Part shown: positions 1 through 64,000 of the stretch, one piece after another
How the letters are laid out: each line of letters opens with the position of its first letter
Numbering within the stretch: the first letter of the stretch is position 1
From: an uncultured Acidobacteriota bacterium
Lineage (GTDB): Bacteria; Acidobacteriota; Thermoanaerobaculia; Multivoradales; UBA5704
Assembly (NCBI GenBank): GCA_963700145.1
Contig: OY969474.1
Coordinates: 3,552,001 to 3,616,000, forward strand
Length of the DNA: 64,000 nucleotides
Direction of reading: 5' to 3'
Program-made: the position numbers and the translations under genes
The notes under the pieces: model-generated
Seen by the model: the letters and a program-made list of their open reading frames with translations, nothing else
Told to the model about the DNA's origin: nothing
Databases searched by the model: none

Positions 1-1
1 C

Positions 2-568
2 TTCGAGAGCTCGCGGCGCGCGGCGCTGGCGCAGGTCGCCTGGGCGCGCGCCAACCCGCGGCGCTGGCGCGGGCTCGGCGGCGCCGTTTGGGGGGTCACC
101 GCCTGCGACGGCCCGGCCGACGTCGAGCTCGAAGTCAACGGCGAGAAGCGCCGGTTCTGGACCTACGCCGGGCGCGGCGTCGGCCCCCATTACGACGTCG
201 ACGACGGCACCATCGCCCCCACCGCCGCCGGCGGCTCGCTGCCGTTCGTCCCCGCCGAGGCGACGGCCGCCCTCGCCGCGATGCGTCGCGACCACGGCGA
301 GCACCTCTTCGCCGCCTACGGTTTCCTCGACGCCTTCAACCCGACTTTCACCTTCACCGACGTGCCGGTGCGCCACGGCAAGGTGGTGCCCGGCGCCGGT
401 TGGTACGACACCGACTACCTCGGCATCGACCAGGGGCCGATCGTGGCCATGATCGAGAACCACCGCTCCGGGCTCGTCTGGCGGGTGATGCGTCGCGACC
501 CCGACCTGCGGCGCGGCCTCGAGCGGGCCGGCTTCGCGGGCGGATGGCTCGACGCGCCAGCCAACTGA
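2..568 (+). CDS. Glucoamylase-family / GH144-like beta-1,2-glucanase, 5'-partial
   Basis: Frame open from the window edge; WGVTACDGP, DDGTIAPTAAGGSLPF, YGFLDAFN and YLGIDQGPIVAMIENHRSG motifs. Confidence 0.85.
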   Translation, partial: FESSRRAALAQVAWARANPRRWRGLGGAVWGVTACDGPADVELEVNGEKRRFWTYAGRGVGPHYDVDDGTIAPTAAGGSLPFVPAEATAALAAMRRDHGEHLFAAYGFLDAFNPTFTFTDVPVRHGKVVPGAGWYDTDYLGIDQGPIVAMIENHRSGLVWRVMRRDPDLRRGLERAGFAGGWLDAPAN

Positions 569-1848
569 GCCCGGCGGTCTTCGGGCTCCTGGCCCTCGCG
601 CTCGCCGCCTGCGGCGCTCGCGAGCCCGACCCTAACCTCGTCCGCTTCTGGGCCTTCGGGCGCGAGGGGGAGATGGTCCGCGAGCTGGTCCCCGAGTTCG
701 AGCGCCGCCACCCCGGCGTGCGGGTCGAGCTGCAGCAGGTGCCGTGGACGGCGGCGCACGAGAAGCTGCTGACGGCGCACGTCGGCAACGCCACCCCCGA
801 CGTCGCGCAGCTCGGCAACACCTGGGTCCCTGAGTTCGTGGCGCTGGAGGCGCTGGCGCCGCTCGACGAGCGGCTCGCCGCCGCGCCGGCGTTCGCGCGC
901 GGCGACTACTTCGCCGGCGCCTGGGACTCGAACGTGGTGGACGGCGTCACCTGGGGCCTCCCCTGGTACGTCGACACGCGCGTCCTCTTCTACCGCACCG
1001 ACCTGGTGGCCGCGAGTGGCGCCCCCTGGCCGCCGCGCACCTGGGCGGAGTGGCGGCAGGCGATGGCGCGGATCAAGCAGCGCGGCGGCGCGGAGCGCTA
1101 CGCCATCCTGCTGCCGGTCGACGAGTGGGACAAGCCGGTGTTCCTCGGGCTCCAGGCCGGCGCCACCCTGCTCGACGTCGAGGGTCGGCGCGGCGCCTTC
1201 CGCGACCCGCGCTTCCGCCGCGCCATGGCCTTCTACACCGACCTCTTCGCCGCCAGGCTCGCGCCGCCGGTCACCTCGAGCGGCGTCGCCAACCTCTACC
1301 AGCAGTTCGAGGAGGGGTACTTCGCGATGGTGGTGACCGGCCCCTGGAACCTGGGGGAGTTCCGCAAGCGGCTGCCGGCGGACATGCAGCAGCGCTGGGC
1401 CACCGCGCCGCTGCCGGCCCCCGACGCGGCCGCCGGCTACCCGGGAGTCTCGCTCGCCGGCGGCGCCAGCCTGGTCATCTTCCGCCACGCCGCCGAGCAC
1501 GACGCCGCCTGGCGCCTCGTCGAGTTCCTCTCCGCGCCGGCGCAGCAGGCCCGCTTCTACGAGCTGACCGGCGACCTGCCGTCGCGCCGCTCGGCCTGGG
1601 CGCGCACCGACCTCGACGCCGACCCCCGCGCCGCCGCCTTCCGCGAGCAGCTCGGGGCGCTCGCCTCGCTCCCCAAGGTGCCGGAGAGCGAGCAGATCGT
1701 GGCCCGCGTCGCCGAGGCGGTCGAGCAGGTGGTGCGCGGCAGCAAGACGCTCGACGAGGCGCTCGCCGCCCTCGACGCCGACGTCGACCGCATGCTGGAG
1801 AAGCGGCGCTGGCTGCTGGAAAGGAAGGCTGAGGAGGCCCGCCCGTGA
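544..1848 (+). CDS. Sugar ABC transporter substrate-binding lipoprotein
   Basis: ATG at 544; lipobox LAAC; PDVAQLG, LPWYVDTRVLFYR and AMVVTGPW motifs. Confidence 0.92.
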   Translation: MARRASQLSPAVFGLLALALAACGAREPDPNLVRFWAFGREGEMVRELVPEFERRHPGVRVELQQVPWTAAHEKLLTAHVGNATPDVAQLGNTWVPEFVALEALAPLDERLAAAPAFARGDYFAGAWDSNVVDGVTWGLPWYVDTRVLFYRTDLVAASGAPWPPRTWAEWRQAMARIKQRGGAERYAILLPVDEWDKPVFLGLQAGATLLDVEGRRGAFRDPRFRRAMAFYTDLFAARLAPPVTSSGVANLYQQFEEGYFAMVVTGPWNLGEFRKRLPADMQQRWATAPLPAPDAAAGYPGVSLAGGASLVIFRHAAEHDAAWRLVEFLSAPAQQARFYELTGDLPSRRSAWARTDLDADPRAAAFREQLGALASLPKVPESEQIVARVAEAVEQVVRGSKTLDEALAALDADVDRMLEKRRWLLERKAEEARP

Positions 1849-2756
1849 GCGCCGTCCCGCGCGAGAGCACCGGCACGCCGAAAGAGGCGCGCGCCGCCTG
1901 GTGGCTGCTGGCGCCGGCGCTCGGCGCGATCGTCCTCTTCTTCGCCCTGCCGGTCGTGGCCGGGCTGCTCCTTTCCTTCACCGACTTCGACCTCTACGCC
2001 ATCGCCGATCCGGGGAACGCCCGCTTCGTCGGGCTCGGCAACTACGCCCGCCTGCTGCGCGATCCGCTCTTCTGGAAGGCGCTCGGCAACACCTTCCTCC
2101 TGGTGGCGGTCGGCGGCCCGCTGACCCTGGCGGTGGCGCTCGGCGGAGCGCTCCTCGTCAACTCGCGCCTGGCCCGCCTGCGCGGCCTCTACCGCACCAT
2201 CTTCTTCGCCCCGGTGGTGACGACGCTGGTGGCGGTGGCGGTCGTCTGGCGCGCCCTCTACCACCCGCGCTTCGGCCTCTTCAACCAGATCCTCGGCCTC
2301 TTCGGGATCCCCGAGATCGACTGGCTCGGCCATCCGCGCTGGGCGATGCTCGCCATCGTCCTGCTCTCGGTCTGGCGCAGCTTCGGCTACTACCTGGTGA
2401 TCCTGGTGGCCGGCCTGCAGGCGATCCCGGAGACGCTCTACGAGGCGGCGCGCCTCGACGGCGCCTCCTGGTGGCAGCAGCTCTGCCACATCACCCTGCC
2501 GCTGCTGCGGCCGACCCTGGTCTTCGCCGGCGTGATTATGACCGTCGGCTTCTTCCAGCTCTTCGCCGAGCCGTACGTGATGACCCGCGGCGGGCCGCTC
2601 AACGCGACGCTCTCGATCGCCCTCCTCATGTACCAGCAGGGCTTCCGCTGGTGGAACATGGGGCACGCGGCGGCGATCGCCTTCACCCTCTTCGCCCTGA
2701 TCCTGGCGACCTCGGCGCTGCAGGTCGGGCTGCGGCGGCGGGAGGCGCGGCGGTGA
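1845..2756 (+). CDS. Carbohydrate ABC permease 1
   Basis: Multiple TM segments; EAA loop LYEAARLDGA; GTGA overlap with upstream gene. Confidence 0.95.
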   Translation: MSAVPRESTGTPKEARAAWWLLAPALGAIVLFFALPVVAGLLLSFTDFDLYAIADPGNARFVGLGNYARLLRDPLFWKALGNTFLLVAVGGPLTLAVALGGALLVNSRLARLRGLYRTIFFAPVVTTLVAVAVVWRALYHPRFGLFNQILGLFGIPEIDWLGHPRWAMLAIVLLSVWRSFGYYLVILVAGLQAIPETLYEAARLDGASWWQQLCHITLPLLRPTLVFAGVIMTVGFFQLFAEPYVMTRGGPLNATLSIALLMYQQGFRWWNMGHAAAIAFTLFALILATSALQVGLRRREARR

Positions 2757-3574
2757 AGCGCCGCCTGCTCACGATCGCCGTCAACGCGGTACTGCTCCTG
2801 GCGGCGCTCCTCACCCTCCTGCCGCTCGCCTGGATGGTCTCGGCCTCCTTCATGCCCGCCGGCGAGGCCAACCAGCTGCCGCCGCGCTACCTGCCGAGCG
2901 CGCCGACGCTGGTCCACTACCAGACCCTCTTCGCCCGCCTCAACCTCGGGCGCGCCTTCCGCAACTCGCTCATCCTGGCGGTCGCGATCACCGCGGTCTC
3001 GGTGCTCTGCAACTCGATGGCCGGCTACGCCTTCGCCAAGCTCCGCTTCCGGGGGCGCGACCGCCTGTTCGCGCTGCTGCTGCTGACCCTGGTGGTGCCG
3101 CCGCAGGTCGGCATGCTGCCGCTCTACCTCGAGCTGCGCGCGTTCGGCTTGGTCAACAGCTACGGCGGCGTCGTGGTGGCGGCCATCGCCACCGTCTTCG
3201 GCATCTTCCTGGTGCGGCAGTTCGCTCTCGCAATCCCCGACGAGCTGCTCGACGCGGCGCGCATCGACGGCGCCTCGGAGTGGCGGATCTACTGGAACGT
3301 GGTGCTGCCGCTGCTGCGGCCGATCCTGGCCACCCTCGCGGTCTTCACCTTCCTGTCGTCGTGGAACGACTTCATGTGGCCGCTCATCGTGCTCACCGAC
3401 GAGCGCCTCCAGACCCTGCCGGTGGCCCTCGCCAACCTCTCCGGCGAGCACGTGCAGGACACCGAGCTGATGATGGCCGGCGCCGTGGTGACGGTGCTGC
3501 CGGTGCTCATCCTCTTCCTCGCCGCGCAGCGCCAGTACCTCGAAGGGATCCTGATGGGGGGTCTCAAGGAGTGA
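2753..3574 (+). CDS. Carbohydrate ABC permease 2
   Basis: GTG at 2753 (GTGA overlap); ELLDAARIDGA and WNDFMWPL motifs. Confidence 0.95.
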   Translation: MKRRLLTIAVNAVLLLAALLTLLPLAWMVSASFMPAGEANQLPPRYLPSAPTLVHYQTLFARLNLGRAFRNSLILAVAITAVSVLCNSMAGYAFAKLRFRGRDRLFALLLLTLVVPPQVGMLPLYLELRAFGLVNSYGGVVVAAIATVFGIFLVRQFALAIPDELLDAARIDGASEWRIYWNVVLPLLRPILATLAVFTFLSSWNDFMWPLIVLTDERLQTLPVALANLSGEHVQDTELMMAGAVVTVLPVLILFLAAQRQYLEGILMGGLKE

Positions 3575-6500
3575 GGCGCCTCCTCGCGGCGCTCCTCGCG
3601 GCCGGCTGCCTCGCGGCCCGCGGCGCCGAAGGGAACGGCGGTGCGAACGGCGGCGCCGGCGCGCCGGTGCGCTTCGACCTCTTCGACGCGAGCCGCTGGG
3701 AGGCCGCTCCCGCCGACGGCGTCGAGCTCCAGATCAACGCCGAGCCGACGAGCGGCGGCGAGCCGGCGCTCCGCCTCAGCTTCGACTTCCACGGCCGCGG
3801 TGGCTGGGCGGCGGCGCGGCTGCCGCTGGACCCGCCGCTCGCGCTGCCCCCCAACTGGGAGCTGCGCTTCCGCCTGCGGGGCGAAGCGCCGACCAATCAC
3901 CTCGAGGTCAAATTCGTCGACCCGACCGGCGAGAGCGTCTGGTGGTCGGTCATGCGCGACTACGAGCTCCCGCGCGAGTGGACGCCGATCCGCGTCAAGA
4001 AGCGGCAGGTGCAGTTCGCGTGGGGGCCGGCGGGCGGCGGCGAGCTCGAGCGGCTCGGCGCCCTGGAGATCACCGTCACCGCCGGCAGCGGCGGCAGCGG
4101 CCGGGTGTGGATCACCGACCTGGAGCTGGTGCCGCTGCCGCCGCCGCGTCCCTACGCCGGCACGCCGCGCGCCGCGGCGAGCGCGGAGATCCCCGGCCAC
4201 GCCGCCGGCCGCGCCCTCGACGGCGACCCCGCCACCGGCTGGCGCGCGCCCGCCGGCGCGGCGGCGTGGACCCTCGACTTCGGCGAGCCGCGCGAGCTGG
4301 GCGGGCTCACCCTGCGCTGGGAGGCGGGGCGGTCGCCGCGCGGCTTCGCCGTGGACCTCTCCGACGACGGCGCCGAGTTCCGCGAGGCCTGGGCCGCGCC
4401 GCGCGCCGGTGGCGCCCGCAACGACCTCTTCCTCCCCGACACCGAAACCCGCTTCGTGCGCCTGCGCCTCCCCGCCGAGGACCGCGAGCGCGGCCTCGCC
4501 GAGGTGGAGGTCCGCCCGCTCGCCTTCACCGAGTCGAAGAACCGCTTCTTCGAGACGATCGCCGCCGAGGCGCCGCGCGGCGCTTACCCGCGCGGCTTCT
4601 CCGGCGAGCAGGTGTACTGGACGCTGGCCGGGCGCGACGGCGACCCGGAGGAGGGGCTCTTCTCCGAGGACGGCGCGCTGGAGCCCGCCGAGAAGGCTCC
4701 GGCGCTGGAGCCCTTCGTCCACCTCGACGGCCGCCTCTGGAGCTGGGCCGACGTCGCGGCCGAGCAAAGCCTCGCCGACGGCGACCTGCCGATCCCGACC
4801 GTGGCCTGGCCGCTGCCAGGCGGGCTTCGCTTCGAGATCACGGCGCTCGCGCCGGAGATGGAAGAAGAGGCTTCAGGTGGGGGGTCGCTGGCCGTGCGCT
4901 ACCGGCTGCGCAACACCGGCGACGCGCCGCGCGACGGGACGCTGTTCGTCGCCGCGCGACCGTTCCAGGTGAACCCGCCTCAACAGTTCCTCAACGTCTC
5001 GGGCGGGGTGGCGCGGCTGGCGCGCGCCGCCTGCGCGGGCGCAACGCTGTCGCTCGACGAGCGCCGCGTCGTCGCCGCGCCGGCGCCGGATAGGTGCGGC
5101 GCCGTGGCCTTCGACGAAGGCTCGATCACCGACTGGCTCGCGCGCGGCGAAGTCCCGCGCGAGGCCGCGGTCGAGGACCCCTTCGGCCACGCCTCCGCCG
5201 CCCTTACCTGGTCTTTCCACCTGCCGCCGGGAGGAAGCCGCGAGATCGTGCTCACGATCTCCTCCGGTGCCGCCGCCGCGGAGCCGATCGACCCCGCCCG
5301 CTTCGCCGCCCTCGAAGCCGCCGCCCGCGCCGCCTGGCGCGCGCGCCTCGACCGCGTCGAGCTGCGCCTGCCGCCCGAGGCCGAGCCGCTCCTGCGCACC
5401 CTCCGCACCGGCCTCGCCGCCATCCTCATCCACCGCGACGGCCCGGCGATCCAGCCCGGCTCGCGCGCCTACGCCCGCTCCTGGATCCGCGACGGCGCGC
5501 TGACGGGCGGCGCCCTCCTCCGCCTCGGCCACGCCGACGCCGCGCTCGACTTCGCCGAGTGGTTTGCCGGCTTCCAGTACCCCGACGGCAGGGTCCCCTG
5601 CTGCGTCGACCGCAGCGGCGCCGGCGCGGTGCCGGAGCACGACAGCGACGGCGAGTGGATCCACCTCGTCTCCGAGGTCTACCGCTACACCGGCGACCGC
5701 GCCTTCGCCGAGCGCATGCTCCCCGGCGTCGAGCGGGCGGTGGCGCACCTCGACGCCCTGCGCGCCGCCCGCCGCACCCCCGAGTACGAATCGGGCGACA
5801 AGCGCCTCTTCTTCGGCCTCCTCCCCGAGTCGATCAGCCACGAGGGCTACTCGGCGAAGCCCATGCACTCCTACTGGGACGACGCCTTCGCCTACCGCGG
5901 CTACGCCGACGCCGCAGCGCTGGCGGCGGCGCTCGGGCGCGCCGATCTCGCCGCGCGCTGGGGGGCGAGCCGCGACGAGTTCCGCGCCGACCTCCTCGCC
6001 TCGCTCGACCTCGCCCGCGCCCGGCACGGCATCGACTACCTCCCCGGCGCCGCCGAGCTGGGGGACTTCGACGCCACCTCGACGACCGTGCTCGTCGAGC
6101 CCGGCGGGCTCGACGCGGCGCTGCCGCCCGCCGCGCTCACCGCGACCTTCGAGCGCTACTGGCAGGAGTTCGTCGCGCGCCGCGACGGCCTCCGCGCCTG
6201 GGACGTCTATACGCCGTACGAGCTGCGCCAGGTCGGCACCTTCGTCCGCCTCGGCTGGCGCGAGCGGGCGCACGAGCTGCTCGACTTCTTCCTCGAAGGG
6301 CGGCGGCCGCCGGCCTGGAACCAGTGGGCCGAGGTGGTGGGGCGGGAGCCGCGCGCGCCGCGCTTCATCGGCGACCTGCCGCACGGCTGGGTGGCCTCCG
6401 ACTTCGCGCGCAGCCTCCTCGACCTCCTCGCCTACGAGCGGCGGAGCGACGGTGCCCTCGTCCTCGCCGCCGGCGTGCCGCGCGCCTGGCTCGCCCCGGG

Positions 6501-6702
6501 GCAAGAGGTCGGCGTGCGCAGCCTCCACACCCCCTGGGGGCCGCTCGCCTACTCGCTGCGCGGCGAGCGCGGGCGCGTCGCCGTGCGCGTCGAGGCGCTG
6601 GCGGCGGCGCCGCCGGGCGGCGTCCTCCTCGCCCTGCCGGACCTGCCGCCGCGGCCGCTCGCCGCGCTGCCGGCCGACTTCGCCGTCGAGGTCCCCTGGT
6701 GA
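3571..6702 (+). CDS. Secreted discoidin (F5/8 C) domain protein with C-terminal six-hairpin glycosidase-like domain
   Basis: GTG at 3571, signal peptide; ALDGDPATGW...WTLDFG discoidin motif; YARSWIRDG and SISHEGY catalytic-type region. Confidence 0.8.
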   Translation: MRRLLAALLAAGCLAARGAEGNGGANGGAGAPVRFDLFDASRWEAAPADGVELQINAEPTSGGEPALRLSFDFHGRGGWAAARLPLDPPLALPPNWELRFRLRGEAPTNHLEVKFVDPTGESVWWSVMRDYELPREWTPIRVKKRQVQFAWGPAGGGELERLGALEITVTAGSGGSGRVWITDLELVPLPPPRPYAGTPRAAASAEIPGHAAGRALDGDPATGWRAPAGAAAWTLDFGEPRELGGLTLRWEAGRSPRGFAVDLSDDGAEFREAWAAPRAGGARNDLFLPDTETRFVRLRLPAEDRERGLAEVEVRPLAFTESKNRFFETIAAEAPRGAYPRGFSGEQVYWTLAGRDGDPEEGLFSEDGALEPAEKAPALEPFVHLDGRLWSWADVAAEQSLADGDLPIPTVAWPLPGGLRFEITALAPEMEEEASGGGSLAVRYRLRNTGDAPRDGTLFVAARPFQVNPPQQFLNVSGGVARLARAACAGATLSLDERRVVAAPAPDRCGAVAFDEGSITDWLARGEVPREAAVEDPFGHASAALTWSFHLPPGGSREIVLTISSGAAAAEPIDPARFAALEAAARAAWRARLDRVELRLPPEAEPLLRTLRTGLAAILIHRDGPAIQPGSRAYARSWIRDGALTGGALLRLGHADAALDFAEWFAGFQYPDGRVPCCVDRSGAGAVPEHDSDGEWIHLVSEVYRYTGDRAFAERMLPGVERAVAHLDALRAARRTPEYESGDKRLFFGLLPESISHEGYSAKPMHSYWDDAFAYRGYADAAALAAALGRADLAARWGASRDEFRADLLASLDLARARHGIDYLPGAAELGDFDATSTTVLVEPGGLDAALPPAALTATFERYWQEFVARRDGLRAWDVYTPYELRQVGTFVRLGWRERAHELLDFFLEGRRPPAWNQWAEVVGREPRAPRFIGDLPHGWVASDFARSLLDLLAYERRSDGALVLAAGVPRAWLAPGQEVGVRSLHTPWGPLAYSLRGERGRVAVRVEALAAAPPGGVLLALPDLPPRPLAALPADFAVEVPW

Positions 6703-9161
6703 TGCCGCCCGCGCCCGGCGGCGGCGCCCCGCTCGCCCCCTGCCGCTACGGCCACTTCACGCCCGACGGCCGCGAGTACGTGATCACCGATCCGCGCACC
6801 CCGCGCCCGTGGGCCAACGTCATCGCCAACCCGCGCGTCGGCCTCGCCGTGTCGCAGACCGGCAGCGGCTTCTCCTGGATCGACAACTCGCAGCTCGCGG
6901 CGATCGTGCGCTGGCAGCAGGACCTGGTCGCGGACCGCTCCGGCCGCTTCCTCTACCTGCGCGACCTCGACTCCGGCGACGTCTGGTCGCTCGCGCCGGC
7001 GCCCTGCTGGCCGGCCTACGAGCGCTTCGCCTGCCGCCACGGGCATGGCTACACGACCTTCGAGAGCGAGCACTTTGGCGTCGCCGCCGAGTGGACGCTC
7101 TTCGTCGACGTCGAGGCGACCGTCGAGCTCTGGCGGCTCACCCTGCGCGACACCGCCGGCCGGCCCCGGCGCCTCGCCGTCGTCCCGTACCTGGAATGGA
7201 ACTGCGGCACCTCGCCGGCGCCGCGGCGCGAGTTCCAGAAGCTCTTTCTCGAGACCCGCTGGGACGCCGCGCGCGGCGCCGTTGCCGCCGGCAGCCACAT
7301 GTGGGAGGTGCCGTCGCCGCGCTGGGGGCACTGGAACACCAGCTTCCCCTACTGGAGCGCCTTCGCCGCCGCGCAGCCGGTGGCGGCGGCGACCGGCGAC
7401 AAGGGGGAGTTCCTCGGCCGCTACGGGAGCTGGGCGCGCCCGGCGGCGCTTTCCGGCGCCCCCTGGCGCCCGCTCTTCGGCCGCCACGCCGACCCGGTGG
7501 CGGCGCTCGCCTGCGAGGTGGCGCTCCCCGCCGGCGGGAGCTTCGAGGGCGGCTTCGTCCTCGCCACCGCCGAGGCGTCCGACGGCTCGCCGGAGCCGGC
7601 GCTGGCGCTCGCCGCGCGCTTCGCGTCGCCGGCGGCGATGGACGGTGCGCTCGCCGCGGTGCGCGCGGCGTGGGCGGAGCGGCTCGCCGGCCACCGCGTC
7701 GCGACGCCGGAGCCGACCCTCGACGTCCTGGCCAACGACTGGCTGCGGTACCAGGCGATCTCGGCCCGCCTCTGGGGTCGCTGCGGCTACTACCAGCAGA
7801 GCGGCGCCTACGGCTACCGCGACCAGCTCCAGGACTCGCAGGTCTGGCTCACCATCGACCCGGCGCGCTGCCGCGAGCAGGCGAAGCTCCACGCCGCGCA
7901 CCAGTTCGCCGACGGCTCGGTCGTCCACTGGTGGCACCCGCTGACCGAGCAGGGGCACGTCACGCGGATGAGCGACGATCTCCTCTGGCTCGCCTACGTC
8001 CTGGCGAGCTACATCAAGGAGACCGGCGACTTCACGGTGCTCGACGAGCGCGCGCCCTTCCTCGACGATCCCGAGCCGGCGACCCTGCGCGAGCACGTGG
8101 CGCGCGCCTTCGCGCGGGTCGAGCGGCGCACCGGGCCGCGCGGCCTGCCCTACATCGGCGCCGGCGACTGGAACGACGGCCTCTCGGCGCTCGGCCTCGA
8201 GGAGCGCGGCGAGTCGGTGTGGCTGGCGGAGTTCCTGGCCGGCCTCTACGCCGATTGGGCGGAGGTCCACCGCCGCACCGGCGATCCGGAGCGGGCGGCG
8301 GCGCTCGCGGCGCGCCGCGAGGGGCTCGTCGCGGCGGTCAACGAGCACGCCTGGGACGGCGGCTGGTACCGGCGCGCGACCCGCGACGACGGCGGCTGGA
8401 TCGGCGGCCGCGACAGCCGCTACGGCCGGATCTTCCTCAACCCGCAGACCTGGGCGGTGCTGGCCGACGTGGCGCCGCCGGAGCGCGCCCGCGCCTGCCT
8501 GGCGGCGGTGCGCGAGCACCTGCTGACGCCGGCCGGCGCGCTCCTCCTGGCGCCGGCCTGGGCCGAGCCGGACGCCGCCGTCGGCTACATCACCCGCTAC
8601 GCCCCCGGCATGCGCGAGAACGGCGGCGTCTACACCCACGCCGCGGTGTGGGCGATCGCCGCCGCGGCCAAGGCCAAGGACGCCGAGCTGGTGGCGGCGC
8701 TCCTCGCCGCCATCGACCCGACGCGCCACGACCCGGAGTCCTACTGGGCTGAGCCGTACGTCCTGCCCGGCAACGTCGACGGCCCCGCGTCCCCCTTCCA
8801 CGGCCGCGCCGGCTGGACCTGGTACACCGGCGCCGCCGCCTGGCTGCCGCGCGTTCTCAGCGAGTGGGTCCTTGGCGTGCGCCCGACCTGGGACGGGCTC
8901 CTCTTCGACCCCTGCCTGCCGCCCGGTTGGCCGGGCGCCCGCATGGAACGCCCCTGGCGCGGGGCCCGGCTAGAGGTGGAGATCACGCGTGGGGAGCGGG
9001 CGGGTGTGCGGGTGAACGGCGAGGAGCTCGACGGCGGGCTGCTGCGGGAAGTCGAGCCGGGCGCCACGTACCGGATCGAAGTCGAGACCCCGAGCCTTGT
9101 CCAGACCCCCAGCCTTGTCATTCCGAGCGAAGCCGAGGAATCTGGGCGGGGGAAAGGTTAG
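6702..9161 (+). CDS. GH94 glycoside phosphorylase
   Basis: ATG overlapping upstream stop; PWANVIAN, QSGAYGYRDQLQD, GDWND, ENGGVYTH and WYTGAA motifs. Confidence 0.92.
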   Translation: MPPAPGGGAPLAPCRYGHFTPDGREYVITDPRTPRPWANVIANPRVGLAVSQTGSGFSWIDNSQLAAIVRWQQDLVADRSGRFLYLRDLDSGDVWSLAPAPCWPAYERFACRHGHGYTTFESEHFGVAAEWTLFVDVEATVELWRLTLRDTAGRPRRLAVVPYLEWNCGTSPAPRREFQKLFLETRWDAARGAVAAGSHMWEVPSPRWGHWNTSFPYWSAFAAAQPVAAATGDKGEFLGRYGSWARPAALSGAPWRPLFGRHADPVAALACEVALPAGGSFEGGFVLATAEASDGSPEPALALAARFASPAAMDGALAAVRAAWAERLAGHRVATPEPTLDVLANDWLRYQAISARLWGRCGYYQQSGAYGYRDQLQDSQVWLTIDPARCREQAKLHAAHQFADGSVVHWWHPLTEQGHVTRMSDDLLWLAYVLASYIKETGDFTVLDERAPFLDDPEPATLREHVARAFARVERRTGPRGLPYIGAGDWNDGLSALGLEERGESVWLAEFLAGLYADWAEVHRRTGDPERAAALAARREGLVAAVNEHAWDGGWYRRATRDDGGWIGGRDSRYGRIFLNPQTWAVLADVAPPERARACLAAVREHLLTPAGALLLAPAWAEPDAAVGYITRYAPGMRENGGVYTHAAVWAIAAAAKAKDAELVAALLAAIDPTRHDPESYWAEPYVLPGNVDGPASPFHGRAGWTWYTGAAAWLPRVLSEWVLGVRPTWDGLLFDPCLPPGWPGARMERPWRGARLEVEITRGERAGVRVNGEELDGGLLREVEPGATYRIEVETPSLVQTPSLVIPSEAEESGRGKG

Positions 9162-9212
9162 CCGTGGGCTCCCCCCGCCCAGATCCCTCGGCTACGCTCG
9201 GGATGACAAGGC
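9112..9212. repeat. Palindromic repeat element with ~41-bp imperfect inverted arms
   Basis: GCCTTGTCATTCCGAGCGAAGCCGAGGAATCTGGGCGGGGG ... CCCCCGCCCAGATCCCTCGGCTACGCTCGGGATGACAAGGC. Confidence 0.85.
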
Positions 9213-10559
9213 AGGCTCGTCAAGCGCGGCCCCGCCGGTCCTGATCACCTCACTGTAAAACTCCGCACTCGCCTTCGGCGTCCGCCTTTGTGTCGCGCGG
9301 TCGACGTGCACGATCCCGAAGCGCGGCTCGTACCCCTTGCTCCACTCGAAGTTGTCGAGCAGCGACCAGGCGAAGTAGCCGCGCACGTCGGCGCCGGCGG
9401 CAATCGCGCGCCGCACCGCCAGCAGGTGCTCGCGCAGGTAGGCGACGCGCGGCACGTCCTCGATCCGGCCGCCGGGCGCCGCCGGCGGGTCGGCGAAGGC
9501 GGCGCCGTTCTCGGTGACGTAGAGCGGCACCGGCCCGTAGCGCGCGCGCAGCCAGCCGATCGTCTCCTCCAGCCCCCGCGGGTAGACCTCCCAGTCGAGC
9601 GCGGTATAGATACTCCCCGCTTGCCGCGCCTTCGCCGCCCCGGTCGGCCAGCAGGCCGGGTCGTGCCGCACCACCGAGCGCGCGTAGTAGTTGAGGCCGA
9701 GGAAGTCGAGCGGTTGTCGGATGCGCTCGAGGTCGGCCGCCAGCGGCTCGCGCCAGCCTTCGCCGTAGATCGCCGGCAGCTCCTCGGGGTAGCGGCCGAG
9801 GAAGACCGGATCGGTGAACTGGCGGTTCATGTAGGCGTCGTCGCGCGACGCCGCGGCGACGTCCTCCGGGCGGTCGCTCGCCGGGTGCTTCGGCTCGACG
9901 TTGACGACCAGCCCGATGCGGTGCTTGCCGCCGGCCCGGTAGGCGAGCACCGCCTCGGCGTGCGCCAGGAGCAGGTGGTGGGCGACGCGCGGCGCCTCCC
10001 AGCGGCTGCGGTGGCCGGGCGCCAGCGTGCCGTGCAGGTGCCCGCCGTCGCACACCACCCAGGGCTCGTTGAGCGTCGCCCAGAGGCGCACGTCGCCGTC
10101 GAGCGCGTCGAAGCAGACGCGCGCGTAGTCGGCGAACCAGCGCGGGCTGTCCGGGTTGAGCCAGCCGCCGCGCTCGTCGAGCGCCGCCGGGTGGTCCCAG
10201 TGGTAGAGCGTCGCCATCGGCTCGATCCCCGCCTCGCGCAGCGCCGCGACCAGCCGGCGGTAGAAGTCGAGCCCGCGCTGGTTGACGGCACCGGTGCCCT
10301 CCGGCAGCACCCGCCCCCAGGCGATGCTGAAGCGGTAGGCGCCGAGCCCGAGGTCACGCATCAGCGCGACGTCGTCGCGGAAGCGCCGGTAGTGGTCACA
10401 GGCGACGTCGCCGGTGTCGCCGTTGGCGATCCAGCCCGGGGTGTGCGCGAAGCGGTGCCAGTTGCTCTCGCCGGCGCCGTCGGCAAGCGGCGAGCCCTCG
10501 ATCTGGTAGGCGGAGGTGGCAGCGCCCCAGAGGAAATCGTCGGGGAAGGGCGCGCCCAT
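9192..10559 (-). CDS. GH1 beta-glucosidase
   Basis: FLWGAATSAYQIEG, TLNEP (acid/base), YVTENG (nucleophile), WSLLDNFEW. Confidence 0.96.
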   Translation of the reverse strand: MGAPFPDDFLWGAATSAYQIEGSPLADGAGESNWHRFAHTPGWIANGDTGDVACDHYRRFRDDVALMRDLGLGAYRFSIAWGRVLPEGTGAVNQRGLDFYRRLVAALREAGIEPMATLYHWDHPAALDERGGWLNPDSPRWFADYARVCFDALDGDVRLWATLNEPWVVCDGGHLHGTLAPGHRSRWEAPRVAHHLLLAHAEAVLAYRAGGKHRIGLVVNVEPKHPASDRPEDVAAASRDDAYMNRQFTDPVFLGRYPEELPAIYGEGWREPLAADLERIRQPLDFLGLNYYARSVVRHDPACWPTGAAKARQAGSIYTALDWEVYPRGLEETIGWLRARYGPVPLYVTENGAAFADPPAAPGGRIEDVPRVAYLREHLLAVRRAIAAGADVRGYFAWSLLDNFEWSKGYEPRFGIVHVDRATQRRTPKASAEFYSEVIRTGGAALDEPALSSRA

Positions 10560-10580
10560 CCCGAAAGCGTAGCGCAGCGC

Positions 10581-13208
10581 TCACCGCGGCAGGTCGAGGC
10601 GATAGCTCGCCTTGAGCAGGAAGCGGTCCTCCGCCGGCAGGTCGTCGATCGCCCACAAGTCCTCCCAGCGGCCGCTGGAGGTCGCGAGCAGCCGCTCCTC
10701 CCGCCCTTCGCTCCACACCGCGTAGAGCGTCGCCGCCCCCACCTCCCAGCGCAGCACGGCGTTGCCGCGCAGGCTGCGCAGGCTGAAGTCCGGGTCGGCG
10801 AGGACGAAGGGCGGGGCGGCGGCCGCGCCGTCGGGGTCGACGCGATAGACACCGCCGCCGCGCTCGACCGCCGTGTAGGCGCGGTAGCCGCCGCCCGGCG
10901 CGGCCAGCTCGGCGAGCCCGGCGTAGGTGCCGGAGGCGGCGAAGGGCTGCAGATAGAGCTGCAGCGAGAGGTTGCGGTGGAACGTCCAGTCGAGCCGCGG
11001 GGCGAGCTCCAGGCGGCGCTCCACGAGCTCGCCGAAGACCCAGCGGCGGCCGTAGGTGGCGGCGGCGAGCGGGTCGTCCACCGCGCCGACGAACTTGGCC
11101 GCGACCGTGCGGGTGGCGGCGGTGGCGGCGAGCTGGAGACTGATGTTGGAGCGCGGCCGCCAGCCCAGCGTCAGCGCGGTGGAGCGGCTGGAGCCGCCGT
11201 CCTCGTCGTCGCCGTCGCCGCGCGCCAGCTCCACCCAGACCGGCTTGCGCGTGTCGCTGCCGACCCGCAGCGACGACGACCAGCCCGGCGGCCGGGCGAT
11301 GCGCGGCCCGCCGCGCGTCTCGCGGTCGTCGAAGCCGCTCTCCGTGCGGAAGAGACCGGCGGACCCCGTCCAGTAATTGCGCAGCGTCGTCGTGCCCTCG
11401 AAGCTCCAGCCGCCGGCCAGCGGCTCGCCGCCGCCGTTCTCGCTCCACCAGCGCCCGCCCCACAGGCGCCAGGAGCGCGCGACGCGGCCGGGCGTCACGT
11501 CGTGGTAGGCGGCGACGGCGTGCGCCGCGCGCAGGTCGCTGCGGGCGTGGAAGCCCAGCTCGTTGACGTCGAACCCGGGCGAGTAGGCCTGCCCCTGGAG
11601 CTGGTAGCGCCAGGCGCCGGTCTCGCGCGAGAGCGTCAGCTTGCCGCCCCAACCGGAGAGCTCGTCGCGCGCGGGATCGAAGCGCAAGTGGTCGGCGTCC
11701 GGCCGCTGGTAGGCGTGCGCCGGCGAGCGCTGGAGGAGCGCGATCGCCTGCGGCGGCCCGTCGACGCGAGAGCCGGCGACCATCCAGTCGATCAGGAGGT
11801 CGCGGTCGCCGAGCCAAGCGTAGCCGTCGAGGCCCAGGACCCGCGCGGTCTCCGGCAGGAACGCGGTGGCGGCGCGGCTGCGGCGGTCGGTGGAGGTGGC
11901 CAGGAGCCCGATCCGCCGCCGCTCGCCCAGGTCGCGCGTCACCCGGCCGGCGAAGTAGCTGGCCCCCGGCTCGACGACCTGCGAGCGCAGCGCCCCGCCG
12001 CTCGCCAGCTCCGCCCGCTCCTCGGCGGTGAGGGCGTCGAGCAGCGCGACGCTGGTGCCGCCGGCGGTGCGCCCGAGGAGCTTGAGGGCGCCGAGGATGC
12101 GGGTCGCCCCGGGCGCGTCCACCGCTTCGGCGGCGAGGCGCGCCGTCCCCTGCGGCTCGCGGCCGATGCGCCGCGAGTAGAAGAGCCGCGGGTGGCCGAC
12201 CGCGAAGGGCGTGGTGTACGCGGTCGCGACGCCGCCGAAGTTGAAGAGCTTGGCGCCGTCGAGGAAGAACGGCCGCTTCTCGGGCAGGAAGAGCTCGAAC
12301 CCCGAGAGGTCGAGGACCGCGGGATCGACCTCCACTTGGCCGAAGTCCGGGTTGAGCGTGCCGGTGAGCGTCAGGTTGCTGCGCGAGGTCCAGCGCAGGT
12401 CGAGTCCCACCTCCTCGGCGCCGCCGCCGTCGCGGCCCAGCGGATCGCCGGCGGGGACGGCGGCGTCGCGCAGCGCCGCGGCGGAGACGTAGGGCCGCAG
12501 CTCGAGGCGCGAGCGCGGGCGGACGCCGTCGAGCCCCGCGAGGTCGCCGAAGCGGGAGGCGAAGCCGGGCTGGTCGAGCGGGTGCGAGACCCACCGCGCC
12601 TGCTCCTGGCGGCCGCGGATCCAGCGGATGAAGTTGAGGCCCCAGACCTGCGGCACGCGCTCGGCGAAGCGCAGCTCGGCGAGCGGGATGCGCATCTCGA
12701 CGCTCCAGCCGGTCTCGCCGAGCCGCGCCGCCGACTGCCAGACGGCGTCCCAGGTGGTGTCCTCCTCGACGTCGTTGGCGATGACCTCGTCGTACTGCAC
12801 GCCGTCGGGGTTGACGAAGAAGGCGTAGCCGCTGCGGCGGTCGTGCTGCGGGTCGAGCAGGATGCCGAACCAGTCGCTGGCGAGGAAGGTGTCGCGCCGG
12901 CCGAGGAGGCGCGTCACCGGGTGGGTGCGGTGGTCGAGGACGGCGGCGACGTACAGCGCGTCGTCGTCGAAGAGCACGTGGACGCGGGTCGGCTCGCTCA
13001 CCGGCTCGCCGTTGTCCGGGCGCTGTTGGGTGAAGCCCTCGATCGCCGGCGCGAGGCCCCACACCGCCTCCTCGACGCGGCCGTCGACGGTCGGCGGAGA
13101 GGGGGTGCGGGCGGCGCGGGCCGCGGGGCGCGGGCGGCCGTCGTCGGCCGCGGCGGCGGCGGTGGCGGCCAGGATCAGGAAAGCGAAAGAGAGTGTCTTG
13201 GCGTTCAT
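10581..13208 (-). CDS. Secreted CBM9-like / DUF5916 protein
   Basis: ATG at 13208 with signal peptide; VDGRVEEAVW, WSVEMRIP, LNPDFGQVEVD and LFLPEKRPFFL motifs. Confidence 0.8.
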   Translation of the reverse strand: MNAKTLSFAFLILAATAAAAADDGRPRPAARAARTPSPPTVDGRVEEAVWGLAPAIEGFTQQRPDNGEPVSEPTRVHVLFDDDALYVAAVLDHRTHPVTRLLGRRDTFLASDWFGILLDPQHDRRSGYAFFVNPDGVQYDEVIANDVEEDTTWDAVWQSAARLGETGWSVEMRIPLAELRFAERVPQVWGLNFIRWIRGRQEQARWVSHPLDQPGFASRFGDLAGLDGVRPRSRLELRPYVSAAALRDAAVPAGDPLGRDGGGAEEVGLDLRWTSRSNLTLTGTLNPDFGQVEVDPAVLDLSGFELFLPEKRPFFLDGAKLFNFGGVATAYTTPFAVGHPRLFYSRRIGREPQGTARLAAEAVDAPGATRILGALKLLGRTAGGTSVALLDALTAEERAELASGGALRSQVVEPGASYFAGRVTRDLGERRRIGLLATSTDRRSRAATAFLPETARVLGLDGYAWLGDRDLLIDWMVAGSRVDGPPQAIALLQRSPAHAYQRPDADHLRFDPARDELSGWGGKLTLSRETGAWRYQLQGQAYSPGFDVNELGFHARSDLRAAHAVAAYHDVTPGRVARSWRLWGGRWWSENGGGEPLAGGWSFEGTTTLRNYWTGSAGLFRTESGFDDRETRGGPRIARPPGWSSSLRVGSDTRKPVWVELARGDGDDEDGGSSRSTALTLGWRPRSNISLQLAATAATRTVAAKFVGAVDDPLAAATYGRRWVFGELVERRLELAPRLDWTFHRNLSLQLYLQPFAASGTYAGLAELAAPGGGYRAYTAVERGGGVYRVDPDGAAAAPPFVLADPDFSLRSLRGNAVLRWEVGAATLYAVWSEGREERLLATSSGRWEDLWAIDDLPAEDRFLLKASYRLDLPR

Positions 13209-13236
13209 GCAACGCAGGGTAGGGCCGGCTGGACGA

Positions 13237-13249
13237 TGAGTCCAGCTCA
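13237..13249. promoter_or_regulatory. LysR T-N11-A operator
   Basis: TGAGtccagCTCA dyad between the divergent LysR and DUF5916 genes. Confidence 0.6.
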
Positions 13250-13266
13250 ATGTCATAATCCAAGCC

Positions 13267-14259
13267 ATGCCCAATCTGCATGAGGCCAGATCCCCCGCCC
13301 AGCCGCCGCCGGCGCCCGCCGAGGCCGGCCTGCTGCAGCCGCTCGTCCTCGAGCTGCGCCACCTGCGCCTGGTGCTCGCCATCGAGCAGGAGGGCAGCCT
13401 CACCCGCGCCGGCGAGCGCCTGAACCTCACCCAGTCGGCGCTCAGCCACCAGCTCCGCGAGATCGAGTCGCGCCTGCGGCTGCCGCTCTTCGACCGGGTC
13501 AAGAACCGGCTGGTGCTCAACGCCGCCGGCCGCGAGCTGGTCGCCGGGGCGCGGCGTGTGCTGGCCGAGGTGACGGCGCTCGAGGAGGGGCTGCGCGACT
13601 GGGCGGGCGACGGGCGCGGCCTGCTGCGGCTGACCACCGAGTGCTACACCTGCTACGAGTGGCTGCCGCCGCTCCTCGCCCGCTTCGAGCGCCAGCACCC
13701 GCGCGTCGAGGTGCGCATTGTGGTCGAGGCGACGGCGCGGGCGCTCGCCGCGGTGCGCGAGGGCGAGGTGGACGTGGCGATCGTCACCCGCGGCGATGCC
13801 GGCGTGGAGCTCGAGCCGCTGTTCGAGGACGAGATGCTGCTGCTGGTCGCGCCGGGCCACCGGCTGGCCGAGCGGCCCTACGTCCGCCCCCGCGACCTGG
13901 CGCGCGAGCGCCTGCTGCTCTACTCGGCGCCGGCGGCAAGCAACTTCTACCAGCAGTTCCTCGCCGCCGCCGGCGTCGAGCCGCAGGCGACGGCGCAGGT
14001 GCAGCTCACCGAGGCGATCGTCTCGATGATCCGGGCGGGCCTGGGTGTCGGCCCGCTGCCGCGCTGGGCGGTGGGCGAGGAGCTGCGGCGCGGCACGGTC
14101 GTCGGCGTGCCGCTCGGCGAGCGCGGCCTGCACCGCCAGTGGTCCGCCGCCACCCGGCTCGGCGCCCGCCGCCCGCGCTACCTCGGCGACTTCCTCGAGC
14201 TCGTCACCGCCTCGGCCGGCCCCAGCCGCTTCGCGCAACGGCAGGCGGCGGCGCGCTGA
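13267..14259 (+). CDS. LysR-family regulator (MetR-like substrate-binding domain)
   Basis: LELRHLRL...GSLTRAGERLNLTQSALSHQ HTH; RLTTECYTCYEWLP. Confidence 0.92.
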   Translation: MPNLHEARSPAQPPPAPAEAGLLQPLVLELRHLRLVLAIEQEGSLTRAGERLNLTQSALSHQLREIESRLRLPLFDRVKNRLVLNAAGRELVAGARRVLAEVTALEEGLRDWAGDGRGLLRLTTECYTCYEWLPPLLARFERQHPRVEVRIVVEATARALAAVREGEVDVAIVTRGDAGVELEPLFEDEMLLLVAPGHRLAERPYVRPRDLARERLLLYSAPAASNFYQQFLAAAGVEPQATAQVQLTEAIVSMIRAGLGVGPLPRWAVGEELRRGTVVGVPLGERGLHRQWSAATRLGARRPRYLGDFLELVTASAGPSRFAQRQAAAR

Positions 14260-14285
14260 GCCGGCCGCCGCGGAGGTCGCCCTCG

Positions 14286-16655
14286 CTACTCGTAGGCCAG
14301 GGCTTCGCGCACCGAGCCGCGGGAGGCGTGCCAGGCGGGGAGGAAGCTGGCGGCGGCGCCGAGGACGACCGAGGCGGCGAGCCAGATCAGGAGCCCGCGG
14401 AGCTCGAAGCGGAAGTCGGGGGCGCTCTGGAACATCAGCCCGACCAGCAGGTCGCCGATCGCCTTGCTCGCCGGCCAGGCGGCGAGGGCGGCGACGAGGC
14501 CGCTGAGGAGACCGACGACGGCCCCTTCCGCGGCGACGATCCCCCAGACCGCCCGCGGCGTCGCGCCGATGGCGCGCAGGACGCCCATCTCCCGCCGCCG
14601 CTCGAGGACGTTGAGGCTCATCGTCGTCGCCAGCCCCAGCCCGCCGACGCCGACGATGATGGCCGACATGACGAGGAGGGCGACGTAGATCATCACCATG
14701 TGCTGGTCGAAGCCGAAGCGGCTGTCGGCCTCGCTGCGGCTGCCCTGCGCGCGCAGGCCCTCGCGCTCCAGCTCGCGCTCCAGGACGGCCTCGACGCGGC
14801 GGACCGCGGCGGGGTCGGTCCGCGCCAGCGCCAGGCGGAGGCTGTTGACGGCGCCCGGGTGGTACGCCTCGAAGAAGGCGCGCGGCACGTAGGCGACAGG
14901 CCGGGCGAACGGCTCGCGCGCGATCCCTACCAGCCGCCAGGACCGCAGCTCTGTGCCCAGTCGGAAGGCGACCGTGTCGCCGACCTCGTAGCGCGGCCAG
15001 CGGGTGGCCCAGGCGCTGTTGACGACCAGCGCGTCGTCCTCGCCGGGCCGCAGCCAGACGCCGGCGACGATCGCCGGCGCCAGTAGCCCGGTCGCCGCTG
15101 GCAGCGCGACGACGGTGAAGTCCCCGTCCTCGTCGCCGCCGGGGAAGGTCCCATCGCTGACGATCCACCCTTCGGCGCGCTCGACACCCGGCGTCCGCGC
15201 GACCGCCCGCTCGACGGCGGCGAGCGGGACCATCGTCCCGAGGTTGACGCTCAAGTCGTACTTGCGCTGCGCGAAGAGGCGGTCGAGAGTCTCGATCAGC
15301 GAGGCGCGGACGTTGAGCGCCGCCATGAAGAAAAGGCCGCCGGCCGCCAGCGTCGCCACCGTCAGCACGAGGCGCGTGCGCCGCCGGAAGCCGTTGCGCA
15401 GCGCCAGGAGGAGCGGCCGCGCCGCGCCGCCGACGCCGGCCAGGGCACGGTCGAAGGCGCTCGTGCCGAAGGCGCTGCGCGCCACGCCGAAGTCCCCGAG
15501 CGCCTCGCGCACCGGCACGCCGCTCCCCTTCCACACCGGGTACGCCGCGGCCAGCAACGGCACGACCAGGCCGACCGCGGCGGCGGAGAGGTACACCCAC
15601 GCCGGCGCGGCGAAGCTCGTGATGTCGAAGTTGAGGAACCCGGCCATCGCGCGGCAGAAGACGCGGCTGCCCCAGATCCCGAGCGGCAGGCCGACGAGCA
15701 CGGCGGCGGCGCCGAGCAGCAGCGCCTGCGCCAAGTAGATGCGCGCGATCCGGCCGCGCGTGCCGCCGACCGCCTGCATGACGCCGATCTGCCGCACCTG
15801 CGCCGCCATCAGCGCGGTCAGCAGGTTGACCACCAGGATCCCGGAGAGGAGGAGGACGAAGCCGCCGAAGCTCGACAGCGACAGCAGCAGCAGGCCGGTG
15901 AGGTCGGCGTGCGGGTGCTTGCCCGGCCGCGGCACCTCCACTCCGCTGACGGGGTGCCCCAGGCCCTCGACCAGCCTCTCGACCTCCGCCGCCACGCGCC
16001 GCACGTGCGGCTCGTCGAGCTGGTTTTCGGCCACCAGCAGCTTCAGCTCGTCGAGGTACGGCGTCTCGCCCAGCCGCGCCAGCGTCTCGAGCGTGACGTA
16101 GCCGTAGACGAGGTTCTCCATCCGCGCCTGCGCCTGCCCGACGTCGTGGACGCTGCCGGCGACGCGCAGCGTCCCGTCCCGGCCTTCCGCCGTGCGCACG
16201 GCGACGGTGTCGCCGATCTCCGCCCGCGCCACTTGCAGGGCGTCGCGCTCGATCAGGACCTCGCCGGCGGACGGCGGCCAGGCGCCGCGCTCGGGCACCA
16301 GCCTGCTGACCCGGACGTCGCCGTAGTCGGCGACGACGAAGAGCACCAGGTTGCGCCACTCCATCGGCCCGGTCCTGATGCGGCCGCGGACCGCGCGCCG
16401 CGCCTCGGCGTCGCCCACCCCGGGGTGGGCGCGGACGGCGCGCAGCAGCGCGTCGTCCACCGCGTCCGTCCAGAGGTTCGCCGAGGCGGGGTTGGTGGCG
16501 AGGTAGCCGCGGTCCAGCTCGCGCACCAGGACCGCGTAGGTCGAAAGCACCGTCGAGGTGCCGGCGATGCCGAGCGCGATCGCCGCGACGACGAGCGCCG
16601 TGCGCGTGCGCTCGCGCCAGACGTCGCGCCACGCCTTGCGCCAGGGGGTCGTCAA
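14286..16655 (-). CDS. ABC transporter permease, MacB/FtsX type (duplicated)
   Basis: Two FtsX units: QVRQIGVMQAVGG and ERRREMGVLRAIGA. Confidence 0.9.
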   Translation of the reverse strand: MTTPWRKAWRDVWRERTRTALVVAAIALGIAGTSTVLSTYAVLVRELDRGYLATNPASANLWTDAVDDALLRAVRAHPGVGDAEARRAVRGRIRTGPMEWRNLVLFVVADYGDVRVSRLVPERGAWPPSAGEVLIERDALQVARAEIGDTVAVRTAEGRDGTLRVAGSVHDVGQAQARMENLVYGYVTLETLARLGETPYLDELKLLVAENQLDEPHVRRVAAEVERLVEGLGHPVSGVEVPRPGKHPHADLTGLLLLSLSSFGGFVLLLSGILVVNLLTALMAAQVRQIGVMQAVGGTRGRIARIYLAQALLLGAAAVLVGLPLGIWGSRVFCRAMAGFLNFDITSFAAPAWVYLSAAAVGLVVPLLAAAYPVWKGSGVPVREALGDFGVARSAFGTSAFDRALAGVGGAARPLLLALRNGFRRRTRLVLTVATLAAGGLFFMAALNVRASLIETLDRLFAQRKYDLSVNLGTMVPLAAVERAVARTPGVERAEGWIVSDGTFPGGDEDGDFTVVALPAATGLLAPAIVAGVWLRPGEDDALVVNSAWATRWPRYEVGDTVAFRLGTELRSWRLVGIAREPFARPVAYVPRAFFEAYHPGAVNSLRLALARTDPAAVRRVEAVLERELEREGLRAQGSRSEADSRFGFDQHMVMIYVALLVMSAIIVGVGGLGLATTMSLNVLERRREMGVLRAIGATPRAVWGIVAAEGAVVGLLSGLVAALAAWPASKAIGDLLVGLMFQSAPDFRFELRGLLIWLAASVVLGAAASFLPAWHASRGSVREALAYE

Positions 16656-17323
16656 GCGCCGTTCCCCAGCCGGCCGTCGAAGAGCAGGACGGTGCGGTCG
16701 GCCACCCGCGCGATGTCGCGCTCGTGGGTGGCGACGACGACCGTCGTGCCCGCGCTCGCCATGCGGCGGAAGAGGTCGAGGACGGCGCCGGCCGTCGCCG
16801 AGTCGAGGTTCCCCGTCGGCTCGTCGGCGAGGACGACGGGCGGGTCGTTGGCGAGCGCCCGGGCGATCGCCACCCGCTGCTGCTGGCCGCCGGAGAGGGC
16901 TGCGGGCAGCTTGTCCGCCTGCTCGGCGACGCCGACGCGGTCGAGCAGCTCGAGCGCCCGCCCGCGGCGCTGGCGTGCCGGCAGGGTGCGGCAGAAGTCC
17001 ATCGGCAGCATCACGTTCTCGGCCGCGGTCAGCGTCGGCAGCAGCTGGAAGAACTGGAAGACGAAGCCGACGCTGCGGCCGCGCCAGGCGGCGAGCCGGT
17101 TGGGGCGCAGGCCCTGGACTTCGGTGCCGCCGACGGTGACCGACCCTTCCGTCGGGCTGTCGATGCCGCCGATCAGGTGGAGCAGCGTCGACTTGCCGCT
17201 GCCTGACTTGCCGGCGACGGCAACCAGCTCGCCGCGGCCGATCTCGAGGTCGACGCCGCGCAGGGCGGTGAAGGCGCCGGCCGGGGTCTCGTAGGTCTTG
17301 GTGAGGCGGCGGAGGGAGATCAT
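16652..17323 (-). CDS. ABC transporter ATP-binding protein (LolD/MacB type)
   Basis: GKSGSGKS, LSGGQQQR, LADEPTGNLD. Confidence 0.95.
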   Translation of the reverse strand: MISLRRLTKTYETPAGAFTALRGVDLEIGRGELVAVAGKSGSGKSTLLHLIGGIDSPTEGSVTVGGTEVQGLRPNRLAAWRGRSVGFVFQFFQLLPTLTAAENVMLPMDFCRTLPARQRRGRALELLDRVGVAEQADKLPAALSGGQQQRVAIARALANDPPVVLADEPTGNLDSATAGAVLDLFRRMASAGTTVVVATHERDIARVADRTVLLFDGRLGNGA

Positions 17324-17346
17324 GGCGCGCACCCTACGGCCGCGCC

Positions 17347-17387
17347 GCTGAACCCCGGCTGAACGGCGCGTTCAGCCGCCGTTCAGG
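17347..17387. promoter_or_regulatory. Two divergent direct-repeat boxes for an OmpR-family regulator
   Basis: GCTGAAC at 17347 and 17358; GTTCAG at 17370 and 17381; both pairs 11 bp apart. Confidence 0.6.
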
Positions 17388-17429
17388 CGCCCGCGGTCAC
17401 TGTAGTAGCCTGGCGAAGGAGGACCCCCC

Positions 17430-18092
17430 CTGCGAATTTTGGTCGTCGAGGACGAGGCGCTGCTCTCCGAGCGGCTGGCGCGGACGCTGCGCCAGGCGGG
17501 GTACGCGGTCGACACCGCCGCCGACGGCGAGCGCGCCGACTTCCTTGCCCGGACCGAGCGTTACGACGCGGTCGTGCTCGACCTCGGGCTGCCGCGGATC
17601 GACGGCCTGACGCTCCTCCGCCGCTGGCGCGAGGCGGGCCTCGCGGTGCCGGTGCTGGTGCTCACCGCGCGCGGCAGCTGGCACGAGAAGGTGCAGGGCA
17701 TCGACGGCGGCGCCGACGACTACGTGGCCAAGCCCTTCCGCATGGAGGAGGTGCTCGCCCGCCTCCGCGCCCTGATCCGCCGCGCCAGCGGCCAGCTCGC
17801 GCCCGAGCTGCGCTGCGGCCCCGTCGTCCTCGACCCGCGGGCGGCGAACGTCACGCTCGACGGCGTGCCGGTCAAGCTCACCGCCCACGAGCTGCGCGTC
17901 CTCTCCTATCTCATGCACCACCGCGGCCGCGTCGTCTCACAGGGCGAGCTGACCGAGCACATCTACGCCCAGGACTTCGAGCGCGACTCCAACACCGTCG
18001 AGGTCTTCGTCGCCCGCCTGCGGCGCAAGCTCGGCCCCGCCCTCATCGAGACCGTGCGCGGCGCCGGCTACCGTATCGCGGCGGGCCCGTAG
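17430..18092 (+). CDS. OmpR-family response regulator (probable CTG start)
   Basis: (M)RILVVED, DLGLP, DDYVAKPF, IETVRGAGY; AAGGAGG just upstream of CTG at 17430. Confidence 0.92.
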   Translation: MRILVVEDEALLSERLARTLRQAGYAVDTAADGERADFLARTERYDAVVLDLGLPRIDGLTLLRRWREAGLAVPVLVLTARGSWHEKVQGIDGGADDYVAKPFRMEEVLARLRALIRRASGQLAPELRCGPVVLDPRAANVTLDGVPVKLTAHELRVLSYLMHHRGRVVSQGELTEHIYAQDFERDSNTVEVFVARLRRKLGPALIETVRGAGYRIAAGP

Positions 18093-18097
18093 CGCCG

Positions 18098-19075
18098 GTG
18101 CGCTCCCTCCGCGCGCGCCTCCTCCTCGGCTCGATCCTCTGGGCGGTCGGGCTCGTCGGCATTGCCCACCTCGCGTCGATCCTGCTGCTGCACAGGTTCC
18201 CCTCGCTCCACAGCGTGCCGCCCGTCGCGATGCTGGCGATCGCGATGGTTTTCATGCTGGTCGGGCTTTGGCAGGTGCGGCGCGGCGTCTCGCCCCTCGA
18301 GCGGCTGCGCGAGCGCCTCGCCGCGGTGCGCGGCGGCCGCGACCGCCGCCTCGCCGGCAGCTACCCCACCGAGGTGCAGCCGCTGGTCGACGACCTCAAC
18401 GCCCTCCTGGACGACCGCGAGCGGGCGGTCGAGCGGGCGCTCGGCACCGCCGGCGATCTCGCGCACGGCCTCAAGACGCCGCTCGCCGTGCTGTCGCAGG
18501 AGGCCGACGACGCGGCGGCGGCGGGGCACCGCGAGCTGGCGGCGACCATCGGCCAGCAGGTCGAGCGCATGCGCCGGCAGGTCGAATACCACCTGGCGCA
18601 CGCCCGCGCCGGCGCCTCGGCCGGCGCCGCGCCCGGCGTGCGCTGCCCGATCGCCGAGTCGGCGGAGGGGCTAGCCCGGACGCTGCGGCGGCTTTACGCC
18701 GAGCGCGGGCTCGCGATCGAGGTGGACGTCCCCGCCGAGCACGCGGTGCGCAGCCGCCGCGAAGACCTCGACGAGATGCTCGGCAACCTCCTCGACAACG
18801 CCTGCAAGTGGGCGCGCTCCCGCGTCGCCGTCGCGTCCTTCCAGGAGGACGACGGCTCCGTCGCCATCACCGTGGACGACGACGGCCCGGGCCTCCCCCC
18901 GGCGCTCCGCGAGTCGGTCCTCCAGCGCGGCATCCGCGCCGACGAGGCCGCCCCCGGCTCCGGCCTGGGCCTGGCGATCGTCCGCGACCTCGCCGAGCTC
19001 TACGGCGGCTCGATCGCCCTGGAGGACTCCCCCGCCGGCGGCCTCCGCGCCCGGCTCCGGCTGCCGCCGGCCTAA
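18098..19075 (+). CDS. Sensor histidine kinase (PhoQ-like)
   Basis: Two TMs; DLAHGLKTPL, NLLDNA, DDDGPG and GSGLGL boxes. Confidence 0.93.
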   Translation: MRSLRARLLLGSILWAVGLVGIAHLASILLLHRFPSLHSVPPVAMLAIAMVFMLVGLWQVRRGVSPLERLRERLAAVRGGRDRRLAGSYPTEVQPLVDDLNALLDDRERAVERALGTAGDLAHGLKTPLAVLSQEADDAAAAGHRELAATIGQQVERMRRQVEYHLAHARAGASAGAAPGVRCPIAESAEGLARTLRRLYAERGLAIEVDVPAEHAVRSRREDLDEMLGNLLDNACKWARSRVAVASFQEDDGSVAITVDDDGPGLPPALRESVLQRGIRADEAAPGSGLGLAIVRDLAELYGGSIALEDSPAGGLRARLRLPPA

Positions 19076-19450
19076 AAATGCACCAAGCGGCGGCAGAAAT
19101 GCACCCCGCGGAGCTTGAGGATATATCCCGCAGCAGGAAAGGTGCACCATTTCTCCGCCGCTATGCACCATCCAGCGCCTCCGGAGCCCGCCGCGACGCC
19201 TCAGGACCCTCTCGGAGGCCCTCCGGAGCCCGCCGCGAGCCCGAAATGGTGCAAAGAATCCTGAAAATGGTGCAAAACAGGTGCGGCGGCTCGGTCCAGA
19301 ACCCCGGCGGTGCACCCCGCAAGCTCCGCGGGGTGCATTTCTCCTCCCGCGGCGCCTCCGCCGGCCCCCGATCGGGCTTCCCGAGCGCCCGCTCCCTCGT
19401 TTTCTGCCCTTTCGTGGTGCATAGGAGCCGCCGCGTGGTGCATTTCTGCT
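19076..19450. repeat. Degenerate 21-nt-phased TGCACC/GGTGCA repeat region with internal inverted repeats
   Basis: Motif pairs 21 nt apart (19079/19100, 19143/19164, 19244/19265, 19413/19434); perfect 23-bp IR at 19095-19117 and 19320-19342. Confidence 0.7.
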
Positions 19451-19523
19451 CCTCCCCCTCGATCTCCACCGCCGGCGGCCCGGTGGGGAGACCAAGCCAG
19501 GTCTCCTGGAGCCGCCGTGCCAT

Positions 19524-19574
19524 GCCCAGCCGGTAGAGCGCAAGCTTCCCAAGCTTGATGTCGCGGGTTCGAGT
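19524..19574 (+). pseudogene. tRNA-Gly(CCC) fragment (D-arm to T-loop)
   Basis: GGTAGAGC D region; CAAGC-TTCCCAA-GCTTG anticodon arm; GCGGGTTCGAGT; no 3' T-stem or acceptor stem. Confidence 0.7.
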
Positions 19575-19663
19575 AGGTTCTCCTCCATCGTGAATCCCTC
19601 CGAGCCCGAGATCTTGGCCGTCGAGACGCGGGTGGCGCCGACCGGCGGCGGGGAAGCGCTGCC

Positions 19664-20113
19664 ATGACCCAGCACGCGACGCTCAGCCTCGAGCGCTGGC
19701 GCGAGTTCGGCGCCAGCGAGCAGGTGCTCATGATCGCCAACGAGATGCACCGCGCCTCGCTTCTGCTCGGCCCGGGTGACGGCGACAGCCGCCGCAACGC
19801 CTACGAGCGGGTGCTTCGGCTCGCCGATCTCACGATCCAGGCCCAGGAGCGCCCGGGCTTGCGCCGGGAGCTGCTGCTCTGGCGCGGCCTCGTGGCCGAG
19901 ATGTACATCGCCGGCGAGCCGCGCCCGGCGAGCCACCTCGCAGCCCTCCAGGCCCTGCTCCTCCTCGACCCGGTGGCCGCCCGCCAGCGGTCGTACGTCC
20001 TGCCGCGGGCGGCGGCCGCAGTCTCTTCCTCGGCTGAGCCGTCGGCGTCGCCCTCCTCCCCCACGCCGGCCGGGAGTGTCTCCCGGGTCGGTTCCCGTCA
20101 ACGCGCTCCGTAA
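19664..20113 (+). CDS. Hypothetical helical protein
   Basis: ATG, host-like codon usage; RW...EQVLMIANEMHRA; low-complexity tail. Confidence 0.6.
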   Translation: MTQHATLSLERWREFGASEQVLMIANEMHRASLLLGPGDGDSRRNAYERVLRLADLTIQAQERPGLRRELLLWRGLVAEMYIAGEPRPASHLAALQALLLLDPVAARQRSYVLPRAAAAVSSSAEPSASPSSPTPAGSVSRVGSRQRAP

Positions 20114-20583
20114 AGGAGAGTCCCCATGCCGCGTGCACCCTTTCCCGAAAGCCGGTCGGCGATCAGCTCGGCCACCTCACTGAAGACGCGAGCCCCCTTA
20201 TCGCGGAACTGCCGCGCGGTTCTCCCGTCGCGTGGGTACATCTGGATCTGCCGAAGCCAAGGAACCTTCCTCCACGCGCAACGCTCGACCAGCACCGGAA
20301 ACAACGGCATTCCCTCCCGGCTTCGGTCCAGGAGAAGGGGAATCTCCTGCCGCGTCACGAAACTGGAAGACAAATAAGCCGCGGAGATCAGACAAACCGC
20401 AGCCGCTGCCGAGGCCGTCGCTTGATGGAGCTGCTCCTCCCAGGCGGTGCCCGTCTCGATTCCACAGTCGTCCCACACCTCGATAATGCCGAGCTGCTCG
20501 AGTACCCCTAGGTGCGTTCGCAGGCGCTCCTTCCAGAGCTCGTCGGGGCGGCTGTAGCTCAGAAATACACGGGGCGGTGGCAC
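20098..20583 (-). CDS. Stand-alone TIR (TIR_2) domain protein
   Basis: VFLSYS, WDD..I..G..W, LISAAYLSSSF and QEIP (putative catalytic Glu). Confidence 0.88.
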   Translation of the reverse strand: MPPPRVFLSYSRPDELWKERLRTHLGVLEQLGIIEVWDDCGIETGTAWEEQLHQATASAAAAVCLISAAYLSSSFVTRQEIPLLLDRSREGMPLFPVLVERCAWRKVPWLRQIQMYPRDGRTARQFRDKGARVFSEVAELIADRLSGKGARGMGTLLYGAR

Positions 20584-21029
20584 ACCTAGATGTTAGCGAG
20601 GCGGCGACCTTGAAGAGTGCCCATTGGCTTAGTCCGGGGGCATACGGCAACCCACGTCAGGTCAAAGAGTCCATGAAAGCAAACGACTTATCGCAGGGTG
20701 GGTCGGTCTGATCCCACAAATGAACTCCTGGCAAGCGGGACCACCGAAGATTAGAATCCTGGCCACTCCGGGCTCCCAATACTTGGTTGTCACGAGCTTC
20801 GCCCCCCGCGACTAATTATCGGAAGTTGAATCAGCAGAGTGGGTTACACCCTCATTCGGCGGGAGAATATTCAAGACATGGGAAGCAGTATCCCTTCTGG
20901 ACCTTGTCGCCATGGGTTTGGCCCGTCCTAGGGGAGCCGGGTGGTGATGAAGTCGGTAGTTACGTCCGCGATGATGTACTCCATGATGTTGCCAATCTCG
21001 TCGAGAAACTGCTCGGCGATGGTTGAGAC

Positions 21030-22488
21030 GGGGATGCCCCGTTCCCTGTTGAAAGCCGAAAGAGGGAAAGCGGCTCGGTTGATCATGCCACGGCCTTGGT
21101 GTTCGTCGGTTCCTCGATCGCCGCGAGCGCGAGCTCGAGAGCCCCGAGGTGCCGATGTCCCTTGACACGCCGGAAGCCAGCCTCCGCGTCACACAGCGCC
21201 AGGGCGACCCAGCGCAGCACCATGTCGCCGCCGCGCCAGCGCTTGACGTTGCGCGTCGTCGTACGGATCGAGCCGATCGTGTTCTCGATCGCGTTGGTCG
21301 AGGCGAGCAACCGGCGCAGAGCGTCGGGCAGCTTCAGCCGCAAGGCGGTGAGGGTCTCGTCGAGGCCCTCGCGCAGGCTGCCCGCGGCGCCCGCGTGGCC
21401 TGCGTGCTCGAGCCAGCGGGCAAGCTGCTCGAGGCGACGCTTGGCGAGGTCGAAGCGAGCGCTCTGGTAGGCCTCGACCATCAGGCGGTCGACCCGGGCT
21501 TGGAGCTGCTTGGGCAGGTGGTCGCGGACGTTGCGGCGCTTGTGGAGCTGGCAGCGCTGGACGTGGGTTGCGTCCCCGAAGACGGCGCGCACGGCCTTGC
21601 GCAGCCCCTTGCCGCCGTCGAGCACCGCCAAGAAGCGCGGCGGCATCGCGAGGCCTCGCTCCAACAGCTCCTGGAGCAGGCCGGTACAGAGCGCCGCGTT
21701 CTCCGTCGCGCCTTCACGCAGGCCGAGCACCCGCTTGGTCCCGTCGCGCGCGATGCCGAGTGCCACCACCAGGGTGTGGCCGGCCACCTCCAGCCCGTCG
21801 ATCATCAGGATCAGGGGCTGGAAGTCCGACAGGTCTCGGCGCAGCCACGCGCCCAGCAGACGACGCGTCCCCGCCACCAGCCGGCGCTGGACCGCACTCT
21901 TGCTCGTCGCGCGCTCCGGCACCGACTCTGCGAGCGGCTCCAAGCTCCGACCGTAGCGGCGCTGCGAGACGCCGACCAGCGCCTGCTCGATCACCCGCTC
22001 CGTGAAGGGATCTTCGTCCTGAAAGGCGCGCACCGAAGGCAAGCTCATCTCGCCACCGTCGCGTCGCCGGACGCGCGGTCGCGGCAGCGCCACCTGGCGG
22101 CCACCCAGCACGAACTCGCTCGCCGTCGAGCCCCAGCGGTACGCCTCGCGGGTCGGATTGCGCCGACGCTTCGGACCGACGACGGCCTCGACCTCGTCCG
22201 CGAGCTGCCGCCCCAGGGCCTCGACGCCCGCGGCGTGAAACAGCTCCAGCAGCCCCTGGCGGCTGGCCTCGATGCCCTCGACCATCGGCCGCAGCAGCGC
22301 TTGTAGCCCGTGGCTGATGCGCGCCGCACGGCCCCCTTGCCACACCACCCGCCTTTCTGCTCTCGTCTTCATCACGGCTCCTTGGCCCCCTGGCGGGGCC
22401 GGTTATTCGACCAACCCGATTCTCGATCAGGTGGGCCGAGGAGCCGCCTTCACCTCATTGCTCTTTCAACAGCGGGAGGGACAACCCC
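21030..22488 (-). mobile_element. IS256-family element, copy 1 (1459 bp)
   Basis: Imperfect IRs GGGGTTGTCCCTCCCGCTGTTGAAAG / GGGGATGCCCCGTTCCCTGTTGAAAG; flanks GGTTGAGAC and CGACGTTGG do not match each other. Confidence 0.95.
21083..22375 (-). CDS. IS256-family DDE transposase
   Basis: LMIDG, DGGKGL, QRCQLHK, STNAIE. Confidence 0.95.
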   Translation of the reverse strand: MMKTRAERRVVWQGGRAARISHGLQALLRPMVEGIEASRQGLLELFHAAGVEALGRQLADEVEAVVGPKRRRNPTREAYRWGSTASEFVLGGRQVALPRPRVRRRDGGEMSLPSVRAFQDEDPFTERVIEQALVGVSQRRYGRSLEPLAESVPERATSKSAVQRRLVAGTRRLLGAWLRRDLSDFQPLILMIDGLEVAGHTLVVALGIARDGTKRVLGLREGATENAALCTGLLQELLERGLAMPPRFLAVLDGGKGLRKAVRAVFGDATHVQRCQLHKRRNVRDHLPKQLQARVDRLMVEAYQSARFDLAKRRLEQLARWLEHAGHAGAAGSLREGLDETLTALRLKLPDALRRLLASTNAIENTIGSIRTTTRNVKRWRGGDMVLRWVALALCDAEAGFRRVKGHRHLGALELALAAIEEPTNTKAVA

Positions 22489-22519
22489 CGACGTTGGTAT
22501 CGAGGACTCGGATTACCAT
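22489..22519 (-). pseudogene. PIN (VapC) toxin 5' fragment interrupted by IS
   Basis: MVIRVLDTNV, starts overlapping the antitoxin stop; continues after IS copy 3. Confidence 0.75.
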
Positions 22520-22758
22520 CCGGGATCGCGATCCTTACGGACGATCTCGGCGCTATCCGCCATCGGTCCGAACGAGTCGCGGAGCCGCCGGAGGCGATTG
22601 ATGGCCTCGGCGGGCTCGTCGCCGCGCCCGAGTTCGCGGTCCAGGAGGGTTCGCGCCATCTCCGATATGCCGACTTGATGTTCCTGCGCCTCCCGCCGGA
22701 GACGCTCCACGAGAGCCTCGTCGAGCATCAGGTTCACGCGCTTGAGAGGAGAGGCCAT
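22513..22758 (-). CDS. Ribbon-helix-helix antitoxin-like protein
   Basis: KRVNLMLDEALVERLRREA...GISEMAR; DSAEIVRKDRD tail typical of VapB partners. Confidence 0.75.
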   Translation of the reverse strand: MASPLKRVNLMLDEALVERLRREAQEHQVGISEMARTLLDRELGRGDEPAEAINRLRRLRDSFGPMADSAEIVRKDRDPGW

Positions 22759-22799
22759 CGTCCGAAGCCGGCAGCTTACACATTGTACACACTTGGTCC

Positions 22800-22964
22800 G
22801 TGCTCCTGCCGGATGCGCTGACTTTCGCGATCCGCCATGACGTCACGGTGTACGACGCCGTGTTCGTCGTCCTCGCGCGGCAGCTCGGAGGCGAGCTCAT
22901 CACCGCCGACAGAGTGCTCTGGGACAAACTCGCCGGTGACTGCCCCTGGGTGAGGAAGCTGTAG
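22800..22964 (+). pseudogene. PIN-domain C-terminal fragment
   Basis: VLLPDALTFAIRHDVTVYDAVFVVLARQLGGELITADRVL; no N-terminal half in frame. Confidence 0.7.
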
Positions 22965-22985
22965 ATAAACGAAACCCCCACCGCT

Positions 22986-23654
22986 TCACGTCTCCCAGAA
23001 CTGATCGCGCAGCCCGATGCGGTCGAAGATCTGCCGGATCTCGGCGCCCATCGGGCGGCGCGCTTCGGGGGTGAGGCGACTCGCGTACCAGGCTTGGGCC
23101 AGCTCCCAGAGCTGGTCGAGGGAGACGAGCGGCCGCCGCGGCAGGTTGCGCTGCCGGCACCAGCGCTCGACGTGCTCTTCCGACCGGAAGAGGAGCATCG
23201 TGCTTCAGGTGTAGGCGATGTCGTCCCACCACTGCTTGGCGGGGACGGCGAAGTGGGCGACGCACGGCTCGGGCTCCGGCGCGCCGCCGCGCACCCGCAG
23301 CCCGATCGGCTCGCCGCAGCAGGCGCAGCTCGCCTCGACGTCGGCGTCCCGGTGCAGCGCCGCCGCGATCCCGAGCGCGTCCCAGACGCAGTTGCCGAAG
23401 TAGGAGCGCCCGCCCGAGCGCACCAGAAACGTCGTCGGCACCGCCGAGAACGGCGGCGCCATGACGATCTCCCCCGTCTCCGGCGCCAACGCCAGGAGCC
23501 GCCGCCCGTTCAGCCGCCGAAACGCCTCCAGCACCTCGGAGGCCCCGCACCCGAGCCGCCCCGCCACCTCCGCCGCTCGCGACGGGCGGCCGCTCTCGGC
23601 GGTGGTGCGGTAGACGTCGAGTTGGACTCTAGGGTCGAGGGTCTCGGGGTCCAT
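22986..23654 (-). CDS. MerB-like organomercurial lyase family protein, probable selenoprotein (UGA at 23207-23205)
   Basis: ORFs 23205..23654 and 22986..23198 share a frame across one TGA (DIAYT-U-STMLLF); MAPPFS, NCVWDALG and CACCG motifs. Confidence 0.85.
23175..23192 (-). promoter_or_regulatory. Candidate SECIS hairpin
   Basis: CTCTTCC-GGTC-GGAAGAG, stem starts +13 after the UGA, loop G at +20. Confidence 0.7.
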
Positions 23655-23715
23655 GGCGGAATCCTCGCACGGTCCGCCGCTAGGACGCGGCTGTTGCTAG
23701 GATCGCCACGAAGCC

Positions 23716-24339
23716 ATGGTCGAGATCCTGCCGATCGAGCGCGAGGAAGCCTTCTGGTCCGGCGTCGAGAACGCCAAGAGGTTCTTCATGGGCGAAGCCG
23801 ACGTGCAAAGGGCCCTGGAGCGGTTGGCGCGCCTGCTCGACGAGAAGGAAATCCCCTACGCCGTCATCGGCGCCATGGCGCTCAACGAGTGGGGCTACCG
23901 GCGGGTGACCGTTGACGTCGATGTCCTGCTGGCCCCCGAGGGGCTGAGCGCCCTCAAGGCCGAGGTTCTAGGCCGCGGCTACCTCGAGAAGTTCCCGGGG
24001 AGCCGCGGCCTGCGGGACACCGAAGCCGGCGTCAACGTCGACGTCGTCCTCGCCGGCGAGTACCCGGGGGACGGCAAGCCGAAGCCGGTCGTTTTTCCCG
24101 ACCCGGCGCAAGCCGCCGTCCGCGGCCGACGCGTGGCGCTCCTGCCCCTGCCGAAGCTCATCGAGCTCAAGCTGGCGTCAGGCCTGAGCGCGCCGCACCG
24201 CCTGAAGGACCTCGCCGACGTCCTGGAGCTCATCCGGCAGCTCGCCCTTCCCCGCGAAATGGCCGAGTCCCTCGACCCCTCGGTGCGGGCCAAGTACGAG
24301 GAGCTCTGGCAGGCGGCACAGACGCCGGAACGGGAGTGA
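23716..24339 (+). CDS. Nucleotidyltransferase-family protein (AbiEii/DUF6036-like)
   Basis: YAVIGAMAL...RVTVDVDVL, LIELKL, KDLADV. Confidence 0.75.
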   Translation: MVEILPIEREEAFWSGVENAKRFFMGEADVQRALERLARLLDEKEIPYAVIGAMALNEWGYRRVTVDVDVLLAPEGLSALKAEVLGRGYLEKFPGSRGLRDTEAGVNVDVVLAGEYPGDGKPKPVVFPDPAQAAVRGRRVALLPLPKLIELKLASGLSAPHRLKDLADVLELIRQLALPREMAESLDPSVRAKYEELWQAAQTPERE

Positions 24340-24344
24340 GCTCT

Positions 24345-24590
24345 ATGCCGACCTTGCAGCAGACCATCAAGGCAGTCGTCCGGCCCGGAGAGGACTCCGG
24401 CTACGTCGCCGAATGCGTCGAGATCGCCGTCGTCACGCAAGGCCGCACCCTCGACGAGACCGTCGCGAATCTGCGCGAGGCCGTGGGCCTGCACCTCGAG
24501 GGCGAGGACCCGGCAAGCTTCGGCCTGCGCCCGAACCCCACTTTGATCCTCACCCTGGAGCTCGAGCCGTCGCATGCCCGGGCTTCGTAG
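24345..24590 (+). CDS. hicB: HicB-family antitoxin
   Basis: GYVAEC...TQGRTLDETVANLREAVGLHL. Confidence 0.88.
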   Translation: MPTLQQTIKAVVRPGEDSGYVAECVEIAVVTQGRTLDETVANLREAVGLHLEGEDPASFGLRPNPTLILTLELEPSHARAS

Positions 24591-24813
24591 GCTTTCGGGC
24601 CGCGAAGTCGTTTCAACCCTTCAGCGCTTCGGGTTCCAACCCGTCTCCCAACGGGGCAGCCACATCAAGCTGCAACGGGAAACGCAGTCCGGGCGCCAGA
24701 CCCTGACGGTGCCGGCCCACAGCGAGCTCGATTCAGGGACCTTGCGCGCCATCTACCGCCAGGCGAGCCGCTTCGTTCCCGAGGACGATTTGCGCCCCCT
24801 CTTCTACGCCTGA
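24574..24813 (+). CDS. hicA: HicA-family toxin
   Basis: SGREVV..L.RFGF, QRGSHIKL, VPAH.EL..GTL..I. Confidence 0.9.
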   Translation: MPGLRRLSGREVVSTLQRFGFQPVSQRGSHIKLQRETQSGRQTLTVPAHSELDSGTLRAIYRQASRFVPEDDLRPLFYA

Positions 24814-24875
24814 GCCTGTTTCTCAGCAGGTCCCCCGGAGTCAGAATGGTCGCCGCACCAAGCCGTGAGGCCTCC

Positions 24876-25085
24876 GAGATAAGTCTCCGAGCCCTGAAGA
24901 TGAATCTCGGACTGCCCAAGATAGATCTTCAGCTATGAGAGATTGATTTCCCGGTCCCGGAGATAGATCTCGGTACATAGAAGATCTATCCCAGACCCTC
25001 CAAGATCTATCCCAGAGCCTCCAAGATTTATCCCGGCGTCCCCAAGATAAATCTCGGGCTCCCCAAGATAATCCTCGAGGACCTC
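24876..25085. repeat. 21-nt-periodic array, 10 units, palindromic core AGATNNATCT plus variable ~10 nt
   Basis: e.g. AAGATGAATCTcggactgccc, AAGATAGATCTtcagctatga, GAGATAGATCTcggtacatag, AAGATAAATCTcgggctcccc. Confidence 0.85.
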
Positions 25086-25340
25086 CAGAAACTGCCCGGC
25101 TCGCCACAAATCGTTCCGAGAGAAGGCGTTACGGGCGGCTACTCCTCCGAGCGGTCTTCCGGGCCGCCCACCGGAATGTCCTCCGGCTGGATCCACTCGA
25201 CCCGCCCGTCCCGCCACACCGCGATAGGGTTCCCCGCCTGCTTGTGCCGCAGCAGCGCCTCGCGCACGGACCTCGCAAGGATCTCTTGGATGCGGTAGGG
25301 ATCAAAGATCCTCTCAACTTCGTCGGGATCTACGTCGTTG

Positions 25341-26799
25341 GGGGTTGTCCCTCCCGCTGTTGAAAGAGCAATGAGGTGAAGGCGGCTCCTCGGCCCACCT
25401 GATCGAGAATCGGGTTGGTCGAATAACCGGCCCCGCCAGGGGGCCAAGGAGCCGTGATGAAGACGAGAGCAGAAAGGCGGGTGGTGTGGCAAGGGGGCCG
25501 TGCGGCGCGCATCAGCCACGGGCTACAAGCGCTGCTGCGGCCGATGGTCGAGGGCATCGAGGCCAGCCGCCAGGGGCTGCTGGAGCTGTTTCACGCCGCG
25601 GGCGTCGAGGCCCTGGGGCGGCAGCTCGCGGACGAGGTCGAGGCCGTCGTCGGTCCGAAGCGTCGGCGCAATCCGACCCGCGAGGCGTACCGCTGGGGCT
25701 CGACGGCGAGCGAGTTCGTGCTGGGTGGCCGCCAGGTGGCGCTGCCGCGACCGCGCGTCCGGCGACGCGACGGTGGCGAGATGAGCTTGCCTTCGGTGCG
25801 CGCCTTTCAGGACGAAGATCCCTTCACGGAGCGGGTGATCGAGCAGGCGCTGGTCGGCGTCTCGCAGCGCCGCTACGGTCGGAGCTTGGAGCCGCTCGCA
25901 GAGTCGGTGCCGGAGCGCGCGACGAGCAAGAGTGCGGTCCAGCGCCGGCTGGTGGCGGGGACGCGTCGTCTGCTGGGCGCGTGGCTGCGCCGAGACCTGT
26001 CGGACTTCCAGCCCCTGATCCTGATGATCGACGGGCTGGAGGTGGCCGGCCACACCCTGGTGGTGGCACTCGGCATCGCGCGCGACGGGACCAAGCGGGT
26101 GCTCGGCCTGCGTGAAGGCGCGACGGAGAACGCGGCGCTCTGTACCGGCCTGCTCCAGGAGCTGTTGGAGCGAGGCCTCGCGATGCCGCCGCGCTTCTTG
26201 GCGGTGCTCGACGGCGGCAAGGGGCTGCGCAAGGCCGTGCGCGCCGTCTTCGGGGACGCAACCCACGTCCAGCGCTGCCAGCTCCACAAGCGCCGCAACG
26301 TCCGCGACCACCTGCCCAAGCAGCTCCAAGCCCGGGTCGACCGCCTGATGGTCGAGGCCTACCAGAGCGCTCGCTTCGACCTCGCCAAGCGTCGCCTCGA
26401 GCAGCTTGCCCGCTGGCTCGAGCACGCAGGCCACGCGGGCGCCGCGGGCAGCCTGCGCGAGGGCCTCGACGAGACCCTCACCGCCTTGCGGCTGAAGCTG
26501 CCCGACGCTCTGCGCCGGTTGCTCGCCTCGACCAACGCGATCGAGAACACGATCGGCTCGATCCGTACGACGACGCGCAACGTCAAGCGCTGGCGCGGCG
26601 GCGACATGGTGCTGCGCTGGGTCGCCCTGGCGCTGTGTGACGCGGAGGCTGGCTTCCGGCGTGTCAAGGGACATCGGCACCTCGGGGCTCTCGAGCTCGC
26701 GCTCGCGGCGATCGAGGAACCGACGAACACCAAGGCCGTGGCATGATCAACCGAGCCGCTTTCCCTCTTTCGGCTTTCAACAGGGAACGGGGCATCCCC
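25341..26799 (+). mobile_element. IS256-family element, copy 2, with intact 9-bp TSD
   Basis: ACGTCGTTG at 25332-25340 and 26800-26808. Confidence 0.96.
25454..26746 (+). CDS. IS256-family DDE transposase
   Basis: Translation identical to copy 1. Confidence 0.95.
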   Translation: MMKTRAERRVVWQGGRAARISHGLQALLRPMVEGIEASRQGLLELFHAAGVEALGRQLADEVEAVVGPKRRRNPTREAYRWGSTASEFVLGGRQVALPRPRVRRRDGGEMSLPSVRAFQDEDPFTERVIEQALVGVSQRRYGRSLEPLAESVPERATSKSAVQRRLVAGTRRLLGAWLRRDLSDFQPLILMIDGLEVAGHTLVVALGIARDGTKRVLGLREGATENAALCTGLLQELLERGLAMPPRFLAVLDGGKGLRKAVRAVFGDATHVQRCQLHKRRNVRDHLPKQLQARVDRLMVEAYQSARFDLAKRRLEQLARWLEHAGHAGAAGSLREGLDETLTALRLKLPDALRRLLASTNAIENTIGSIRTTTRNVKRWRGGDMVLRWVALALCDAEAGFRRVKGHRHLGALELALAAIEEPTNTKAVA

Positions 26800-27348
26800 A
26801 CGTCGTTGTCGCGCCCCGCCGGAGCGTGCTCGCCACCCTTCTCCTGCGGTCCAGCAAGCTCTTGCTGTGCCCGGGCCAAGGCCTCGTCCCAGACCTGTTG
26901 GTCTCCTACCTCCTCGAGGATCATGACCGCAATCGCATCTTGGTCTGCGGGTGGAAGCTTCTCTGCGGCCTGCAGTGCCTGCTGCAGAAGAGGAGTCATT
27001 GGCCGCCAGAATACAGCCTCAATGCCCCAGGAGGGCAGCACCTATCTCTGCCGTCCACCAGTCCCGAGTCTGCCGATACGGTCTTCCGGAGTGGAGACCA
27101 ATGACTTCGCGCCATTTGGTACTCTGGAAACAACGATGCGTAAGAAGGCCTCTGCGGCAGTGGAACCGAAGCCGCCGTGAGACCGTTCGCGACGCTCTTC
27201 TTGCGCAGCCTGTCGCCCCGGAATGGCCGGTCGTCCCAACTGCCACCGCAGCCTTGGCGCGACTTGGTAGCCAATCTGTGCTTCTGCTCCAACCCTGCTC
27301 GAGCGCACTGCGACCTAATCCTGTTTCACGAGAAGAGGGAGTGGCAAG

Positions 27349-29790
27349 ATGAACATCGTTAAGAAGTTCAAAGATAGTGGCGCCACTTCCGAGGCTAAGG
27401 TCACTGTGGACATAAGCTACGACATCATCCGGCACGTGTCGGCGCAGCTCTACACGAGCCCCCGGAAAGCCATTGAAGAGCTAGTCTGCAACTCTTATGA
27501 CGCTGGCGCTTCCGAGTGCCATGTCACCGTGCCGCTACTCACCAAGGACCCCCTGCTCGTACTTGACAATGGCAAGTCGATGGATGTCCACGGCCTGCAC
27601 GGTTTATGGCAGGTCGCTAGCAGCCCAAAGGCGGTTCCGGACGGTCAGCCCAGAATTGCCAATCGCCGCATGCAAATAGGAAAGTTCGGGGTCGGAAAGC
27701 TCGCAGCTTTTGCTCTTGGAAGCAGTCTAACCCATGTCGCCTGCGTCAAGGGCGCTGTACGAATGATTTCAGTTAACCAAAGCCAGATTAGAGACAAGGC
27801 GCACGGAAGGCGGCCAACTTTCGACGTTTTCAACCTTCCGATGTCCAAGGCGAGGCCGCTTCTCGAAAATCTCTTAGCGGACCTTCCCAAGCCGTGGGAC
27901 CGAGGCTGGCCAACCTGGACTCTCGCGATGGTAGACAATATCGAAGAAGGCGCGATAGCGCAGTCGTTGAAGATTGGAATCCTGCGGCGCATGATTGCTT
28001 CGGCGCTCCCGATATCCTCGAAATTCAAAATATTCTTGCAAAAGGATCTCGTGCCCCTTCGAGAACTGGACCCCGAAAGCATCGAGGTCACCGTCAACGT
28101 ACTGGACAAGGCGTTCCGCGAGGTTCTCACCGCCTCACTGCGAGAGTACTGGGCGGAACGGCTTGGCGAAGCTCCAGAGGCGATCCCCACTGATCTCTAC
28201 ACCCTTCAAGTAGTGAAGGTTCCTGACCCAGAGAATGTTACGCGGCGCGTTACGGCGTTACATGTGCCAGACCTAGGAGCAATCTTTGGAAAGGCAGTCT
28301 CCACAAAGACTTCGCTCACTACGGATAAGCTAGAAGGGCGTGGCTACTCAAACAATGGCTTCGCGGTAACTGCGTATGGGAAGCTGATCAATCCGGAGGA
28401 CCCTCTCTTCGGGGTGACCCAGCGCAGTCACAAATACTGGAGCCGGTTTCTGGCGCGGGTGGAAATGCCGGGCCTCGATAAGGTTCTGTTGGTGCAACGG
28501 AATGCCGTCTCTGAAAACTCCCCCGAGGCCCAACTTGCCCGCGAGGTGCTCCGGTCGCTTTTCAATTACACCAGGACTCTTGTCGAAGCACACGAAGACA
28601 GCGACCAGTACGATCCCGGTTCCTTTGGTAAGCGGTTGGCGACGTCTTCACCAATCCTGGCACAAGCCGCCCTCAAGGGACTCTTTGAAGGTCCCGTCGG
28701 GCCAGACGATCTCCTCAAACTCTCGATCGAATTCGCCACGCTCGGCACATCCGGTCCTCCTGCCACACTGGACGCCGACTCAAGGACTCTCTTCGTCAAT
28801 GAAGACCATCCTCTTCTGGCCGCCATGGACCATCTCGGTGCCCTCTCTAAACAGATGCGCCGGGTCATCGGCGAGGTGCTCGGCGGGATTGAAGTTGGCA
28901 AGGGATATCTTCGCGCCCGCAGAGTGCCGGAGATTGTAATCACCGAGACAAGTGAGCTTCTTGATGCCTCTCAGCGGAGCGCCGCTGACTTCGTACGCGA
29001 TACCGCCGAGCAACACATTGCTGAGATTTATGACGCCTCCTTTGGCGGTAAGGAGCCTTTCGAGAAGGCGGTGGTTGAGGCCTTCCGCAGCCTGCGCTTG
29101 GCTGCCCACCATTATGGCAAGCCGGACCAACCCGACGGCATCATTGAAATTCCTCGATCTGGCGAGGGCAACCTTCGTATCTCAGTCGAGGCCAAGGGCA
29201 GCCACGGCCTGATCACTCATAAGGAGTTAAGTGAAGCAACGATCAGCCGCCACAGCGGTGACCATGCCTGCCAGCACGCCATTGCGATTGCCCGCGAGTT
29301 CGCCAAGGCGGGCCGCGCTGGCAAAGACAGTGCTCTCCTCCGGGAAACGAAGGGTAAGGTTCCTCTTCTTACGGTAGACGGCATTGCTCACATGCTTCGC
29401 TTGCATAAACGTCGGAACTTCACTTACGACAAGATCGCTCGGATTCTGACGACGTGGACCCATCCAGATGATCTCGTCCGGTTCATTGAGGAGATCTGGC
29501 GCGAACTGCCTGAGCTTGGCCTTATGCGCTTGATCCTCACCGTAGCGCACGACCTCATCACGCAGGACTCCACTAACCTCCCTGAGGTGGGGATGATTCT
29601 CGCAGACCCACGCATCCGCAAGAAGAAGGTCAAGAGAGAGGATGTTGTTACTGTTCTCGAGGCTGTTCAGATTACGACGAGGATGATTACAATCATCGAT
29701 CCGAGTGCTCACCGCTTCGAGCTGAACGCCCCCGTCCAGACAATTCTGGAGGCGATGCAGGTGGAAGGACTCTCCGATAGTTCGCACTGA
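27349..29790 (+). CDS. GHKL (MORC/HSP90-like) ATPase fused to PD-(D/E)xK nuclease
   Basis: EELVCNSYDA, DNGKSM, GKFGVG; later FEKAV...PDGII...VEAK; lower GC than the host genes. Confidence 0.82.
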   Translation: MNIVKKFKDSGATSEAKVTVDISYDIIRHVSAQLYTSPRKAIEELVCNSYDAGASECHVTVPLLTKDPLLVLDNGKSMDVHGLHGLWQVASSPKAVPDGQPRIANRRMQIGKFGVGKLAAFALGSSLTHVACVKGAVRMISVNQSQIRDKAHGRRPTFDVFNLPMSKARPLLENLLADLPKPWDRGWPTWTLAMVDNIEEGAIAQSLKIGILRRMIASALPISSKFKIFLQKDLVPLRELDPESIEVTVNVLDKAFREVLTASLREYWAERLGEAPEAIPTDLYTLQVVKVPDPENVTRRVTALHVPDLGAIFGKAVSTKTSLTTDKLEGRGYSNNGFAVTAYGKLINPEDPLFGVTQRSHKYWSRFLARVEMPGLDKVLLVQRNAVSENSPEAQLAREVLRSLFNYTRTLVEAHEDSDQYDPGSFGKRLATSSPILAQAALKGLFEGPVGPDDLLKLSIEFATLGTSGPPATLDADSRTLFVNEDHPLLAAMDHLGALSKQMRRVIGEVLGGIEVGKGYLRARRVPEIVITETSELLDASQRSAADFVRDTAEQHIAEIYDASFGGKEPFEKAVVEAFRSLRLAAHHYGKPDQPDGIIEIPRSGEGNLRISVEAKGSHGLITHKELSEATISRHSGDHACQHAIAIAREFAKAGRAGKDSALLRETKGKVPLLTVDGIAHMLRLHKRRNFTYDKIARILTTWTHPDDLVRFIEEIWRELPELGLMRLILTVAHDLITQDSTNLPEVGMILADPRIRKKKVKREDVVTVLEAVQITTRMITIIDPSAHRFELNAPVQTILEAMQVEGLSDSSH

Positions 29791-29796
29791 GGGCTT

Positions 29797-31170
29797 ATGC
29801 AAGATTCCGAACCCCGCCCCCCTAGTTGCGACTTGGCTGTCACGCCCTTGTGTCCCTCGGCGTTGTTGGGATGGGATGATTCTCATGGTCATCGCTTTAC
29901 TCATGACTTGTTCAAATTCCCCGGCAAATTTCACCCACCGATTGTCGAGAACATCCTTAAGCGCCTCTGCCCGCGCACCGTGATCGATCCGATGGCGGGC
30001 GTTGGCACCGTATCTGTTGAGGCGAAGGCCGCGGGAATAGCGTCGCTCTCCATTGACGTCGATCCAGTCAGCGTCTTCATAGCCCGTGCTAAGACGACTC
30101 CCATCTCGCGCGCGGCTCTTGAAGATGCCTGGAGTGACTTTCAACCGGTCCTCCGACGGATCCGGAGGTCCGCAAGAGAGATTGAGCGCCTGCGATTCGA
30201 GGATATTGCTCTAGCCACGATGCGCAGGCGCCTGGCTACGAACGGCCACAGGGGACTTGCTTCCCTCCAGTACTGGTTTCGTCGGTATGTTCTCGCCGAT
30301 TTTGCCCTCCTCGATCACTCGATTTGGAACGGCGGGTTGGAACGGCGTGGAGCGGTAGTGCGCCGGTTTTTCAAGGCCTGCCTGCTGAGCGCGGTGAGGC
30401 GTATCAGCAATGCAGATCCGTATCCAGTTAGCGGCCTGGAGATAACGAAGCATATGCGGGAGAGGCTTACTCATGGATACGTCATCGACGTTGCGAGCGA
30501 GTTCGAGCGCCGAGTGCTTCTCAATATTGAGCGAATGGCGGCATTCTATCAATACCTCGAGGAGCGTCGACAGCTAGGTACGCCGGTTCAGATAATTCAG
30601 GCTGATTGCATCAGACTCGTGCAGATCAAGGAGCGGTGGGCCCCTGAGGTGGATCTCATACTATTTTCGCCACCGTACTGCAACGCCATCGAGTACTGGC
30701 GGCGGCATCGGCTTGAGTATTTCCTGGGAGGGTTCCTTACCCCGGATGCCATTCCGGAAATTCAGAGGCGTTTCATAGGTCGACGCACGATCGGCCGTCG
30801 CTCGGCCGAAAGGCCACCATCTCTCAACCAGAAGCAGATAGACCTGCAAATCAAGTCTCTGCATGAAGAAGGACGTCGGGAAAAGGCATGGCAACTTTGG
30901 AATTACTTTCACGACATGGGTTTACGGCTAGAGGTGTTCTGCGAAACTCTGCGCGCGGGTGGCGTGGCGGTTCTCGTCGTCGGTGACAGCCACACCGGTG
31001 GACACAGAATTCCGACAGCGGCCATTCTGCAGGACCTAGCCGAGAAGAAGGGTTTCGCGGTTGAGACTACTGCTTGTTACTCGATCATGAACCGCTCAAT
31101 GCAGTATCCCCTGAAGGAAGGCTCCGCGAAGATTGCGGACGAGACCATCGTCGTTCTGCGCAAACCGTAG
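29797..31170 (+). CDS. DNA methyltransferase, probably N4-cytosine
   Basis: FPGKF, DPMAGVGT (motif I), FSPPY (motif IV). Confidence 0.88.
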   Translation: MQDSEPRPPSCDLAVTPLCPSALLGWDDSHGHRFTHDLFKFPGKFHPPIVENILKRLCPRTVIDPMAGVGTVSVEAKAAGIASLSIDVDPVSVFIARAKTTPISRAALEDAWSDFQPVLRRIRRSAREIERLRFEDIALATMRRRLATNGHRGLASLQYWFRRYVLADFALLDHSIWNGGLERRGAVVRRFFKACLLSAVRRISNADPYPVSGLEITKHMRERLTHGYVIDVASEFERRVLLNIERMAAFYQYLEERRQLGTPVQIIQADCIRLVQIKERWAPEVDLILFSPPYCNAIEYWRRHRLEYFLGGFLTPDAIPEIQRRFIGRRTIGRRSAERPPSLNQKQIDLQIKSLHEEGRREKAWQLWNYFHDMGLRLEVFCETLRAGGVAVLVVGDSHTGGHRIPTAAILQDLAEKKGFAVETTACYSIMNRSMQYPLKEGSAKIADETIVVLRKP

Positions 31171-31315
31171 GAGAGGTTCGGAGTCGAGCCTGCGCAGCAA
31201 CGGCTCTGTGCGGATCGGGAGTGCCTGGCGGCGGGGGTGCGGGAAGTTTCGGTTGGACTCCGCAGTGAGCGAAGCTCTGTCGAATGAAGTAGTTGTCTCA
31301 TTCCGCCAAGCGCCG

Positions 31316-31525
31316 CGGGAAATGCCGCGGGCGTTCCGGAGAATGCCGCAGCCGCTGCGGGGAACCCCGCAGGCGGTGAGGAAAATGCCGCAGCGACCGC
31401 GGCGAATCTCGCAAGCGCTGGGGGAAATGCCGTCGTGGCCGGGGGAAATGCCTCAGCCGTTCCGGGAAACGCCGCAGCCGCCGTGGGAAATGCCTCCGCG
31501 GGTGCGGCGACGTCTCCGACGGCTC
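31316..31525. repeat. 21-nt-periodic array, ~10 units, consensus near CGGGAAATGCCGCAGCCGNTG
   Basis: cgggaaatgccgcgggcgttc / cggagaatgccgcagccgctg / ggggaaatgcctcagccgttc etc. Confidence 0.8.
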
Positions 31526-31605
31526 TTCAGCGAGGGATGGGACGGCGAATGGGATGGGTTGGCAGGAGCGTGGAACAGGTCCGGCCGCGACCGGGCGGCT
31601 CGGCC

Positions 31606-31772
31606 GGCGATTGGGCTGGGTACGCGGACGAATGGGACAGGTACACCGGCGATTGGGCTGGGTACGCCGGCGATTGGGACAGGTACGGCCGCGAATGGGA
31701 CAGGTACGCGCGCGAATGGGCTAGGTACAGCGGCGATTGGGACAGGTACGCGGCGTACCCAGCCCATTCGCG
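31606..31772. repeat. 21-nt tandem array, 7 units plus one inverted unit
   Basis: GCGA(T/A)TGGG(CTG/ACA)GGTAC units; inverted copy GCGTACCCAGCCCATTCGCG at 31753-31772. Confidence 0.88.
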
Positions 31773-31908
31773 CGCGGACCCGCTCCAAACGGCCGCGCGG
31801 CTGCTCCGTCGCCGGCTGAAGCGGCGGGTTCGGCCGCCGACCCGGTCCATCCGCCGGCGCGGGCCGCCGGTTCGCCGGCCGAGGAGTTGTGAACGAGCGG
31901 GGAGAAGC

Positions 31909-31985
31909 TGGTGCAGCCAGGAGGAGTCGAACCCCCAACCTACAGATCCGTAGTCTGTCGCTCTATCCAGTTGAGCTATGGCTGC
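31909..31985 (-). tRNA. tRNA-Arg(ACG)
   Basis: GCAGCCATAGCTCAACTGGATAGAGC...ACAGA-CTACGGA-TCTGT...GGTTCGACTCC...GGCTGCACCA, full cloverleaf with CCA. Confidence 0.97.
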
Positions 31986-32098
31986 ACGGTCGGACGCGCG
32001 TGCGGAGGGCGCATTCTAGCCCGCCAAGATGCGGCAACGCAAGGCGGGAAGGGCGCATTCCCGTGCCGCGGCGGGCGGCCGAATCTATACTCCGCGGC

Positions 32099-32902
32099 AT
32101 GGCTTCCCTCCCGGTCCTGCAGCCGCGCCGCGGGTTCGGGGAGACCGCCCGGCGCGACCTGTGGTGGCTGCAGCCGGTCGCCGTCTTCCTCGGGCTCTCG
32201 ACCTTCGTCGTCTACTCGACCTGGGCGGCGTTCCAGGGCGAGCACTACCACTTCGGGCCGTACCTCTCGCCCTTCTACTCGCCCGAGCTCTTCGGCTCCT
32301 CGCCGCACGCCTGGTTCGGGCCCCGCCCCGGCTGGTGGCCGGGGTGGCTGCCGTTCTCGCCGGCGCTCCTCATCCTCTGGGCGCCGGGGGGCTTCCGGCT
32401 CACCTGCTACTACTACCGCGGCGCCTACTACAAGGCGTTCTGGGCCGATCCGCCGTCGTGCACGGTCGGCGAGCCGCGCCACCGCTACCGCGGCGAGAAC
32501 TCCTTCCCGCTGATCGTCCAGAACGTCCACCGCTACTTCCTCTATCTGGCGCTCCTCTTCCTGCCGATCCTCGCCTGGGACGTCTGGAAGGCGCTCTGGT
32601 TCACCGACCCGGCGACCGGCGCGGTCTCCTTCGGCGTCGGCGTCGGCACGCTGGTCCTGGCGCTCAACCTGGTGCTCCTCTCGGGCTACACCTTCGGCTG
32701 CCACACCCTGCGGCACCTCGCCGGCGGCGGGCTCGACCGCCTCGCCGCCTCGCGCGGCCGCTACTCGGCCTACCGCTGCGCCGGCTGCTTCAACCGCCGG
32801 CACATGCTCTGGGCCTGGTCGAGCCTCGTCGTCGTCGGCTTCAGCGACCTCTACGTCCGTCTCTGCTCGCTGGGCATCTGGAGCGACTGGAGGCTCCTCT
32901 GA
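32099..32902 (+). CDS. Succinate dehydrogenase membrane anchor (Rv0249c-like)
   Basis: YLSPFYSP, FRLTCYYYRGAYY, NVHRY, GCHTLRH; directly upstream of sdhA. Confidence 0.8.
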   Translation: MASLPVLQPRRGFGETARRDLWWLQPVAVFLGLSTFVVYSTWAAFQGEHYHFGPYLSPFYSPELFGSSPHAWFGPRPGWWPGWLPFSPALLILWAPGGFRLTCYYYRGAYYKAFWADPPSCTVGEPRHRYRGENSFPLIVQNVHRYFLYLALLFLPILAWDVWKALWFTDPATGAVSFGVGVGTLVLALNLVLLSGYTFGCHTLRHLAGGGLDRLAASRGRYSAYRCAGCFNRRHMLWAWSSLVVVGFSDLYVRLCSLGIWSDWRLL

Positions 32903-34734
32903 GCTCGAACGGGCGATTCCGCAGCTTCGACTACGACGTGCTGGTGGTCGGAGCGGGCGGGGCCGGGCTGCGGGCGGCGATCGAGGCCTCGAAGTCCGGC
33001 GCCTCGGTCGGACTGGTCTGCAAGTCGCTCCTCGGCAAGGCCCACACGGTGATGGCCGAGGGCGGCATCGCCGCCGCTCTCGCCAACGTCGACGAGCGCG
33101 ACGACTGGCGGGTCCACTTCGCCGACACCATGCGCGGCGGCCAGTACCTCTCGCACCCCGTGATGGCCGAGCTGCACGCCAAGGAGGCGCCGGCCACGGT
33201 GCGCGAGCTGGAGGCCTGGGGGGCGCTCTTCGACCGCACCAAGGACGGGCGGATCCTGCAGCGCAACTTCGGCGGCCACCGCTACCCGCGGCTGGCGCAC
33301 GTCGGCGACCGCACCGGCCTCGAGATGATCCGCACGCTCCAGGACCACGGCATCCACTGCGGCATCGAGGTCCACATGGAGACGACGGTGACGGCGCTGC
33401 TGCTCGACGCGGGCCGCGTCGCCGGCGCCTTCGCCTACGAGCGCGAGAAGGGGCGGTTCCTCCTCTTCCGCGCCGCCGCCGTGGTGCTCGCCACCGGCGG
33501 CGTCGGCCGCGCCTACCGCATCACCTCGAACAGCTGGGAGTACACCGGCGACGGCCACGCCCTGGCCTACGAGGCGGGCGCCGAGCTGATCGACATGGAG
33601 TTCCTGCAGTTCCACCCGACGGGGATGGTGTGGCCGCCGTCGGTGCGCGGCATCCTGGTGACCGAGGGGGTGCGCGGCGAGGGCGGCGTCTTGCGCAACA
33701 GCGAGGGCCGCCGCTTCATGTTCGACGACATCCCCGCCGCCTACCGCGCGCAGACCGCCGACTCCGAGGAGGAGGGGTGGCGCTACACGCAGGGGGACAA
33801 GGAGGCGCGCCGGCCGCCGGAGCTGCTGACCCGCGACCACGTGGCGCGCTCGATCGTGCGCGAGATCCGCGAGGGGCGCGGCAGCCCGCACGGCGGCGTC
33901 TTCCTCGACATCTCCTGGATCAAGCAGCGGCTGCCCGACGCCGAGCAGCACATCAAGAAGAAGCTGCCGAGCATGTACCACCAGTTCAAGGAGCTGGCTG
34001 ACATCGACATCACCGAGCAGCCGATGGAGGTGGGGCCGACGACGCACTACATGATGGGCGGCGTGCGGGTGCACCCCGAGACGCAGATGTCGACCGTGCC
34101 GGGCCTCTTCGCCGCCGGCGAGTGCGCGGCGGGGCTGCACGGCGCCAACCGCCTGGGCGGCAACTCCCTCTCCGACCTCCTGGTCTTCGGCAAGCGCGCC
34201 GGCGCCTACGCCGCCGCCTTCGCCAAGGAGCAGGGGGCGCCGGCGGTCGACGAGACGCAGGCCGAGCGCGCGGCGGCGCGGGCGCTGGCGCCCTTCGAGA
34301 GCAACGGCCACGGCGGCGAGCGCGAGGGGCCGTATGCGGTGCAGCACGACCTCCAGGCCATGATGCAGGAGCTGGTGGGGATCGTGCGCAATGGGCCGGA
34401 GATGGAGCGGGCGCTCGCCGGGCTCGACGAGCTGCGCGGGCGGGCGGCGCGGGTGGCCGTCCCCGGCAACCGCGAGTACAACCCGGCCTGGCACACGGCG
34501 CTCGACCTGCACAACCTCTTCGTCGTCTCCGAGGCGGTGACGCGCGCGGCGCTGGCGCGGCCGGAGAGCCGCGGCGCGCACTTCCGCGAGGACCGGCCGG
34601 AGAAGGACGCGGAGTGGGGGAAGTTCAACCTGGTGCTCAAGAAGGGCGGGGACGGGCGGATGGAGCTGTCGCGCGCGCCCGTCCCCGAGATGACCGCGGA
34701 GCAAAAGGCGATCGTCGAGGCGGAGGCCAAGTAG
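32899..34734 (+). CDS. sdhA: Succinate dehydrogenase/fumarate reductase flavoprotein (probable CTG start)
   Basis: DVLVVGAGGAG, AHTVMAEGG, QFHPT, HYMMGG, HGANRLGGNSL. Confidence 0.93.
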   Translation: MSSNGRFRSFDYDVLVVGAGGAGLRAAIEASKSGASVGLVCKSLLGKAHTVMAEGGIAAALANVDERDDWRVHFADTMRGGQYLSHPVMAELHAKEAPATVRELEAWGALFDRTKDGRILQRNFGGHRYPRLAHVGDRTGLEMIRTLQDHGIHCGIEVHMETTVTALLLDAGRVAGAFAYEREKGRFLLFRAAAVVLATGGVGRAYRITSNSWEYTGDGHALAYEAGAELIDMEFLQFHPTGMVWPPSVRGILVTEGVRGEGGVLRNSEGRRFMFDDIPAAYRAQTADSEEEGWRYTQGDKEARRPPELLTRDHVARSIVREIREGRGSPHGGVFLDISWIKQRLPDAEQHIKKKLPSMYHQFKELADIDITEQPMEVGPTTHYMMGGVRVHPETQMSTVPGLFAAGECAAGLHGANRLGGNSLSDLLVFGKRAGAYAAAFAKEQGAPAVDETQAERAAARALAPFESNGHGGEREGPYAVQHDLQAMMQELVGIVRNGPEMERALAGLDELRGRAARVAVPGNREYNPAWHTALDLHNLFVVSEAVTRAALARPESRGAHFREDRPEKDAEWGKFNLVLKKGGDGRMELSRAPVPEMTAEQKAIVEAEAK

Positions 34735-35484
34735 ATGGCATCGGCGACCTTCCGTATCTGGCGCGGCGCCGCCGACGGCGGGCGGTTCGAGGACTACACG
34801 ACGGACGTGAGTGAGGGCATGGTCGTCCTCGACGCCGTTCACCAGATCCAGGCCGAGTCGGCGCACGACCTGGCGGTGCGCTGGAACTGCAAGGCCGGCA
34901 AATGCGGCTCCTGCTCGGCCGAGGTCAACGGCAAGCCGCGCCTGATGTGCATGACGCGCCTCTCCGAGCTGCCGCTCCAGGAGCCGGTGACGATCGAGCC
35001 GATGAAGGCCTTCCCGGTGGTACGGGACTTGGTGACCGACGTCTCCTGGAACTACGAGGTCAAGAAGCGGATCAAGCCGTTCCAGCCGCGGCCGCCCGAC
35101 GCCCCCGACGGCACCTGGCGGATGGACCAGGCCGACGTCGACCGCGTGCAGGAGTTCCGCAAGTGCATCGAGTGCTTCCTCTGCCAGGACGTCTGCCACG
35201 TGCTGCGCGACCACCGCCTGCACCAGGAGTTCATCGGCCCGCGCTTCCTGGTCCACGTCGCAGCGCTCGAGATGCACCCGCTCGACGTCGCCGACCGCAC
35301 GGCGGACTTGAAGCGCGCGCAGGGGATCGGCTACTGCAACATCACCAAGTGCTGCACCAAGGTCTGCCCCGAGAACATCGCCATCACCGACAACGCGATC
35401 ATCCCGCTCAAGGAGCGGGTGGTGACCCGCTTCTACGACCCGCTCGGGCGCCTCGTGCGCGCCCTGCGCGGTGAGGAGGCCTGA
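34735..35484 (+). CDS. sdhB: Succinate dehydrogenase iron-sulfur subunit
   Basis: CKAGKCGSC, CIECFLCQDVC, CNITKCCTKVCP. Confidence 0.94.
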   Translation: MASATFRIWRGAADGGRFEDYTTDVSEGMVVLDAVHQIQAESAHDLAVRWNCKAGKCGSCSAEVNGKPRLMCMTRLSELPLQEPVTIEPMKAFPVVRDLVTDVSWNYEVKKRIKPFQPRPPDAPDGTWRMDQADVDRVQEFRKCIECFLCQDVCHVLRDHRLHQEFIGPRFLVHVAALEMHPLDVADRTADLKRAQGIGYCNITKCCTKVCPENIAITDNAIIPLKERVVTRFYDPLGRLVRALRGEEA

Positions 35485-35984
35485 TGTTCGAGCTCAAGCG
35501 GCTGTCGAAGGCGGCGGTGCCTGCGGCGCTCGAGAAGGCACAGCGCTACCGGCTGCTCAACGAGCCGCTGGAGGCCGAGAGCATCTGCCTCGACGTGCTC
35601 GAGGTGGAGCCGGAGAACCAGCGGGCGCTGACGACGCTGCTGCTCGCGCTCACCGACCAGTTCGAGGAGCGGCTGGCCGAGGCCGTGCCGCGCGCCCGCG
35701 AGGTGCTCGAGCGCCTGCGCGACCCCTACGGCCAGGCCTACTACGAAGGGCTGGTCGCCGAGCGCAAGGCCAAGGCCCAGATGCGCCGCGGCGGCCTCGG
35801 CGCCGCCCACGCCGTCTACGAGGGGCTGCATCGGGCGATGGCCTGCTTCGAGCGCGCCGCCGCCCTCCGCCCGACCGGCGACGACGAGGCGCTCCTGCGC
35901 TGGAACACCTGCGCCCGCTTGCTGATGAGCCACCGAGAGCTGACCCCCGCGCCGCCGGACGCCGGGGAGCAGATGCTGGAGTAG
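35484..35984 (+). CDS. Conserved helical hypothetical protein
   Basis: ATG overlaps sdhB stop; RYRLLNEP.EAESICLD, LRWNTCAR. Confidence 0.75.
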   Translation: MFELKRLSKAAVPAALEKAQRYRLLNEPLEAESICLDVLEVEPENQRALTTLLLALTDQFEERLAEAVPRAREVLERLRDPYGQAYYEGLVAERKAKAQMRRGGLGAAHAVYEGLHRAMACFERAAALRPTGDDEALLRWNTCARLLMSHRELTPAPPDAGEQMLE

Positions 35985-35997
35985 AGTGCCAAAAGCG

Positions 35998-36555
35998 ATG
36001 GCAAGCTCGGACACAGAGCGGGAGGCACGGCCGGCGGGTACCCCGGTCAAGGACCGCCAGACGGTGACCCCGGAGGGCGTGCGGACGGCGCCGCGGATCG
36101 ACGGGGTCGTCGTGCGGCCCGCCGTCACCCACCCCGACGACCGCGGCGAGCTGTGCGAGATCTACAACCCGGCCTGGGGCGTCCATCCGGAGCCGCTGGC
36201 CTACGTCTACCAAACCATGGTGCGGCCGAGGAAGGTCAAGGGCTGGGTCGTCCACTACCTCCAGGACGACCGGATCTTCGTCATGCTGGGGACGCTCCGC
36301 TGGGTGCTCTACGACGCCCGCGAGGGCTCGCCGACGCGCGGCCTGCTGAACCAGATCTTCCTCTCCGAGCGCAACCGCGCCCTCCTCGTCATCCCCCGCG
36401 GCGTCTATCACGCGGCGCAGAACGTGGGCGACCGCAACGCCTACTTCGTCAACTGCCCCACCCGGCCCTACGACCACGCCGATCCCGACAAGTACCGCCT
36501 GCCGCTCGCCAACGACCTCATCCCCTTCCGCTTCGAGGACGGCCTCGGCGGCTAG
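35998..36555 (+). CDS. RmlC-like dTDP-sugar 3,5-epimerase family cupin
   Basis: HPDDRG, KGWVVH, YDAREGSPT, IPRGVYH. Confidence 0.85.
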   Translation: MASSDTEREARPAGTPVKDRQTVTPEGVRTAPRIDGVVVRPAVTHPDDRGELCEIYNPAWGVHPEPLAYVYQTMVRPRKVKGWVVHYLQDDRIFVMLGTLRWVLYDAREGSPTRGLLNQIFLSERNRALLVIPRGVYHAAQNVGDRNAYFVNCPTRPYDHADPDKYRLPLANDLIPFRFEDGLGG

Positions 36556-36573
36556 ACGGCACGCGAGGCCGGC

Positions 36574-37812
36574 ATGAGCGAGGGCGCGCCCCCCCTCGTC
36601 AGCGTCGTCATCGCCACCTACAACTGGAGCAGCGTGCTGCGCTACGCGGTGGCGAGCGCGCTCGGCCAGACGCTCGCCGCGATCGAGGTGCTGGTCGTCG
36701 GCGACGCCTGCACCGACGACTCCGAGGAGGTCGTTGCCGGCTTCGGCGACCCGCGCCTGCGCTGGCACAACCTGCCCGAGAACTCCGGCAGCCAGGCGGG
36801 CCCCAACAACGCCGGCCTCGCCCTGGCGCGCGGCGAGTACGTCGCCTACCACGGCCACGACGACCTCTGGCACCCGACCCATCTCGAGACGCTGGTCGCG
36901 CTCGCGCGGCGCGTTCCCGGCGACCTCTTCTACGCCCTCGCCGCGATCGTGCACCCCGACGGCGAGCGGCAGATCTCGGGGCTGACGGCGGCGGGGGAGC
37001 TGGCGCCCGGCGAGTTCGTGGTGCCGTCGAGCCTGCTCCACCGGCGCAGCCTCGTCGAGGAGATCGGCCCCTGGCCCGATCCCTGGACCGTCCACCTGCC
37101 GGTCGATGCCGAGTGGCTCGATCGCGCCCGGCGCGCCGGCAAGGTGTTCGTCGGCAGCGAGCGGCTGACGGTCTTCAAGTTCCCCTCGAGCACCCGCAAG
37201 GGCTCGTACCGCGAGCGCCCATCCCACGAGCAGGAGGCGCTCGCTCGCCGGCTGCGCGAGGAGCCGGACCTGCAGTTCCGCGAGCTGCTGGAGATCACCC
37301 GCTCCTTCCTCGTCCGCGGCCCGCGCCCGCTCGGCGCGCCGGTCCTGATCGAGAACGCGCCCCCCGGCTGGCACACCCGGAAGCTGCGGCTGATCCGCGG
37401 CCTCGCCACACCCGACGCGCCGATGCAGCCGCTGCCGGCGGACCTGCCGCCGGAGACCTTCGGCCTGCGCGCCGAGAGCGTCCCGCCGCGGGCGGCGCCC
37501 GGAGAGACGCTCGCCGTCGCAGTCGAGATCCGCAACGGCTCGCCGCTCTCACTGGCGAGCACGTCTCCCAACCCCGTCCACCTGAGTTACCACTGGCTGG
37601 ACCCGGACGGCGGGGTCGCCCTGTTCGACGGCCTGCGCTCCGCCTTGTTTCCTCCCCTCGGTCCGGGCGCCGCGGCCGTCTACCCCGTCGCCGTCACCGC
37701 CCCCGACGCGCCGGGCCGCTACACGCTCCGTCTGGCGCTCGTCCAGGAGGAGGTCCGCTGGTACGACGAGCCGCGGGAGGGGGCGGAGTGGGAGGTGGAG
37801 GTCCTGGCATGA
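36574..37812 (+). CDS. GT2 glycosyltransferase with C-terminal Ig-like domain
   Basis: VSVVIATYN, VGDACTD, HDDLW; LSYHW...PGRYTLRL. Confidence 0.88.
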   Translation: MSEGAPPLVSVVIATYNWSSVLRYAVASALGQTLAAIEVLVVGDACTDDSEEVVAGFGDPRLRWHNLPENSGSQAGPNNAGLALARGEYVAYHGHDDLWHPTHLETLVALARRVPGDLFYALAAIVHPDGERQISGLTAAGELAPGEFVVPSSLLHRRSLVEEIGPWPDPWTVHLPVDAEWLDRARRAGKVFVGSERLTVFKFPSSTRKGSYRERPSHEQEALARRLREEPDLQFRELLEITRSFLVRGPRPLGAPVLIENAPPGWHTRKLRLIRGLATPDAPMQPLPADLPPETFGLRAESVPPRAAPGETLAVAVEIRNGSPLSLASTSPNPVHLSYHWLDPDGGVALFDGLRSALFPPLGPGAAAVYPVAVTAPDAPGRYTLRLALVQEEVRWYDEPREGAEWEVEVLA

Positions 37813-37875
37813 CGCTGGCATCACAGCGATTACCTCGTAGCGCAAGGTCTACTCGAAGCCATCCTGGGAGACCTG

Positions 37876-38345
37876 GTGGCCAACAACGGCTTCTTCGCCC
37901 GGCCGGAGATGCGGCCGCTCTACGAGGACATCCGCTTCCCCGAGCACCTGGACCCGGCGCAGGCCGACGGCCGCGTCCACTTCTGGTTCGGGCCCGCCGG
38001 CACCGTGACGCCGCTGCACCACGACGTGATGAACGTGCTGATGGCGCAGGTCCGCGGTCGCAAGCGGGTGACGCTCATCTCCCCCGACCAGACGCACCGG
38101 CTGTACAACGAGATCGGGGTCTTCAGCGAGGTGGACCCCGAGGACCCCGACCTCGAGCGGCACCCGCTCTACCGCGACGTCGAAGCGCTGCGCGTGGACC
38201 TCGCGCCTGGCGAGGTGCTCTTCCTGCCGGTCGGCTGGTGGCACCACGTGCGGGCGCTCGACGTCAGCGTCACCGTCACCTTCACCAACTTCGTCCACCG
38301 AAACGAGTTCGAGTGGCTGAACCCGGACGGGCGCCCCGACGTGCG

Positions 38346-38349
<4 letters not shown>
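37876..38349 (+). CDS. JmjC/cupin-like 2OG-Fe oxygenase, apparently 5'-truncated
   Basis: WFGPAGTVTPLHHD, GRKRV, PGEVLFLPVGWWHHV. Confidence 0.78.
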
Positions 38350-42064
<3,715 letters not shown>

Positions 42065-42073
42065 CGTCGAACA

Positions 42074-42136
42074 CGGCGGGCACGTAGGCCCGCCGCTACG
42101 AACGGCACCCGTAGCGCCCGGCCTACGTGCCGGGCG
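42074..42136. repeat. Inverted pair of GTAG-type REP elements
   Basis: GTAGCGCCCGGCCTACGTGCCGGGCG (42111-42136) and, on the minus strand, GTAGCGGCGGGCCTACGTGCCCGCC (42099-42075). Confidence 0.75.
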
Positions 42137-42149
42137 TTCTTCCGCAGCC

Positions 42150-43004
42150 TCATCCGTACAGCTTCCGCGCCGCGTCCTCGGCGGGACGGGACGCGCCGTA
42201 GCTCTCTTCGGCGGCCGGGAAGCGGCCGGCGCGGACGTCGGCGGCGAAGCGGGCGATCGCCTCGCGCGAGGCGAGCCCGAGCTCGGCGTAGCGGCGCACG
42301 AAGCGCGGCGCGATCCGCTCCTCCAGCCCCAGGAGGTCGTGGTAGACGAGCACCTGTCCGTCGCAGTGCGGGCCGGCGCCGATGCCGATCGTCGGGATGG
42401 CGAGCCGCTCCGAGACCTCGGCCGCCAGGCCGGTCGGCACGCACTCGAGGACCAGCGAGAAGGCACCGGCGGCCTCCAGCTCGGCGGCGGCGGCGAGGAT
42501 CGCCTCGGCCGCCCCGGCCTCGCGCCCCTGCACCTTGTAGCCGCCGAGGCGGTGGAGCGACTGCGGCGTCAGGCCCAGGTGGGCCATGACCGGCACCTCG
42601 GCCTCGACCAGCGCCGCCACCACCTCCGGCCGCCCGCCCTCGATCTTGACCGCCTGGGCGCCCCCCTCCTTGACGAAGCGGATGGCGTTGGCGACCGCCT
42701 GCGCGGGCCCCAGGTGGAAGGAGCCAAACGGCATGTCGGCGACCAGCAGCGCGCGCTCGACGCCGCGGCGCACGGCGCGCACGTGGTGGAGCATCTCGTC
42801 CATGGTGACGGCGAGGGTGTCGGGGTGGCCGAGCACCACCATGGCGAGCGAGTCGCCGACCAGCACGACGTCGGCGCCGCCGGCGTCGGCCGTGCGCGCC
42901 TGCGGGAAGTCGTAGGCGGTGACCATGACCAGGCGCTCGCCGCGCCGCGGGGCGGCGGTGACCCAGGGGACGGTGATCGTCTTGGGGCTCGCTTCGGGGG
43001 CCAT
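42150..43004 (-). CDS. panB: 3-methyl-2-oxobutanoate hydroxymethyltransferase
   Basis: TAYD, LVGDS, VKIEGG, HLGLTPQ, IGIGAG. Confidence 0.96.
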   Translation of the reverse strand: MAPEASPKTITVPWVTAAPRRGERLVMVTAYDFPQARTADAGGADVVLVGDSLAMVVLGHPDTLAVTMDEMLHHVRAVRRGVERALLVADMPFGSFHLGPAQAVANAIRFVKEGGAQAVKIEGGRPEVVAALVEAEVPVMAHLGLTPQSLHRLGGYKVQGREAGAAEAILAAAAELEAAGAFSLVLECVPTGLAAEVSERLAIPTIGIGAGPHCDGQVLVYHDLLGLEERIAPRFVRRYAELGLASREAIARFAADVRAGRFPAAEESYGASRPAEDAARKLYG

Positions 43005-43100
43005 CGGCTCCTCCTTCCGCTCTGGCGGACGGAAGGGCGGCGGTGCGCGCGCAGGTGGAACCGCGCGCGGAGCGCCTCTGCTCGCGGCCGGCCCGGAGTC

Positions 43101-43210
43101 GGGGTGCCTGTCCGTCGGGATCAGGCCCCCTGGAGGGCGGCGCCGCGCGAGCGCTCGGAGCCGATGTCTTCCGTCTCGGTCCCGCACCAGGCGGGATCCA
43201 AGCGGTGAGG
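43101..43210 (-). ncRNA. pan-motif-like RNA leader
   Basis: Two hairpins with bulged As upstream of panB: CCGCTTGGATCCCGC..GCGGGACCGAGACGG and GCCTGATCC..GGACAGGC. Confidence 0.65.
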
Positions 43211-43298
43211 GAACTTTAGCACGAAGTCGTTCTATATTTCGGGGAGGTATTCCCGTTCGATCGAGCTCAGAGCAGTTGAATCGTTGGGAGGCGCCGAT

Positions 43299-45560
43299 AT
43301 GTGGCTGGGACGCTTTTGGCGTTGGCTCAAGCTGATCTACCTCTTTCTCCTGCCTACACGCTTCAGCCTCTTCGCTGTCGTGATCATGGGGTGGGCGTTC
43401 CTCATGTCCGGCCAAGGTGGAGACATCCTTCGCGCCCTGGTCGAATACGATCCCTGCAAGGCACTCAGTCCGCACTACTGGCGGATGTTCGCGTTCGTCC
43501 TCGCCGCCAGCGCCTTTTCGCTGCAGGCGTGGTACTGGACGCGGCAGATCCTGCGGGTGAAGCCGCCGTCGCACATCAAGGACGACGACTACTTCGCCTA
43601 CCCGCCGCCGCCAGATTGCTTCCCCCGCACCGCGGTCTGGGTGCCGCGACTTCTCGGCGCCCTCGGGTTCATCATCCCCATCATCGCGTTCATCCGGATC
43701 GGCCGTTCCTATACGGCCGACGCGCCGACCGCCGTGAAGTGGATGCTCCTCTGGCTGACCCTCGCGCTGACAGCCTTCATCATCTTCGTCGTCTTGCGGC
43801 GCGCCTTCCTTCGCCGCCGGAAATCGACGCTCGTGCCGCGCGAGCCGCGGGACTTCGACCGCACGACGAAGCTCGTGCTCGCCGTCACCGTCCTCGCCGC
43901 GCTGGCTTTCTTCGTCTGGGCGACCCTGGACCCCGCCGGCATCGCGCCGCTGGGATCGGCTTCCGTCGTCCTCCTGACGGCCGCACTCTGGGTCCCCCTG
44001 GGCACCGTTCTCGTGTTGTTCGGCATCCGTCTCCGCTTCCCGATCCTGACCGCGCTCCTCGTCTGGGCGCTGCTCTTGAGCCCGTTCGCGGATCGGAATC
44101 ACGTCATCCGCACCATCGACGGGGACGGCGCGGGACTGGTCGACCGCCCCACCGCCGTCGAGCAGCTCGACGCCTGGTACGAGCGCGTGGCGCCGCGTCA
44201 CGCCGGAGGCGAGGTGCCGATCTTCGTCGTGGCGACCGAAGGGGGCGGCATCCGTGCGGCGTACTGGACGGCGGCGGTGTTGACTGCCCTGCAGGACAGC
44301 TACCCGGAGTTCGCCGATCACCTCTTCGCGATCAGCGGCGTCTCCGGCGGCTCGCTCGGTGCCGTGGTGTTCGACGCGCTGGTCGCCCACGGGCCGGCGC
44401 CGGTCGATCCAGACGAGAACGTCTGCCCGGGAAGAGATCGGACGAAGATGGCGCAGGAGAGGGCCACGCTGCGCTATGCCGCGAAGCAGATCCTCTCATT
44501 CGACGCCCTCACCCCCACCTTGGCCAGCCTGACCCAGCCCGATCTGGCGCAACGCTTCCTGCCCTTCGGCTTCCCCGACCGCGAGCAGGCGCTCGAAGAG
44601 GCCTGGGAGCGCGCATGGTCGAGCGCGATGGGAGGAAACGCCCTCTTCTCGCAGGGAGTCCTGGCCACGGCGGAGGCCAACAAAACCCTTCCCTCGCTCT
44701 TCCTGAACGGGACGATGGTGGAGACCGGCGATCGCATCATCACCAGCAATAGCCGTATCCATCCGCGCGATCCGAAGGCCGCGTGCGCGGTGAACGATCC
44801 GAACGCCGTCGGCAATCCCCTCTGCGAGTTCCGCAACGCATTCGACGCGTTCGCGGACCTCCAACGCGACATCCCGTTCAGCGCCGCCGCCGGCATGAGC
44901 GCGCGCTTCACCTACCTTTCTCCTGCCGGGCGCCTGCCGAAAGAAGGTTCCGACGACACGCTCGCCGGCCACGTCGTCGACGGCGGCTACTTCGAGAACT
45001 CGGGCGCCGTGACGGCGGGGGAGATCGTCGGCCTGATCCGGCGCGTCGCGGCGACGCGTCCCGGCTGGAAGCTCCACCCTTACGTGATCCTCATCGACTT
45101 CAAGGACCGTTCGCAGCGCTGCAGGGAAGATCCGGCCCAGTGCGTCCCCGACCCCGCCGAGAAGCCGTTCCCCGGCACGCCGGGCGCAGCCGGTCCGAGG
45201 CCGGCACCGCCCGAGACCTGGGTCAACGAGGTGCTGTCGCCGTTGCGCGCGCTCCTCAACACGCGCAACGGGCGGGGGTCGCAGGCCGTAGGCGACCTGC
45301 GCGAGATGCTCGCGGCGCGGTTGGATCAGCCCAACATCATCGAGTTCCGGCTCATCCAGCGCCGCGTTCCGTTGCCGCTCGGCTGGGTGCTGTCCGAGCG
45401 CTCACGCATCGAGATCGACCGGGCGACGCGGACCGAGGGCGGCAACGTCTGGGCGATGAAGCAGATCGGCAAGCTGCTCGGCGCCGCCTCTCTCCCCGCC
45501 GATCCGGTGGCGCAGAGCGCCGAGGCCAGCGCGCGCGAGCTGAAGCGGGAAAGCCAGTAA
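43299..45560 (+). CDS. Membrane-anchored patatin-like phospholipase
   Basis: N-terminal TM region; GGGIRA, GVSGG and VDGGYFEN motifs. Confidence 0.85.
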   Translation: MWLGRFWRWLKLIYLFLLPTRFSLFAVVIMGWAFLMSGQGGDILRALVEYDPCKALSPHYWRMFAFVLAASAFSLQAWYWTRQILRVKPPSHIKDDDYFAYPPPPDCFPRTAVWVPRLLGALGFIIPIIAFIRIGRSYTADAPTAVKWMLLWLTLALTAFIIFVVLRRAFLRRRKSTLVPREPRDFDRTTKLVLAVTVLAALAFFVWATLDPAGIAPLGSASVVLLTAALWVPLGTVLVLFGIRLRFPILTALLVWALLLSPFADRNHVIRTIDGDGAGLVDRPTAVEQLDAWYERVAPRHAGGEVPIFVVATEGGGIRAAYWTAAVLTALQDSYPEFADHLFAISGVSGGSLGAVVFDALVAHGPAPVDPDENVCPGRDRTKMAQERATLRYAAKQILSFDALTPTLASLTQPDLAQRFLPFGFPDREQALEEAWERAWSSAMGGNALFSQGVLATAEANKTLPSLFLNGTMVETGDRIITSNSRIHPRDPKAACAVNDPNAVGNPLCEFRNAFDAFADLQRDIPFSAAAGMSARFTYLSPAGRLPKEGSDDTLAGHVVDGGYFENSGAVTAGEIVGLIRRVAATRPGWKLHPYVILIDFKDRSQRCREDPAQCVPDPAEKPFPGTPGAAGPRPAPPETWVNEVLSPLRALLNTRNGRGSQAVGDLREMLAARLDQPNIIEFRLIQRRVPLPLGWVLSERSRIEIDRATRTEGGNVWAMKQIGKLLGAASLPADPVAQSAEASARELKRESQ

Positions 45561-45579
45561 TGCGGAGGCCGGGGCGGGC

Positions 45580-46230
45580 TCAGCCCGCCCCGCGCGCCAC
45601 GTAGTACTCGGTGCCCTTGATCGGCCGCTGGAGCTGGTGGACCAGCTCCTCGAAGTCCTCGGGGCGCTCGGGGAAGTTGAGCTGGCGGGTGTCGACGACG
45701 AGGAGCGGCGAGGCCTTGTAGTAGTGGTAGTAGTGGTTGTAGGCGTCGATCAGCTCGGCCATGTACTCGGTCGAGATGTGCTTCTCGACGGTACGCTGGC
45801 GGCGGCGGATGCGCTCCATGCAGGTCGACAGGTCGGCGACCAGGTAGACCACCAGGTCCGGCGGCGGCACCTGCGGCTCGAGGAGGGCGTAGAGCTTGTC
45901 AAAGAGCATCAGCTCGTCGTCGCCGAGGTTCAGGTAGGCGAAGATCCGGTTCTTCTGGAAGGTGTAGTCGGCGACCAGCAGGCGGTCGAAGAGCTCGCGC
46001 TGGGCGAGGTCGCGCTGCTGCTTGTAGCGCGAGAGCAGGAAGTAGAGCTCGGTCTGGAAGGCGGCGCCGGGGCGGTCCTCGTAGAAGTCGCCGAGGAAGG
46101 GATTGTTGACGTCCTCGAGGACCTTCACCCCCTCGAAGCGCTGGGCGAGCATCTCGACCAGCGTGGTCTTGCCCACGCCGATGGGGCCGTCGACCGCCAG
46201 GTGGTGGTAGCCGAGGGACTCTTGGCTCAA
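45580..46230 (-). CDS. Deoxynucleoside kinase
   Basis: TTG start overlapping mqnE stop; DGPIGVGKTT, NPFL..FY, FLLSRY.QQ, PDLVVYL. Confidence 0.9.
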   Translation of the reverse strand: MSQESLGYHHLAVDGPIGVGKTTLVEMLAQRFEGVKVLEDVNNPFLGDFYEDRPGAAFQTELYFLLSRYKQQRDLAQRELFDRLLVADYTFQKNRIFAYLNLGDDELMLFDKLYALLEPQVPPPDLVVYLVADLSTCMERIRRRQRTVEKHISTEYMAELIDAYNHYYHYYKASPLLVVDTRQLNFPERPEDFEELVHQLQRPIKGTEYYVARGAG

Positions 46231-47393
46231 TGGGCGGGGGCGGGGCTGGGCGTTGGGGCCGGGCGCTGCTCGATCGGGTTGTAGAGGGTGTCCCTCTCGA
46301 TCGGCTCGAAGCCGGCGAGGCGCACGATCCGCTCGAGCTCGGCGCGCGAGAGCGACTGCTCGGTGTGCGCGCCGGCCATGTGGTAGATGTGCTCCTCGAC
46401 CACCGTGCCGTCGAGGTCGTCGGCGCCGAAGCGCAGCGCCACCTGCGCCAGCTTCGGCGTGATCATCACCCAGTAGGCCTTGACGTGCGGCACGTTGTCG
46501 AGCACGAGGCGGGCGGCGGCGATCTGGCGCAGGTCCTCGAGGCCGGTGGTGTGGAAGCGCAGCCCCATGTAGTTGTTCTCGGGGTGGTAGGCGAGCGGGA
46601 TGAAGGCGTTGAAGCCGCCGGTCTCGTCCTGCAGGTTGCGCAGGCGCAGCAGGTGGTCCACCTGGTGCTCCGGCCGCTCGACGTGGCCGTAGAGCATCGT
46701 GCAGTTGCTCCTGATCCCCATGCCGTGGGCGACGCGGTGGACCTCGATCCACTCGCCGGCGTCGAGCTTGCCGTCGCAGATGATCTGGCGCACCTCGGGG
46801 TGGAAGATCTCGGCGCCGCCGCCCGGCAGCGACCCCAGCCCCGCGTCGCGCAGCCGCCTCAGCACCTCTTCGATCGAGATCCGCTCGTGCTTGGCGAACC
46901 AGCCGATCTCGATGGCGGTGAAGGCCTTCAGGTGCGCGTTGGGGAAGCGCTCGCGCAGGCCGCGCAGCATCTCGCAGTACCACTCCAACGACAGATCGGG
47001 GTGGAGGCCGCCGACGATGTGGAACTCGGTGACCCGGTTGCCCCCCTGCTCGGCGGCGTGGCGGTAGACGTCCTCGTGGCTCATCTCCCAGGCGTGTCCC
47101 TCGCCGGGGAGCGCCGCGAAGCTGCAGAACTTGCAGTTGTAGGTGTAGACGCAGACGTTCGTCGGGTTGATGTGCCGGTTGACGTTGAAGAAGGCGGCGT
47201 TGCCGTGGAGCTTCTTGCGCACCGCGTCGGCCAGGCGCCCCAAGGGGAGGACGGAGGTCGTCGTCAGGGCGAGGAGGGCGTCGGCCTCGTCAAACCGCAC
47301 CCCGTCCCGGACCTTGGCCGCCAGCTCCCGCAGCGGGGCCGGGAAACGGCTCGGTTCGATCTCCGGACAGGGGGGCGGGAGGGGGGTCGGCAT
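46227..47393 (-). CDS. mqnE: Aminofutalosine synthase, radical SAM
   Basis: NRHINPTNVC, EFHIVGGLHP, KAFTAIEI, PGGGAEI, HVKAYWVM. Confidence 0.88.
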   Translation of the reverse strand: MPTPLPPPCPEIEPSRFPAPLRELAAKVRDGVRFDEADALLALTTTSVLPLGRLADAVRKKLHGNAAFFNVNRHINPTNVCVYTYNCKFCSFAALPGEGHAWEMSHEDVYRHAAEQGGNRVTEFHIVGGLHPDLSLEWYCEMLRGLRERFPNAHLKAFTAIEIGWFAKHERISIEEVLRRLRDAGLGSLPGGGAEIFHPEVRQIICDGKLDAGEWIEVHRVAHGMGIRSNCTMLYGHVERPEHQVDHLLRLRNLQDETGGFNAFIPLAYHPENNYMGLRFHTTGLEDLRQIAAARLVLDNVPHVKAYWVMITPKLAQVALRFGADDLDGTVVEEHIYHMAGAHTEQSLSRAELERIVRLAGFEPIERDTLYNPIEQRPAPTPSPAPAH

Positions 47394-47458
47394 GGCCGCC
47401 GGCAGTATACCGCGCGCCTTCCGGGTGGGACGGCGGCGGTTGCCATGATCCGCCGCAC

Positions 47459-50143
47459 GTGACCCGCTGCGCCGTCTGCGGTACCACCCTCCCGGGCGGC
47501 AGCCTCTGCCCGCGCTGCAACTCTTTGCCCACCGAGCTCCCGCCGCTGGAGGCGGCAGCGCCGCGCGCGCGGACCCCTCCGCCACTCCTCAGCTCCTCCG
47601 CCGCCGACTTCGCGCCCGGCGAGCTGTTCGCCGAGCGCTACCGGATCGTCGCCCTCCTCGGCCGCGGCGGGATGGGCGAGGTCTACCGCGCCGACGACCT
47701 GCGGCTCGGCCAGACCGTCGCGCTCAAGTTCCTGCCCGCTGCGCTGACCGGCGACCCCGGCCGCCTGGAGCGCTTCTACGCCGAGGTCCGGCTCGCCCGC
47801 GAGGTCTCCCATCCCAACGTCTGCCGCGTCTACGACGTCGGCGAGGCCGGCGGGCGCTCGTACCTGGCGATGGAGTATGTCGACGGCGAGGACCTCGCCT
47901 CCCTGCTGCGCCGCATCGGCCGGCTCCCCGAGGACAAAGCCGTGGAGGTCGCCCGCCAGCTCTGCGCCGGGCTCGCCGCGGTGCACGACCGCGGCGTCCT
48001 CCACCGCGACCTCAAGCCGGCCAACGTCATGCTCGACGGCCACGGCCGCGTGCGCCTGACCGACTTCGGGCTCGCCGCCGCCGCCGCCGAGGCCAAAGGG
48101 AGCGACCTCTCGGGGACGCCCCAGTACATGGCCCCCGAGCAGTTCGCGCTGCGCCCGCCGAGCGTGCGCAGCGACCTCTACGCCCTCGGCCTCGTCCTCT
48201 ACGAGCTCTTCACCGGCAAGCCGGCCGTCGCCGGCGCGACGTTCGAGGAGCTGCGCCGTCGCCATCAGCAGGATCCCCCGACGCCCCCCTCGCGCGTGCG
48301 CCCGGGCCTCGATCCGGCCGTCGAGCGGGTCATCCTGCGCTGCCTCGAGAAGGAGCCGCAGAGTCGCCCCGCCTCGGCTCTCGAGGTCGCGGCGGCCCTG
48401 CCAGGAGGCGACCCGCTGGCGGCGGCCCTGGCGGCCGGCGAGACCCCCTCGCCCGAGATGGTGGCCGCCGCCGGAGCCGAGGGAGCGCTGCGGCCGGCGA
48501 CGGCGTTGGCGTGTCTCGCGGGGGTCGGCGTGGGGCTGCTCTGCCTCGCGCTCATCGGGAGCACCTATTCTCTCGGCGGGCGAGTGGGCGCAGAGATCAA
48601 GCCCCCGGAGGTGCTGGCGGAGCGGGCGCGCGGCATCGTCGCAGCCGCGGGGTATCCCGACGCGCCGGCCGACCGCGGATACGGCTTCGACGTCTCGCAG
48701 GAGCGGCGCCGCTGGTTGCGCGAGCAGCAACGCGGCGGTCCCGCCAGGCGCGCGCTCGCGGCCGTAGCGCCCCCGATCCTCCAGTTCTGGTACCGGCAGA
48801 GCCCTGGTCCCCTGGTCCCGGTGACCTTCTTCGGGGCGCAAAACACACCCTTCCCGGTCGTCAGCCCGTTCGACCCGCCGCCGCTCGAGCCGGGGATGGT
48901 CTCGCTCCTCCTCGATCCGGAGGGGCGACTCCTGGCGTTCACGGCGGTCCCCGCGAAGGTGCTCGCCGCCGGCGCGCCCGCCGCGGGGCCTCGCTGGGAA
49001 GCCCTGTTCGCCGCCGCCGGGCTCGACCGGACGCGGTTCCGGCCGGTCTCGCCGCGCCGCACCCCGCCCGTCTTCGCCGACGCCCACCCGGCCTGGGCGG
49101 GGGTGCTGCCCGGCCAGCCGCCGGTGCCGATCCGCGTCGAGGCGGCGGCGCTCCACGGCCGGCCGGTCCATTTCGAGATCTTGGGGCCCTGGAGCCTCGC
49201 CCCGACGACGGACGAGGCGCCGAGCCGCGGGGAGCGCGCCGCCCAGATCCTTCTCGCCACGATCTTTCTGGGGCTGATCGTCGGCCCGGCCCTCGCCGCC
49301 CGCCGCAACCTCCGGCTGGGACGGGGCGACCGCCGCGGCGCCTTCCGGGTCGCGGCTTGTGTCGTCGCGTTCTTCTTCGCCTCCTGGGCCGTAGGCGGAA
49401 AGCACGTGCCTGCCCTCGCCGAGCTCGGCCTGTTCGTGATGACCCTCTCCTGGGCCGTGCCGGTGGCCGGGTGGGTCTGGCTCCTCTACCTCGCGATCGA
49501 GCCCTACCTGCGCCGGCGTTGGCCCCATACCCTCGTCTCCTGGAACCGGCTCCTCGCCGGCCGCTGGCGCGACCCGCTGGTCGGCCGCGACATCCTGTTG
49601 GGGGTGCTGGTCACCGTCGCTGTCCTCGTCTTCATCCGCGTCATCGGCGCCCTGGGCGACTGGATCGAAGGTACACGGTATCTGCCCGCCGAACCTTCCG
49701 CGGCGCTCAACGGCACGGCGAACGTCCTCTCGGACGTGCTGAGGGCCCCGATCGCGGGGTTCCTGTTCGCCTTCAGCTTATTCTTCATCTTCTCGCTGCT
49801 GCGCTCGCTCGCGCGGCGCGACCTCGTGGCCGCCGGGCTCTTCGTCCTCCTGCTCGTCGCCAAAGACACGCTGCCGAGCTATACGCCGGTCGTCAGCGGC
49901 GCCATCGCGATCGTCTTTTACGTCTCCATCGTCGCCCTGGCGCGCGGTCCGGGCCTCCTGGCGCTCGCCGCCTTTGCGCTGCCCGTTCCCTTGGTCAGCT
50001 TGGTGCTCACCCCCGACCCCGACGTCTGGTACGCGGAGGCCGGTTTCATCGCGGCGCTGGTCTGCCTGGCGCTGGCCGGCTACGGCGCCTGGGTGGCGCG
50101 CGCCGGGCAGCCGCTCTTCCGGGGAGACCTGCTCGAGCGCTAG
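47459..50143 (+). CDS. Ser/Thr protein kinase with multi-TM C-terminal region
   Basis: GRGGMGEVY, VALK, HRDLKPAN, DFG, GTPQYMAPE; N-terminal CxxC..CxxC. Confidence 0.94.
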   Translation: MTRCAVCGTTLPGGSLCPRCNSLPTELPPLEAAAPRARTPPPLLSSSAADFAPGELFAERYRIVALLGRGGMGEVYRADDLRLGQTVALKFLPAALTGDPGRLERFYAEVRLAREVSHPNVCRVYDVGEAGGRSYLAMEYVDGEDLASLLRRIGRLPEDKAVEVARQLCAGLAAVHDRGVLHRDLKPANVMLDGHGRVRLTDFGLAAAAAEAKGSDLSGTPQYMAPEQFALRPPSVRSDLYALGLVLYELFTGKPAVAGATFEELRRRHQQDPPTPPSRVRPGLDPAVERVILRCLEKEPQSRPASALEVAAALPGGDPLAAALAAGETPSPEMVAAAGAEGALRPATALACLAGVGVGLLCLALIGSTYSLGGRVGAEIKPPEVLAERARGIVAAAGYPDAPADRGYGFDVSQERRRWLREQQRGGPARRALAAVAPPILQFWYRQSPGPLVPVTFFGAQNTPFPVVSPFDPPPLEPGMVSLLLDPEGRLLAFTAVPAKVLAAGAPAAGPRWEALFAAAGLDRTRFRPVSPRRTPPVFADAHPAWAGVLPGQPPVPIRVEAAALHGRPVHFEILGPWSLAPTTDEAPSRGERAAQILLATIFLGLIVGPALAARRNLRLGRGDRRGAFRVAACVVAFFFASWAVGGKHVPALAELGLFVMTLSWAVPVAGWVWLLYLAIEPYLRRRWPHTLVSWNRLLAGRWRDPLVGRDILLGVLVTVAVLVFIRVIGALGDWIEGTRYLPAEPSAALNGTANVLSDVLRAPIAGFLFAFSLFFIFSLLRSLARRDLVAAGLFVLLLVAKDTLPSYTPVVSGAIAIVFYVSIVALARGPGLLALAAFALPVPLVSLVLTPDPDVWYAEAGFIAALVCLALAGYGAWVARAGQPLFRGDLLER

Positions 50144-50163
50144 CGCGGACGGACGGCGCCCGC

Positions 50164-50199
50164 AAAGCGAAGAGCCCGCGGCCGGATGACCGCGGGCTC
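50164..50199 (-). terminator. Intrinsic terminator hairpin (copy 1 of 3)
   Basis: GAGCCCGCGG-N8-CCGCGGGCTC with T-rich tail on the minus strand. Confidence 0.7.
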
Positions 50200-50230
50200 C
50201 TGAGGACGGGCGGCGAAACGCCTTACTGCT

Positions 50231-51142
50231 CTACTGCTTGACGAGCGGAGACAGGGCGCCGGTGTTGGCCCCATTGCCGGAGAAGTAGTTGTCGCCGAAC
50301 GAGCCCACCGACCCGGCGGTGATGGTGAAGCCCGCCGTCGGGTTGTTGGTGATCGCGCTGCGCGACAGCCGGACGGTCGAGGTGCCGGCCGTGGTGATGC
50401 CGCGGGTGTTGTGCGAGATCACCGAGTTGTCGACGTTCACCTGGCCGTTGCCGGCGGCGTCGACGCCCGCGATCGTGTTGCCGCTGGCGGTCGCGGCCTC
50501 GAGGGTGAAGATCGCGCCGTTTCCGGCGAAGATGCCCGTGGCGTTGTTGGCGAGGATCGAGTCCGTGATCTGCACCTTGGCGACCGGGGAGCCGACGCTC
50601 GGGAAGACCGCGACGCCGGCGGCGATGTTGTTGGCGATCGTCGATTCGCTGATGAAGACCTGCGTCGTGGCGAGGGAGCCGATGTTGATGTCCACCCCGC
50701 GGCCCGGGTTGCCGCGGAAGCCGGTGATGTCGCAGTTCTCGATGTGCACCGCCTTGGCGCTCAGGATGCGCACGCCGTTGAGGCCGGTGCCCGCGCCGTT
50801 GATCGACAGGTTGCGCAGGGTGATGGTGTCGGTCGAGAGGGCATTGATGATGACCCCGTTCACACCGGCGGCGAGGATGCCGGCGAGGGTCCCTTCGCCG
50901 TTGATGGTGATCGACTTGGTGATCGTGACGCCGCCGAAGCCGCCCGGATCGAGCACGCTGATCTCGCCGCCGGCCGCGGTCTTCGAGATCGCGCCGGCGA
51001 AGGTCTTGCACGGCGCCGTACGGCTGCACGGGTTGGCGTCGTCGCCGACGCCGGAGACCCAGGTGCGCGTCGCCTGCGCCTGAGCGCTCATGGCGACGAC
51101 GACGAGAATTAGGGCGTAAAGGATCGCGCAACGGCTACGCAT
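50231..51142 (-). CDS. Secreted right-handed beta-helix protein, paralog A
   Basis: Signal peptide; QATRTWVSGVGDDANPCSRTAPCKTFAGA; N/G/I-rich repeats. Confidence 0.88.
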   Translation of the reverse strand: MRSRCAILYALILVVVAMSAQAQATRTWVSGVGDDANPCSRTAPCKTFAGAISKTAAGGEISVLDPGGFGGVTITKSITINGEGTLAGILAAGVNGVIINALSTDTITLRNLSINGAGTGLNGVRILSAKAVHIENCDITGFRGNPGRGVDINIGSLATTQVFISESTIANNIAAGVAVFPSVGSPVAKVQITDSILANNATGIFAGNGAIFTLEAATASGNTIAGVDAAGNGQVNVDNSVISHNTRGITTAGTSTVRLSRSAITNNPTAGFTITAGSVGSFGDNYFSGNGANTGALSPLVKQ

Positions 51143-51221
51143 CTCTGGTCTCCTCCCAGTCAGTTGTGAGAACGACAAAAACGGAGAAGGAGTGTACACC
51201 GGCTGCGGCGCTAGACGCAAG

Positions 51222-51258
51222 AAAGCGAAAGAGCCCGCGGCCGGCAGGCCGCGGGCTC
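51222..51258 (-). terminator. Intrinsic terminator hairpin (copy 2)
   Basis: Same stem as at 50172. Confidence 0.7.
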
Positions 51259-51281
51259 CTGAGGACGGGCGCTAAGCGCCC

Positions 51282-52199
51282 TTACTGCTTGATGAGCGGC
51301 GAGAGGGCGCCGGTGTTGGCCCCGTTGCCGGAGAAGTAGTTGTCGGCGAACGAGCCGATCGTCCCGCCGGTGATCGTGAAGCCCGCCGTCGGGTTGTTGG
51401 TGATCGCGCTGCGCGACAGACGGACCGTCGAGGTGCCGGCCGTCGTGATCCCGCGCAGGTTGTGCGAGATCACCGAGTTGTCGACGTTCACCTGGCCCGG
51501 CGCGACGGTGCCAGCGCTGTCGATGCCCGCCACGGTGTTGCCGCTGACTGTCGTCGCCTCGAGGGTAAAGATCGCGCCCTCGCCGGCGAAGACGCCCGAG
51601 GCGTTGTTGGCGAGGATCGAGTCCGTGATCTGCACCTTGACGGTCGGCGTGCCGCTGATGGGGACGACGGCGACGCCGGCGGCGATGTTGTTGCCGATCG
51701 TCGACTCGCTGATGAAGACCTGGGTCGAGGTGCCGGTCGAGAGGTTGATGTCCACGCCGCGGCCCGGGCTGCCGCGGAAGCCGGTGATGTCGCAGTTCTC
51801 GATGTGCACCGCCTTGGCGCTCAGGATGCGCACGCCGCGCAGGCCGTTGCCCGCGCCGTTGATCGACAAGTTGCGGAGGACGACGGTGTCGGTGGAGGTG
51901 GCATTGATGATGACGCCGTTGATGAGGGAGGCGAGGATGCCGCCGAGCGACCCTTCACCGTTGATGGTGATCGACTTGGTGATCGTGACGCCGCCGAAGC
52001 CGCCCGGATCGAGCACGCTGATCTCGCCGCCGGGCGCGGTCTTGGAGATCGCGCCGGCGAAGGTCTTGCACGGCGCCGTGCGGCTGCACGGGTTCGCGTC
52101 GTTGCCGACGCCGGACACCCACGTCCGTGTCGCCTGCGCCTGAGCGCTCATGGCAACGACGAGGATAAGAATGTAAAGGACGGCGCAATGCTTACGCAT
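51282..52199 (-). CDS. Secreted right-handed beta-helix protein, paralog B
   Basis: Closely similar to paralogs A and C. Confidence 0.88.
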   Translation of the reverse strand: MRKHCAVLYILILVVAMSAQAQATRTWVSGVGNDANPCSRTAPCKTFAGAISKTAPGGEISVLDPGGFGGVTITKSITINGEGSLGGILASLINGVIINATSTDTVVLRNLSINGAGNGLRGVRILSAKAVHIENCDITGFRGSPGRGVDINLSTGTSTQVFISESTIGNNIAAGVAVVPISGTPTVKVQITDSILANNASGVFAGEGAIFTLEATTVSGNTVAGIDSAGTVAPGQVNVDNSVISHNLRGITTAGTSTVRLSRSAITNNPTAGFTITGGTIGSFADNYFSGNGANTGALSPLIKQ

Positions 52200-52254
52200 C
52201 TCTGCTCCTCCGTTGGTTGTGATAACTGAAAAAACGGACAGGAATCATACACCG

Positions 52255-52290
52255 AAAGCGAAGAGCCCGCGGCCGGCAGGCCGCGGGCTC
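52255..52290 (-). terminator. Intrinsic terminator hairpin (copy 3)
   Basis: Same stem as at 50172. Confidence 0.7.
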
Positions 52291-52311
52291 CCGAGGACAA
52301 GCGCGAAAACG

Positions 52312-53229
52312 CTACTGCTTGATGAGCGGCGAGAGGGCGCCGGTGTTGGCCCCGTTGCCGGAGAAGTAGTTGTCGCCGAACGAGCCGATCGTCCCGCCGG
52401 TGATCGTGAAGCCCGCCGTCGGGTTGTTGGTGATCGCGCTGCGCGACAGCCGAACCGTCGAGGTGCCGGCCGTGGTGATGCCGCGGGTGTTGTGCGAGAT
52501 CACCGAGTTGTCGACGTTCACCTGGCCCGGCGCGATGGTGCCGGCGGCGTCGATGCCCGCGATCGTGTTGCCGCTGGCGGTCGCGTTCTCGAGCGTGAAG
52601 ATCCCGCCCTCGCCGGCGAAGACGCCCGAGGCGTTGTTGGCGAGGATCGAGTCGGTGATCTGCACCTTGGCGGTCGGCGTGCCGCTGGTGGGGACGACCG
52701 CGACGCCGGCGGCGATGTTGTTGGTGACCGTCGACTCGCTGATGAAGACCTGCGTCGAAGTGCCGGTGGCGAGGTTGACGTCCACGCCGCGGCCCGGGCT
52801 GCCGCGGAAGCCGCTGATGTCGCAGTTCTCGATGTGCACCGCCTTGGCGCTCAGGACGCGCACGCCGCGGAGGCCGTTGCCCACGCCGTTGATGGCGATG
52901 TGACGGAGGGTGATGGTGTCGGTGGCGGCGGCGTTGATGGTCACCCCGGTCACCAGCGAGGCGGTGATGCCGGCGAGCTGCCCTTCACCGTTGATGGTGA
53001 TGGACTTGGTGATGGTGACGGCGCCGAAGCTGCCCGGATCGAGGACGCTGATCTCGCCGCCGGCCGCGGTCTTGGAGATCGCGCCCGCGAAGGTCTTGCA
53101 GGGCGCGGTGCGGCTGCACGGGTTGACGTCGTCGCCGACGCCGGAGACCCAGGTCCGTGTCGCCTGCGCCTGAGCGCTCATGGCGACGACGAGAATGAAG
53201 ACATACAGGAACGCGCAACGGCTACGCAT
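52312..53229 (-). CDS. Secreted right-handed beta-helix protein, paralog C
   Basis: Closely similar to paralogs A and B. Confidence 0.88.
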   Translation of the reverse strand: MRSRCAFLYVFILVVAMSAQAQATRTWVSGVGDDVNPCSRTAPCKTFAGAISKTAAGGEISVLDPGSFGAVTITKSITINGEGQLAGITASLVTGVTINAAATDTITLRHIAINGVGNGLRGVRVLSAKAVHIENCDISGFRGSPGRGVDVNLATGTSTQVFISESTVTNNIAAGVAVVPTSGTPTAKVQITDSILANNASGVFAGEGGIFTLENATASGNTIAGIDAAGTIAPGQVNVDNSVISHNTRGITTAGTSTVRLSRSAITNNPTAGFTITGGTIGSFGDNYFSGNGANTGALSPLIKQ

Positions 53230-53328
53230 CTTTGCTCTCCTCCGGTTAGTTGTGAGGTCTTCGGCGATCGGGAAACGAAAATGTTACACCCGCCGGGAGC
53301 GGATGGCAACTTGCGCGAGCGCAATTTA

Positions 53329-54186
53329 CTAAACGAGCAGGTCCATTGCCGTCGCCGCGAAGAGCCAGACGGCGAGCATGCCGTTGGCGGTAAAAAAGGC
53401 GGCGTCGAGGCGCGAAAGATCGCCGGGGCGGACGATCCAGTGCTGGTAGGCGAGGAGCGCGAGGCAGCCGAGCCAGCCGAGCCAGTACCAGGCGCCGAGC
53501 CCCGGCGGGTAGACGCGCGGCAGGAGCGCGAGGAGCGCGAGCATCGCGGCATGAAAGAGGGCCGAGAGCCAGAGCGCCGGCACGGTGCCGAAGCGGGCGG
53601 GGATCGAGAAGAGCCCGGCGCGGCAGTCGAAGTCGAGGTCCTGCAAGGCGTAGAGGACGTCGAAGCCGGCGACCCAGAGAAGGACGGCGCCGGCGAGGAG
53701 GAACGGCGTCGGCGCGACGTCGCCGCGCACCGCGATCCAGGCCCCGAGCGGCGCGCCCGAGATCGCCAGGCCGAGCAGCAGGTGCGAGGCCCAGGTGAAG
53801 CGCTTGGTGTAGGAGTAGCCGCAGAGGATCAGCAGCGCCAGCGGCGCGAGCGCCAGCGCCAGCGGGTTGAGCTGCCACGCCGCCAGGACGAGGAGCGCGG
53901 CGCTGGCGAGGACGAAGAGCAGCACGAACCCCGGCGTCAGGAGGCCCGCGGGCAGCGCGCGCGACGCGGTGCGCGGGTTGGCGGCGTCGATCGTCCGGTC
54001 GGCGAGCCGGTTGAAGCCCATCGCCGTGCTCCGCGCCCCGACCATCGCGACGACGATCCAGAAGACCGTCCGCCAGGACGGCCACCCTTCGGCGGCGAGC
54101 AGCATCCCCAGGAAGGCGAACGGCAGCGCGAAGAGCGTGTGCTCGAACTTGATCATCTCGAGCACGATCCCGAGCCGCCCCTTCAC
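53329..54186 (-). CDS. UbiA-family prenyltransferase, futalosine-pathway type (MqnP-like)
   Basis: IKFEHTLFALPFA, NRLADRTIDAANPRT, YSYTKRF, FDVLYALQD. Confidence 0.9.
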   Translation of the reverse strand: MKGRLGIVLEMIKFEHTLFALPFAFLGMLLAAEGWPSWRTVFWIVVAMVGARSTAMGFNRLADRTIDAANPRTASRALPAGLLTPGFVLLFVLASAALLVLAAWQLNPLALALAPLALLILCGYSYTKRFTWASHLLLGLAISGAPLGAWIAVRGDVAPTPFLLAGAVLLWVAGFDVLYALQDLDFDCRAGLFSIPARFGTVPALWLSALFHAAMLALLALLPRVYPPGLGAWYWLGWLGCLALLAYQHWIVRPGDLSRLDAAFFTANGMLAVWLFAATAMDLLV

Positions 54187-55805
54187 CGCTCCTCCGGCTT
54201 CGGCTCGATCGGGCGCCCGCTCGCCTCCCACGCCCGCCATCCTCCGGTCAGGGCGCGCGCGTTGCGCCACCCCGCCCGCTGCAGCTCGCGCGTCACCCGG
54301 ACGCTCGTGCGCTCCTCAGGTCACGTGCAGTACGAGACGAGCCAGGTGTCCGGCGGCAGGCCCCACGCCCCGACCACCTCGACCGCGTTGTCCGGCGGCA
54401 CGCGGACGGCGCCGCGCGCCCGCTCGGAGCTCTCGCGGTAGGCGCCCTCGCTGCGCACGTCGAGGAGCACGACCGGCTCCCCGCGCCGCTCCAGCTCGGC
54501 GAGCTCCTCCAGCGTGATGCGCTCGGGGTCTCCCTTGTCCAAGGCCGCCGCCCCCTCGGGGACCGTCGCGACCGCAGGGGGCGGCACCGGCGGCGCCTCC
54601 GCGACGGCGCCGGCGGGCGCCGGCCGCAGGAAGACCTGCGAGCCGCCGTGGATGACGACCGACAGCAGCACGACGAGGGCCGTGATCTCGAAGAGCTCGC
54701 CGGCGCGCGGCAGCCCGGCGAAGACGGCGAGGAGCACGAGGAGGAGCGAGCTCAGGCCGCGCGGGCCGAACCAGGCGGCGAGCAGGCGACTGCGCCGGTC
54801 GAGGCTGCTGCCGGCGAGGACGGCGAGCAGCAGCGGGGCGCGCACGAAGAGGGCGACCGCGGCGAAGAGCAGCGCCGCCGGGCTCAGCGCCGTGAGGCCG
54901 CCCCAGATCGCCGAGCTGCCGAGGGCTACGAAGGTGAACAGCAGCCCCAGCTCCGCGGTCGCCTGCCCGTAGTCGAAGAAGCACTCGCAGAGCTCGACGT
55001 CGAGGGCGGCGATCGTCAGCCCGGCCGCGAAGGCGGCGAGGAAGCCGCTGCCGCCGACCGCCTCGGCCGCGGCGAAGGCGGTCAGCGCGACGCCGAAGCC
55101 GTAGAGCGACTCGTAGTCGCGCCGCACGCCGACGCGGCGGCGGATGACGTGGAGGGCGCCGATCGCCACCAGGCCCACGACCACCCCGCCGGCGATGCCG
55201 GGCACGAAGAGGCCGAGCGCCGCCCGCCCCATCTCGGCACCCCCCGGCGGCGCCTCGCCCGGCACCAGGAACCGCATGGCGACCAGCACCACCGGCAGCA
55301 GAACGGCGTCGTTCATGCCGCTCTCGAGGCGGAGGGCGTAGCGGGCCGGGGGCGGCAGGCTGGGGTTGCGCAGCAGGCCGCGCAGGAGCACCGGGTCGGT
55401 CGAGGCGAGGGCCGCGCCGACGATCGCGCTCTCGGCCACCCCCAGCCCGAGGATGCCCCAGGCGGCGAGCCCGATCGCGGCCGCGGTCAGCAGCGTCGCC
55501 GGGCCGAGGATCAGGGCGGCGAGCCGCAGGTGGTGCCGGAGGTCGGCGAAGGTGATGTCCACGGCGTCGGTGAAGAGCACGAGCACCAGCCCGAGCGTCG
55601 CGACGGCGCGGATCGTGGGCGAATCGACGGCGAGCGAGACGAGCCCCAGCCCGAACGGGCCGAGGGCGGTGCCGAGCGCGAGGAAGACCAGCGTCTGCGG
55701 CAGCCGCGTGCGGTCGGCGACCCCCGACAGCAGCGCCGCCGTCAGGACCACGGCGCCGACGATGCCGAAGATGCTGATCATCGGCTCGATGTCGTGCAGG
55801 CTCAA
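54183..55805 (-). CDS. CPA1 cation/H+ antiporter-rhodanese fusion, probable selenoprotein (UGA at 54323-54321)
   Basis: ASTDPV, ESGMND, WFGPRG; rhodanese LLDVRS...YCT-U-PEERTS...ALTGGWRAW continues in frame to a TGA overlapping the next GTG. Confidence 0.85.
54284..54310 (-). promoter_or_regulatory. Candidate SECIS hairpin
   Basis: GCGTC-CGGGT-GACGC (+17 to +31 after the UGA) with extendable lower stem; loop G at +23. Confidence 0.6.
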
Positions 55806-55867
55806 GGTCGCGCCGCGAATCTATCAGCCGCCGTTTGATGAGCGGCGGTCCGGCGAGCTGGCTGCCC

Positions 55868-56785
55868 TCAGGGACAGGTGTCGAACGCGTTGGTGTCCTG
55901 CACCGGCTGGAAGGGCGTCCCGAGGTCGTTCAAGTAGATCTGCTGTGCCCCGGTGTGGCTGTCCGTGACGTAGATGTCGACTTGGACGTCCGTCAGGCCG
56001 CCGGCGAACACCCAGAACCTCCCGAACGGGGCGCAGGCGTCGAGCACCTTGATGACGACCTCGACGTTGCTGGGGCTGAAGAACCAGAGGTAGCCGGTGT
56101 CGTCGGTGAGCTTGACCACCGCGGCGCGGCCCGCCGCGGTCTGCGTCCGCCAGAAAGCCACCACCTCGAAGCGCTCCTGGTTGAGGCAAAGGACGTGCGA
56201 CAGGGCGGCGCAGGTGTGGGGGACCTTGAGAGCGACGTTGTCGAAGTGTGCCACCGCCTCGCCCCCCGCGCCGAACTTGGCGACGACGAGCCCGATCCGG
56301 ACGCCTCGCGCCTCCAGCGGCACGGTGAAGCGGAGCCCGGCGTCGGGGCTCGGATGCCAGGCGCCGTCCGTCACCTCCCCGGCGAACCCCCCGGTGCCGA
56401 GGAACTCGCTGCCCGGGCTGCACGTCGGGTCGTTGTACCAGGTGATCGGGGTATGCACGATCGCCGTCACCCCGCCCGTCGCCTCGAGGCGGTAGTCGTA
56501 GCGGCGCACGAGCACCATGCCGCCGGTCACCGGGACGCACTCGGAGAACGCGATCTCGGCGGCGTTGGCCGCCGGATGCGCGATGGAGGTGCGCAGCGAC
56601 CCCGAGTTCGGCAAGCCGAAGGCATCGATCGGGCTGAAGGTGGGGGGCGAAGTGAACCCCTCCCACGGCGCGACGTTAGTGTCGAAGGTGCCGTTCTGGA
56701 GCAGGTTCTGCGCCGCCGCCGGCGCAGCGCCGCAGCAGAGCACGACCGCGAGGGCAAGGCAGCGGCAGCGTCGGTTCGTCGCCAA
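55868..56785 (-). CDS. Secreted protein with carbohydrate-binding-like N-terminus and conserved C-terminal beta domain
   Basis: Signal peptide; NLLQNGTFD; LCLNQERFEV...WFF...NVEVVIKVLDAC...FWVFAGGLTDV. Confidence 0.78.
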   Translation of the reverse strand: MATNRRCRCLALAVVLCCGAAPAAAQNLLQNGTFDTNVAPWEGFTSPPTFSPIDAFGLPNSGSLRTSIAHPAANAAEIAFSECVPVTGGMVLVRRYDYRLEATGGVTAIVHTPITWYNDPTCSPGSEFLGTGGFAGEVTDGAWHPSPDAGLRFTVPLEARGVRIGLVVAKFGAGGEAVAHFDNVALKVPHTCAALSHVLCLNQERFEVVAFWRTQTAAGRAAVVKLTDDTGYLWFFSPSNVEVVIKVLDACAPFGRFWVFAGGLTDVQVDIYVTDSHTGAQQIYLNDLGTPFQPVQDTNAFDTCP

Positions 56786-56834
56786 GTTGTTCGACCTCCT
56801 GAAGTGGTTCAGAGAATATCGCAGGCAACGACGT

Positions 56835-57140
56835 TCAACGCTCGCCCCGGTCCTGGTCCAGCAGCTCGGCCGAGGTGATGCCTTCGAGGGCGGCCGGCAT
56901 CCGCTCGTAGATCTCCGGCCGGTTCGGGCCGCCCAGCCGGATGCTCCCCCGCCGGACGAGCTCGGCGAGGCCTGGATAGCGCTGCAGCAGGTCGAGCTGG
57001 TGCTCGTTCCGCGGCTCGGGCGGCCGCAGCTCGGCCACCACCTGGCTGCGATCGGTGACCAGGACGGTTTCCCCTTGCCGCACTTTGCGCACGTAGTCGC
57101 TCAGCCGTTTCTTCAGCTCGCGGATGTCGACACTGTGCAT
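56835..57140 (-). CDS. Phd/YefM-family antitoxin
   Basis: VDIRELKKRLSDYVRKVRQGETVLVTDR...VAEL. Confidence 0.85.
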   Translation of the reverse strand: MHSVDIRELKKRLSDYVRKVRQGETVLVTDRSQVVAELRPPEPRNEHQLDLLQRYPGLAELVRRGSIRLGGPNRPEIYERMPAALEGITSAELLDQDRGER

Positions 57141-57310
57141 GGCCCGGAAATGTTCCGCGTGTAGCCATCTGGGCAACGGCCGGTAGCGCGGCCTTCGTCC
57201 GATTGCTTCCTGACTATCACCAAGCCGATTCGTGGTGAAGCTCGCGGAGCACGCACCCAGACCTTAGGCCACCAAGCCCCTCACCGGGCGGCACGGTGAC
57301 GGTCTCAACC

Positions 57311-58769
57311 GGGGTTGTCCCTCCCGCTGTTGAAAGAGCAATGAGGTGAAGGCGGCTCCTCGGCCCACCTGATCGAGAATCGGGTTGGTCGAATAACCGG
57401 CCCCGCCAGGGGGCCAAGGAGCCGTGATGAAGACGAGAGCAGAAAGGCGGGTGGTGTGGCAAGGGGGCCGTGCGGCGCGCATCAGCCACGGGCTACAAGC
57501 GCTGCTGCGGCCGATGGTCGAGGGCATCGAGGCCAGCCGCCAGGGGCTGCTGGAGCTGTTTCACGCCGCGGGCGTCGAGGCCCTGGGGCGGCAGCTCGCG
57601 GACGAGGTCGAGGCCGTCGTCGGTCCGAAGCGTCGGCGCAATCCGACCCGCGAGGCGTACCGCTGGGGCTCGACGGCGAGCGAGTTCGTGCTGGGTGGCC
57701 GCCAGGTGGCGCTGCCGCGACCGCGCGTCCGGCGACGCGACGGTGGCGAGATGAGCTTGCCTTCGGTGCGCGCCTTTCAGGACGAAGATCCCTTCACGGA
57801 GCGGGTGATCGAGCAGGCGCTGGTCGGCGTCTCGCAGCGCCGCTACGGTCGGAGCTTGGAGCCGCTCGCAGAGTCGGTGCCGGAGCGCGCGACGAGCAAG
57901 AGTGCGGTCCAGCGCCGGCTGGTGGCGGGGACGCGTCGTCTGCTGGGCGCGTGGCTGCGCCGAGACCTGTCGGACTTCCAGCCCCTGATCCTGATGATCG
58001 ACGGGCTGGAGGTGGCCGGCCACACCCTGGTGGTGGCACTCGGCATCGCGCGCGACGGGACCAAGCGGGTGCTCGGCCTGCGTGAAGGCGCGACGGAGAA
58101 CGCGGCGCTCTGTACCGGCCTGCTCCAGGAGCTGTTGGAGCGAGGCCTCGCGATGCCGCCGCGCTTCTTGGCGGTGCTCGACGGCGGCAAGGGGCTGCGC
58201 AAGGCCGTGCGCGCCGTCTTCGGGGACGCAACCCACGTCCAGCGCTGCCAGCTCCACAAGCGCCGCAACGTCCGCGACCACCTGCCCAAGCAGCTCCAAG
58301 CCCGGGTCGACCGCCTGATGGTCGAGGCCTACCAGAGCGCTCGCTTCGACCTCGCCAAGCGTCGCCTCGAGCAGCTTGCCCGCTGGCTCGAGCACGCAGG
58401 CCACGCGGGCGCCGCGGGCAGCCTGCGCGAGGGCCTCGACGAGACCCTCACCGCCTTGCGGCTGAAGCTGCCCGACGCTCTGCGCCGGTTGCTCGCCTCG
58501 ACCAACGCGATCGAGAACACGATCGGCTCGATCCGTACGACGACGCGCAACGTCAAGCGCTGGCGCGGCGGCGACATGGTGCTGCGCTGGGTCGCCCTGG
58601 CGCTGTGTGACGCGGAGGCTGGCTTCCGGCGTGTCAAGGGACATCGGCACCTCGGGGCTCTCGAGCTCGCGCTCGCGGCGATCGAGGAACCGACGAACAC
58701 CAAGGCCGTGGCATGATCAACCGAGCCGCTTTCCCTCTTTCGGCTTTCAACAGGGAACGGGGCATCCCC
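57311..58769 (+). mobile_element. IS256-family element, copy 3
   Basis: Same ends as copies 1 and 2; flanks GTCTCAACC and CCAACGTCG. Confidence 0.95.
57424..58716 (+). CDS. IS256-family DDE transposase
   Basis: Translation identical to copies 1 and 2. Confidence 0.95.
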   Translation: MMKTRAERRVVWQGGRAARISHGLQALLRPMVEGIEASRQGLLELFHAAGVEALGRQLADEVEAVVGPKRRRNPTREAYRWGSTASEFVLGGRQVALPRPRVRRRDGGEMSLPSVRAFQDEDPFTERVIEQALVGVSQRRYGRSLEPLAESVPERATSKSAVQRRLVAGTRRLLGAWLRRDLSDFQPLILMIDGLEVAGHTLVVALGIARDGTKRVLGLREGATENAALCTGLLQELLERGLAMPPRFLAVLDGGKGLRKAVRAVFGDATHVQRCQLHKRRNVRDHLPKQLQARVDRLMVEAYQSARFDLAKRRLEQLARWLEHAGHAGAAGSLREGLDETLTALRLKLPDALRRLLASTNAIENTIGSIRTTTRNVKRWRGGDMVLRWVALALCDAEAGFRRVKGHRHLGALELALAAIEEPTNTKAVA

Positions 58770-58833
58770 CCAACGTCGTCGCGAAGTGGTTTTTTCAAAG
58801 AGGATGGCACCGACAGGGCCGAGGCCCTTCTGA
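58770..58833 (+). pseudogene. Continuation of the split PIN toxin gene
   Basis: (T)NVVAKWFF then, with one T removed from the 6-T run, KEDGTDRAEALL. Confidence 0.65.
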
Positions 58834-58942
58834 TGACTCCTTGGGAGCTGGCGAGGGCTAAAGCTCCGAGTTTTTCACCCGCGGCCGCAACCTACCGCCA
58901 CGTTTTTGGACTAGGGGTGAAAATTTAGGTAGTCTCGGGCGC

Positions 58943-60064
58943 ATGAGCGCGACTGAGCGCTATCTCGTGCCGCAGGTCCTGGCCGACCTGCGGCGGAAGA
59001 TGGTCTTCGTGGCGGGGCCGCGGCAGGTGGGCAAGACCACCCTGGCGCGGGGCCTGCCGGGGGGTGCCGAGGGCTACCTGAGCTGGGACGTCCCCGAGGA
59101 CCGGGAGCGGATCCTCCGGCGGGAGCTGCCGCCGGGCGATCTTTGGGTCTTCGACGAGATCCACAAGTATCGGCTGTGGCGGAACTACCTGAAGGGCCTG
59201 TACGACGCGCGGCGGCGGCCGCGGCAGCGGATCCTCGTCACCGGCAGCGCCCGCCTCGACCTCTACCGCTACTCGGGCGATTCACTCCAGGGCCGCTACC
59301 ACTTTCTGCGCCTTCACCCGCTGTCGGCGGCCGAGCTGGGGCTCACCACCGCCGCCGATCTCGAGCGCCTCCTCACCCTGGGCGGTTTCCCCGAGCCCTA
59401 CTTCGGCGGCTCGGAGGTGGAGGCCCGGCGCTGGTCGCGCGAGTATCGGAACCTGCTGATCCGGGAGGAGGTGACGAGCCTCGAGCGGGTCCAGGACCTC
59501 GGGCGGCTGGAGCTCCTCATGCTCCAGCTCCCGGAGCGGGTGGGCTCGCCGCTCTCGATCAACGCCCTGCGCGAGGACCTCGAGGTCAGCCACAAGACCC
59601 TGTCCACGTGGCTCGCCATCCTCGAGCGGCTGTACGCCGTGTTCCGCCTGCCGCCGATGGGGGCGCCGGCGCTGCGGGCGGTCAAGAAGGCGCAGAAGGC
59701 CTACACCTTCGACTGGACCCTGGTGCCCGACCCGGCGCTCCGCTTCGAGAACCTGGCGGCGTGCCATCTGCTCAAGTGGGTCCACTTCCAGCAAGACAGT
59801 CAGGGCCGGGACGTCGAGCTGCGCTACTTCCGCGACCTCGAGGGACGGGAGGTGGACTTCGTCGTGACGGAGCGGCGCCGGCCGGTTCTGATGGTGGAGT
59901 GCAAGGCGGACGACGCGCCCCTCGACCGGAGCCTCCGCTACCTCAAGGCCCGCTTCCCTGATTGCCCCGCGTGGCAGCTCTCGGCCCGCGGCGCTCGCGA
60001 CTACCAGACGCCGGAAGGAATCCGCGTGGCGCCGGCGCTGGCGCTCCTCGGGCAGCTCGTCTGA
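58943..60064 (+). CDS. AAA_14 ATPase with DUF4143 domain
   Basis: GPRQVGKTT, FDEIH, VTGSA, GGFPE, FENL, EVDFV..ECK. Confidence 0.9.
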   Translation: MSATERYLVPQVLADLRRKMVFVAGPRQVGKTTLARGLPGGAEGYLSWDVPEDRERILRRELPPGDLWVFDEIHKYRLWRNYLKGLYDARRRPRQRILVTGSARLDLYRYSGDSLQGRYHFLRLHPLSAAELGLTTAADLERLLTLGGFPEPYFGGSEVEARRWSREYRNLLIREEVTSLERVQDLGRLELLMLQLPERVGSPLSINALREDLEVSHKTLSTWLAILERLYAVFRLPPMGAPALRAVKKAQKAYTFDWTLVPDPALRFENLAACHLLKWVHFQQDSQGRDVELRYFRDLEGREVDFVVTERRRPVLMVECKADDAPLDRSLRYLKARFPDCPAWQLSARGARDYQTPEGIRVAPALALLGQLV

Positions 60065-60068
60065 AGCG

Positions 60069-60485
60069 TCAACGTCGGCCGGGCTTCTTCCTCGCCGCTC
60101 CGGGCTTCGTCTTCTTCGCGGCGGATTCCAGGATGCCCGGGTTGATGATGCCGCCGCCGATGCCGCCCATGACGCCGCCGCGGCCGGTCGGTGGCTTGAT
60201 CAGGATGACGCGGACGATCGTGCTGTTGCTCTTGCCGGGCTGGACGTCGTGGTCGATCGATACGGTCCACCCGTGGTTGAAGCCGTCGCGCAGCAGGGCG
60301 AGCATGCCCTCGCGCGCCGGGCCGCGGTTGTCGTCGCGCAGCTTGAAGCCCATGGCCTTGCCCGGCAGCCCCTGGAACTGGACGACGACCTCGACGTCGA
60401 GCTGGTCGGCCGGCGGCCCGAACTTCGAGCCCAGCTCGTGCACCCGCAGCAGACTGAGCTTCCCGGTCACGTTCTCGATGCCCAT
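60069..60485 (-). CDS. Hypothetical protein homologous to the C-terminal domain of the upstream gene
   Basis: GKLSLLRVHELGSKFGPPADQLDVEVVV...GFKLRD...GMLALLRDGFN. Confidence 0.75.
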   Translation of the reverse strand: MGIENVTGKLSLLRVHELGSKFGPPADQLDVEVVVQFQGLPGKAMGFKLRDDNRGPAREGMLALLRDGFNHGWTVSIDHDVQPGKSNSTIVRVILIKPPTGRGGVMGGIGGGIINPGILESAAKKTKPGAARKKPGRR

Positions 60486-60502
60486 GGCTCGCCTCCGTTT
60501 CG

Positions 60503-63229
60503 CTAGCGTGCGATGACGCGGACGATCCGGCCGGTCCGGCAGCCGGAGCGCACGAACTCGATCCGCACCGGCCGGCCGCGGTTGAATGTGTCGCGCAAGA
60601 CGTCGAGCATGCCTTTCGCCACCCGGCGGTCGGCGTTGTCGCGCAGCTGCAGGCCGAAGGCCTTCTCCGGCTCGCTGTCGAGCTCGACGATGACCTCGGC
60701 GTCGAGCCGGTCGGTCGGCGGGCCGAAGCCGCCGCCCAGCTCGTGGACGCGCAAGCGCGTGATCCGGCCCTCGGCGGCCTGCAGGCTGCCGAGCGGGAAG
60801 TCCCAATCGGGCGGCAGCGGGGAGAGGCGCAGCAGGCCGCGGTTGCTGGTCGCCACACGTAGAGCGCGCGCGGGCAGGAGACGAAGTCGTAGGCCGCGTT
60901 GACGGGACGCATGGCGGCGGCCGACGACAGCAGCAGGTGGGTCCACGTCCGGCCGTCGAGGGTGTGGAAGACGCCCGCCGGGCCGATCGCGAAGCGGACG
61001 CCGGCACGGTCGGGGTCGAACAGCATGTCGCGGATGAGGGCCTGGTCGGGATCGCCGTCGACCGGGTTGTCGCGGGGGTACTTGAAAAGGGAACTGCCCG
61101 TTCTCGGTGACGGCGGCCTCGAGCGGCCTGTCGATCCCCCAGCTCGCGCCGCCGTCGTCCGAGCGCCAGACGTGGTCCTCCACCAAGTAGACCAGGCTCG
61201 GGCGGTACGGATCGACGAAGAAGCGGCGGACGAAGAGAGGCGGGGACGGCTGCGGGAATGGCCCGCTGCCGACTTCGGGCACGAGCTGCTGCCAGGCCGC
61301 CATGCCCGCGGTCCACCTCCACAAAGTGGGCGCGTGTTCACCTACGAGCCCCGCGCCGGGGAGCGTCCCGCCGGTCTCCTTTGGGGGAGCGCTGACGTAG
61401 AACACCGGCGCCGCGTGGCCGCCCGAGACCTGGACCACAGAGACCTCGGGGCTCGGCAGCGGCGGCCCGACGAGGAAGACGCGCACGCCGGGGTCGTCGG
61501 CGGTCTCGGACGTCAGCCAGTGGCTCTCGTGCTCGATCGAGCTCAGCTTCGTGGTCCGCAGCAGCACCGGCCCCGAGGCGCTGAAACGGAGGACCACGAA
61601 GTCGCCGTCGGGCGGCGGCGTCTCGCCGCGCAGCGTCAGGACGAGCGGCCGGTAGCCGAGCCCGACGAAGTTGCTCACCGCCGACCACGCCGCCTTGAGC
61701 TTCGTGGGGTCGGTCTCGCCGTCCGGCGGCGGGGCGCCGGGGATGAGTCGTGCCTCGCGCGTGCCGAGCGCGGCGTTCGGCGGCGTGGCGTCGGGGCTCA
61801 CGTAGAGGTGGAGAAGCCCCGTGCCGGTGCCGGCGTCCCCCTTTTCGTCGCGCGGCGCGAAGACGATCAACCGGGAGGGCTGGAGGGGGTCGGCGAAGCA
61901 GCAGTCGTTGTCGCCGCCGAGGTAGTGCTGCGTCTGCCAGCGGGCGCCGCCGTCCCGGCTCCAGAAGCCGGAGTTGTCCGGCCCGCCGAAGCAGATCCCC
62001 GGGCCGCGGCGCCCGGGGTTGACCGCCACGTTGACCAGGCCGAGCGTCGCGAGCCCTTTGCCGTTCCGCCAGCTCCGCGCGCCGTTGGTGCTGAAGTTGG
62101 CGCCGCCGTCGTTGACCAGCAGGATGCGCCCGTGGCGCGTCAGCGGGGTGTCGGTGGCGAGCGGCCGCCGGAAGTCGGGGGTGAGCGCGAGGCCGTGCGG
62201 ATCGAGGTGGCAGTTGCGGTCCTCGATGCGGAACCAGCTTCCGGTCGCGTTCGGCTCGCCGAACGTGGCCTGCAGCGTGCGGCGATCGGAGGCGATGAGG
62301 TGGAAGAACCCGTTCGGCGCCAGGTGGGCGGCGACGAAGCTGGTGCCGCTGGCGGTCGTGCCCGGGAAGTCCGACCGCATCGGCGGCAGGCGCGTCCAGG
62401 AGCCGGGAGCGCCGGCGGGGAATGTCGGGAAGTCGCCGCGGTGGACGATCCCTTCGCCGTCCTCGAACGTCGCGACGTAGAGGAGGGTCGGGTCGCCCGG
62501 GTGGATCGAGAGGCTGCGCGAGCTCTGGCCGCTGCCGTCGGCCGGCGGGCCGAGGGAGAGCGGCTGGGGGTCCTGGCGCCAGGTGAGCCCCTCGTCGAGC
62601 GAGAACCAGATGTGCGAGCCCGCGGCGTAGACGCGGCGGCGGCCTCCGAGCACGGTACGGCGCGCGACCGCGACGTACCACACACGCTCGTTGTCGGGGT
62701 CCTGCTGCGGCACGCTCTCGGTCCAGGTCAAGCCACCGTCGAGGCTGCGGGCGACGGCGAGCCCGCCGGCGGCGAAGACGAGGCGCGGGTCGTCCGGCGC
62801 CGCCCCCAGGCAGCTTGCCTCCTCCACGTCGGCGCCGCGCACGAACTGGTGGACGCGGCCCCACGTCGCGCCGCCGTCGGCCGAGCGCCAGACGCCCGCC
62901 TGGTCGGGGCGGCGAGCGTCGCGGCCCACCGCCGCGAGCACGACGTCCGGGTCGGCCGCCGAGACCAGGAGGTCGTAGACGTTGGGGACGGGGAGCGCGC
63001 CGGGGACGGCGGCGCCGGCGACGGCGGGCTGCGGCCACTCCAGGTGCCGCCAATTGCGGCCGCCGTCGTCCGACCGCCACACCCCGGAGTGCCCGCCCAG
63101 GTAGCCGCGGAACCCGTCGGGCGAGAGGGCGCAACAGAGCGCCTTACCCGACACCGACTGGAGGATGCGCCCGATGCGCAGACTGGTGTTGTCGTCGCGC
63201 GGGCTGACGTCCTCGATGCGCACGGCCAT
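60503..63229 (-). CDS. BNR/Asp-box beta-propeller protein with two compensating frameshifts
   Basis: Repeated WRSDDGG..W / SLDGG..W; segment ~61085-60856 is protein-like only in an alternative frame. Confidence 0.78.
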   Translation of the reverse strand: MAVRIEDVSPRDDNTSLRIGRILQSVSGKALCCALSPDGFRGYLGGHSGVWRSDDGGRNWRHLEWPQPAVAGAAVPGALPVPNVYDLLVSAADPDVVLAAVGRDARRPDQAGVWRSADGGATWGRVHQFVRGADVEEASCLGAAPDDPRLVFAAGGLAVARSLDGGLTWTESVPQQDPDNERVWYVAVARRTVLGGRRRVYAAGSHIWFSLDEGLTWRQDPQPLSLGPPADGSGQSSRSLSIHPGDPTLLYVATFEDGEGIVHRGDFPTFPAGAPGSWTRLPPMRSDFPGTTASGTSFVAAHLAPNGFFHLIASDRRTLQATFGEPNATGSWFRIEDRNCHLDPHGLALTPDFRRPLATDTPLTRHGRILLVNDGGANFSTNGARSWRNGKGLATLGLVNVAVNPGRRGPGICFGGPDNSGFWSRDGGARWQTQHYLGGDNDCCFADPLQPSRLIVFAPRDEKGDAGTGTGLLHLYVSPDATPPNAALGTREARLIPGAPPPDGETDPTKLKAAWSAVSNFVGLGYRPLVLTLRGETPPPDGDFVVLRFSASGPVLLRTTKLSSIEHESHWLTSETADDPGVRVFLVGPPLPSPEVSVVQVSGGHAAPVFYVSAPPKETGGTLPGAGLVGEHAPTLWRWTAGMAAWQQLVPEVGSGPFPQPSPPLFVRRFFVDPYRPSLVYLVEDHVWRSDDGGASWGIDRPLEAAVTENGQFPFQVPPRQPGRRRSRPGPHPRHAVRPRPCRRPLRDRPGGRLPHPRRPDVDPPAAVVGRRHASRQRGLRLRLLPARALRVATSNRGLLRLSPLPPDWDFPLGSLQAAEGRITRLRVHELGGGFGPPTDRLDAEVIVELDSEPEKAFGLQLRDNADRRVAKGMLDVLRDTFNRGRPVRIEFVRSGCRTGRIVRVIAR

Positions 63230-63318
63230 GGGGGTCTCAGGGGGCCTTCACTTGAAAGCGTGCCGCGCCGGGGTCCGCACGGGACGGTGGCATCCGGGCG
63301 TATGCTCCCGCCGAGCCG

Positions 63319-63765
63319 ATGCACGCCACCACCTCCGCAACTCCTCAGACGGTCCTCGAGGCGCTCCGCGAGCGGCTGGCGCGGCGGCCGGAGGTCCTCG
63401 AAGCGTACCTCTTCGGCTCACACGCGCGGGGCGAGGCGGCGGCGCACAGCGACCTCGACCTCGCCGTCTACGTCGACCCCGAACGCCTGCCGCCGGCCCC
63501 GTACGGCTACGCCGCCGCGCTCGCCGGCGACCTGATGGCCGGGCTCGGCGTCGAGCGGCTCGACGTCGTCGTCCTCAACGACGCCCCGCCGCTGCTCTAT
63601 CACCGGGTGCTGCGCGACGGCGAGCGGCTGCTGAGCCGCGACCTCGCCGCGACGACGACGCGGGAAGGTCGCGCCCTGTCGCGCTACTGCGACTACCGGC
63701 AGCAGCTCCGCAAGGTGGACCGGGAGCTCGACAGGCGCCTGGCCGACGGCAGCTTCGGGCGATGA
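63319..63765 (+). CDS. MNT nucleotidyltransferase antitoxin (type VII TA)
   Basis: YLFGSHARG...SDLDLAV, DVVVLN. Confidence 0.88.
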   Translation: MHATTSATPQTVLEALRERLARRPEVLEAYLFGSHARGEAAAHSDLDLAVYVDPERLPPAPYGYAAALAGDLMAGLGVERLDVVVLNDAPPLLYHRVLRDGERLLSRDLAATTTREGRALSRYCDYRQQLRKVDRELDRRLADGSFGR

Positions 63766-63766
63766 G

Positions 63767-64000
63767 ATGAGCCCCGGGCGTCTCGACGCGGCCGTCGTCC
63801 GCCGCCACTTGCTGGCGCTCGACGAGGCGCTGCAGGTCCTGCGCGGCCATCAGGGGCGGAGCCTCGAGGAGCTGGCGTCAGACCGGGAGGAGCGCTGGAT
63901 CGTCGAGCGGGGGCTCCAGCTCTGCGCCCAGAACGCCCTCGACGTGGCGACCCACCTCGCGGCGAGCGCCGGCCACGACGTGCCCGACTACGCCGCCGCC
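63767..64000 (+). CDS. HEPN/DUF86 toxin, 3'-partial
   Basis: MSPGRLD...VERGLQLCAQNALDVATHL directly after the MNT gene. Confidence 0.8.
   Translation, partial: MSPGRLDAAVVRRHLLALDEALQVLRGHQGRSLEELASDREERWIVERGLQLCAQNALDVATHLAASAGHDVPDYAAA

Follow-up and report, generated by a model that had tools for sequence, protein, structure and literature searches.

We examined a 64,000-nucleotide stretch of the chromosome of an uncultured Acidobacteriota bacterium (here called the window), which carries three IS256-family copies of 1,459 bp each with no differences among them (Table 1). Their transposase is of the Mutator type, scoring above the cutoff of NF033543 and matching PF00872, and it contains MIDG at 191, VLDG at 251, CxxHK at 275, and NAIEN at 361. 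The terminal inverted repeats of the element are imperfect, with 20 of the first 26 bases matching. For the DDE and C/DxxH motifs, our reading followed the roles described in PMC7780238, and the element resembles the ISCth4/IS256 elements described there in its single DDE transposase with C/DxxH, its imperfect inverted repeats, and its 8- to 9-bp duplications. It differs from them in the subterminal motif, which is TGTTGAAA at both ends here versus the TGTAAA that is conserved (though not defining) in the IS256 family, and in its targets, which are GC-rich here but A/T-rich there. Copy 2 interrupts a small open frame and has the normal 9-bp target duplication that the original prediction assigned to it.

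The DNA between the outer copies includes accessory genes, a tRNA-Arg gene, sdh-like genes, thiG, panC, and panB, as well as genes for a Ser/Thr kinase, beta-helix repeat proteins, a Na/H exchanger, and a Phd antitoxin. Next to the tRNA gene, the methyltransferase and GHKL-ATPase genes have a GC content of 56.6% versus 71.5% for the genome, and the GHKL-ATPase protein has weak matches to type II restriction enzymes.

Table 1. Features of the window, with positions counted from its first nucleotide.
Feature	Position	Strand	Remarks
Target duplication X, half 1	21021..21029	+	GGTTGAGAC; reverse complement of 57302-10
IS256-family copy 1	21030..22488	-	1,459 bp; PF00872 E=4.5e-33; left inversion boundary
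Inverted segment	22489..57310	.	34,822 bp; synteny and Pfam
Target duplication Y, half 1	22489..22497	+	CGACGTTGG; reverse complement of 58770-78
Ribbon-helix-helix antitoxin-like gene	22513..22758	-	81 aa; 88% identical to G001 counterpart
PIN gene 3' third	22800..22964	+	48/53 identical to G001 PIN residues 86-138
HicB-like and HicA pair	24336..24813	+	HicA PF07927 E=6.5e-17; HicB-like below cutoff only
IS256-family copy 2	25341..26799	+	direct duplication ACGTCGTTG at 25332-40 and 26800-08
GHKL-ATPase protein and DNA methyltransferase	27349..31170	+	813 aa and 457 aa
tRNA-Arg(ACG)	31909..31985	-	3' side toward accessory stretch
Target duplication X, half 2	57302..57310	+	GTCTCAACC; X2 contig crosses adjoining junction
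IS256-family copy 3	57311..58769	+	right inversion boundary
Transposase of copy 3	57424..58716	+	430 aa, sole ORF; NF033543 217.7 bits, cutoff 150
Target duplication Y, half 2	58770..58778	+	CCAACGTCG; X2 contig crosses adjoining junction
PIN 5' part, continuation	58779..58847	+	ends at second breakpoint of small inversion
AAA_14 plus DUF4143 ATPase	58943..60064	+	first gene past inversion
MntA nucleotidyltransferase	63319..63765	+	HepT partner from 63767, past window end

An inversion between copies 1 and 3 had been proposed from their exchanged target duplications, and all four 9-mers were confirmed in place, both reverse-complement pairs being exact. When all 21 genomic copies were compared with one another by their flanks, the 5' flank of each outer copy matched the 3' flank of the other over 9 bp, and the sole further match for these two copies was one of 6 bp to copy 2. 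The two 9-mers occur at only 1.2e-6 and 1.6e-5 per position in the genome, so the reciprocal double match is not a matter of chance. The swap is perfectly reciprocal and is not accompanied by a deletion.

We then looked for the joins at both ends in the genomes of five relatives. The left join was found in the un-flipped order in two of the five (G001:C423 and G004:C55), as was the right join (G003:C299 and G004:C27), and the core order as assembled here was found in none of them. Neither join was found in G002 or G006; G002:C100 does match the left flank over 390 bp, in the orientation of the tRNA block, but this match is a stray fragment of a multi-paralogue ORF whose surrounding block maps elsewhere. 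In run X1, from a related strain, a single 870-bp contig joins 23231-22986 to 58863-59350. These joins show that the window orientation of 22489-57310 is the derived one, inverted relative to related genomes, and both the inversion and the direction originally predicted for it withstood the synteny check at each breakpoint. GC skew within the inverted segment (+0.008) and its flanks (-0.020 and -0.013) stayed within local scatter, and neither GC skew nor 6-mer strand polarity (PCA) gave a usable replichore signal.

Site X (21021-29) lies inside a non-coding gene remnant beside the Phd antitoxin gene, and an intact paralogue of the gene (C1:2640921-2641064) reads across the empty site (75% identity, 145 columns, E=3.9e-19), the alignment extending 32 bp past the duplication. 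At site Y, the half at 22489-97 lies in a PIN pseudogene, within its DTNVV codons, and the PIN genes of G001 and G062 span the empty site. It had been expected that flipping the segment back would rejoin the PIN gene, which held for the 5' end only. The un-flipped gene remains broken by a frame shift past KWFF, 143 missing bp, two 1-bp indels, and a 3' third that faces away from the 5' part owing to an older 375-bp inversion; relative to G001, 58779-58847 has an extra T (in the run at 58790-95, present in an X2 contig too) and lacks a G. The G001 counterpart of the ribbon-helix-helix gene precedes an intact PIN gene. An intact type II toxin-antitoxin pair of these two genes was rejected here, as reversing the inversion yields no full-length PIN frame.

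Both breakpoints lie in sequence that was already broken, and for this reason the predicted effect of the flip is small. The right breakpoint does fall within a run of genes for restriction-modification and toxin-antitoxin systems, as would suit a reversible switch or a selected separation or silencing of defence-like genes by the tRNA-Arg gene. However, such a function is very improbable: the breakpoints were already broken, we saw the flip interrupt neither an intact gene nor an operon, and the element was found in none of the four congeners searched (where repeats may be unassembled), so that the arrangement looks recent and private.

In the restored order, the tRNA-Arg, methyltransferase, GHKL, HicAB, PIN module, AAA, and MntA-HepT genes form one variable stretch, and relatives have parts of it in this order with a different gene content. 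No second exact match of at least 14 bp to the 3' end of the tRNA-Arg gene was found in the genome, nor any integrase in 65 scanned ORFs (a subset of all ORFs), and on these grounds we rejected an element integrated at the tRNA gene and bearing an att repeat. The contiguous ancestral accessory block that had been proposed is therefore retained as a single stretch but, given the differing gene content and the lack of a 3'-end repeat, as a region of variable content and not as a single defined element. Because the gene order here is derived, island boundaries in this genome are to be read in the restored order.

Genome-wide, 13 of the 21 copies have their own duplication (10 of 9 bp and 3 of 8 bp), 5 have swapped ones, and 3 are orphans. 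Two further inversions, of 3.12 Mb and 81 kb, can be read from three of the swapped copies, in a three-copy cycle; the three joins predicted for them were all found in relatives. The 3.12-Mb inversion is roughly symmetric about dnaA, with arms of 1.64 and 1.47 Mb, and the 81-kb inversion is bounded by genome copies 17 and 18, which have two private changes in common, one of them a stop at codon 138. Two of the three inversions are thus short (35 and 81 kb) and the third is roughly dnaA-symmetric; 12 of 98 inverted pairs are short or symmetric in this sense, by thresholds set post hoc, after inspection of the data. On the other hand, genome copies 2 and 3, which are inverted and 3.4 kb apart, have not exchanged their flanks. 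Copies cluster locally, with three within 38 kb. As for other families, a second IS256-like family (1.36 kb) has its own duplication at 4/4 copies, an 8-copy family always lies at CTAG, which makes its duplication uninformative, and a 5-copy family has 3- to 4-bp duplications, with 4/5 matching by eye.

We consider it probable that two independent insertions preceded homologous recombination of the two copies, which inverted the 34,822 bp between them. About 21 near-identical copies, presumably spread in a recent burst and largely into dispensable DNA, would have included one that landed in the gene remnant (X) and one in the PIN pseudogene (Y), in opposite directions. A host crossover within the 1,459 bp of identity would then have inverted the segment together with copy 2. 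The reciprocal swap, the un-flipped joins in relatives, the X1 contig, the empty sites X and Y, and, by the post hoc thresholds, the short or dnaA-symmetric form of all three inversions support this. IS256-family elements are described as moving by copy-out/paste-in via circles, so that every new insertion acquires a duplication of its own (PMC7780238), as 13/21 copies here have kept, and the authors of the Staphylococcus aureus OC8 study model its IS256 inversion by this pair of steps (PMC5065196). A conversion tract of 113 bp, formed in a crossover, would account for the common changes of genome copies 17 and 18. However, those changes fit a parent-daughter pair equally well, and the unexchanged genome copies 2 and 3 also speak against recombination. 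No intermediate genome, with both copies still within their own duplications, was found, the element having no match in the four congeners.

Alternatively, just one copy may have been resident at first, either at X or at Y, and have struck the other site of its own chromosome, so that the element was duplicated and the intervening DNA inverted in one transposase-driven step, either as IS26 does or via an IS-dimer junction of the IS30 type. Intramolecular transposition of this kind predicts exactly the observed flanks (PMC4471558), and IS30, a copy-out/paste-in element, is reported to give rise to inversions as well as deletions when it reacts intramolecularly (PMC9333248). The window pair does not separate this route from recombination, since both give the same flanks, and the identity of the copies makes mapping a crossover by markers impossible. 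The local clustering, the private changes common to copies 17 and 18, which bound an inversion, and the absence of an own duplication at 8/21 copies versus 0/4 in the second IS256-like family also favor the one-step route, but that control (n=4) is too small to reveal a difference, and recombination rises with the count of inverted pairs. The contig junctions listed include no end-to-end IS joint of a circular intermediate. The route demonstrated for the family, according to PMC7780238, is via circles; the nonsense codon in genome copies 17 and 18 means that a donor would have needed transposase in trans; and OC8 has a similar mix, with heterogeneous flanks at 3/19, under a recombination model (PMC5065196). 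We regard a one-step origin of this inversion as unlikely, and it is about as unlikely that the element reshuffles its host chromosome by such intramolecular events and not by recombination. If true, this would explain the three inversions, the three orphans, and the changes common to copies 17 and 18, and a family known for copy-out/paste-in would gain a replicative way of inverting DNA; the event would carry more weight if inversions are made by the transposase itself.

An assembly misjoin would look alike. Had both insertions kept matched duplications and the assembler crossed between the identical inverted repeats, or had a mixed population carried both orientations, the flanks would be swapped just as observed and the gene order would differ from that of relatives in the same way. 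No base distinguishes the two copies. Contigs of run X2 have no differences from the window and cross 57310/57311 and 58769/58770 with 29 IS bases each, and the IS forms a single 1,459-bp contig with identical ends; of 23 runs listed, all as contigs, four were compared at copy 1 and two at copy 3, and no contig in them spans the element with both flanks. As the contacts between IS ends and flanks are unchanged by a crossover, these junction contigs are uninformative on orientation. The completeness score of the genome, 95.4%, also counts on the side of a misjoin, but the genome is assembled as one 5.46-Mb contig, and the correct pairing of duplications at 13/21 copies, and at 4/4 of the 1.36-kb family, suggests reads longer than the repeat. 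Random misjoins would rarely produce three inversions that are all short or dnaA-symmetric, a pattern noted post hoc, and we judge a misjoin to be quite improbable.

Rearrangements of this IS-bounded kind are ordinary and well known, and IS256-bounded inversions read from exchanged duplications have already been published. The OC8 genome, with its IS256-bounded 1.04-Mb inversion (MbIN), is similar in having about 20 near-identical, clustered IS256-family copies with 8- to 9-bp direct repeats that are mostly kept, in that heterogeneous flanks mark inversions and deletions, and in an inversion between inverted copies that splits a genomic island (PMC5065196). It differs in host and in IS256-family element, and in being a sequenced isolate whose inversion served as a PCR marker, whereas the arrangement here is known from the assembly and contigs; here the swap is reciprocal, without deletion, over 35 kb, with a three-copy cycle from two more inversions. 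Intramolecular replicative transposition of IS26 in trans leaves the same end state, an inverted pair of copies and a target duplication that is likewise inverted, but IS26 belongs to the IS6 family, makes cointegrates, and seldom retains direct duplications (PMC4471558), unlike the element here. Variants of pSK1 have a 3.5-kb IS256-mediated and a 42.7-kb IS257-mediated inversion, likewise read from reverse-complement target duplications, in plasmid-derived DNA of a clinical lineage with a time series as opposed to our single genome (PMC6496109). By the preferred reading, a single recent IS burst would have rearranged the chromosome of this soil bacterium three times. It also makes a worked example, in that the flanks alone, here and elsewhere in the genome, predicted four breakpoint joins that were confirmed in relatives.

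In line with the original prediction, the four 9-mers beside the outer IS256-family copies form reciprocal reverse-complement pairs (21021-21029 with 57302-57310, and 22489-22497 with 58770-58778), and copy 2 retains an intact direct 9-bp target duplication. The three window copies are identical in sequence, 20 of the first 26 bases of their terminal inverted repeat pair, and their transposase contains the expected catalytic motifs and scores 217.7 bits against the NCBIfam IS256 model (cutoff, 150). Contigs of run X2 show zero differences from the window and extend across the two junctions of copy 3, with the element as a single 1,459-bp contig at depth 54 versus about 2-5 for single-copy DNA; X2 is possibly the source sample, so that this agreement is not independent support. 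The inversion is real in the assembly and probably so in the cell. It adds a further instance to a published kind of event, IS-bounded inversions having been described in Staphylococcus aureus OC8 and in pSK1 plasmids (excerpts of PMC5065196 and PMC6496109).

Coordinates of the IS256-family copies and of the gene pair beside tRNA-Arg
Feature	Position	Strand	Remarks
IS256-family window copy 1	21030-22488	-	1,459 bp
IS256-family window copy 2	25341-26799	+	1,459 bp
IS256-family window copy 3	57311-58769	+	1,459 bp
GHKL protein (813 aa) + methyltransferase	27349-31170	+	adjoins tRNA-Arg; 56.6% GC

Synteny bore out the predicted inversion, with un-flipped joins at both ends in relatives. The left flank, inner block, and right flank were searched in five related genomes (G001-G004 and G006), and the fetched contigs were mapped back. 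The left flank passes directly to the far end of the block in reversed orientation, with a Phd antitoxin and a Na/H exchanger, in G004 (C55) and G001 (C423), and the reversed sdh-tRNA-Arg end passes into the right flank in G004 (C27) and G003 (C299). On G003:C239, the exchanger is likewise reversed amid left-flank genes, with a local shuffle; neither un-flipped join was found in G002 or G006. At base level, empty site X, one of the two exchanged targets, is spanned by an intact paralogous gene, presumably AtuA/DUF1446-like, and empty site Y by PIN genes that are intact in G001 and G062. These joins and intact genes indicate that the assembled order is the derived one. An 870-bp contig of a related strain (run X1) joins 23231-22986 to 58863-59350, both the element and the PIN module being absent between them. 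A 390-bp match on G002:C100 was considered as a counter-signal and rejected, as it is an isolated piece of a multi-paralogue ORF and its surrounding block maps elsewhere in G000, the genome of the window.

Two earlier insertions in inverted orientation, followed by recombination between the copies, would flip the segment, and we favor this as the probable route because IS256-family elements have been shown to move via circles that give each copy its own duplication (PMC7780238, in part), because most of the 21 genomic copies (13) have their own duplication, and because the closest published case, that of OC8, was modeled likewise (PMC5065196, excerpt). One-step, transposase-driven intramolecular inversion is expected to leave the same flanks, which cannot discriminate between the two (PMC4471558, in part); since IS30 provides an example of a circle-forming element whose transposase can also invert DNA (excerpt of PMC9333248), we leave it a minor share of probability. 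Of the other genomic copies, five have another copy's duplication and three (at G000:C1 1358590, 5154902, and 5444020) have flanks matching none, the one at 5154902 showing the 9-mer CCGCAGGTC on both sides, 2 bp off each end, as an unexplained offset duplication.

The copies at G000:C1 1826499 (+), 4944181 (-), and 5026575 (+) exchanged duplications in a three-way cycle (region 1826499-5028033), which predicts two more, adjacent inversions, one of 3.12 Mb and one of 81 kb; the cycle implies three ancestral joins, and these are present in 2/4, 4/4, and 4/4 congeners. The 3.12-Mb inversion is roughly symmetric about dnaA (placed by a motif scan, with oriC assumed to lie nearby), its two arms measuring 1.64 and 1.47 Mb. 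Copies 17 and 18 (4944181-4945639 and 5026575-5028033) have two private changes in common, 112 bp apart (transposase Q138stop and G175D), explained by conversion in a crossover and equally by a parent-daughter pair. The element had zero matches in all four congeners searched, which, together with its near-identical copies, points to a recent burst.

An assembly misjoin would yield an identical signature, but it is improbable given the correct duplication pairing at 13/21 copies and at 4/4 copies of a second family. All three inversions are also short or dnaA-symmetric, as are just 12 of 98 inverted pairs; because these thresholds were chosen with the data already in view, the implied probability of about 0.002 overstates the case.

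The expectation that flipping would rejoin a PIN gene was borne out for its 5′ end only; the gene stays broken. Compared with its intact 139-codon counterpart in G001 (Pfam PIN, E=3.8e-12), the window gene has an extra T at 58790-58795, lacks one G, and is missing a 143-bp central stretch that was found nowhere else in G000; a 375-bp inversion has also turned the promoter, the antitoxin, and the 5′ part of PIN around with respect to its 3′ third (22800-22964). The small-inversion breakpoints (22794 and about 58845) are adjacent only in the restored order, suggesting that this inversion within the RHH-PIN module predates the large flip. No IS lies at its ends, and its left junction shares just 3-4 bp. 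The broken module, among other features, places both large-inversion breakpoints within dead sequence.

In the restored order, tRNA-Arg is followed by the methyltransferase and GHKL protein, a small frame split by copy 2, HicAB, a nucleotidyltransferase-like gene, a MerB-like gene, the PIN module, an AAA-DUF4143 ATPase, a BNR protein, and MntA-HepT. The predicted contiguous accessory block thus stands as a variable region, not as a defined mobile unit, since no att repeat was found for the stretch. G004 retains the nucleotidyltransferase, MerB-like gene, and part of MntA in the same order, and G001 the PIN module, AAA gene, and MntA-HepT; a test of 10 relative loci turned up no GHKL, methyltransferase, or HicAB gene. 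The GHKL-methyltransferase pair has type II restriction-modification-like matches (BbrUII/HgiDII-type), far below cutoff. Short tandem-like non-coding repeats flank this pair on both sides (31540-31755 and about 24900-25130), and an inverted repeat, TTTTCACCC...GGGTGAAAA (58873-58924), upstream of the AAA gene is conserved in G001, with a similar stretch in G004.

An in-frame TGA (DIAYT*STMLLF), also conserved in G004, splits the MerB-like gene (22986-23654, -), and tRNA-SeC is present in G000. With the TGA read through, the gene matches the MerB model over its full length, at a score below cutoff; judging from sequence, it likely encodes a selenoprotein. A MerB-related selenoprotein family with a CU site has reportedly been described (10.1101/2022.07.06.499078), whereas Thr precedes the TGA here. 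Elsewhere in the window, a TIR-domain gene with a ThsB-like match (20098-20583, -) overlaps a 476-aa ORF (18671-20101, -) that has no Pfam or NCBIfam match and part of which has several G000 paralogues, and three beta-helix genes lie in tandem at 50160-53256 with about 87% DNA identity.

Follow-up and report, generated by a model that had tools for sequence, protein, structure and literature searches.

A MerB-like gene with a predicted selenocysteine at the second catalytic cysteine position in an uncultured Acidobacteriota bacterium

A gene for a MerB-like selenoprotein was located at 22986..23654 (minus strand) of the window, the whole stretch of 64,000 nucleotides that was analysed. The gene encodes 222 amino acids and its codon 150, an in-frame UGA, is very likely decoded as selenocysteine (Sec). 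The preliminary description had proposed that Sec takes the place of the second catalytic Cys of MerB, and this predicted replacement is supported by a TGA in 97 of 97 distinct loci, alignment with MerB Cys159, a covarying hairpin and the selenocysteine machinery of the host. As to function, we lean modestly towards a stand-alone metal-carbon lyase with a main substrate that is probably not limited to methylmercury.

The split reading frame and conservation of its TGA codon

The gene was divided in the ORF list into a 149-residue ORF (23205-23654) and a 70-residue ORF (22986-23198) of the same frame. As had been described, the two are a single frame broken by one TGA at 23207-23205, and together they are one intact MerB-fold gene. 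The WWDDIAYT-U-STMLLFRSEEHV context of the codon and the NCVWD motif were likewise present as claimed. A Shine-Dalgarno-like GAGGA at 23662..23666 (minus strand), recognised from the sequence, lies 7 nt ahead of the ATG, and the terminal stop is a TGA at 22988-22986 (minus strand). GC3 is of coding type in both halves of the gene (0.96 and 0.93) and all seven Trp residues are encoded by TGG.

The in-frame TGA (codon 150; 23205..23207, minus strand) was assigned as the predicted Sec codon by alignment to MerB, in which U150 falls on Cys159 of the MerB and MerB2 structures. The aligned position is also Cys in 38 of 38 TGA-free sister proteins and in 9 of 9 MerB or outgroup rows, in agreement with the Cys/Sec pairing that had been expected.

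At the protein level the best 120 of 823 database proteins found at E ≤ 1e-10 were compared. In 116 of these the last residue is the one directly ahead of the TGA and in one the protein stops earlier still; the remaining three continue past the site, with Gly, Trp or Cys there. The database entries are fragments of ∼146 residues, some of them labelled 'organomercurial lyase'. A named match with 89% identity suggests that the host is probably a member of the Thermoanaerobaculia. Searched without a profile, 50%-identity representatives yielded 736 matches at E ≤ 1e-10, many of them truncated at residue 149.

At the DNA level the sample consisted of 20 loci from related genomes (the window's own included; the gene is carried by 19 of 60 relatives) and the best 80 of 572 confirmed genome stretches. 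Codon 150 was TGA in 100 of 100 loci, with the frame open for another 72-86 codons in 99 of them. Removal of three duplicates left 97 distinct loci, in all of which codon 150 is TGA and never TAA or TAG; terminal stops in the same loci are TGA (66), TAG (22) and TAA (9). The commonest phyla among the best 80 loci were Acidobacteriota (29), Gemmatimonadota (13), Verrucomicrobiota (12), Chloroflexota (9) and Eisenbacteria (6), followed by Planctomycetota (3), Bacteroidota (2), Krumholzibacteriota (1), Calditrichota (1) and four loci with no phylum name, so that the single-TGA form is found in at least nine named phyla. Relatives in assembled contigs of four DNA runs cover the hairpin region with no TGA variant among the rows listed; these rows were not counted as evidence. 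In one locus (L084:6436-6483) the conserved Trp165 codon, 14 codons past the Sec codon, is a TGA as well, which is probably the mark of a pseudogene or an assembly error.

The SECIS-like hairpin and host selenocysteine machinery

A SECIS-like hairpin with a 7-bp stem and a 4-nt loop is located at 23175..23192 (minus strand), where the gene encodes L155-E160. The arms span +13..+19 and +24..+30 after the TGA and the loop (23185-23182) opens with G at +20, exactly as the preliminary description had it. The loop presumably resembles the E. coli fdhF element. A rule for bacterial SECIS elements places the apical loop 16-37 nt past the UGA (PMC10778597), which the loop start at +20 fits, and an apical hairpin of 5/6 bp is given as a common core in epsilon-proteobacteria (PMC4607533).

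The folding energy of the hairpin alone is unremarkable (z of −0.8 to −2.0 in four windows). Among 84,425 TGA trinucleotides of the genome, 62 precede a stem of this kind with a GG-first tetraloop at +17..+37. Across 91 distinct rows the seven stem pairs are 98.0% paired with 35 both-side changes, a level reached by 0 of 500 shuffles, and partners slid along the alignment pair at 49-63%. RNAalifold recovered the same stem and no conserved lower stem in the hairpin region. Codon usage was compared in 95 full-length members, leaving out one partial member and one with a second TGA. Codons 155-159 are each represented by a single codon in 95-100% of members; for 106 other conserved codons single-codon use has a mean of 56% and a maximum of 89%. 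All 39 Sec forms have R157 and E159, residues that occur in 13 and 19, respectively, of 38 TGA-free sisters, from which it follows that the constraint acts on the RNA and tracks the UGA.

The host genome is a single contig, 95% complete. It encodes a tRNA with a UCA anticodon, an 8-bp acceptor stem and a long variable arm, features of the Sec type, together with selB (362 bits), selA (443 bits) and selD (340 bits); selD has its own TGA with a downstream hairpin. A check for the machinery had been proposed, and tRNA-Sec, SelA, SelB and SelD were thus all found. SelA genes were present in 17 of 19 related carriers, both misses being fragmented MAGs, and in 47 of 50 carrier genomes of other lineages (50 of 77 non-redundant loci). 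Since 39 of 41 non-carrier relatives have selA too, the gene does not discriminate within the order.

The hairpin and the tRNA also bear on the alternative that the TGA is not a Sec codon and is instead a real stop (the gene being split or a pseudogene and the 70-aa ORF beginning at an ATG at +7), a sequencing error, or a codon recoded as Trp, Cys or Gly. An ATG is indeed present three codons past the TGA in 91 of 97 loci, gene callers give two ORFs and the energy z-score of the single hairpin is weak. However, in 6 of 97 loci ATC or ATT occupies +7, a position at which Cys homologues have Met or Ile as well; a stop at a codon that is TGA in every locus would remove a catalytic residue. Both halves have coding-type GC3, Trp is written TGG throughout and TGA serves as the terminal stop, the UCA-anticodon tRNA has Sec-type features and the hairpin covaries. 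We therefore consider any of these readings highly improbable next to insertion of Sec.

Predicted protein, its clade and genomic neighbourhood

PF03243 (Pfam MerB) matches residues 69-190 of the predicted protein, spanning the TGA, with 109 bits against a cut-off of 27, and sequence matches in the PDB are MerB2 (5C17, E 4.5e-13) and MerB. NCBIfam scores were all below cut-off: 48 of 193 bits for PRK13239, 40.7 of 140 for the SaoL model NF040728 and 31 of 200 for NF033555, with best E values among 86 members of 2e-19, 4.7e-16 and 2e-16, respectively. An AlphaFold2 model was built from an 86-sequence alignment (pLDDT 97.4, pTM 0.93). All 11 Foldseek matches at E ≤ 0.001 were MerB or MerB2, VIA-align of the model with 5C17 gave Z 18.7 and rmsd 3.6 over 189 residues, and ESM Atlas queried with a Cys homologue returned only MerB-labelled clusters. 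Identity to MerB is only 19-24%, and a shared fold is no proof of function.

The C89-x-x-D92 motif (23379..23390, minus strand) aligns with Cys96 and Asp99 of MerB, the Asp99 position being Ser in MerB2, and both residues are present in 95 of 95 members. C110 of the C110-A-C-C113 segment (23316..23327, minus strand) aligns with the structural MerB Cys117 and is variable across the family (Cys in 53 of 95, Asp in 39). Cys166 (23157..23159, minus strand) is a clade-specific conserved residue, Cys in 92 of 95, at a column where the commonest residues of MerB rows are Leu, Lys, Ala and Asn. Structure comparison of the model indicated a winged-helix-like N-terminal domain at residues 3-68 (23451..23648, minus strand), which superposes on the LexA N-domain with Z 9.9 and rmsd 2.2 over 65 residues and is aligned within MerB and MerB2 too. 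Alignment and structure comparison also delimited a C-terminal extension of residues ∼196-222 (22989..23069, minus strand) with a conserved F219-W220. The F219 and W220 columns are gaps in 9 of 9 MerB or outgroup rows, and alignments with X-ray MerB structures stop at ∼195-200 of the protein.

In a quick maximum-likelihood tree of 101 rows, with no clade test, the protein belongs to a clade of 78 rows (SH-aLRT 98) that is separate from the mer-operon MerBs. Within it, a 35-row core (SH-aLRT 97) is all Sec but for two Cys rows, and the remaining Sec rows are intermixed with weakly supported Cys-only branches; several Sec/Cys switches within the clade are likely on this topology. The clade is marked by N88, W91, H134, W142-W143, D145, C166 and the C-terminal F219-W220 extension. 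Cys-only sister branches comprise L107, L108, L132, L133, L135, L136 and L139 together with 50%-identity representatives, and in these branches the hairpin residues are not frozen. A Cys-only sister gene on Ralstonia megaplasmids is annotated 'hypothetical' and lies beside HxlR and DUF2000 genes. The proton donor of the lyase is thus not universal in the wider clade: Cys replaces Asp92 in 17 of 38 TGA-free sister proteins.

A second MerB-like clade (SH-aLRT 100) has TGA at both catalytic Cys positions (U-x-x-D + U). Its members are L114-L121 and L158 from genomes of the same class or phylum and L163-L242 from metagenomes, where at least 500 of 599 candidate stretches are relatives. Both TGAs and the Asp are present in 76 of the best 80 metagenome loci; the other four align over one site only and have TGA there. 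The first UGA is followed by a 5-bp hairpin of its own (97% paired). After the second UGA, the loop at +20 is that of the window gene, and U-A stands in place of the innermost C-G pair in 73 of 74. HgcA was found over cut-off in 3 of 9 two-TGA genomes vs 7 of 292 others, a comparison among kin that are not independent, and one two-TGA subgroup adjoins methyltransferase and ferredoxin-nitroreductase genes. A further two-Sec form (L113:3554-4303) lies nearer the clade of the window protein (the T-U clade) on a long branch; it reads U-x-x-E, is represented once and has the same hairpin core downstream of its second UGA.

Several of these observations touch on a reading in which the MerB fold is reused without bond cleavage, either with Cys89 and Sec150 as a redox pair (maybe recycled via Cys166) or in a protein for metal binding, sequestering or sensing that employs its winged-helix N-terminus. 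A redox role is ascribed to most selenoproteins (PMC9312934), and altered metal binding is reported for MerB2 and D99S variants (PMC8261052, PMC10114901). Cys166 is conserved as noted above, CxxC replaces CxxD in 17 of 38 sisters, and the N-terminal domain resembles the DNA-binding domains of LexA, GntR and DtxR (Z 8-10). Against this, Asp92 is invariant in the Sec forms (95 of 95), the winged-helix part is aligned in MerB itself, no residue is conserved in at least 60% of sequences at positions 32-40, the start of the putative recognition helix, and no conserved neighbour is available for regulation. We give little credence to this reading and prefer the metal-carbon lyase.

The gene had been described as lying among TA modules. 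TA-type neighbours are real, but of HicA, a HicB-like ORF, a PIN fragment and an RHH ORF near the gene, HicA alone scores above its Pfam cut-off. The RHH antitoxin-like ORF (minus strand) is divergent from the 54-aa PIN fragment at 22513-22964. Upstream of the gene, at 23716-24813, are a 207-aa ORF, the HicB-like ORF and HicA. The 207-aa ORF, which is nucleotidyltransferase-like by eye and matched nothing in Pfam or NCBIfam, is near the gene in L008 too. TA-like neighbours recur only in this same-genus locus, L009 having at most a short related ORF, and the most frequent neighbour family occurs in no more than 7 of 97 loci. The TA and IS context was rejected as a functional clue on the ground that no neighbour family exceeds 7 of 97 loci. 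The expectation that novelty would lie mostly in the context was accordingly not sustained: the TA context is local, and the novelty is a large clade distinct from the published SaoL.

Copies of a 1.46 kb IS256-family element lie on both sides of the gene, at 21030-22488 and 25341-26799, and a third starts at 57311; the genome has 21 near-identical copies. A composite transposon around the MerB-like gene was considered and rejected, as the right copy has its own 9-bp target duplication and there are 21 genomic copies. The flanking copies are read as recent insertions. The copies at 21030 and 57311 have exchanged flanks, pointing to recombination between them that inverted ∼22489-57310. Degenerate direct repeats at multiples of 21 nt occupy 24871-25075, between hicA and the IS copy. 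At 27349-31170 an 813-aa GHKL-ATPase protein with weak likeness to the restriction enzymes BbrUII/HgiDII is followed by a 457-aa methyltransferase-like ORF, and the two are probably a restriction-modification pair. A TIR_2 ORF is present at 20098-20583.

Mercury genes, proposed activity and comparison with known systems

The statement that merA and merR are missing nearby proved correct, no match to merA, merR, merT or merP being found in the window. Plasmid Mer proteins used as queries against the surroundings of the 97 loci (882 kb) gave a single weak MerR-family match and no other. In the host genome there was no MerA or MerR over cut-off and no MerT or HgcA match. Two MerA-like proteins of the host (401 and 356 bits against a cut-off of 454) were rejected as MerA; they are ∼35% identical to plasmid MerA, and the stronger is without the C-terminal Cys pair. 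MerA was over cut-off in 4 of 60 relatives, none of them among the 19 related carriers, and in 0 of 50 other carrier genomes (E ≤ 1e-128).

A sample of 301 genomes of the class, with G114 counted as one single-TGA row, was also searched. The PF03243 gene is present in 56 genomes as 64 matches, 52 of which have an in-frame TGA (43 one-TGA and 9 two-TGA forms, with 12 TGA-free), and the single-TGA form occurs in ∼42 genomes. MerA is present in 16 genomes and shares none with the 56 (3.0 expected, p = 0.034); this value overstates the case, as kin are not independent, most carrier genomes are incomplete MAGs and scoring for MerA took in the 5-25 best candidates of each genome. All that is claimed is the absence of a positive link between MerA and the PF03243 gene. 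HgcA was over cut-off in 1 of 42 single-TGA genomes, namely G224, which has the two-TGA form too. At G051:C73:14087-16789 (L131) a MerA-like gene interrupted by internal TGA and TAG stops lies between two canonical-type merB genes; the same genome has the Sec form elsewhere.

In the mechanism that we propose, SelB and Sec-tRNA would bind the hairpin loop so that Sec is inserted. Cys89 and the Sec150 selenolate would then bind the R-metal cation and Asp92 would protonate the carbon, releasing R-H. The metal product may be handed to cellular thiols or retained, since no MerA was found to take it, and at a guess Cys166 might assist in its handling. Relative to MerB, the substrate pocket may be reshaped by the Trp-rich stretch ahead of Sec and by the C-terminal extension. 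The earlier doubt about organomercury as the substrate seems reasonable and gains support because MerA was not found in the carrier genomes searched.

The same result bears on a rival reading, a dedicated methylmercury lyase with Sec for Cys159 that acts independently of MerA, with Hg(II) cleared by thiols or sulfide or else locked up as Hg-Se. In its favour, the Sec forms keep all three catalytic positions and the fold is that of MerB. However, no mer transport, regulator or reductase gene is near the gene in the 97 loci bar the one weak MerR-family match, MerA is found in 0 of 56 PF03243 carriers of the class sample and HgcA reaches cut-off in a single one of the 42 single-TGA genomes. Hg-Se binding is very tight and could hinder turnover. 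MerB without MerA is already common (895 genomes; PMC8261052), so the lack of MerA does not exclude methylmercury, and seleno-compounds demethylate it chemically (PMC10114901). Taken together we judge a dedicated methylmercury lyase unlikely and retain the metal-carbon lyase of wider substrate range.

A broader proposal is put forward tentatively and is, in our estimation, somewhat doubtful. Most MerB-family genes of the class, and many in other uncultured soil and sediment phyla, might be selenoenzymes of at least two uncatalogued clades (Cys/Asp/Sec and Sec/Asp/Sec). Together these would dealkylate methylmercury or other organometals independently of MerA and in many lineages, and merB surveys would overlook them, since the called proteins stop short of the third catalytic residue. 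Surveys described as filtering called proteins for Cys96/Asp99/Cys159 (PMC12484752, PMC8261052) would miss single-TGA genes. The 2021 survey lists no MerB in Acidobacteria (PMC8261052), vs 56 of 301 class genomes here, the genome sets being different. Should methylmercury be cleaved, the protein would be a candidate agent of mer-independent demethylation in soils; otherwise it points to unfamiliar chemistry of organometals or selenium. Because the one active site occurs naturally in Cys/Cys, Cys/Sec and Sec/Sec versions, the contribution of selenium can be tested directly.

The closest published system is SaoL, a MerB-like organometallic lyase selenoprotein (NF040728; Haft & Gwadz, bioRxiv 10.1101/2022.07.06.499078), for which the preprint remarks on high Hg-Se affinity. 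The protein has in common with SaoL its membership of PF03243, a Sec aligned with Cys159, the Cys and Asp equivalents of Cys96 and Asp99 and truncation by gene callers at the UGA, and non-mercury substrates have been proposed for SaoL too. The motif of SaoL is C-U, whereas the residue ahead of Sec is Thr in 93 of 95 members here and never Cys. The protein scores 40.7 bits against the SaoL cut-off of 140, and NF040728 was over cut-off in 0 of 401 phylum genomes. SaoL belongs to a nine-gene SAO locus; here neighbours do not recur, those in the window are TA and IS genes, and a whole-genome search of the host, which had no positive control, did not find SaoB or SaoC. SaoL was reported in 45 of 15,511 genomes, all anaerobes (bioRxiv 10.1101/2022.07.06.499078), whereas the single-TGA form is in ∼42 of 301 genomes of one class and spans at least nine phyla. 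Our tree has no true SaoL; L151, the nearest stand-in (102 bits, Cys only, on a long branch), is placed outside the clade. By its T-U motif, its score and its neighbourhood, which is not that of SAO, the protein is taken not to be SaoL.

No account of the T-U clade or of a two-Sec MerB was found in the literature searched, although BSepDB and Haft & Tolstoy 2025 may list members, and the June 2026 release of NCBIfam has no model for the T-U clade. Reviews of 2022 and 2026 have one MerB-like selenoprotein entry each, that of 2026 being SaoL with CU. MerB is not mentioned in the main text of PMC12013277, PMC13326102, PMC2398784 or PMC5029168.

With MerB (EC 4.99.1.2; 3F0O, 3F2F, 1S6L) and Bacillus MerB2 (5C17) the protein shares the fold and the winged-helix-like N-terminus, and with MerB the equivalents of Cys96 and Asp99 and, in the window protein, of Cys117. 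In MerB, Cys96 and Cys159 bind R-Hg+, Asp99 protonates the carbon and Hg(II) passes to MerA (PMC10114901). Unlike canonical MerB, which usually but not always goes with a mer operon or a MerA partner, the gene has no mer operon nearby, MerA was not found and the NF033555 and PRK13239 cut-offs are missed; with no mer genes nearby and MerA in none of the carriers searched, the protein is not a mer-operon MerB. It further differs from MerB in Sec for Cys159, the WW-x-D segment, Cys166 and the C-terminal F-W extension. Sec at the Cys159 position has been described for SaoL, and what is new here, as judged from the predicted proteins, is a large, Trp-rich T-U clade distinct from it.

Follow-up and report, generated by a model that had tools for sequence, protein, structure and literature searches.

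The window analysed here, a 64,000-nucleotide stretch of the genome of an uncultured Acidobacteriota bacterium, contains a cation:proton antiporter gene whose open reading frame breaks off at a TGA inside a second, rhodanese-type domain. The locus raises the question of whether this TGA ends the protein or encodes selenocysteine (Sec), and, if it is decoded, what a Sec-bearing rhodanese could do on an ion exchanger. The initial annotation had read the gene as a probable selenoprotein, an antiporter fused to a rhodanese whose motif is C-x-U, and had pointed to a likely SECIS hairpin shortly past the UGA; comparison across homologues strongly supported this core reading.

Reading frame and gene structure

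ORF analysis placed all features of the locus on the minus strand. The table-11 ORF at 55805..54321 encoded 494 amino acids ending in WLVSYCT and stopped at TGA 54323..54321, directly after C493-T494 and within the rhodanese active-site loop, as initially described. Reading through this codon added PEERTSVRVTRELQRAGWRNARALTGGWRAWEASGRPIEPKPEER before a second TGA at 54185..54183, for a full product of 540 amino acids. The whole gene, a 540-codon candidate selenoprotein ORF, occupies 54183..55805 on the minus strand, with a TTG start at 55805, the Sec codon at 495, and the final TGA at 54185..54183. The 45 codons that depend on decoding of UGA495 for their translation (54186..54320, minus strand) contained the second half of the rhodanese fold through its GGW..AW motif. 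This agrees with the earlier proposal that read-through supplies a missing rhodanese half, and the Pfam Rhodanese match required the read-through part. The reported overlap with a prenyltransferase gene was also present: the final TGA shares bases with GTG 54186..54184 in a GTGA junction, and translation from that GTG yielded a UbiA-family protein (Pfam PF01040, 6e-54).

Conservation of the probable Sec codon

The initial annotation had proposed examining homologues for Cys or TGA at the active-site triplet (54321..54329, minus strand), which here reads C493 (TGC), T494 (ACG), and U495 (TGA 54323..54321), and both were found. A search of 41 related genomes gave ten full-length orthologues at 52-100% identity, all with TGA at the same aligned position and each with a single in-frame TGA in the gene. 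Forty of 42 public loci (40-99% identity) covered the site; 39 had TGA and the remaining one, the Chloroflexi-labelled L059, had TGC. Source labels of the TGA loci included Thermoanaerobaculia, Gemmatimonadales, Bryobacteraceae/Solibacter, and Armatimonadota-labelled MAGs. An exhaustive protein search of 1.84 billion cluster representatives recovered ten fused C-x-C forms and one C-x-T form (P0078, which kept C493 and had Thr at position 495), and among the best 150 another 36 stopped exactly at ...C-x. Homologues with the Cys form were full length, and C493 was invariant in 36/36 aligned fused homologues.

In the 37 TGA loci where no contig end intervened, the reading frame remained open for 41-57 codons more. 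Pairs of sequences differed by 0.32/0.33/0.57 at codon positions 1/2/3 (27 codons beyond the hairpin, 37 sequences), which indicates that the sequence after the TGA evolves as coding. A 488-nt soil-metagenome contig (run X1) spanned both the TGA and the hairpin, and all four of its differences fell elsewhere. Near-identical copies of the gene were present in soil metagenome runs.

SECIS hairpin

The putative SECIS hairpin lies at +14..+34 after the UGA (54287..54307, minus strand). Its 5-bp core, GCGUC-CGGGU-GACGC with an apical C-G-G-G-U loop, was located at +17..+31 (54304..54290), where the initial annotation had noted it, and lower pairs C14-G34 and G15-C33 extend the stem across an A16/G32 mismatch. 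Conservation of the hairpin, which that annotation had made a test of its reading, was borne out. All five core pairs formed in 44/44 distinct aligned TGA forms, with an apical loop of C-G-K-G-U, and 85.8% of cells paired overall, compared with 19-48% when the partner was slid. Compensatory changes occurred in 4/8 pairs and the covariation score was reached by 0/500 shuffles; given the kinship among sequences, the four compensated pairs represent a handful of independent changes rather than 21, which is the cell count. In L026, one such change left the encoded amino acid unaltered in both arms of the stem (GCC to GCA, paired with GUG to GUU). The TGC form had no such hairpin. A conserved T-S-A-R-V-A peptide could account for part of the hairpin conservation.

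The 86-nt fold around the UGA was no more stable than shuffled sequences (z = 0.36; 125/200 shuffles folded as well), as expected for GC-rich DNA. A search of 54100..54450 against Rfam with E up to 10 returned no SECIS family and two chance-level matches, snoZ206 and fiv_FSE. Since the single sequence alone is not beyond chance, it is the comparative evidence that argues for a real Sec site. PMC1088965 describes bacterial SECIS elements as stem-loops that directly follow the UGA and carry a G in a small apical loop, and the hairpin agrees with this description in both respects. Among stand-alone CxU rhodaneses of related genomes, 14/14 TGA forms likewise had the hairpin at +17..+31, there with a loop of C-G-K-G-Y. 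The stem was also retained in L102, a stand-alone Cys-form rhodanese.

Sec machinery and probable decoding of UGA495

Four components of the Sec machinery cleared curated cut-offs in the genome carrying the window: selA at 442.9 bits, selB at 361.8 bits, selD at 339.5 bits (this gene also contains an in-frame TGA), and tRNA-Sec, with anticodon tca, at 70.3 bits. The sel genes that the initial annotation had suggested looking for are consequently all present. selA also exceeded its cut-off in 9/9 other TGA-form genomes tested. In the TGC-form genome, selA, selB, and tRNA-Sec were searched and none scored over the cut-off.

In all likelihood, judging from these sequence comparisons, UGA495 is decoded as selenocysteine via SelB and tRNA-Sec under the direction of the hairpin, giving C493-x-U495. 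Were the TGA instead a true stop, arising by nonsense mutation or marking the natural end, the product would be a 494-residue antiporter with half a rhodanese, followed by a decaying remnant. Public gene calls do end at this codon, including 20/20 fetched fused homologues with ...YC[TA] termini, and the single-sequence thermodynamics are unremarkable. However, a stop would require mutation of the same codon in 39/40 loci with several phylum labels and 40-99% identity, followed by a frame in which 41-57 codons remain open and show substitutions typical of coding sequence, and it sits poorly with a covarying hairpin and with full-length Cys forms; we consider it extremely improbable. Read-through by a near-cognate Trp, Cys, or Arg tRNA, with the hairpin as a general stimulator and no part for selenium, is very improbable too. 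Sec machinery was found in the TGA-form genomes tested and not detected in the TGC-form genome, and the sole alternative codons among orthologues were Cys plus one Thr. The position and small G-containing loop of the hairpin are those of bacterial SECIS elements as PMC1088965 describes them, and the hairpin is common to catalogued CxU rhodanese relatives.

Antiporter domain

Residues 22-389 (54639..55742, minus strand) formed an NhaP/CPA1-type cation:proton antiporter domain with 13 predicted membrane helices, matching Pfam PF00999 (Na_H_Exchanger) at 5e-40 and 137.8 bits against a gathering score of 26.2. The AlphaFold2 model had a mean pLDDT of 85.1, and its best Foldseek matches were PaNhaP (4cz8) and MjNhaP1 (4czb), with E about 1e-11 and a target-length-normalised TM-score of about 0.73. 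In a profile alignment, T136-D137, E161-S162, N165-D166, and the GPRG motif aligned with the same residues of PaNhaP. We take the ion site to comprise T-D of the broken helix, both E-S and N-D of the helix after it, and the Arg of GPRG, an assignment that reportedly comes from the PaNhaP and MjNhaP1 structure papers. Based on the PF00999 match, the NhaP-like fold, and the alignment of the TD/ES/ND/GPRG residues, the antiporter is likely functional. No curated K+/H+ or Na+/H+ equivalog in NCBIfam was reached (best NF003716, 128.6 bits against a cut-off of 355). A phmmer search of the membrane domain alone against the PDB at 1e-5 gave 0 matches; the profile search did align PaNhaP.

A second C-x-C pair, C273 and C275 in the motif LDVELC[ED]CF (54981..54989, minus strand), sits in a turn between helices 254-268 and 270-305. 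The helix count of the model and the positive-inside rule suggest that this turn, and with it C273/C275, faces the cytoplasm. The pair was invariant in 36/36 aligned fused homologues, and CC was present in 54/55 rhodanese-bearing database proteins covering the site. It is not specific to the fusion, because it also occurred in relatives in which no rhodanese match was detected (P0113, P0126, P0145, P0147, P0156, P0169, and P0177). Beyond the membrane domain, residues 399-424 (54534..54611, minus strand) formed a flexible linker with pLDDT below 50, the length of which varied widely among homologues.

Rhodanese domain

The rhodanese domain spans residues 432-528 (54222..54512, minus strand) and is probably cytoplasmic. 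It matched PF00581 at 2.4e-7 and 31.6 bits against a gathering score of 22.2, only when the read-through part was included. The best rhodanese-type NCBIfam match was NF041203 rhodanese_LYCAU, with 83.9 bits for the protein and 80.8 bits in the genome search; the fused protein did not reach the curated cut-off of 115 bits. Typical rhodanese residues D449 and R451 were invariant among the aligned fused homologues.

The C-x-U motif of the rhodanese loop, C493-T494-U495, lies between a strand and a helix. The PDB relatives of the domain were 6mxv and Alr3790. Pairwise alignment put U495 on the catalytic Cys of 6mxv, while profile alignment put C493 there and made x-U a two-residue insertion. Since the alignments disagree, the identity of the nucleophile is ambiguous from sequence: either C493 would act in a loop two residues longer, or Sec would stand in place of the catalytic Cys. 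The loop is acidic, with P-E-E here (P-E-E-R-T-S) and usually x-x-E-A-T-S among homologues. It lacks the canonical Arg and, outside this genus, lacks Arg. Arsenate-reductase-like (Cdc25/Acr2) chemistry, for which HCX5R is the pattern, was set aside because the loop has no HCX5R.

In a quick-search tree of the domain, built from 66 rows and 112 columns, 30/63 inner branches were open and the Cys forms fell on long branches. Within this poorly resolved tree the Cys forms were scattered (12 rows, 8 changes), and those stand-alone forms that were sampled grouped together, apart from most fused forms.

Gene neighbourhood

The initial annotation had suggested a coupling to menaquinone synthesis from the overlapping prenyltransferase gene. 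Across 53 loci searched, the UbiA/MqnP-like gene followed the antiporter only in the window's own genome and its two closest relatives (at least 93% identical), and it was absent next to the antiporter in the rest. We rejected the menaquinone link because the gene follows in these three near-identical genomes only. When open frames running from stop to stop (minimum 90 codons) were clustered over 41 loci, only the gene itself and frames shadowing it were common to more than 6/41 loci.

Comparison with known systems

CxU rhodaneses appear as a predicted selenoprotein family in PMC13188914 and PMC9312934, where the names are rhodanese-like selenoprotein 'form 3', equivalent to NF041203 rhodanese_LYCAU, and COG0607 form 2 in the 2022 review. 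These sources and NF041203 agree with the earlier statement that CxU rhodanese-like selenoproteins had already been described. The domain studied here resembles the NF041203 family in its C-x-U followed by x-x-E-x-[TS]-[SA] and in the offset of its hairpin. Members of that family are small proteins of about 126 residues, matched along all 126 positions of the model, whereas here the domain forms the C-terminus of a membrane antiporter of 540 residues (the match covers residues 422-536) and scores below the 115-bit cut-off. Alr3790 of Nostoc (3hix, 3k9r, 2kl3) was the only solved structure aligned over nearly the whole domain in a single-sequence search (residues 26-119 of a 125-residue query). 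It is likewise a rhodanese homology domain with an acidic loop, G-D-E-Q-T-S compared with P-E-E-R-T-S here, but its site is Y-G-A-G without Cys or Sec, and it is neither a selenoprotein nor fused to a transporter.

The membrane part shares with PaNhaP and MjNhaP1 the fold, PF00999, and the T-D, E-S, N-D, and GPRG residues (by the PaNhaP alignment), but is only about 20% identical to them and differs in its added C-terminal Sec-rhodanese and invariant membrane C-x-C. It is also unlike the potassium/proton antiporter models NF003716 and NF003715, scoring far below their equivalog cut-offs. Structural relatives of the model included the long exchangers KefC (8by2), SOS1, NHE1/3, and SLC9C1, in which a tethered cytoplasmic domain likewise comes after the CPA transporter domain. 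The extra cytoplasmic parts of these exchangers are regulatory domains; they are of the KTN/RCK, CNBD, or other types, whereas here the domain is a rhodanese. KefC is a glutathione-gated K+/H+ exchanger that couples thiol/electrophile chemistry to K+/H+ exchange, and the logic proposed below would resemble it by analogy. Unlike KefC, a CPA2 member that responds to glutathione adducts, the protein described here would sense with its own Cys/Sec.

Predicted transporter selenoproteins in PMC13188914 include a cation-transporting ATPase E1-E2 (UxxC), the SO_0444 Cu/Zn efflux transporter (UxC), YeeE/YedE, and a mercuric transport protein. These, too, work in membrane transport and have their Sec within a Cys/Sec motif, but they belong to other transporter families than the antiporter here. 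Neither 'antiporter' nor 'exchanger' is used anywhere in the text of PMC13188914 or PMC9312934 (0 occurrences), and an NhaP/CPA1 fusion appears in neither text.

Proposed function and alternatives

The best overall explanation of the locus is very likely a single 540-residue inner-membrane selenoprotein that consists of an NhaP/CPA1 antiporter, a disordered tether, and a C-terminal Sec-rhodanese. What the rhodanese does is a more tentative matter. In the reading we favour, to which we give a little under an even chance, it would sense redox state or sulfur on the cytoplasmic side and gate cation/proton exchange through a C-x-U switch. The C-x-U pair would act as a very reactive thiol/selenol switch that either reacts with oxidants, electrophiles, or reactive sulfur species to give an adduct or turns into a persulfide/perselenide or a selenenylsulfide. 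K+(Na+)/H+ exchange would in turn be gated by the tethered domain, possibly by way of the invariant C273-x-C275 on what is probably the cytoplasmic face. The C-terminal position, where the long exchangers among the structural relatives carry their regulatory parts, the disordered and variable linker, the acidic loop without the canonical Arg, and the invariant membrane C-x-C on the side that probably faces the rhodanese are consistent with a regulatory role. A more specific form, in which this would be the first ion exchanger under selenocysteine-switch control and a Se-S bond formed or exchanged with C273-x-C275 at the presumed cytoplasmic mouth, after reaction with oxidants, electrophiles, or reactive sulfur or selenium species, would open or close K+(Na+)/H+ exchange, is speculative and somewhat unlikely. 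A complex prediction with the membrane and rhodanese parts of P0033, a natural Cys-form homologue, scored 0.00 and returned no answer, which counts neither for nor against such a contact.

A selenoprotein of the same make-up might instead use its rhodanese as a membrane-anchored catalytic sulfur/selenium transferase with no part in transport regulation, either passing persulfide/perselenide to a partner or detoxifying sulfide/selenide locally. The close kinship with stand-alone CxU rhodaneses that share the SECIS and the invariance of D449 and R451 are consistent with catalysis, as is the usual occurrence of Sec at catalytic redox sites noted in the abstract of PMC1794560. The acidic loop, however, is devoid of the canonical Arg and, by the profile alignment, exceeds the canonical length by two residues, and no sulfur-metabolism gene was found among conserved neighbours. 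The fusion has also been kept with intact ion-site residues over loci labelled with several phyla, which argues for a functional link to transport, and we consider the transferase unlikely. In another reading, which we consider improbable, C-x-U and C273-x-C275 would form a joint site for soft metals or metalloids (Cu+, Ag+, Hg2+, As or Se species), and the protein would serve metal resistance or sensing, not ordinary pH/cation homeostasis. The four Cys/Sec residues are invariant or nearly so and all appear to lie on the cytoplasmic side, but the transport site retains the hard-cation carboxylate/amide residues of Na+/H+ exchangers, no metal-resistance gene occurs among the conserved neighbours, and the membrane C-x-C is also present in relatives with no detected rhodanese match.

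Implications

NCBI and JGI label the database products as plain antiporters, and the fetched fused homologues in public protein sets all end at the Sec codon (20/20, ...YC[TA]). Selenoproteome counts for these lineages therefore probably miss the Sec-rhodanese antiporter family. The SECIS is compact, lies inside the coding sequence, and is common to stand-alone CxU rhodaneses, so that it might be used as a search model. If the Se-S switch proposed above were true, it would be a Kef-like protective acidification system built on selenium, found in Acidobacteriota-, Gemmatimonadota-, and Armatimonadota-labelled loci. The gene, as read here, places selenocysteine on a secondary ion transporter and offers a concrete candidate in which to test whether redox state, sulfur, or selenium controls the exchange of cations for protons.

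Gene structure and reading frame

On the minus strand, a 494-codon open reading frame (55805..54321) ends ...W-L-V-S-Y-C-T at a TGA (54323..54321), and reading through this codon adds 45 codons up to a second TGA (54185..54183), for a total of 540 residues with the first TGA at codon 495 (U495). Pfam placed a Na_H_Exchanger domain at residues 22-389 (137.8 bits) and a Rhodanese domain at residues 432-528 (31.6 bits), the latter only when the read-through residues were included. None of the NCBIfam models spans the whole fusion. The second stop overlaps the GTG of a UbiA-family gene as GTGA. The ORF, its translation and the Pfam matches thus bear out the initial annotation of a TGA interrupting a rhodanese domain, with an open frame beyond it and a GTGA junction.

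Conservation of the TGA

Six-frame searching of 41 related genomes, counting the window's own, gave a full-length match in 10 of them, at 52-100% identity and each with exactly one in-frame TGA; in an eleventh (G017) the contig end cuts the gene before the site. All 11 belong to the window's own family, which makes up 25 of the 41 genomes, and the same search gave no full-length match in the 16 genomes that represent other families of the order. In 10/10 the TGA directly followed C-x in the same alignment column (YCT-U-PEE, FCA-U-KAE, FCA-U-RDE, YCA-U-RDE and the like). Scanning one public genome per species (185,579 species) yielded 42 loci from MAGs labelled Thermoanaerobaculia, Gemmatimonadales/Gemmatimonadaceae, Bryobacteraceae/Solibacter, Armatimonadota/'Fervidifonticultor', Chloroflexi and unclassified bacteria. 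Leaving aside L065 and L068, which stop short of the site, the codon was TGA in 39 of the remaining 40 and TGC in one, the Chloroflexi-labelled L059; the counts include one row from a genome flagged as unpublished (L044 of G042), without which TGA stands at 38/39. Homologues with TGA or Cys at this position, as the initial annotation proposed to look for, therefore exist. In the public long-read MAG contigs L072 and L082, the orthologue changes frame between its N- and C-terminal parts, probably through an assembly indel, with TGA and hairpin intact. Soil metagenome runs from 15 studies also contained parts of the gene (word shares 0.06-0.50), and one 488-nt soil-metagenome contig spans the TGA and the hairpin, both unchanged.

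Protein databases hold the gene product in truncated form. All 20 fused homologues fetched, from 26 database matches, end exactly at ...YC[TA]; four of five matches not fetched end likewise and the fifth is a fragment. NCBI and JGI name those ending at the Sec codon 'cation:proton antiporter' or 'NhaP-type antiporter'. An exhaustive HMMER search covered 1.84 billion cluster representatives; of its best 150 matches, 36 stop at ...C-x, 10 carry C-x-C (full-length or fragmentary) and one carries C-A-T, the remainder being fragments or unfused relatives. The C-A-T protein (P0078, 415 aa, fused) retains the first Cys and has Thr at the Sec position.

Sec machinery and probable SECIS element

The window's genome, a single contig of 5.46 Mb, contains all four Sec components above curated cut-offs, as the proposed selenoprotein would need: tRNA-Sec (70.3 bits against a gathering score of 47; anticodon tca by ARAGORN), selA (442.9 bits), selB (361.8 bits) and selD (L018, G000:C1:3788741-3789661, outside the window; 339.5 bits). 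Since selD has one in-frame TGA itself, it is a second likely selenoprotein gene of this genome. selA exceeded its cut-off in 9/9 other TGA-form genomes tested (one being the unpublished G042), and none of selA, selB and tRNA-Sec did so in the TGC-form genome G041, which may be incomplete.

The predicted hairpin, GCGUC-CGGGU-GACGC, lies at +17 to +31 after the UGA (54304..54290, minus strand), with two further pairs (C14-G34, G15-C33) across an A/G mismatch. Taken alone it is unremarkable in GC-rich DNA (z = 0.36; 125/200 shuffles fold as well). Across 44 distinct TGA-form sequences (the window's own, 37 public loci and six relatives), the five core pairs form in 44/44, and the covariation score was reached by 0/500 shuffles. 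Over eight pairs, 85.8% of cells were paired vs 19-48% with the 3' partner slid by one to three columns, and four pairs showed compensatory changes, C-G vs G-C (16 vs 14 sequences), G-C vs A-U (three sequences), C-G vs U-A (three, plus one U-G) and C-G vs A-U (one, L026), although kinship inflates the cell counts and few independent changes lie behind the compensated pairs. The stem overlaps a conserved peptide, T-S-A-R-V-A, which may account for part of its conservation. In L026, GCC becomes GCA and its partner GUG becomes GUU; neither substitution alters the amino acid, so protein constraint does not explain the change. The apical loop reads C-G-G/U-G-U throughout the TGA forms, and a small loop containing G is a feature named for bacterial SECIS elements in PMC1088965. 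The hairpin is absent from the TGC form L059. The initial annotation had pointed to just such an element immediately 3' of the UGA, and its conservation now supports that proposal.

In pairwise comparisons of 37 TGA loci, the mean differences at codon positions 1/2/3 were 0.32/0.33/0.57 for 27 codons past the hairpin, vs 0.48/0.46/0.65 for 27 codons preceding the site. These figures mark the tail as protein-coding and show it to be more conserved than the first part of the domain. The open frame after the TGA runs for 41-57 codons in the 37 public TGA loci not cut by a contig end. That the TGA is a true stop, as the database proteins imply by ending there, is extremely improbable, and read-through of UGA495 without Sec is scarcely more credible. 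On sequence evidence, UGA495 is very probably decoded as Sec.

Rhodanese domain

The best NCBIfam match of the rhodanese part was NF041203, 'rhodanese_LYCAU, rhodanese-related (seleno)protein' (83.9 bits, below the cut-off of 115). Among 17 rhodanese genes of this type fetched from related genomes, whose similarity to the query is confined to its rhodanese part, the site codon was TGA in 14 and Cys in three. The same hairpin occurs at the same offset in 14/14 of the TGA forms, so the SECIS element and rhodanese domain are homologous to those of the NF041203 CxU family. In stand-alone Cys-form rhodaneses the stem was kept in L102 and lost in L100. In the 14 TGA-form genes (L086-L099) the frame is open for 130-213 codons ahead of the site, and some may carry N-terminal membrane or other domains of their own. 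The window's own genome has no stand-alone CxU rhodanese over the cut-off.

In the structural model, the short coil joining strand 488-492 to helix 496-510 is made up of C493-T494-U495. Either U495 or C493 may be the nucleophile: U495 falls on the catalytic Cys of rhodanese 6mxv in a pairwise alignment, and C493 takes that place in the profile alignment, with x-U as a two-residue insertion. C493 is invariant (36/36), and P0078 keeps its equivalent. The loop after C-x-U is acidic (x-x-E-A-T-S), whereas the active-site loops of thiosulfate sulfurtransferases are basic.

The NF041203 family is listed as a predicted selenoprotein with the motif CxU in the reviews PMC13188914 and PMC9312934, where the words 'antiporter' and 'exchanger' do not occur. 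Both the CxU Sec-rhodanese family and bacterial SECIS elements are thus already known, and the antiporter fusion seems not to have been. A full-text literature search found no paper on it, though selenoproteome surveys may file such a fusion under rhodanese in their supplementary tables.

Membrane domain

An AlphaFold2 model built with 36 homologues (mean pLDDT 85.1, pTM 0.76) contains 13 membrane helices, which a disordered linker (399-424) connects to an alpha/beta domain. Its best structural matches were the archaeal Na+/H+ antiporters PaNhaP (4cz8) and MjNhaP1 (4czb), followed by SOS1, SLC9C1, NHE1/3 and KefC. In the family profile alignment, T136-D137, E161-S162, N165-D166 and a GPRG motif match identical PaNhaP residues, which we take to form the ion site. 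NCBIfam placed the membrane part nearest to potassium/proton antiporter models, far below their cut-offs (128.6 vs 355). The 13-helix count, with Arg-rich loops on alternate sides as expected, suggests a cytoplasmic C-terminal domain.

A second C-x-C, C273 and C275 in the motif LDVELC[ED]CF (54981-54989, minus strand), is invariant in 36/36 aligned fused homologues and is CC in 54/55 rhodanese-bearing database proteins covering both positions. Helix counting would put it in a turn on the cytoplasmic side. Most unfused relatives (30-37% identity) show variation in the motif, but seven without a detected rhodanese match have it, so fused proteins are not its only carriers.

Gene neighborhood

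The downstream gene (53329-54186, minus strand) encodes a UbiA-like polyprenyltransferase (TIGR01475, 303 bits, cut-off 180.8; MqnP-like, 310 bits, below the cut-off of 430). A UbiA-type gene followed the antiporter only in the window's genome and its two closest relatives (five matches in three genomes, 53 loci searched), was missing from that position in L043, a relative with 82% identity, and no other neighbor was common to more than six of 41 loci. The suggested coupling to menaquinone synthesis is consequently not supported. Two 305-residue ORFs flank the antiporter-UbiA pair on the minus strand (52312-53229 and 55868-56785), both with hydrophobic N-termini that may be signal peptides; the former has right-handed beta-helix/NosD repeats (PF13229, 55.6 bits) and the latter no match in Pfam or NCBIfam. 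Farther out are a small minus-strand ORF (56835-57176) whose N-terminus resembles Phd/YefM antitoxins (PF02604, 29.1 bits, just below the cut-off of 29.8) and a plus-strand Mutator-family transposase of 430 residues (57424-58716; PF00872, 115 bits), ~1.6 kb from the antiporter start codon.

Proposed function

In the proposed working, a ribosome arriving at UGA495 would insert Sec as SelB and Sec-tRNA bind the hairpin 14 nt downstream, and translation would then complete the rhodanese fold, which a flexible linker of variable length would tether to the transporter. For the role of the tethered domain, a catalytic sulfur or selenium transferase is a possible but less favored reading, and the acidic loop counts against it. 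A soft-metal or metalloid site is less probable again.

CPA exchangers are commonly gated by cytoplasmic tails, as in KefC (by glutathione adducts), SOS1, NHE and SLC9C1; their kinship with the antiporter model comes from the structure matches. We tentatively regard a sensor as the most likely role of the C-x-U pair. Its reaction with oxidants, sulfane sulfur, selenium species or electrophiles would then be relayed to the exchanger, perhaps via C273/C275.
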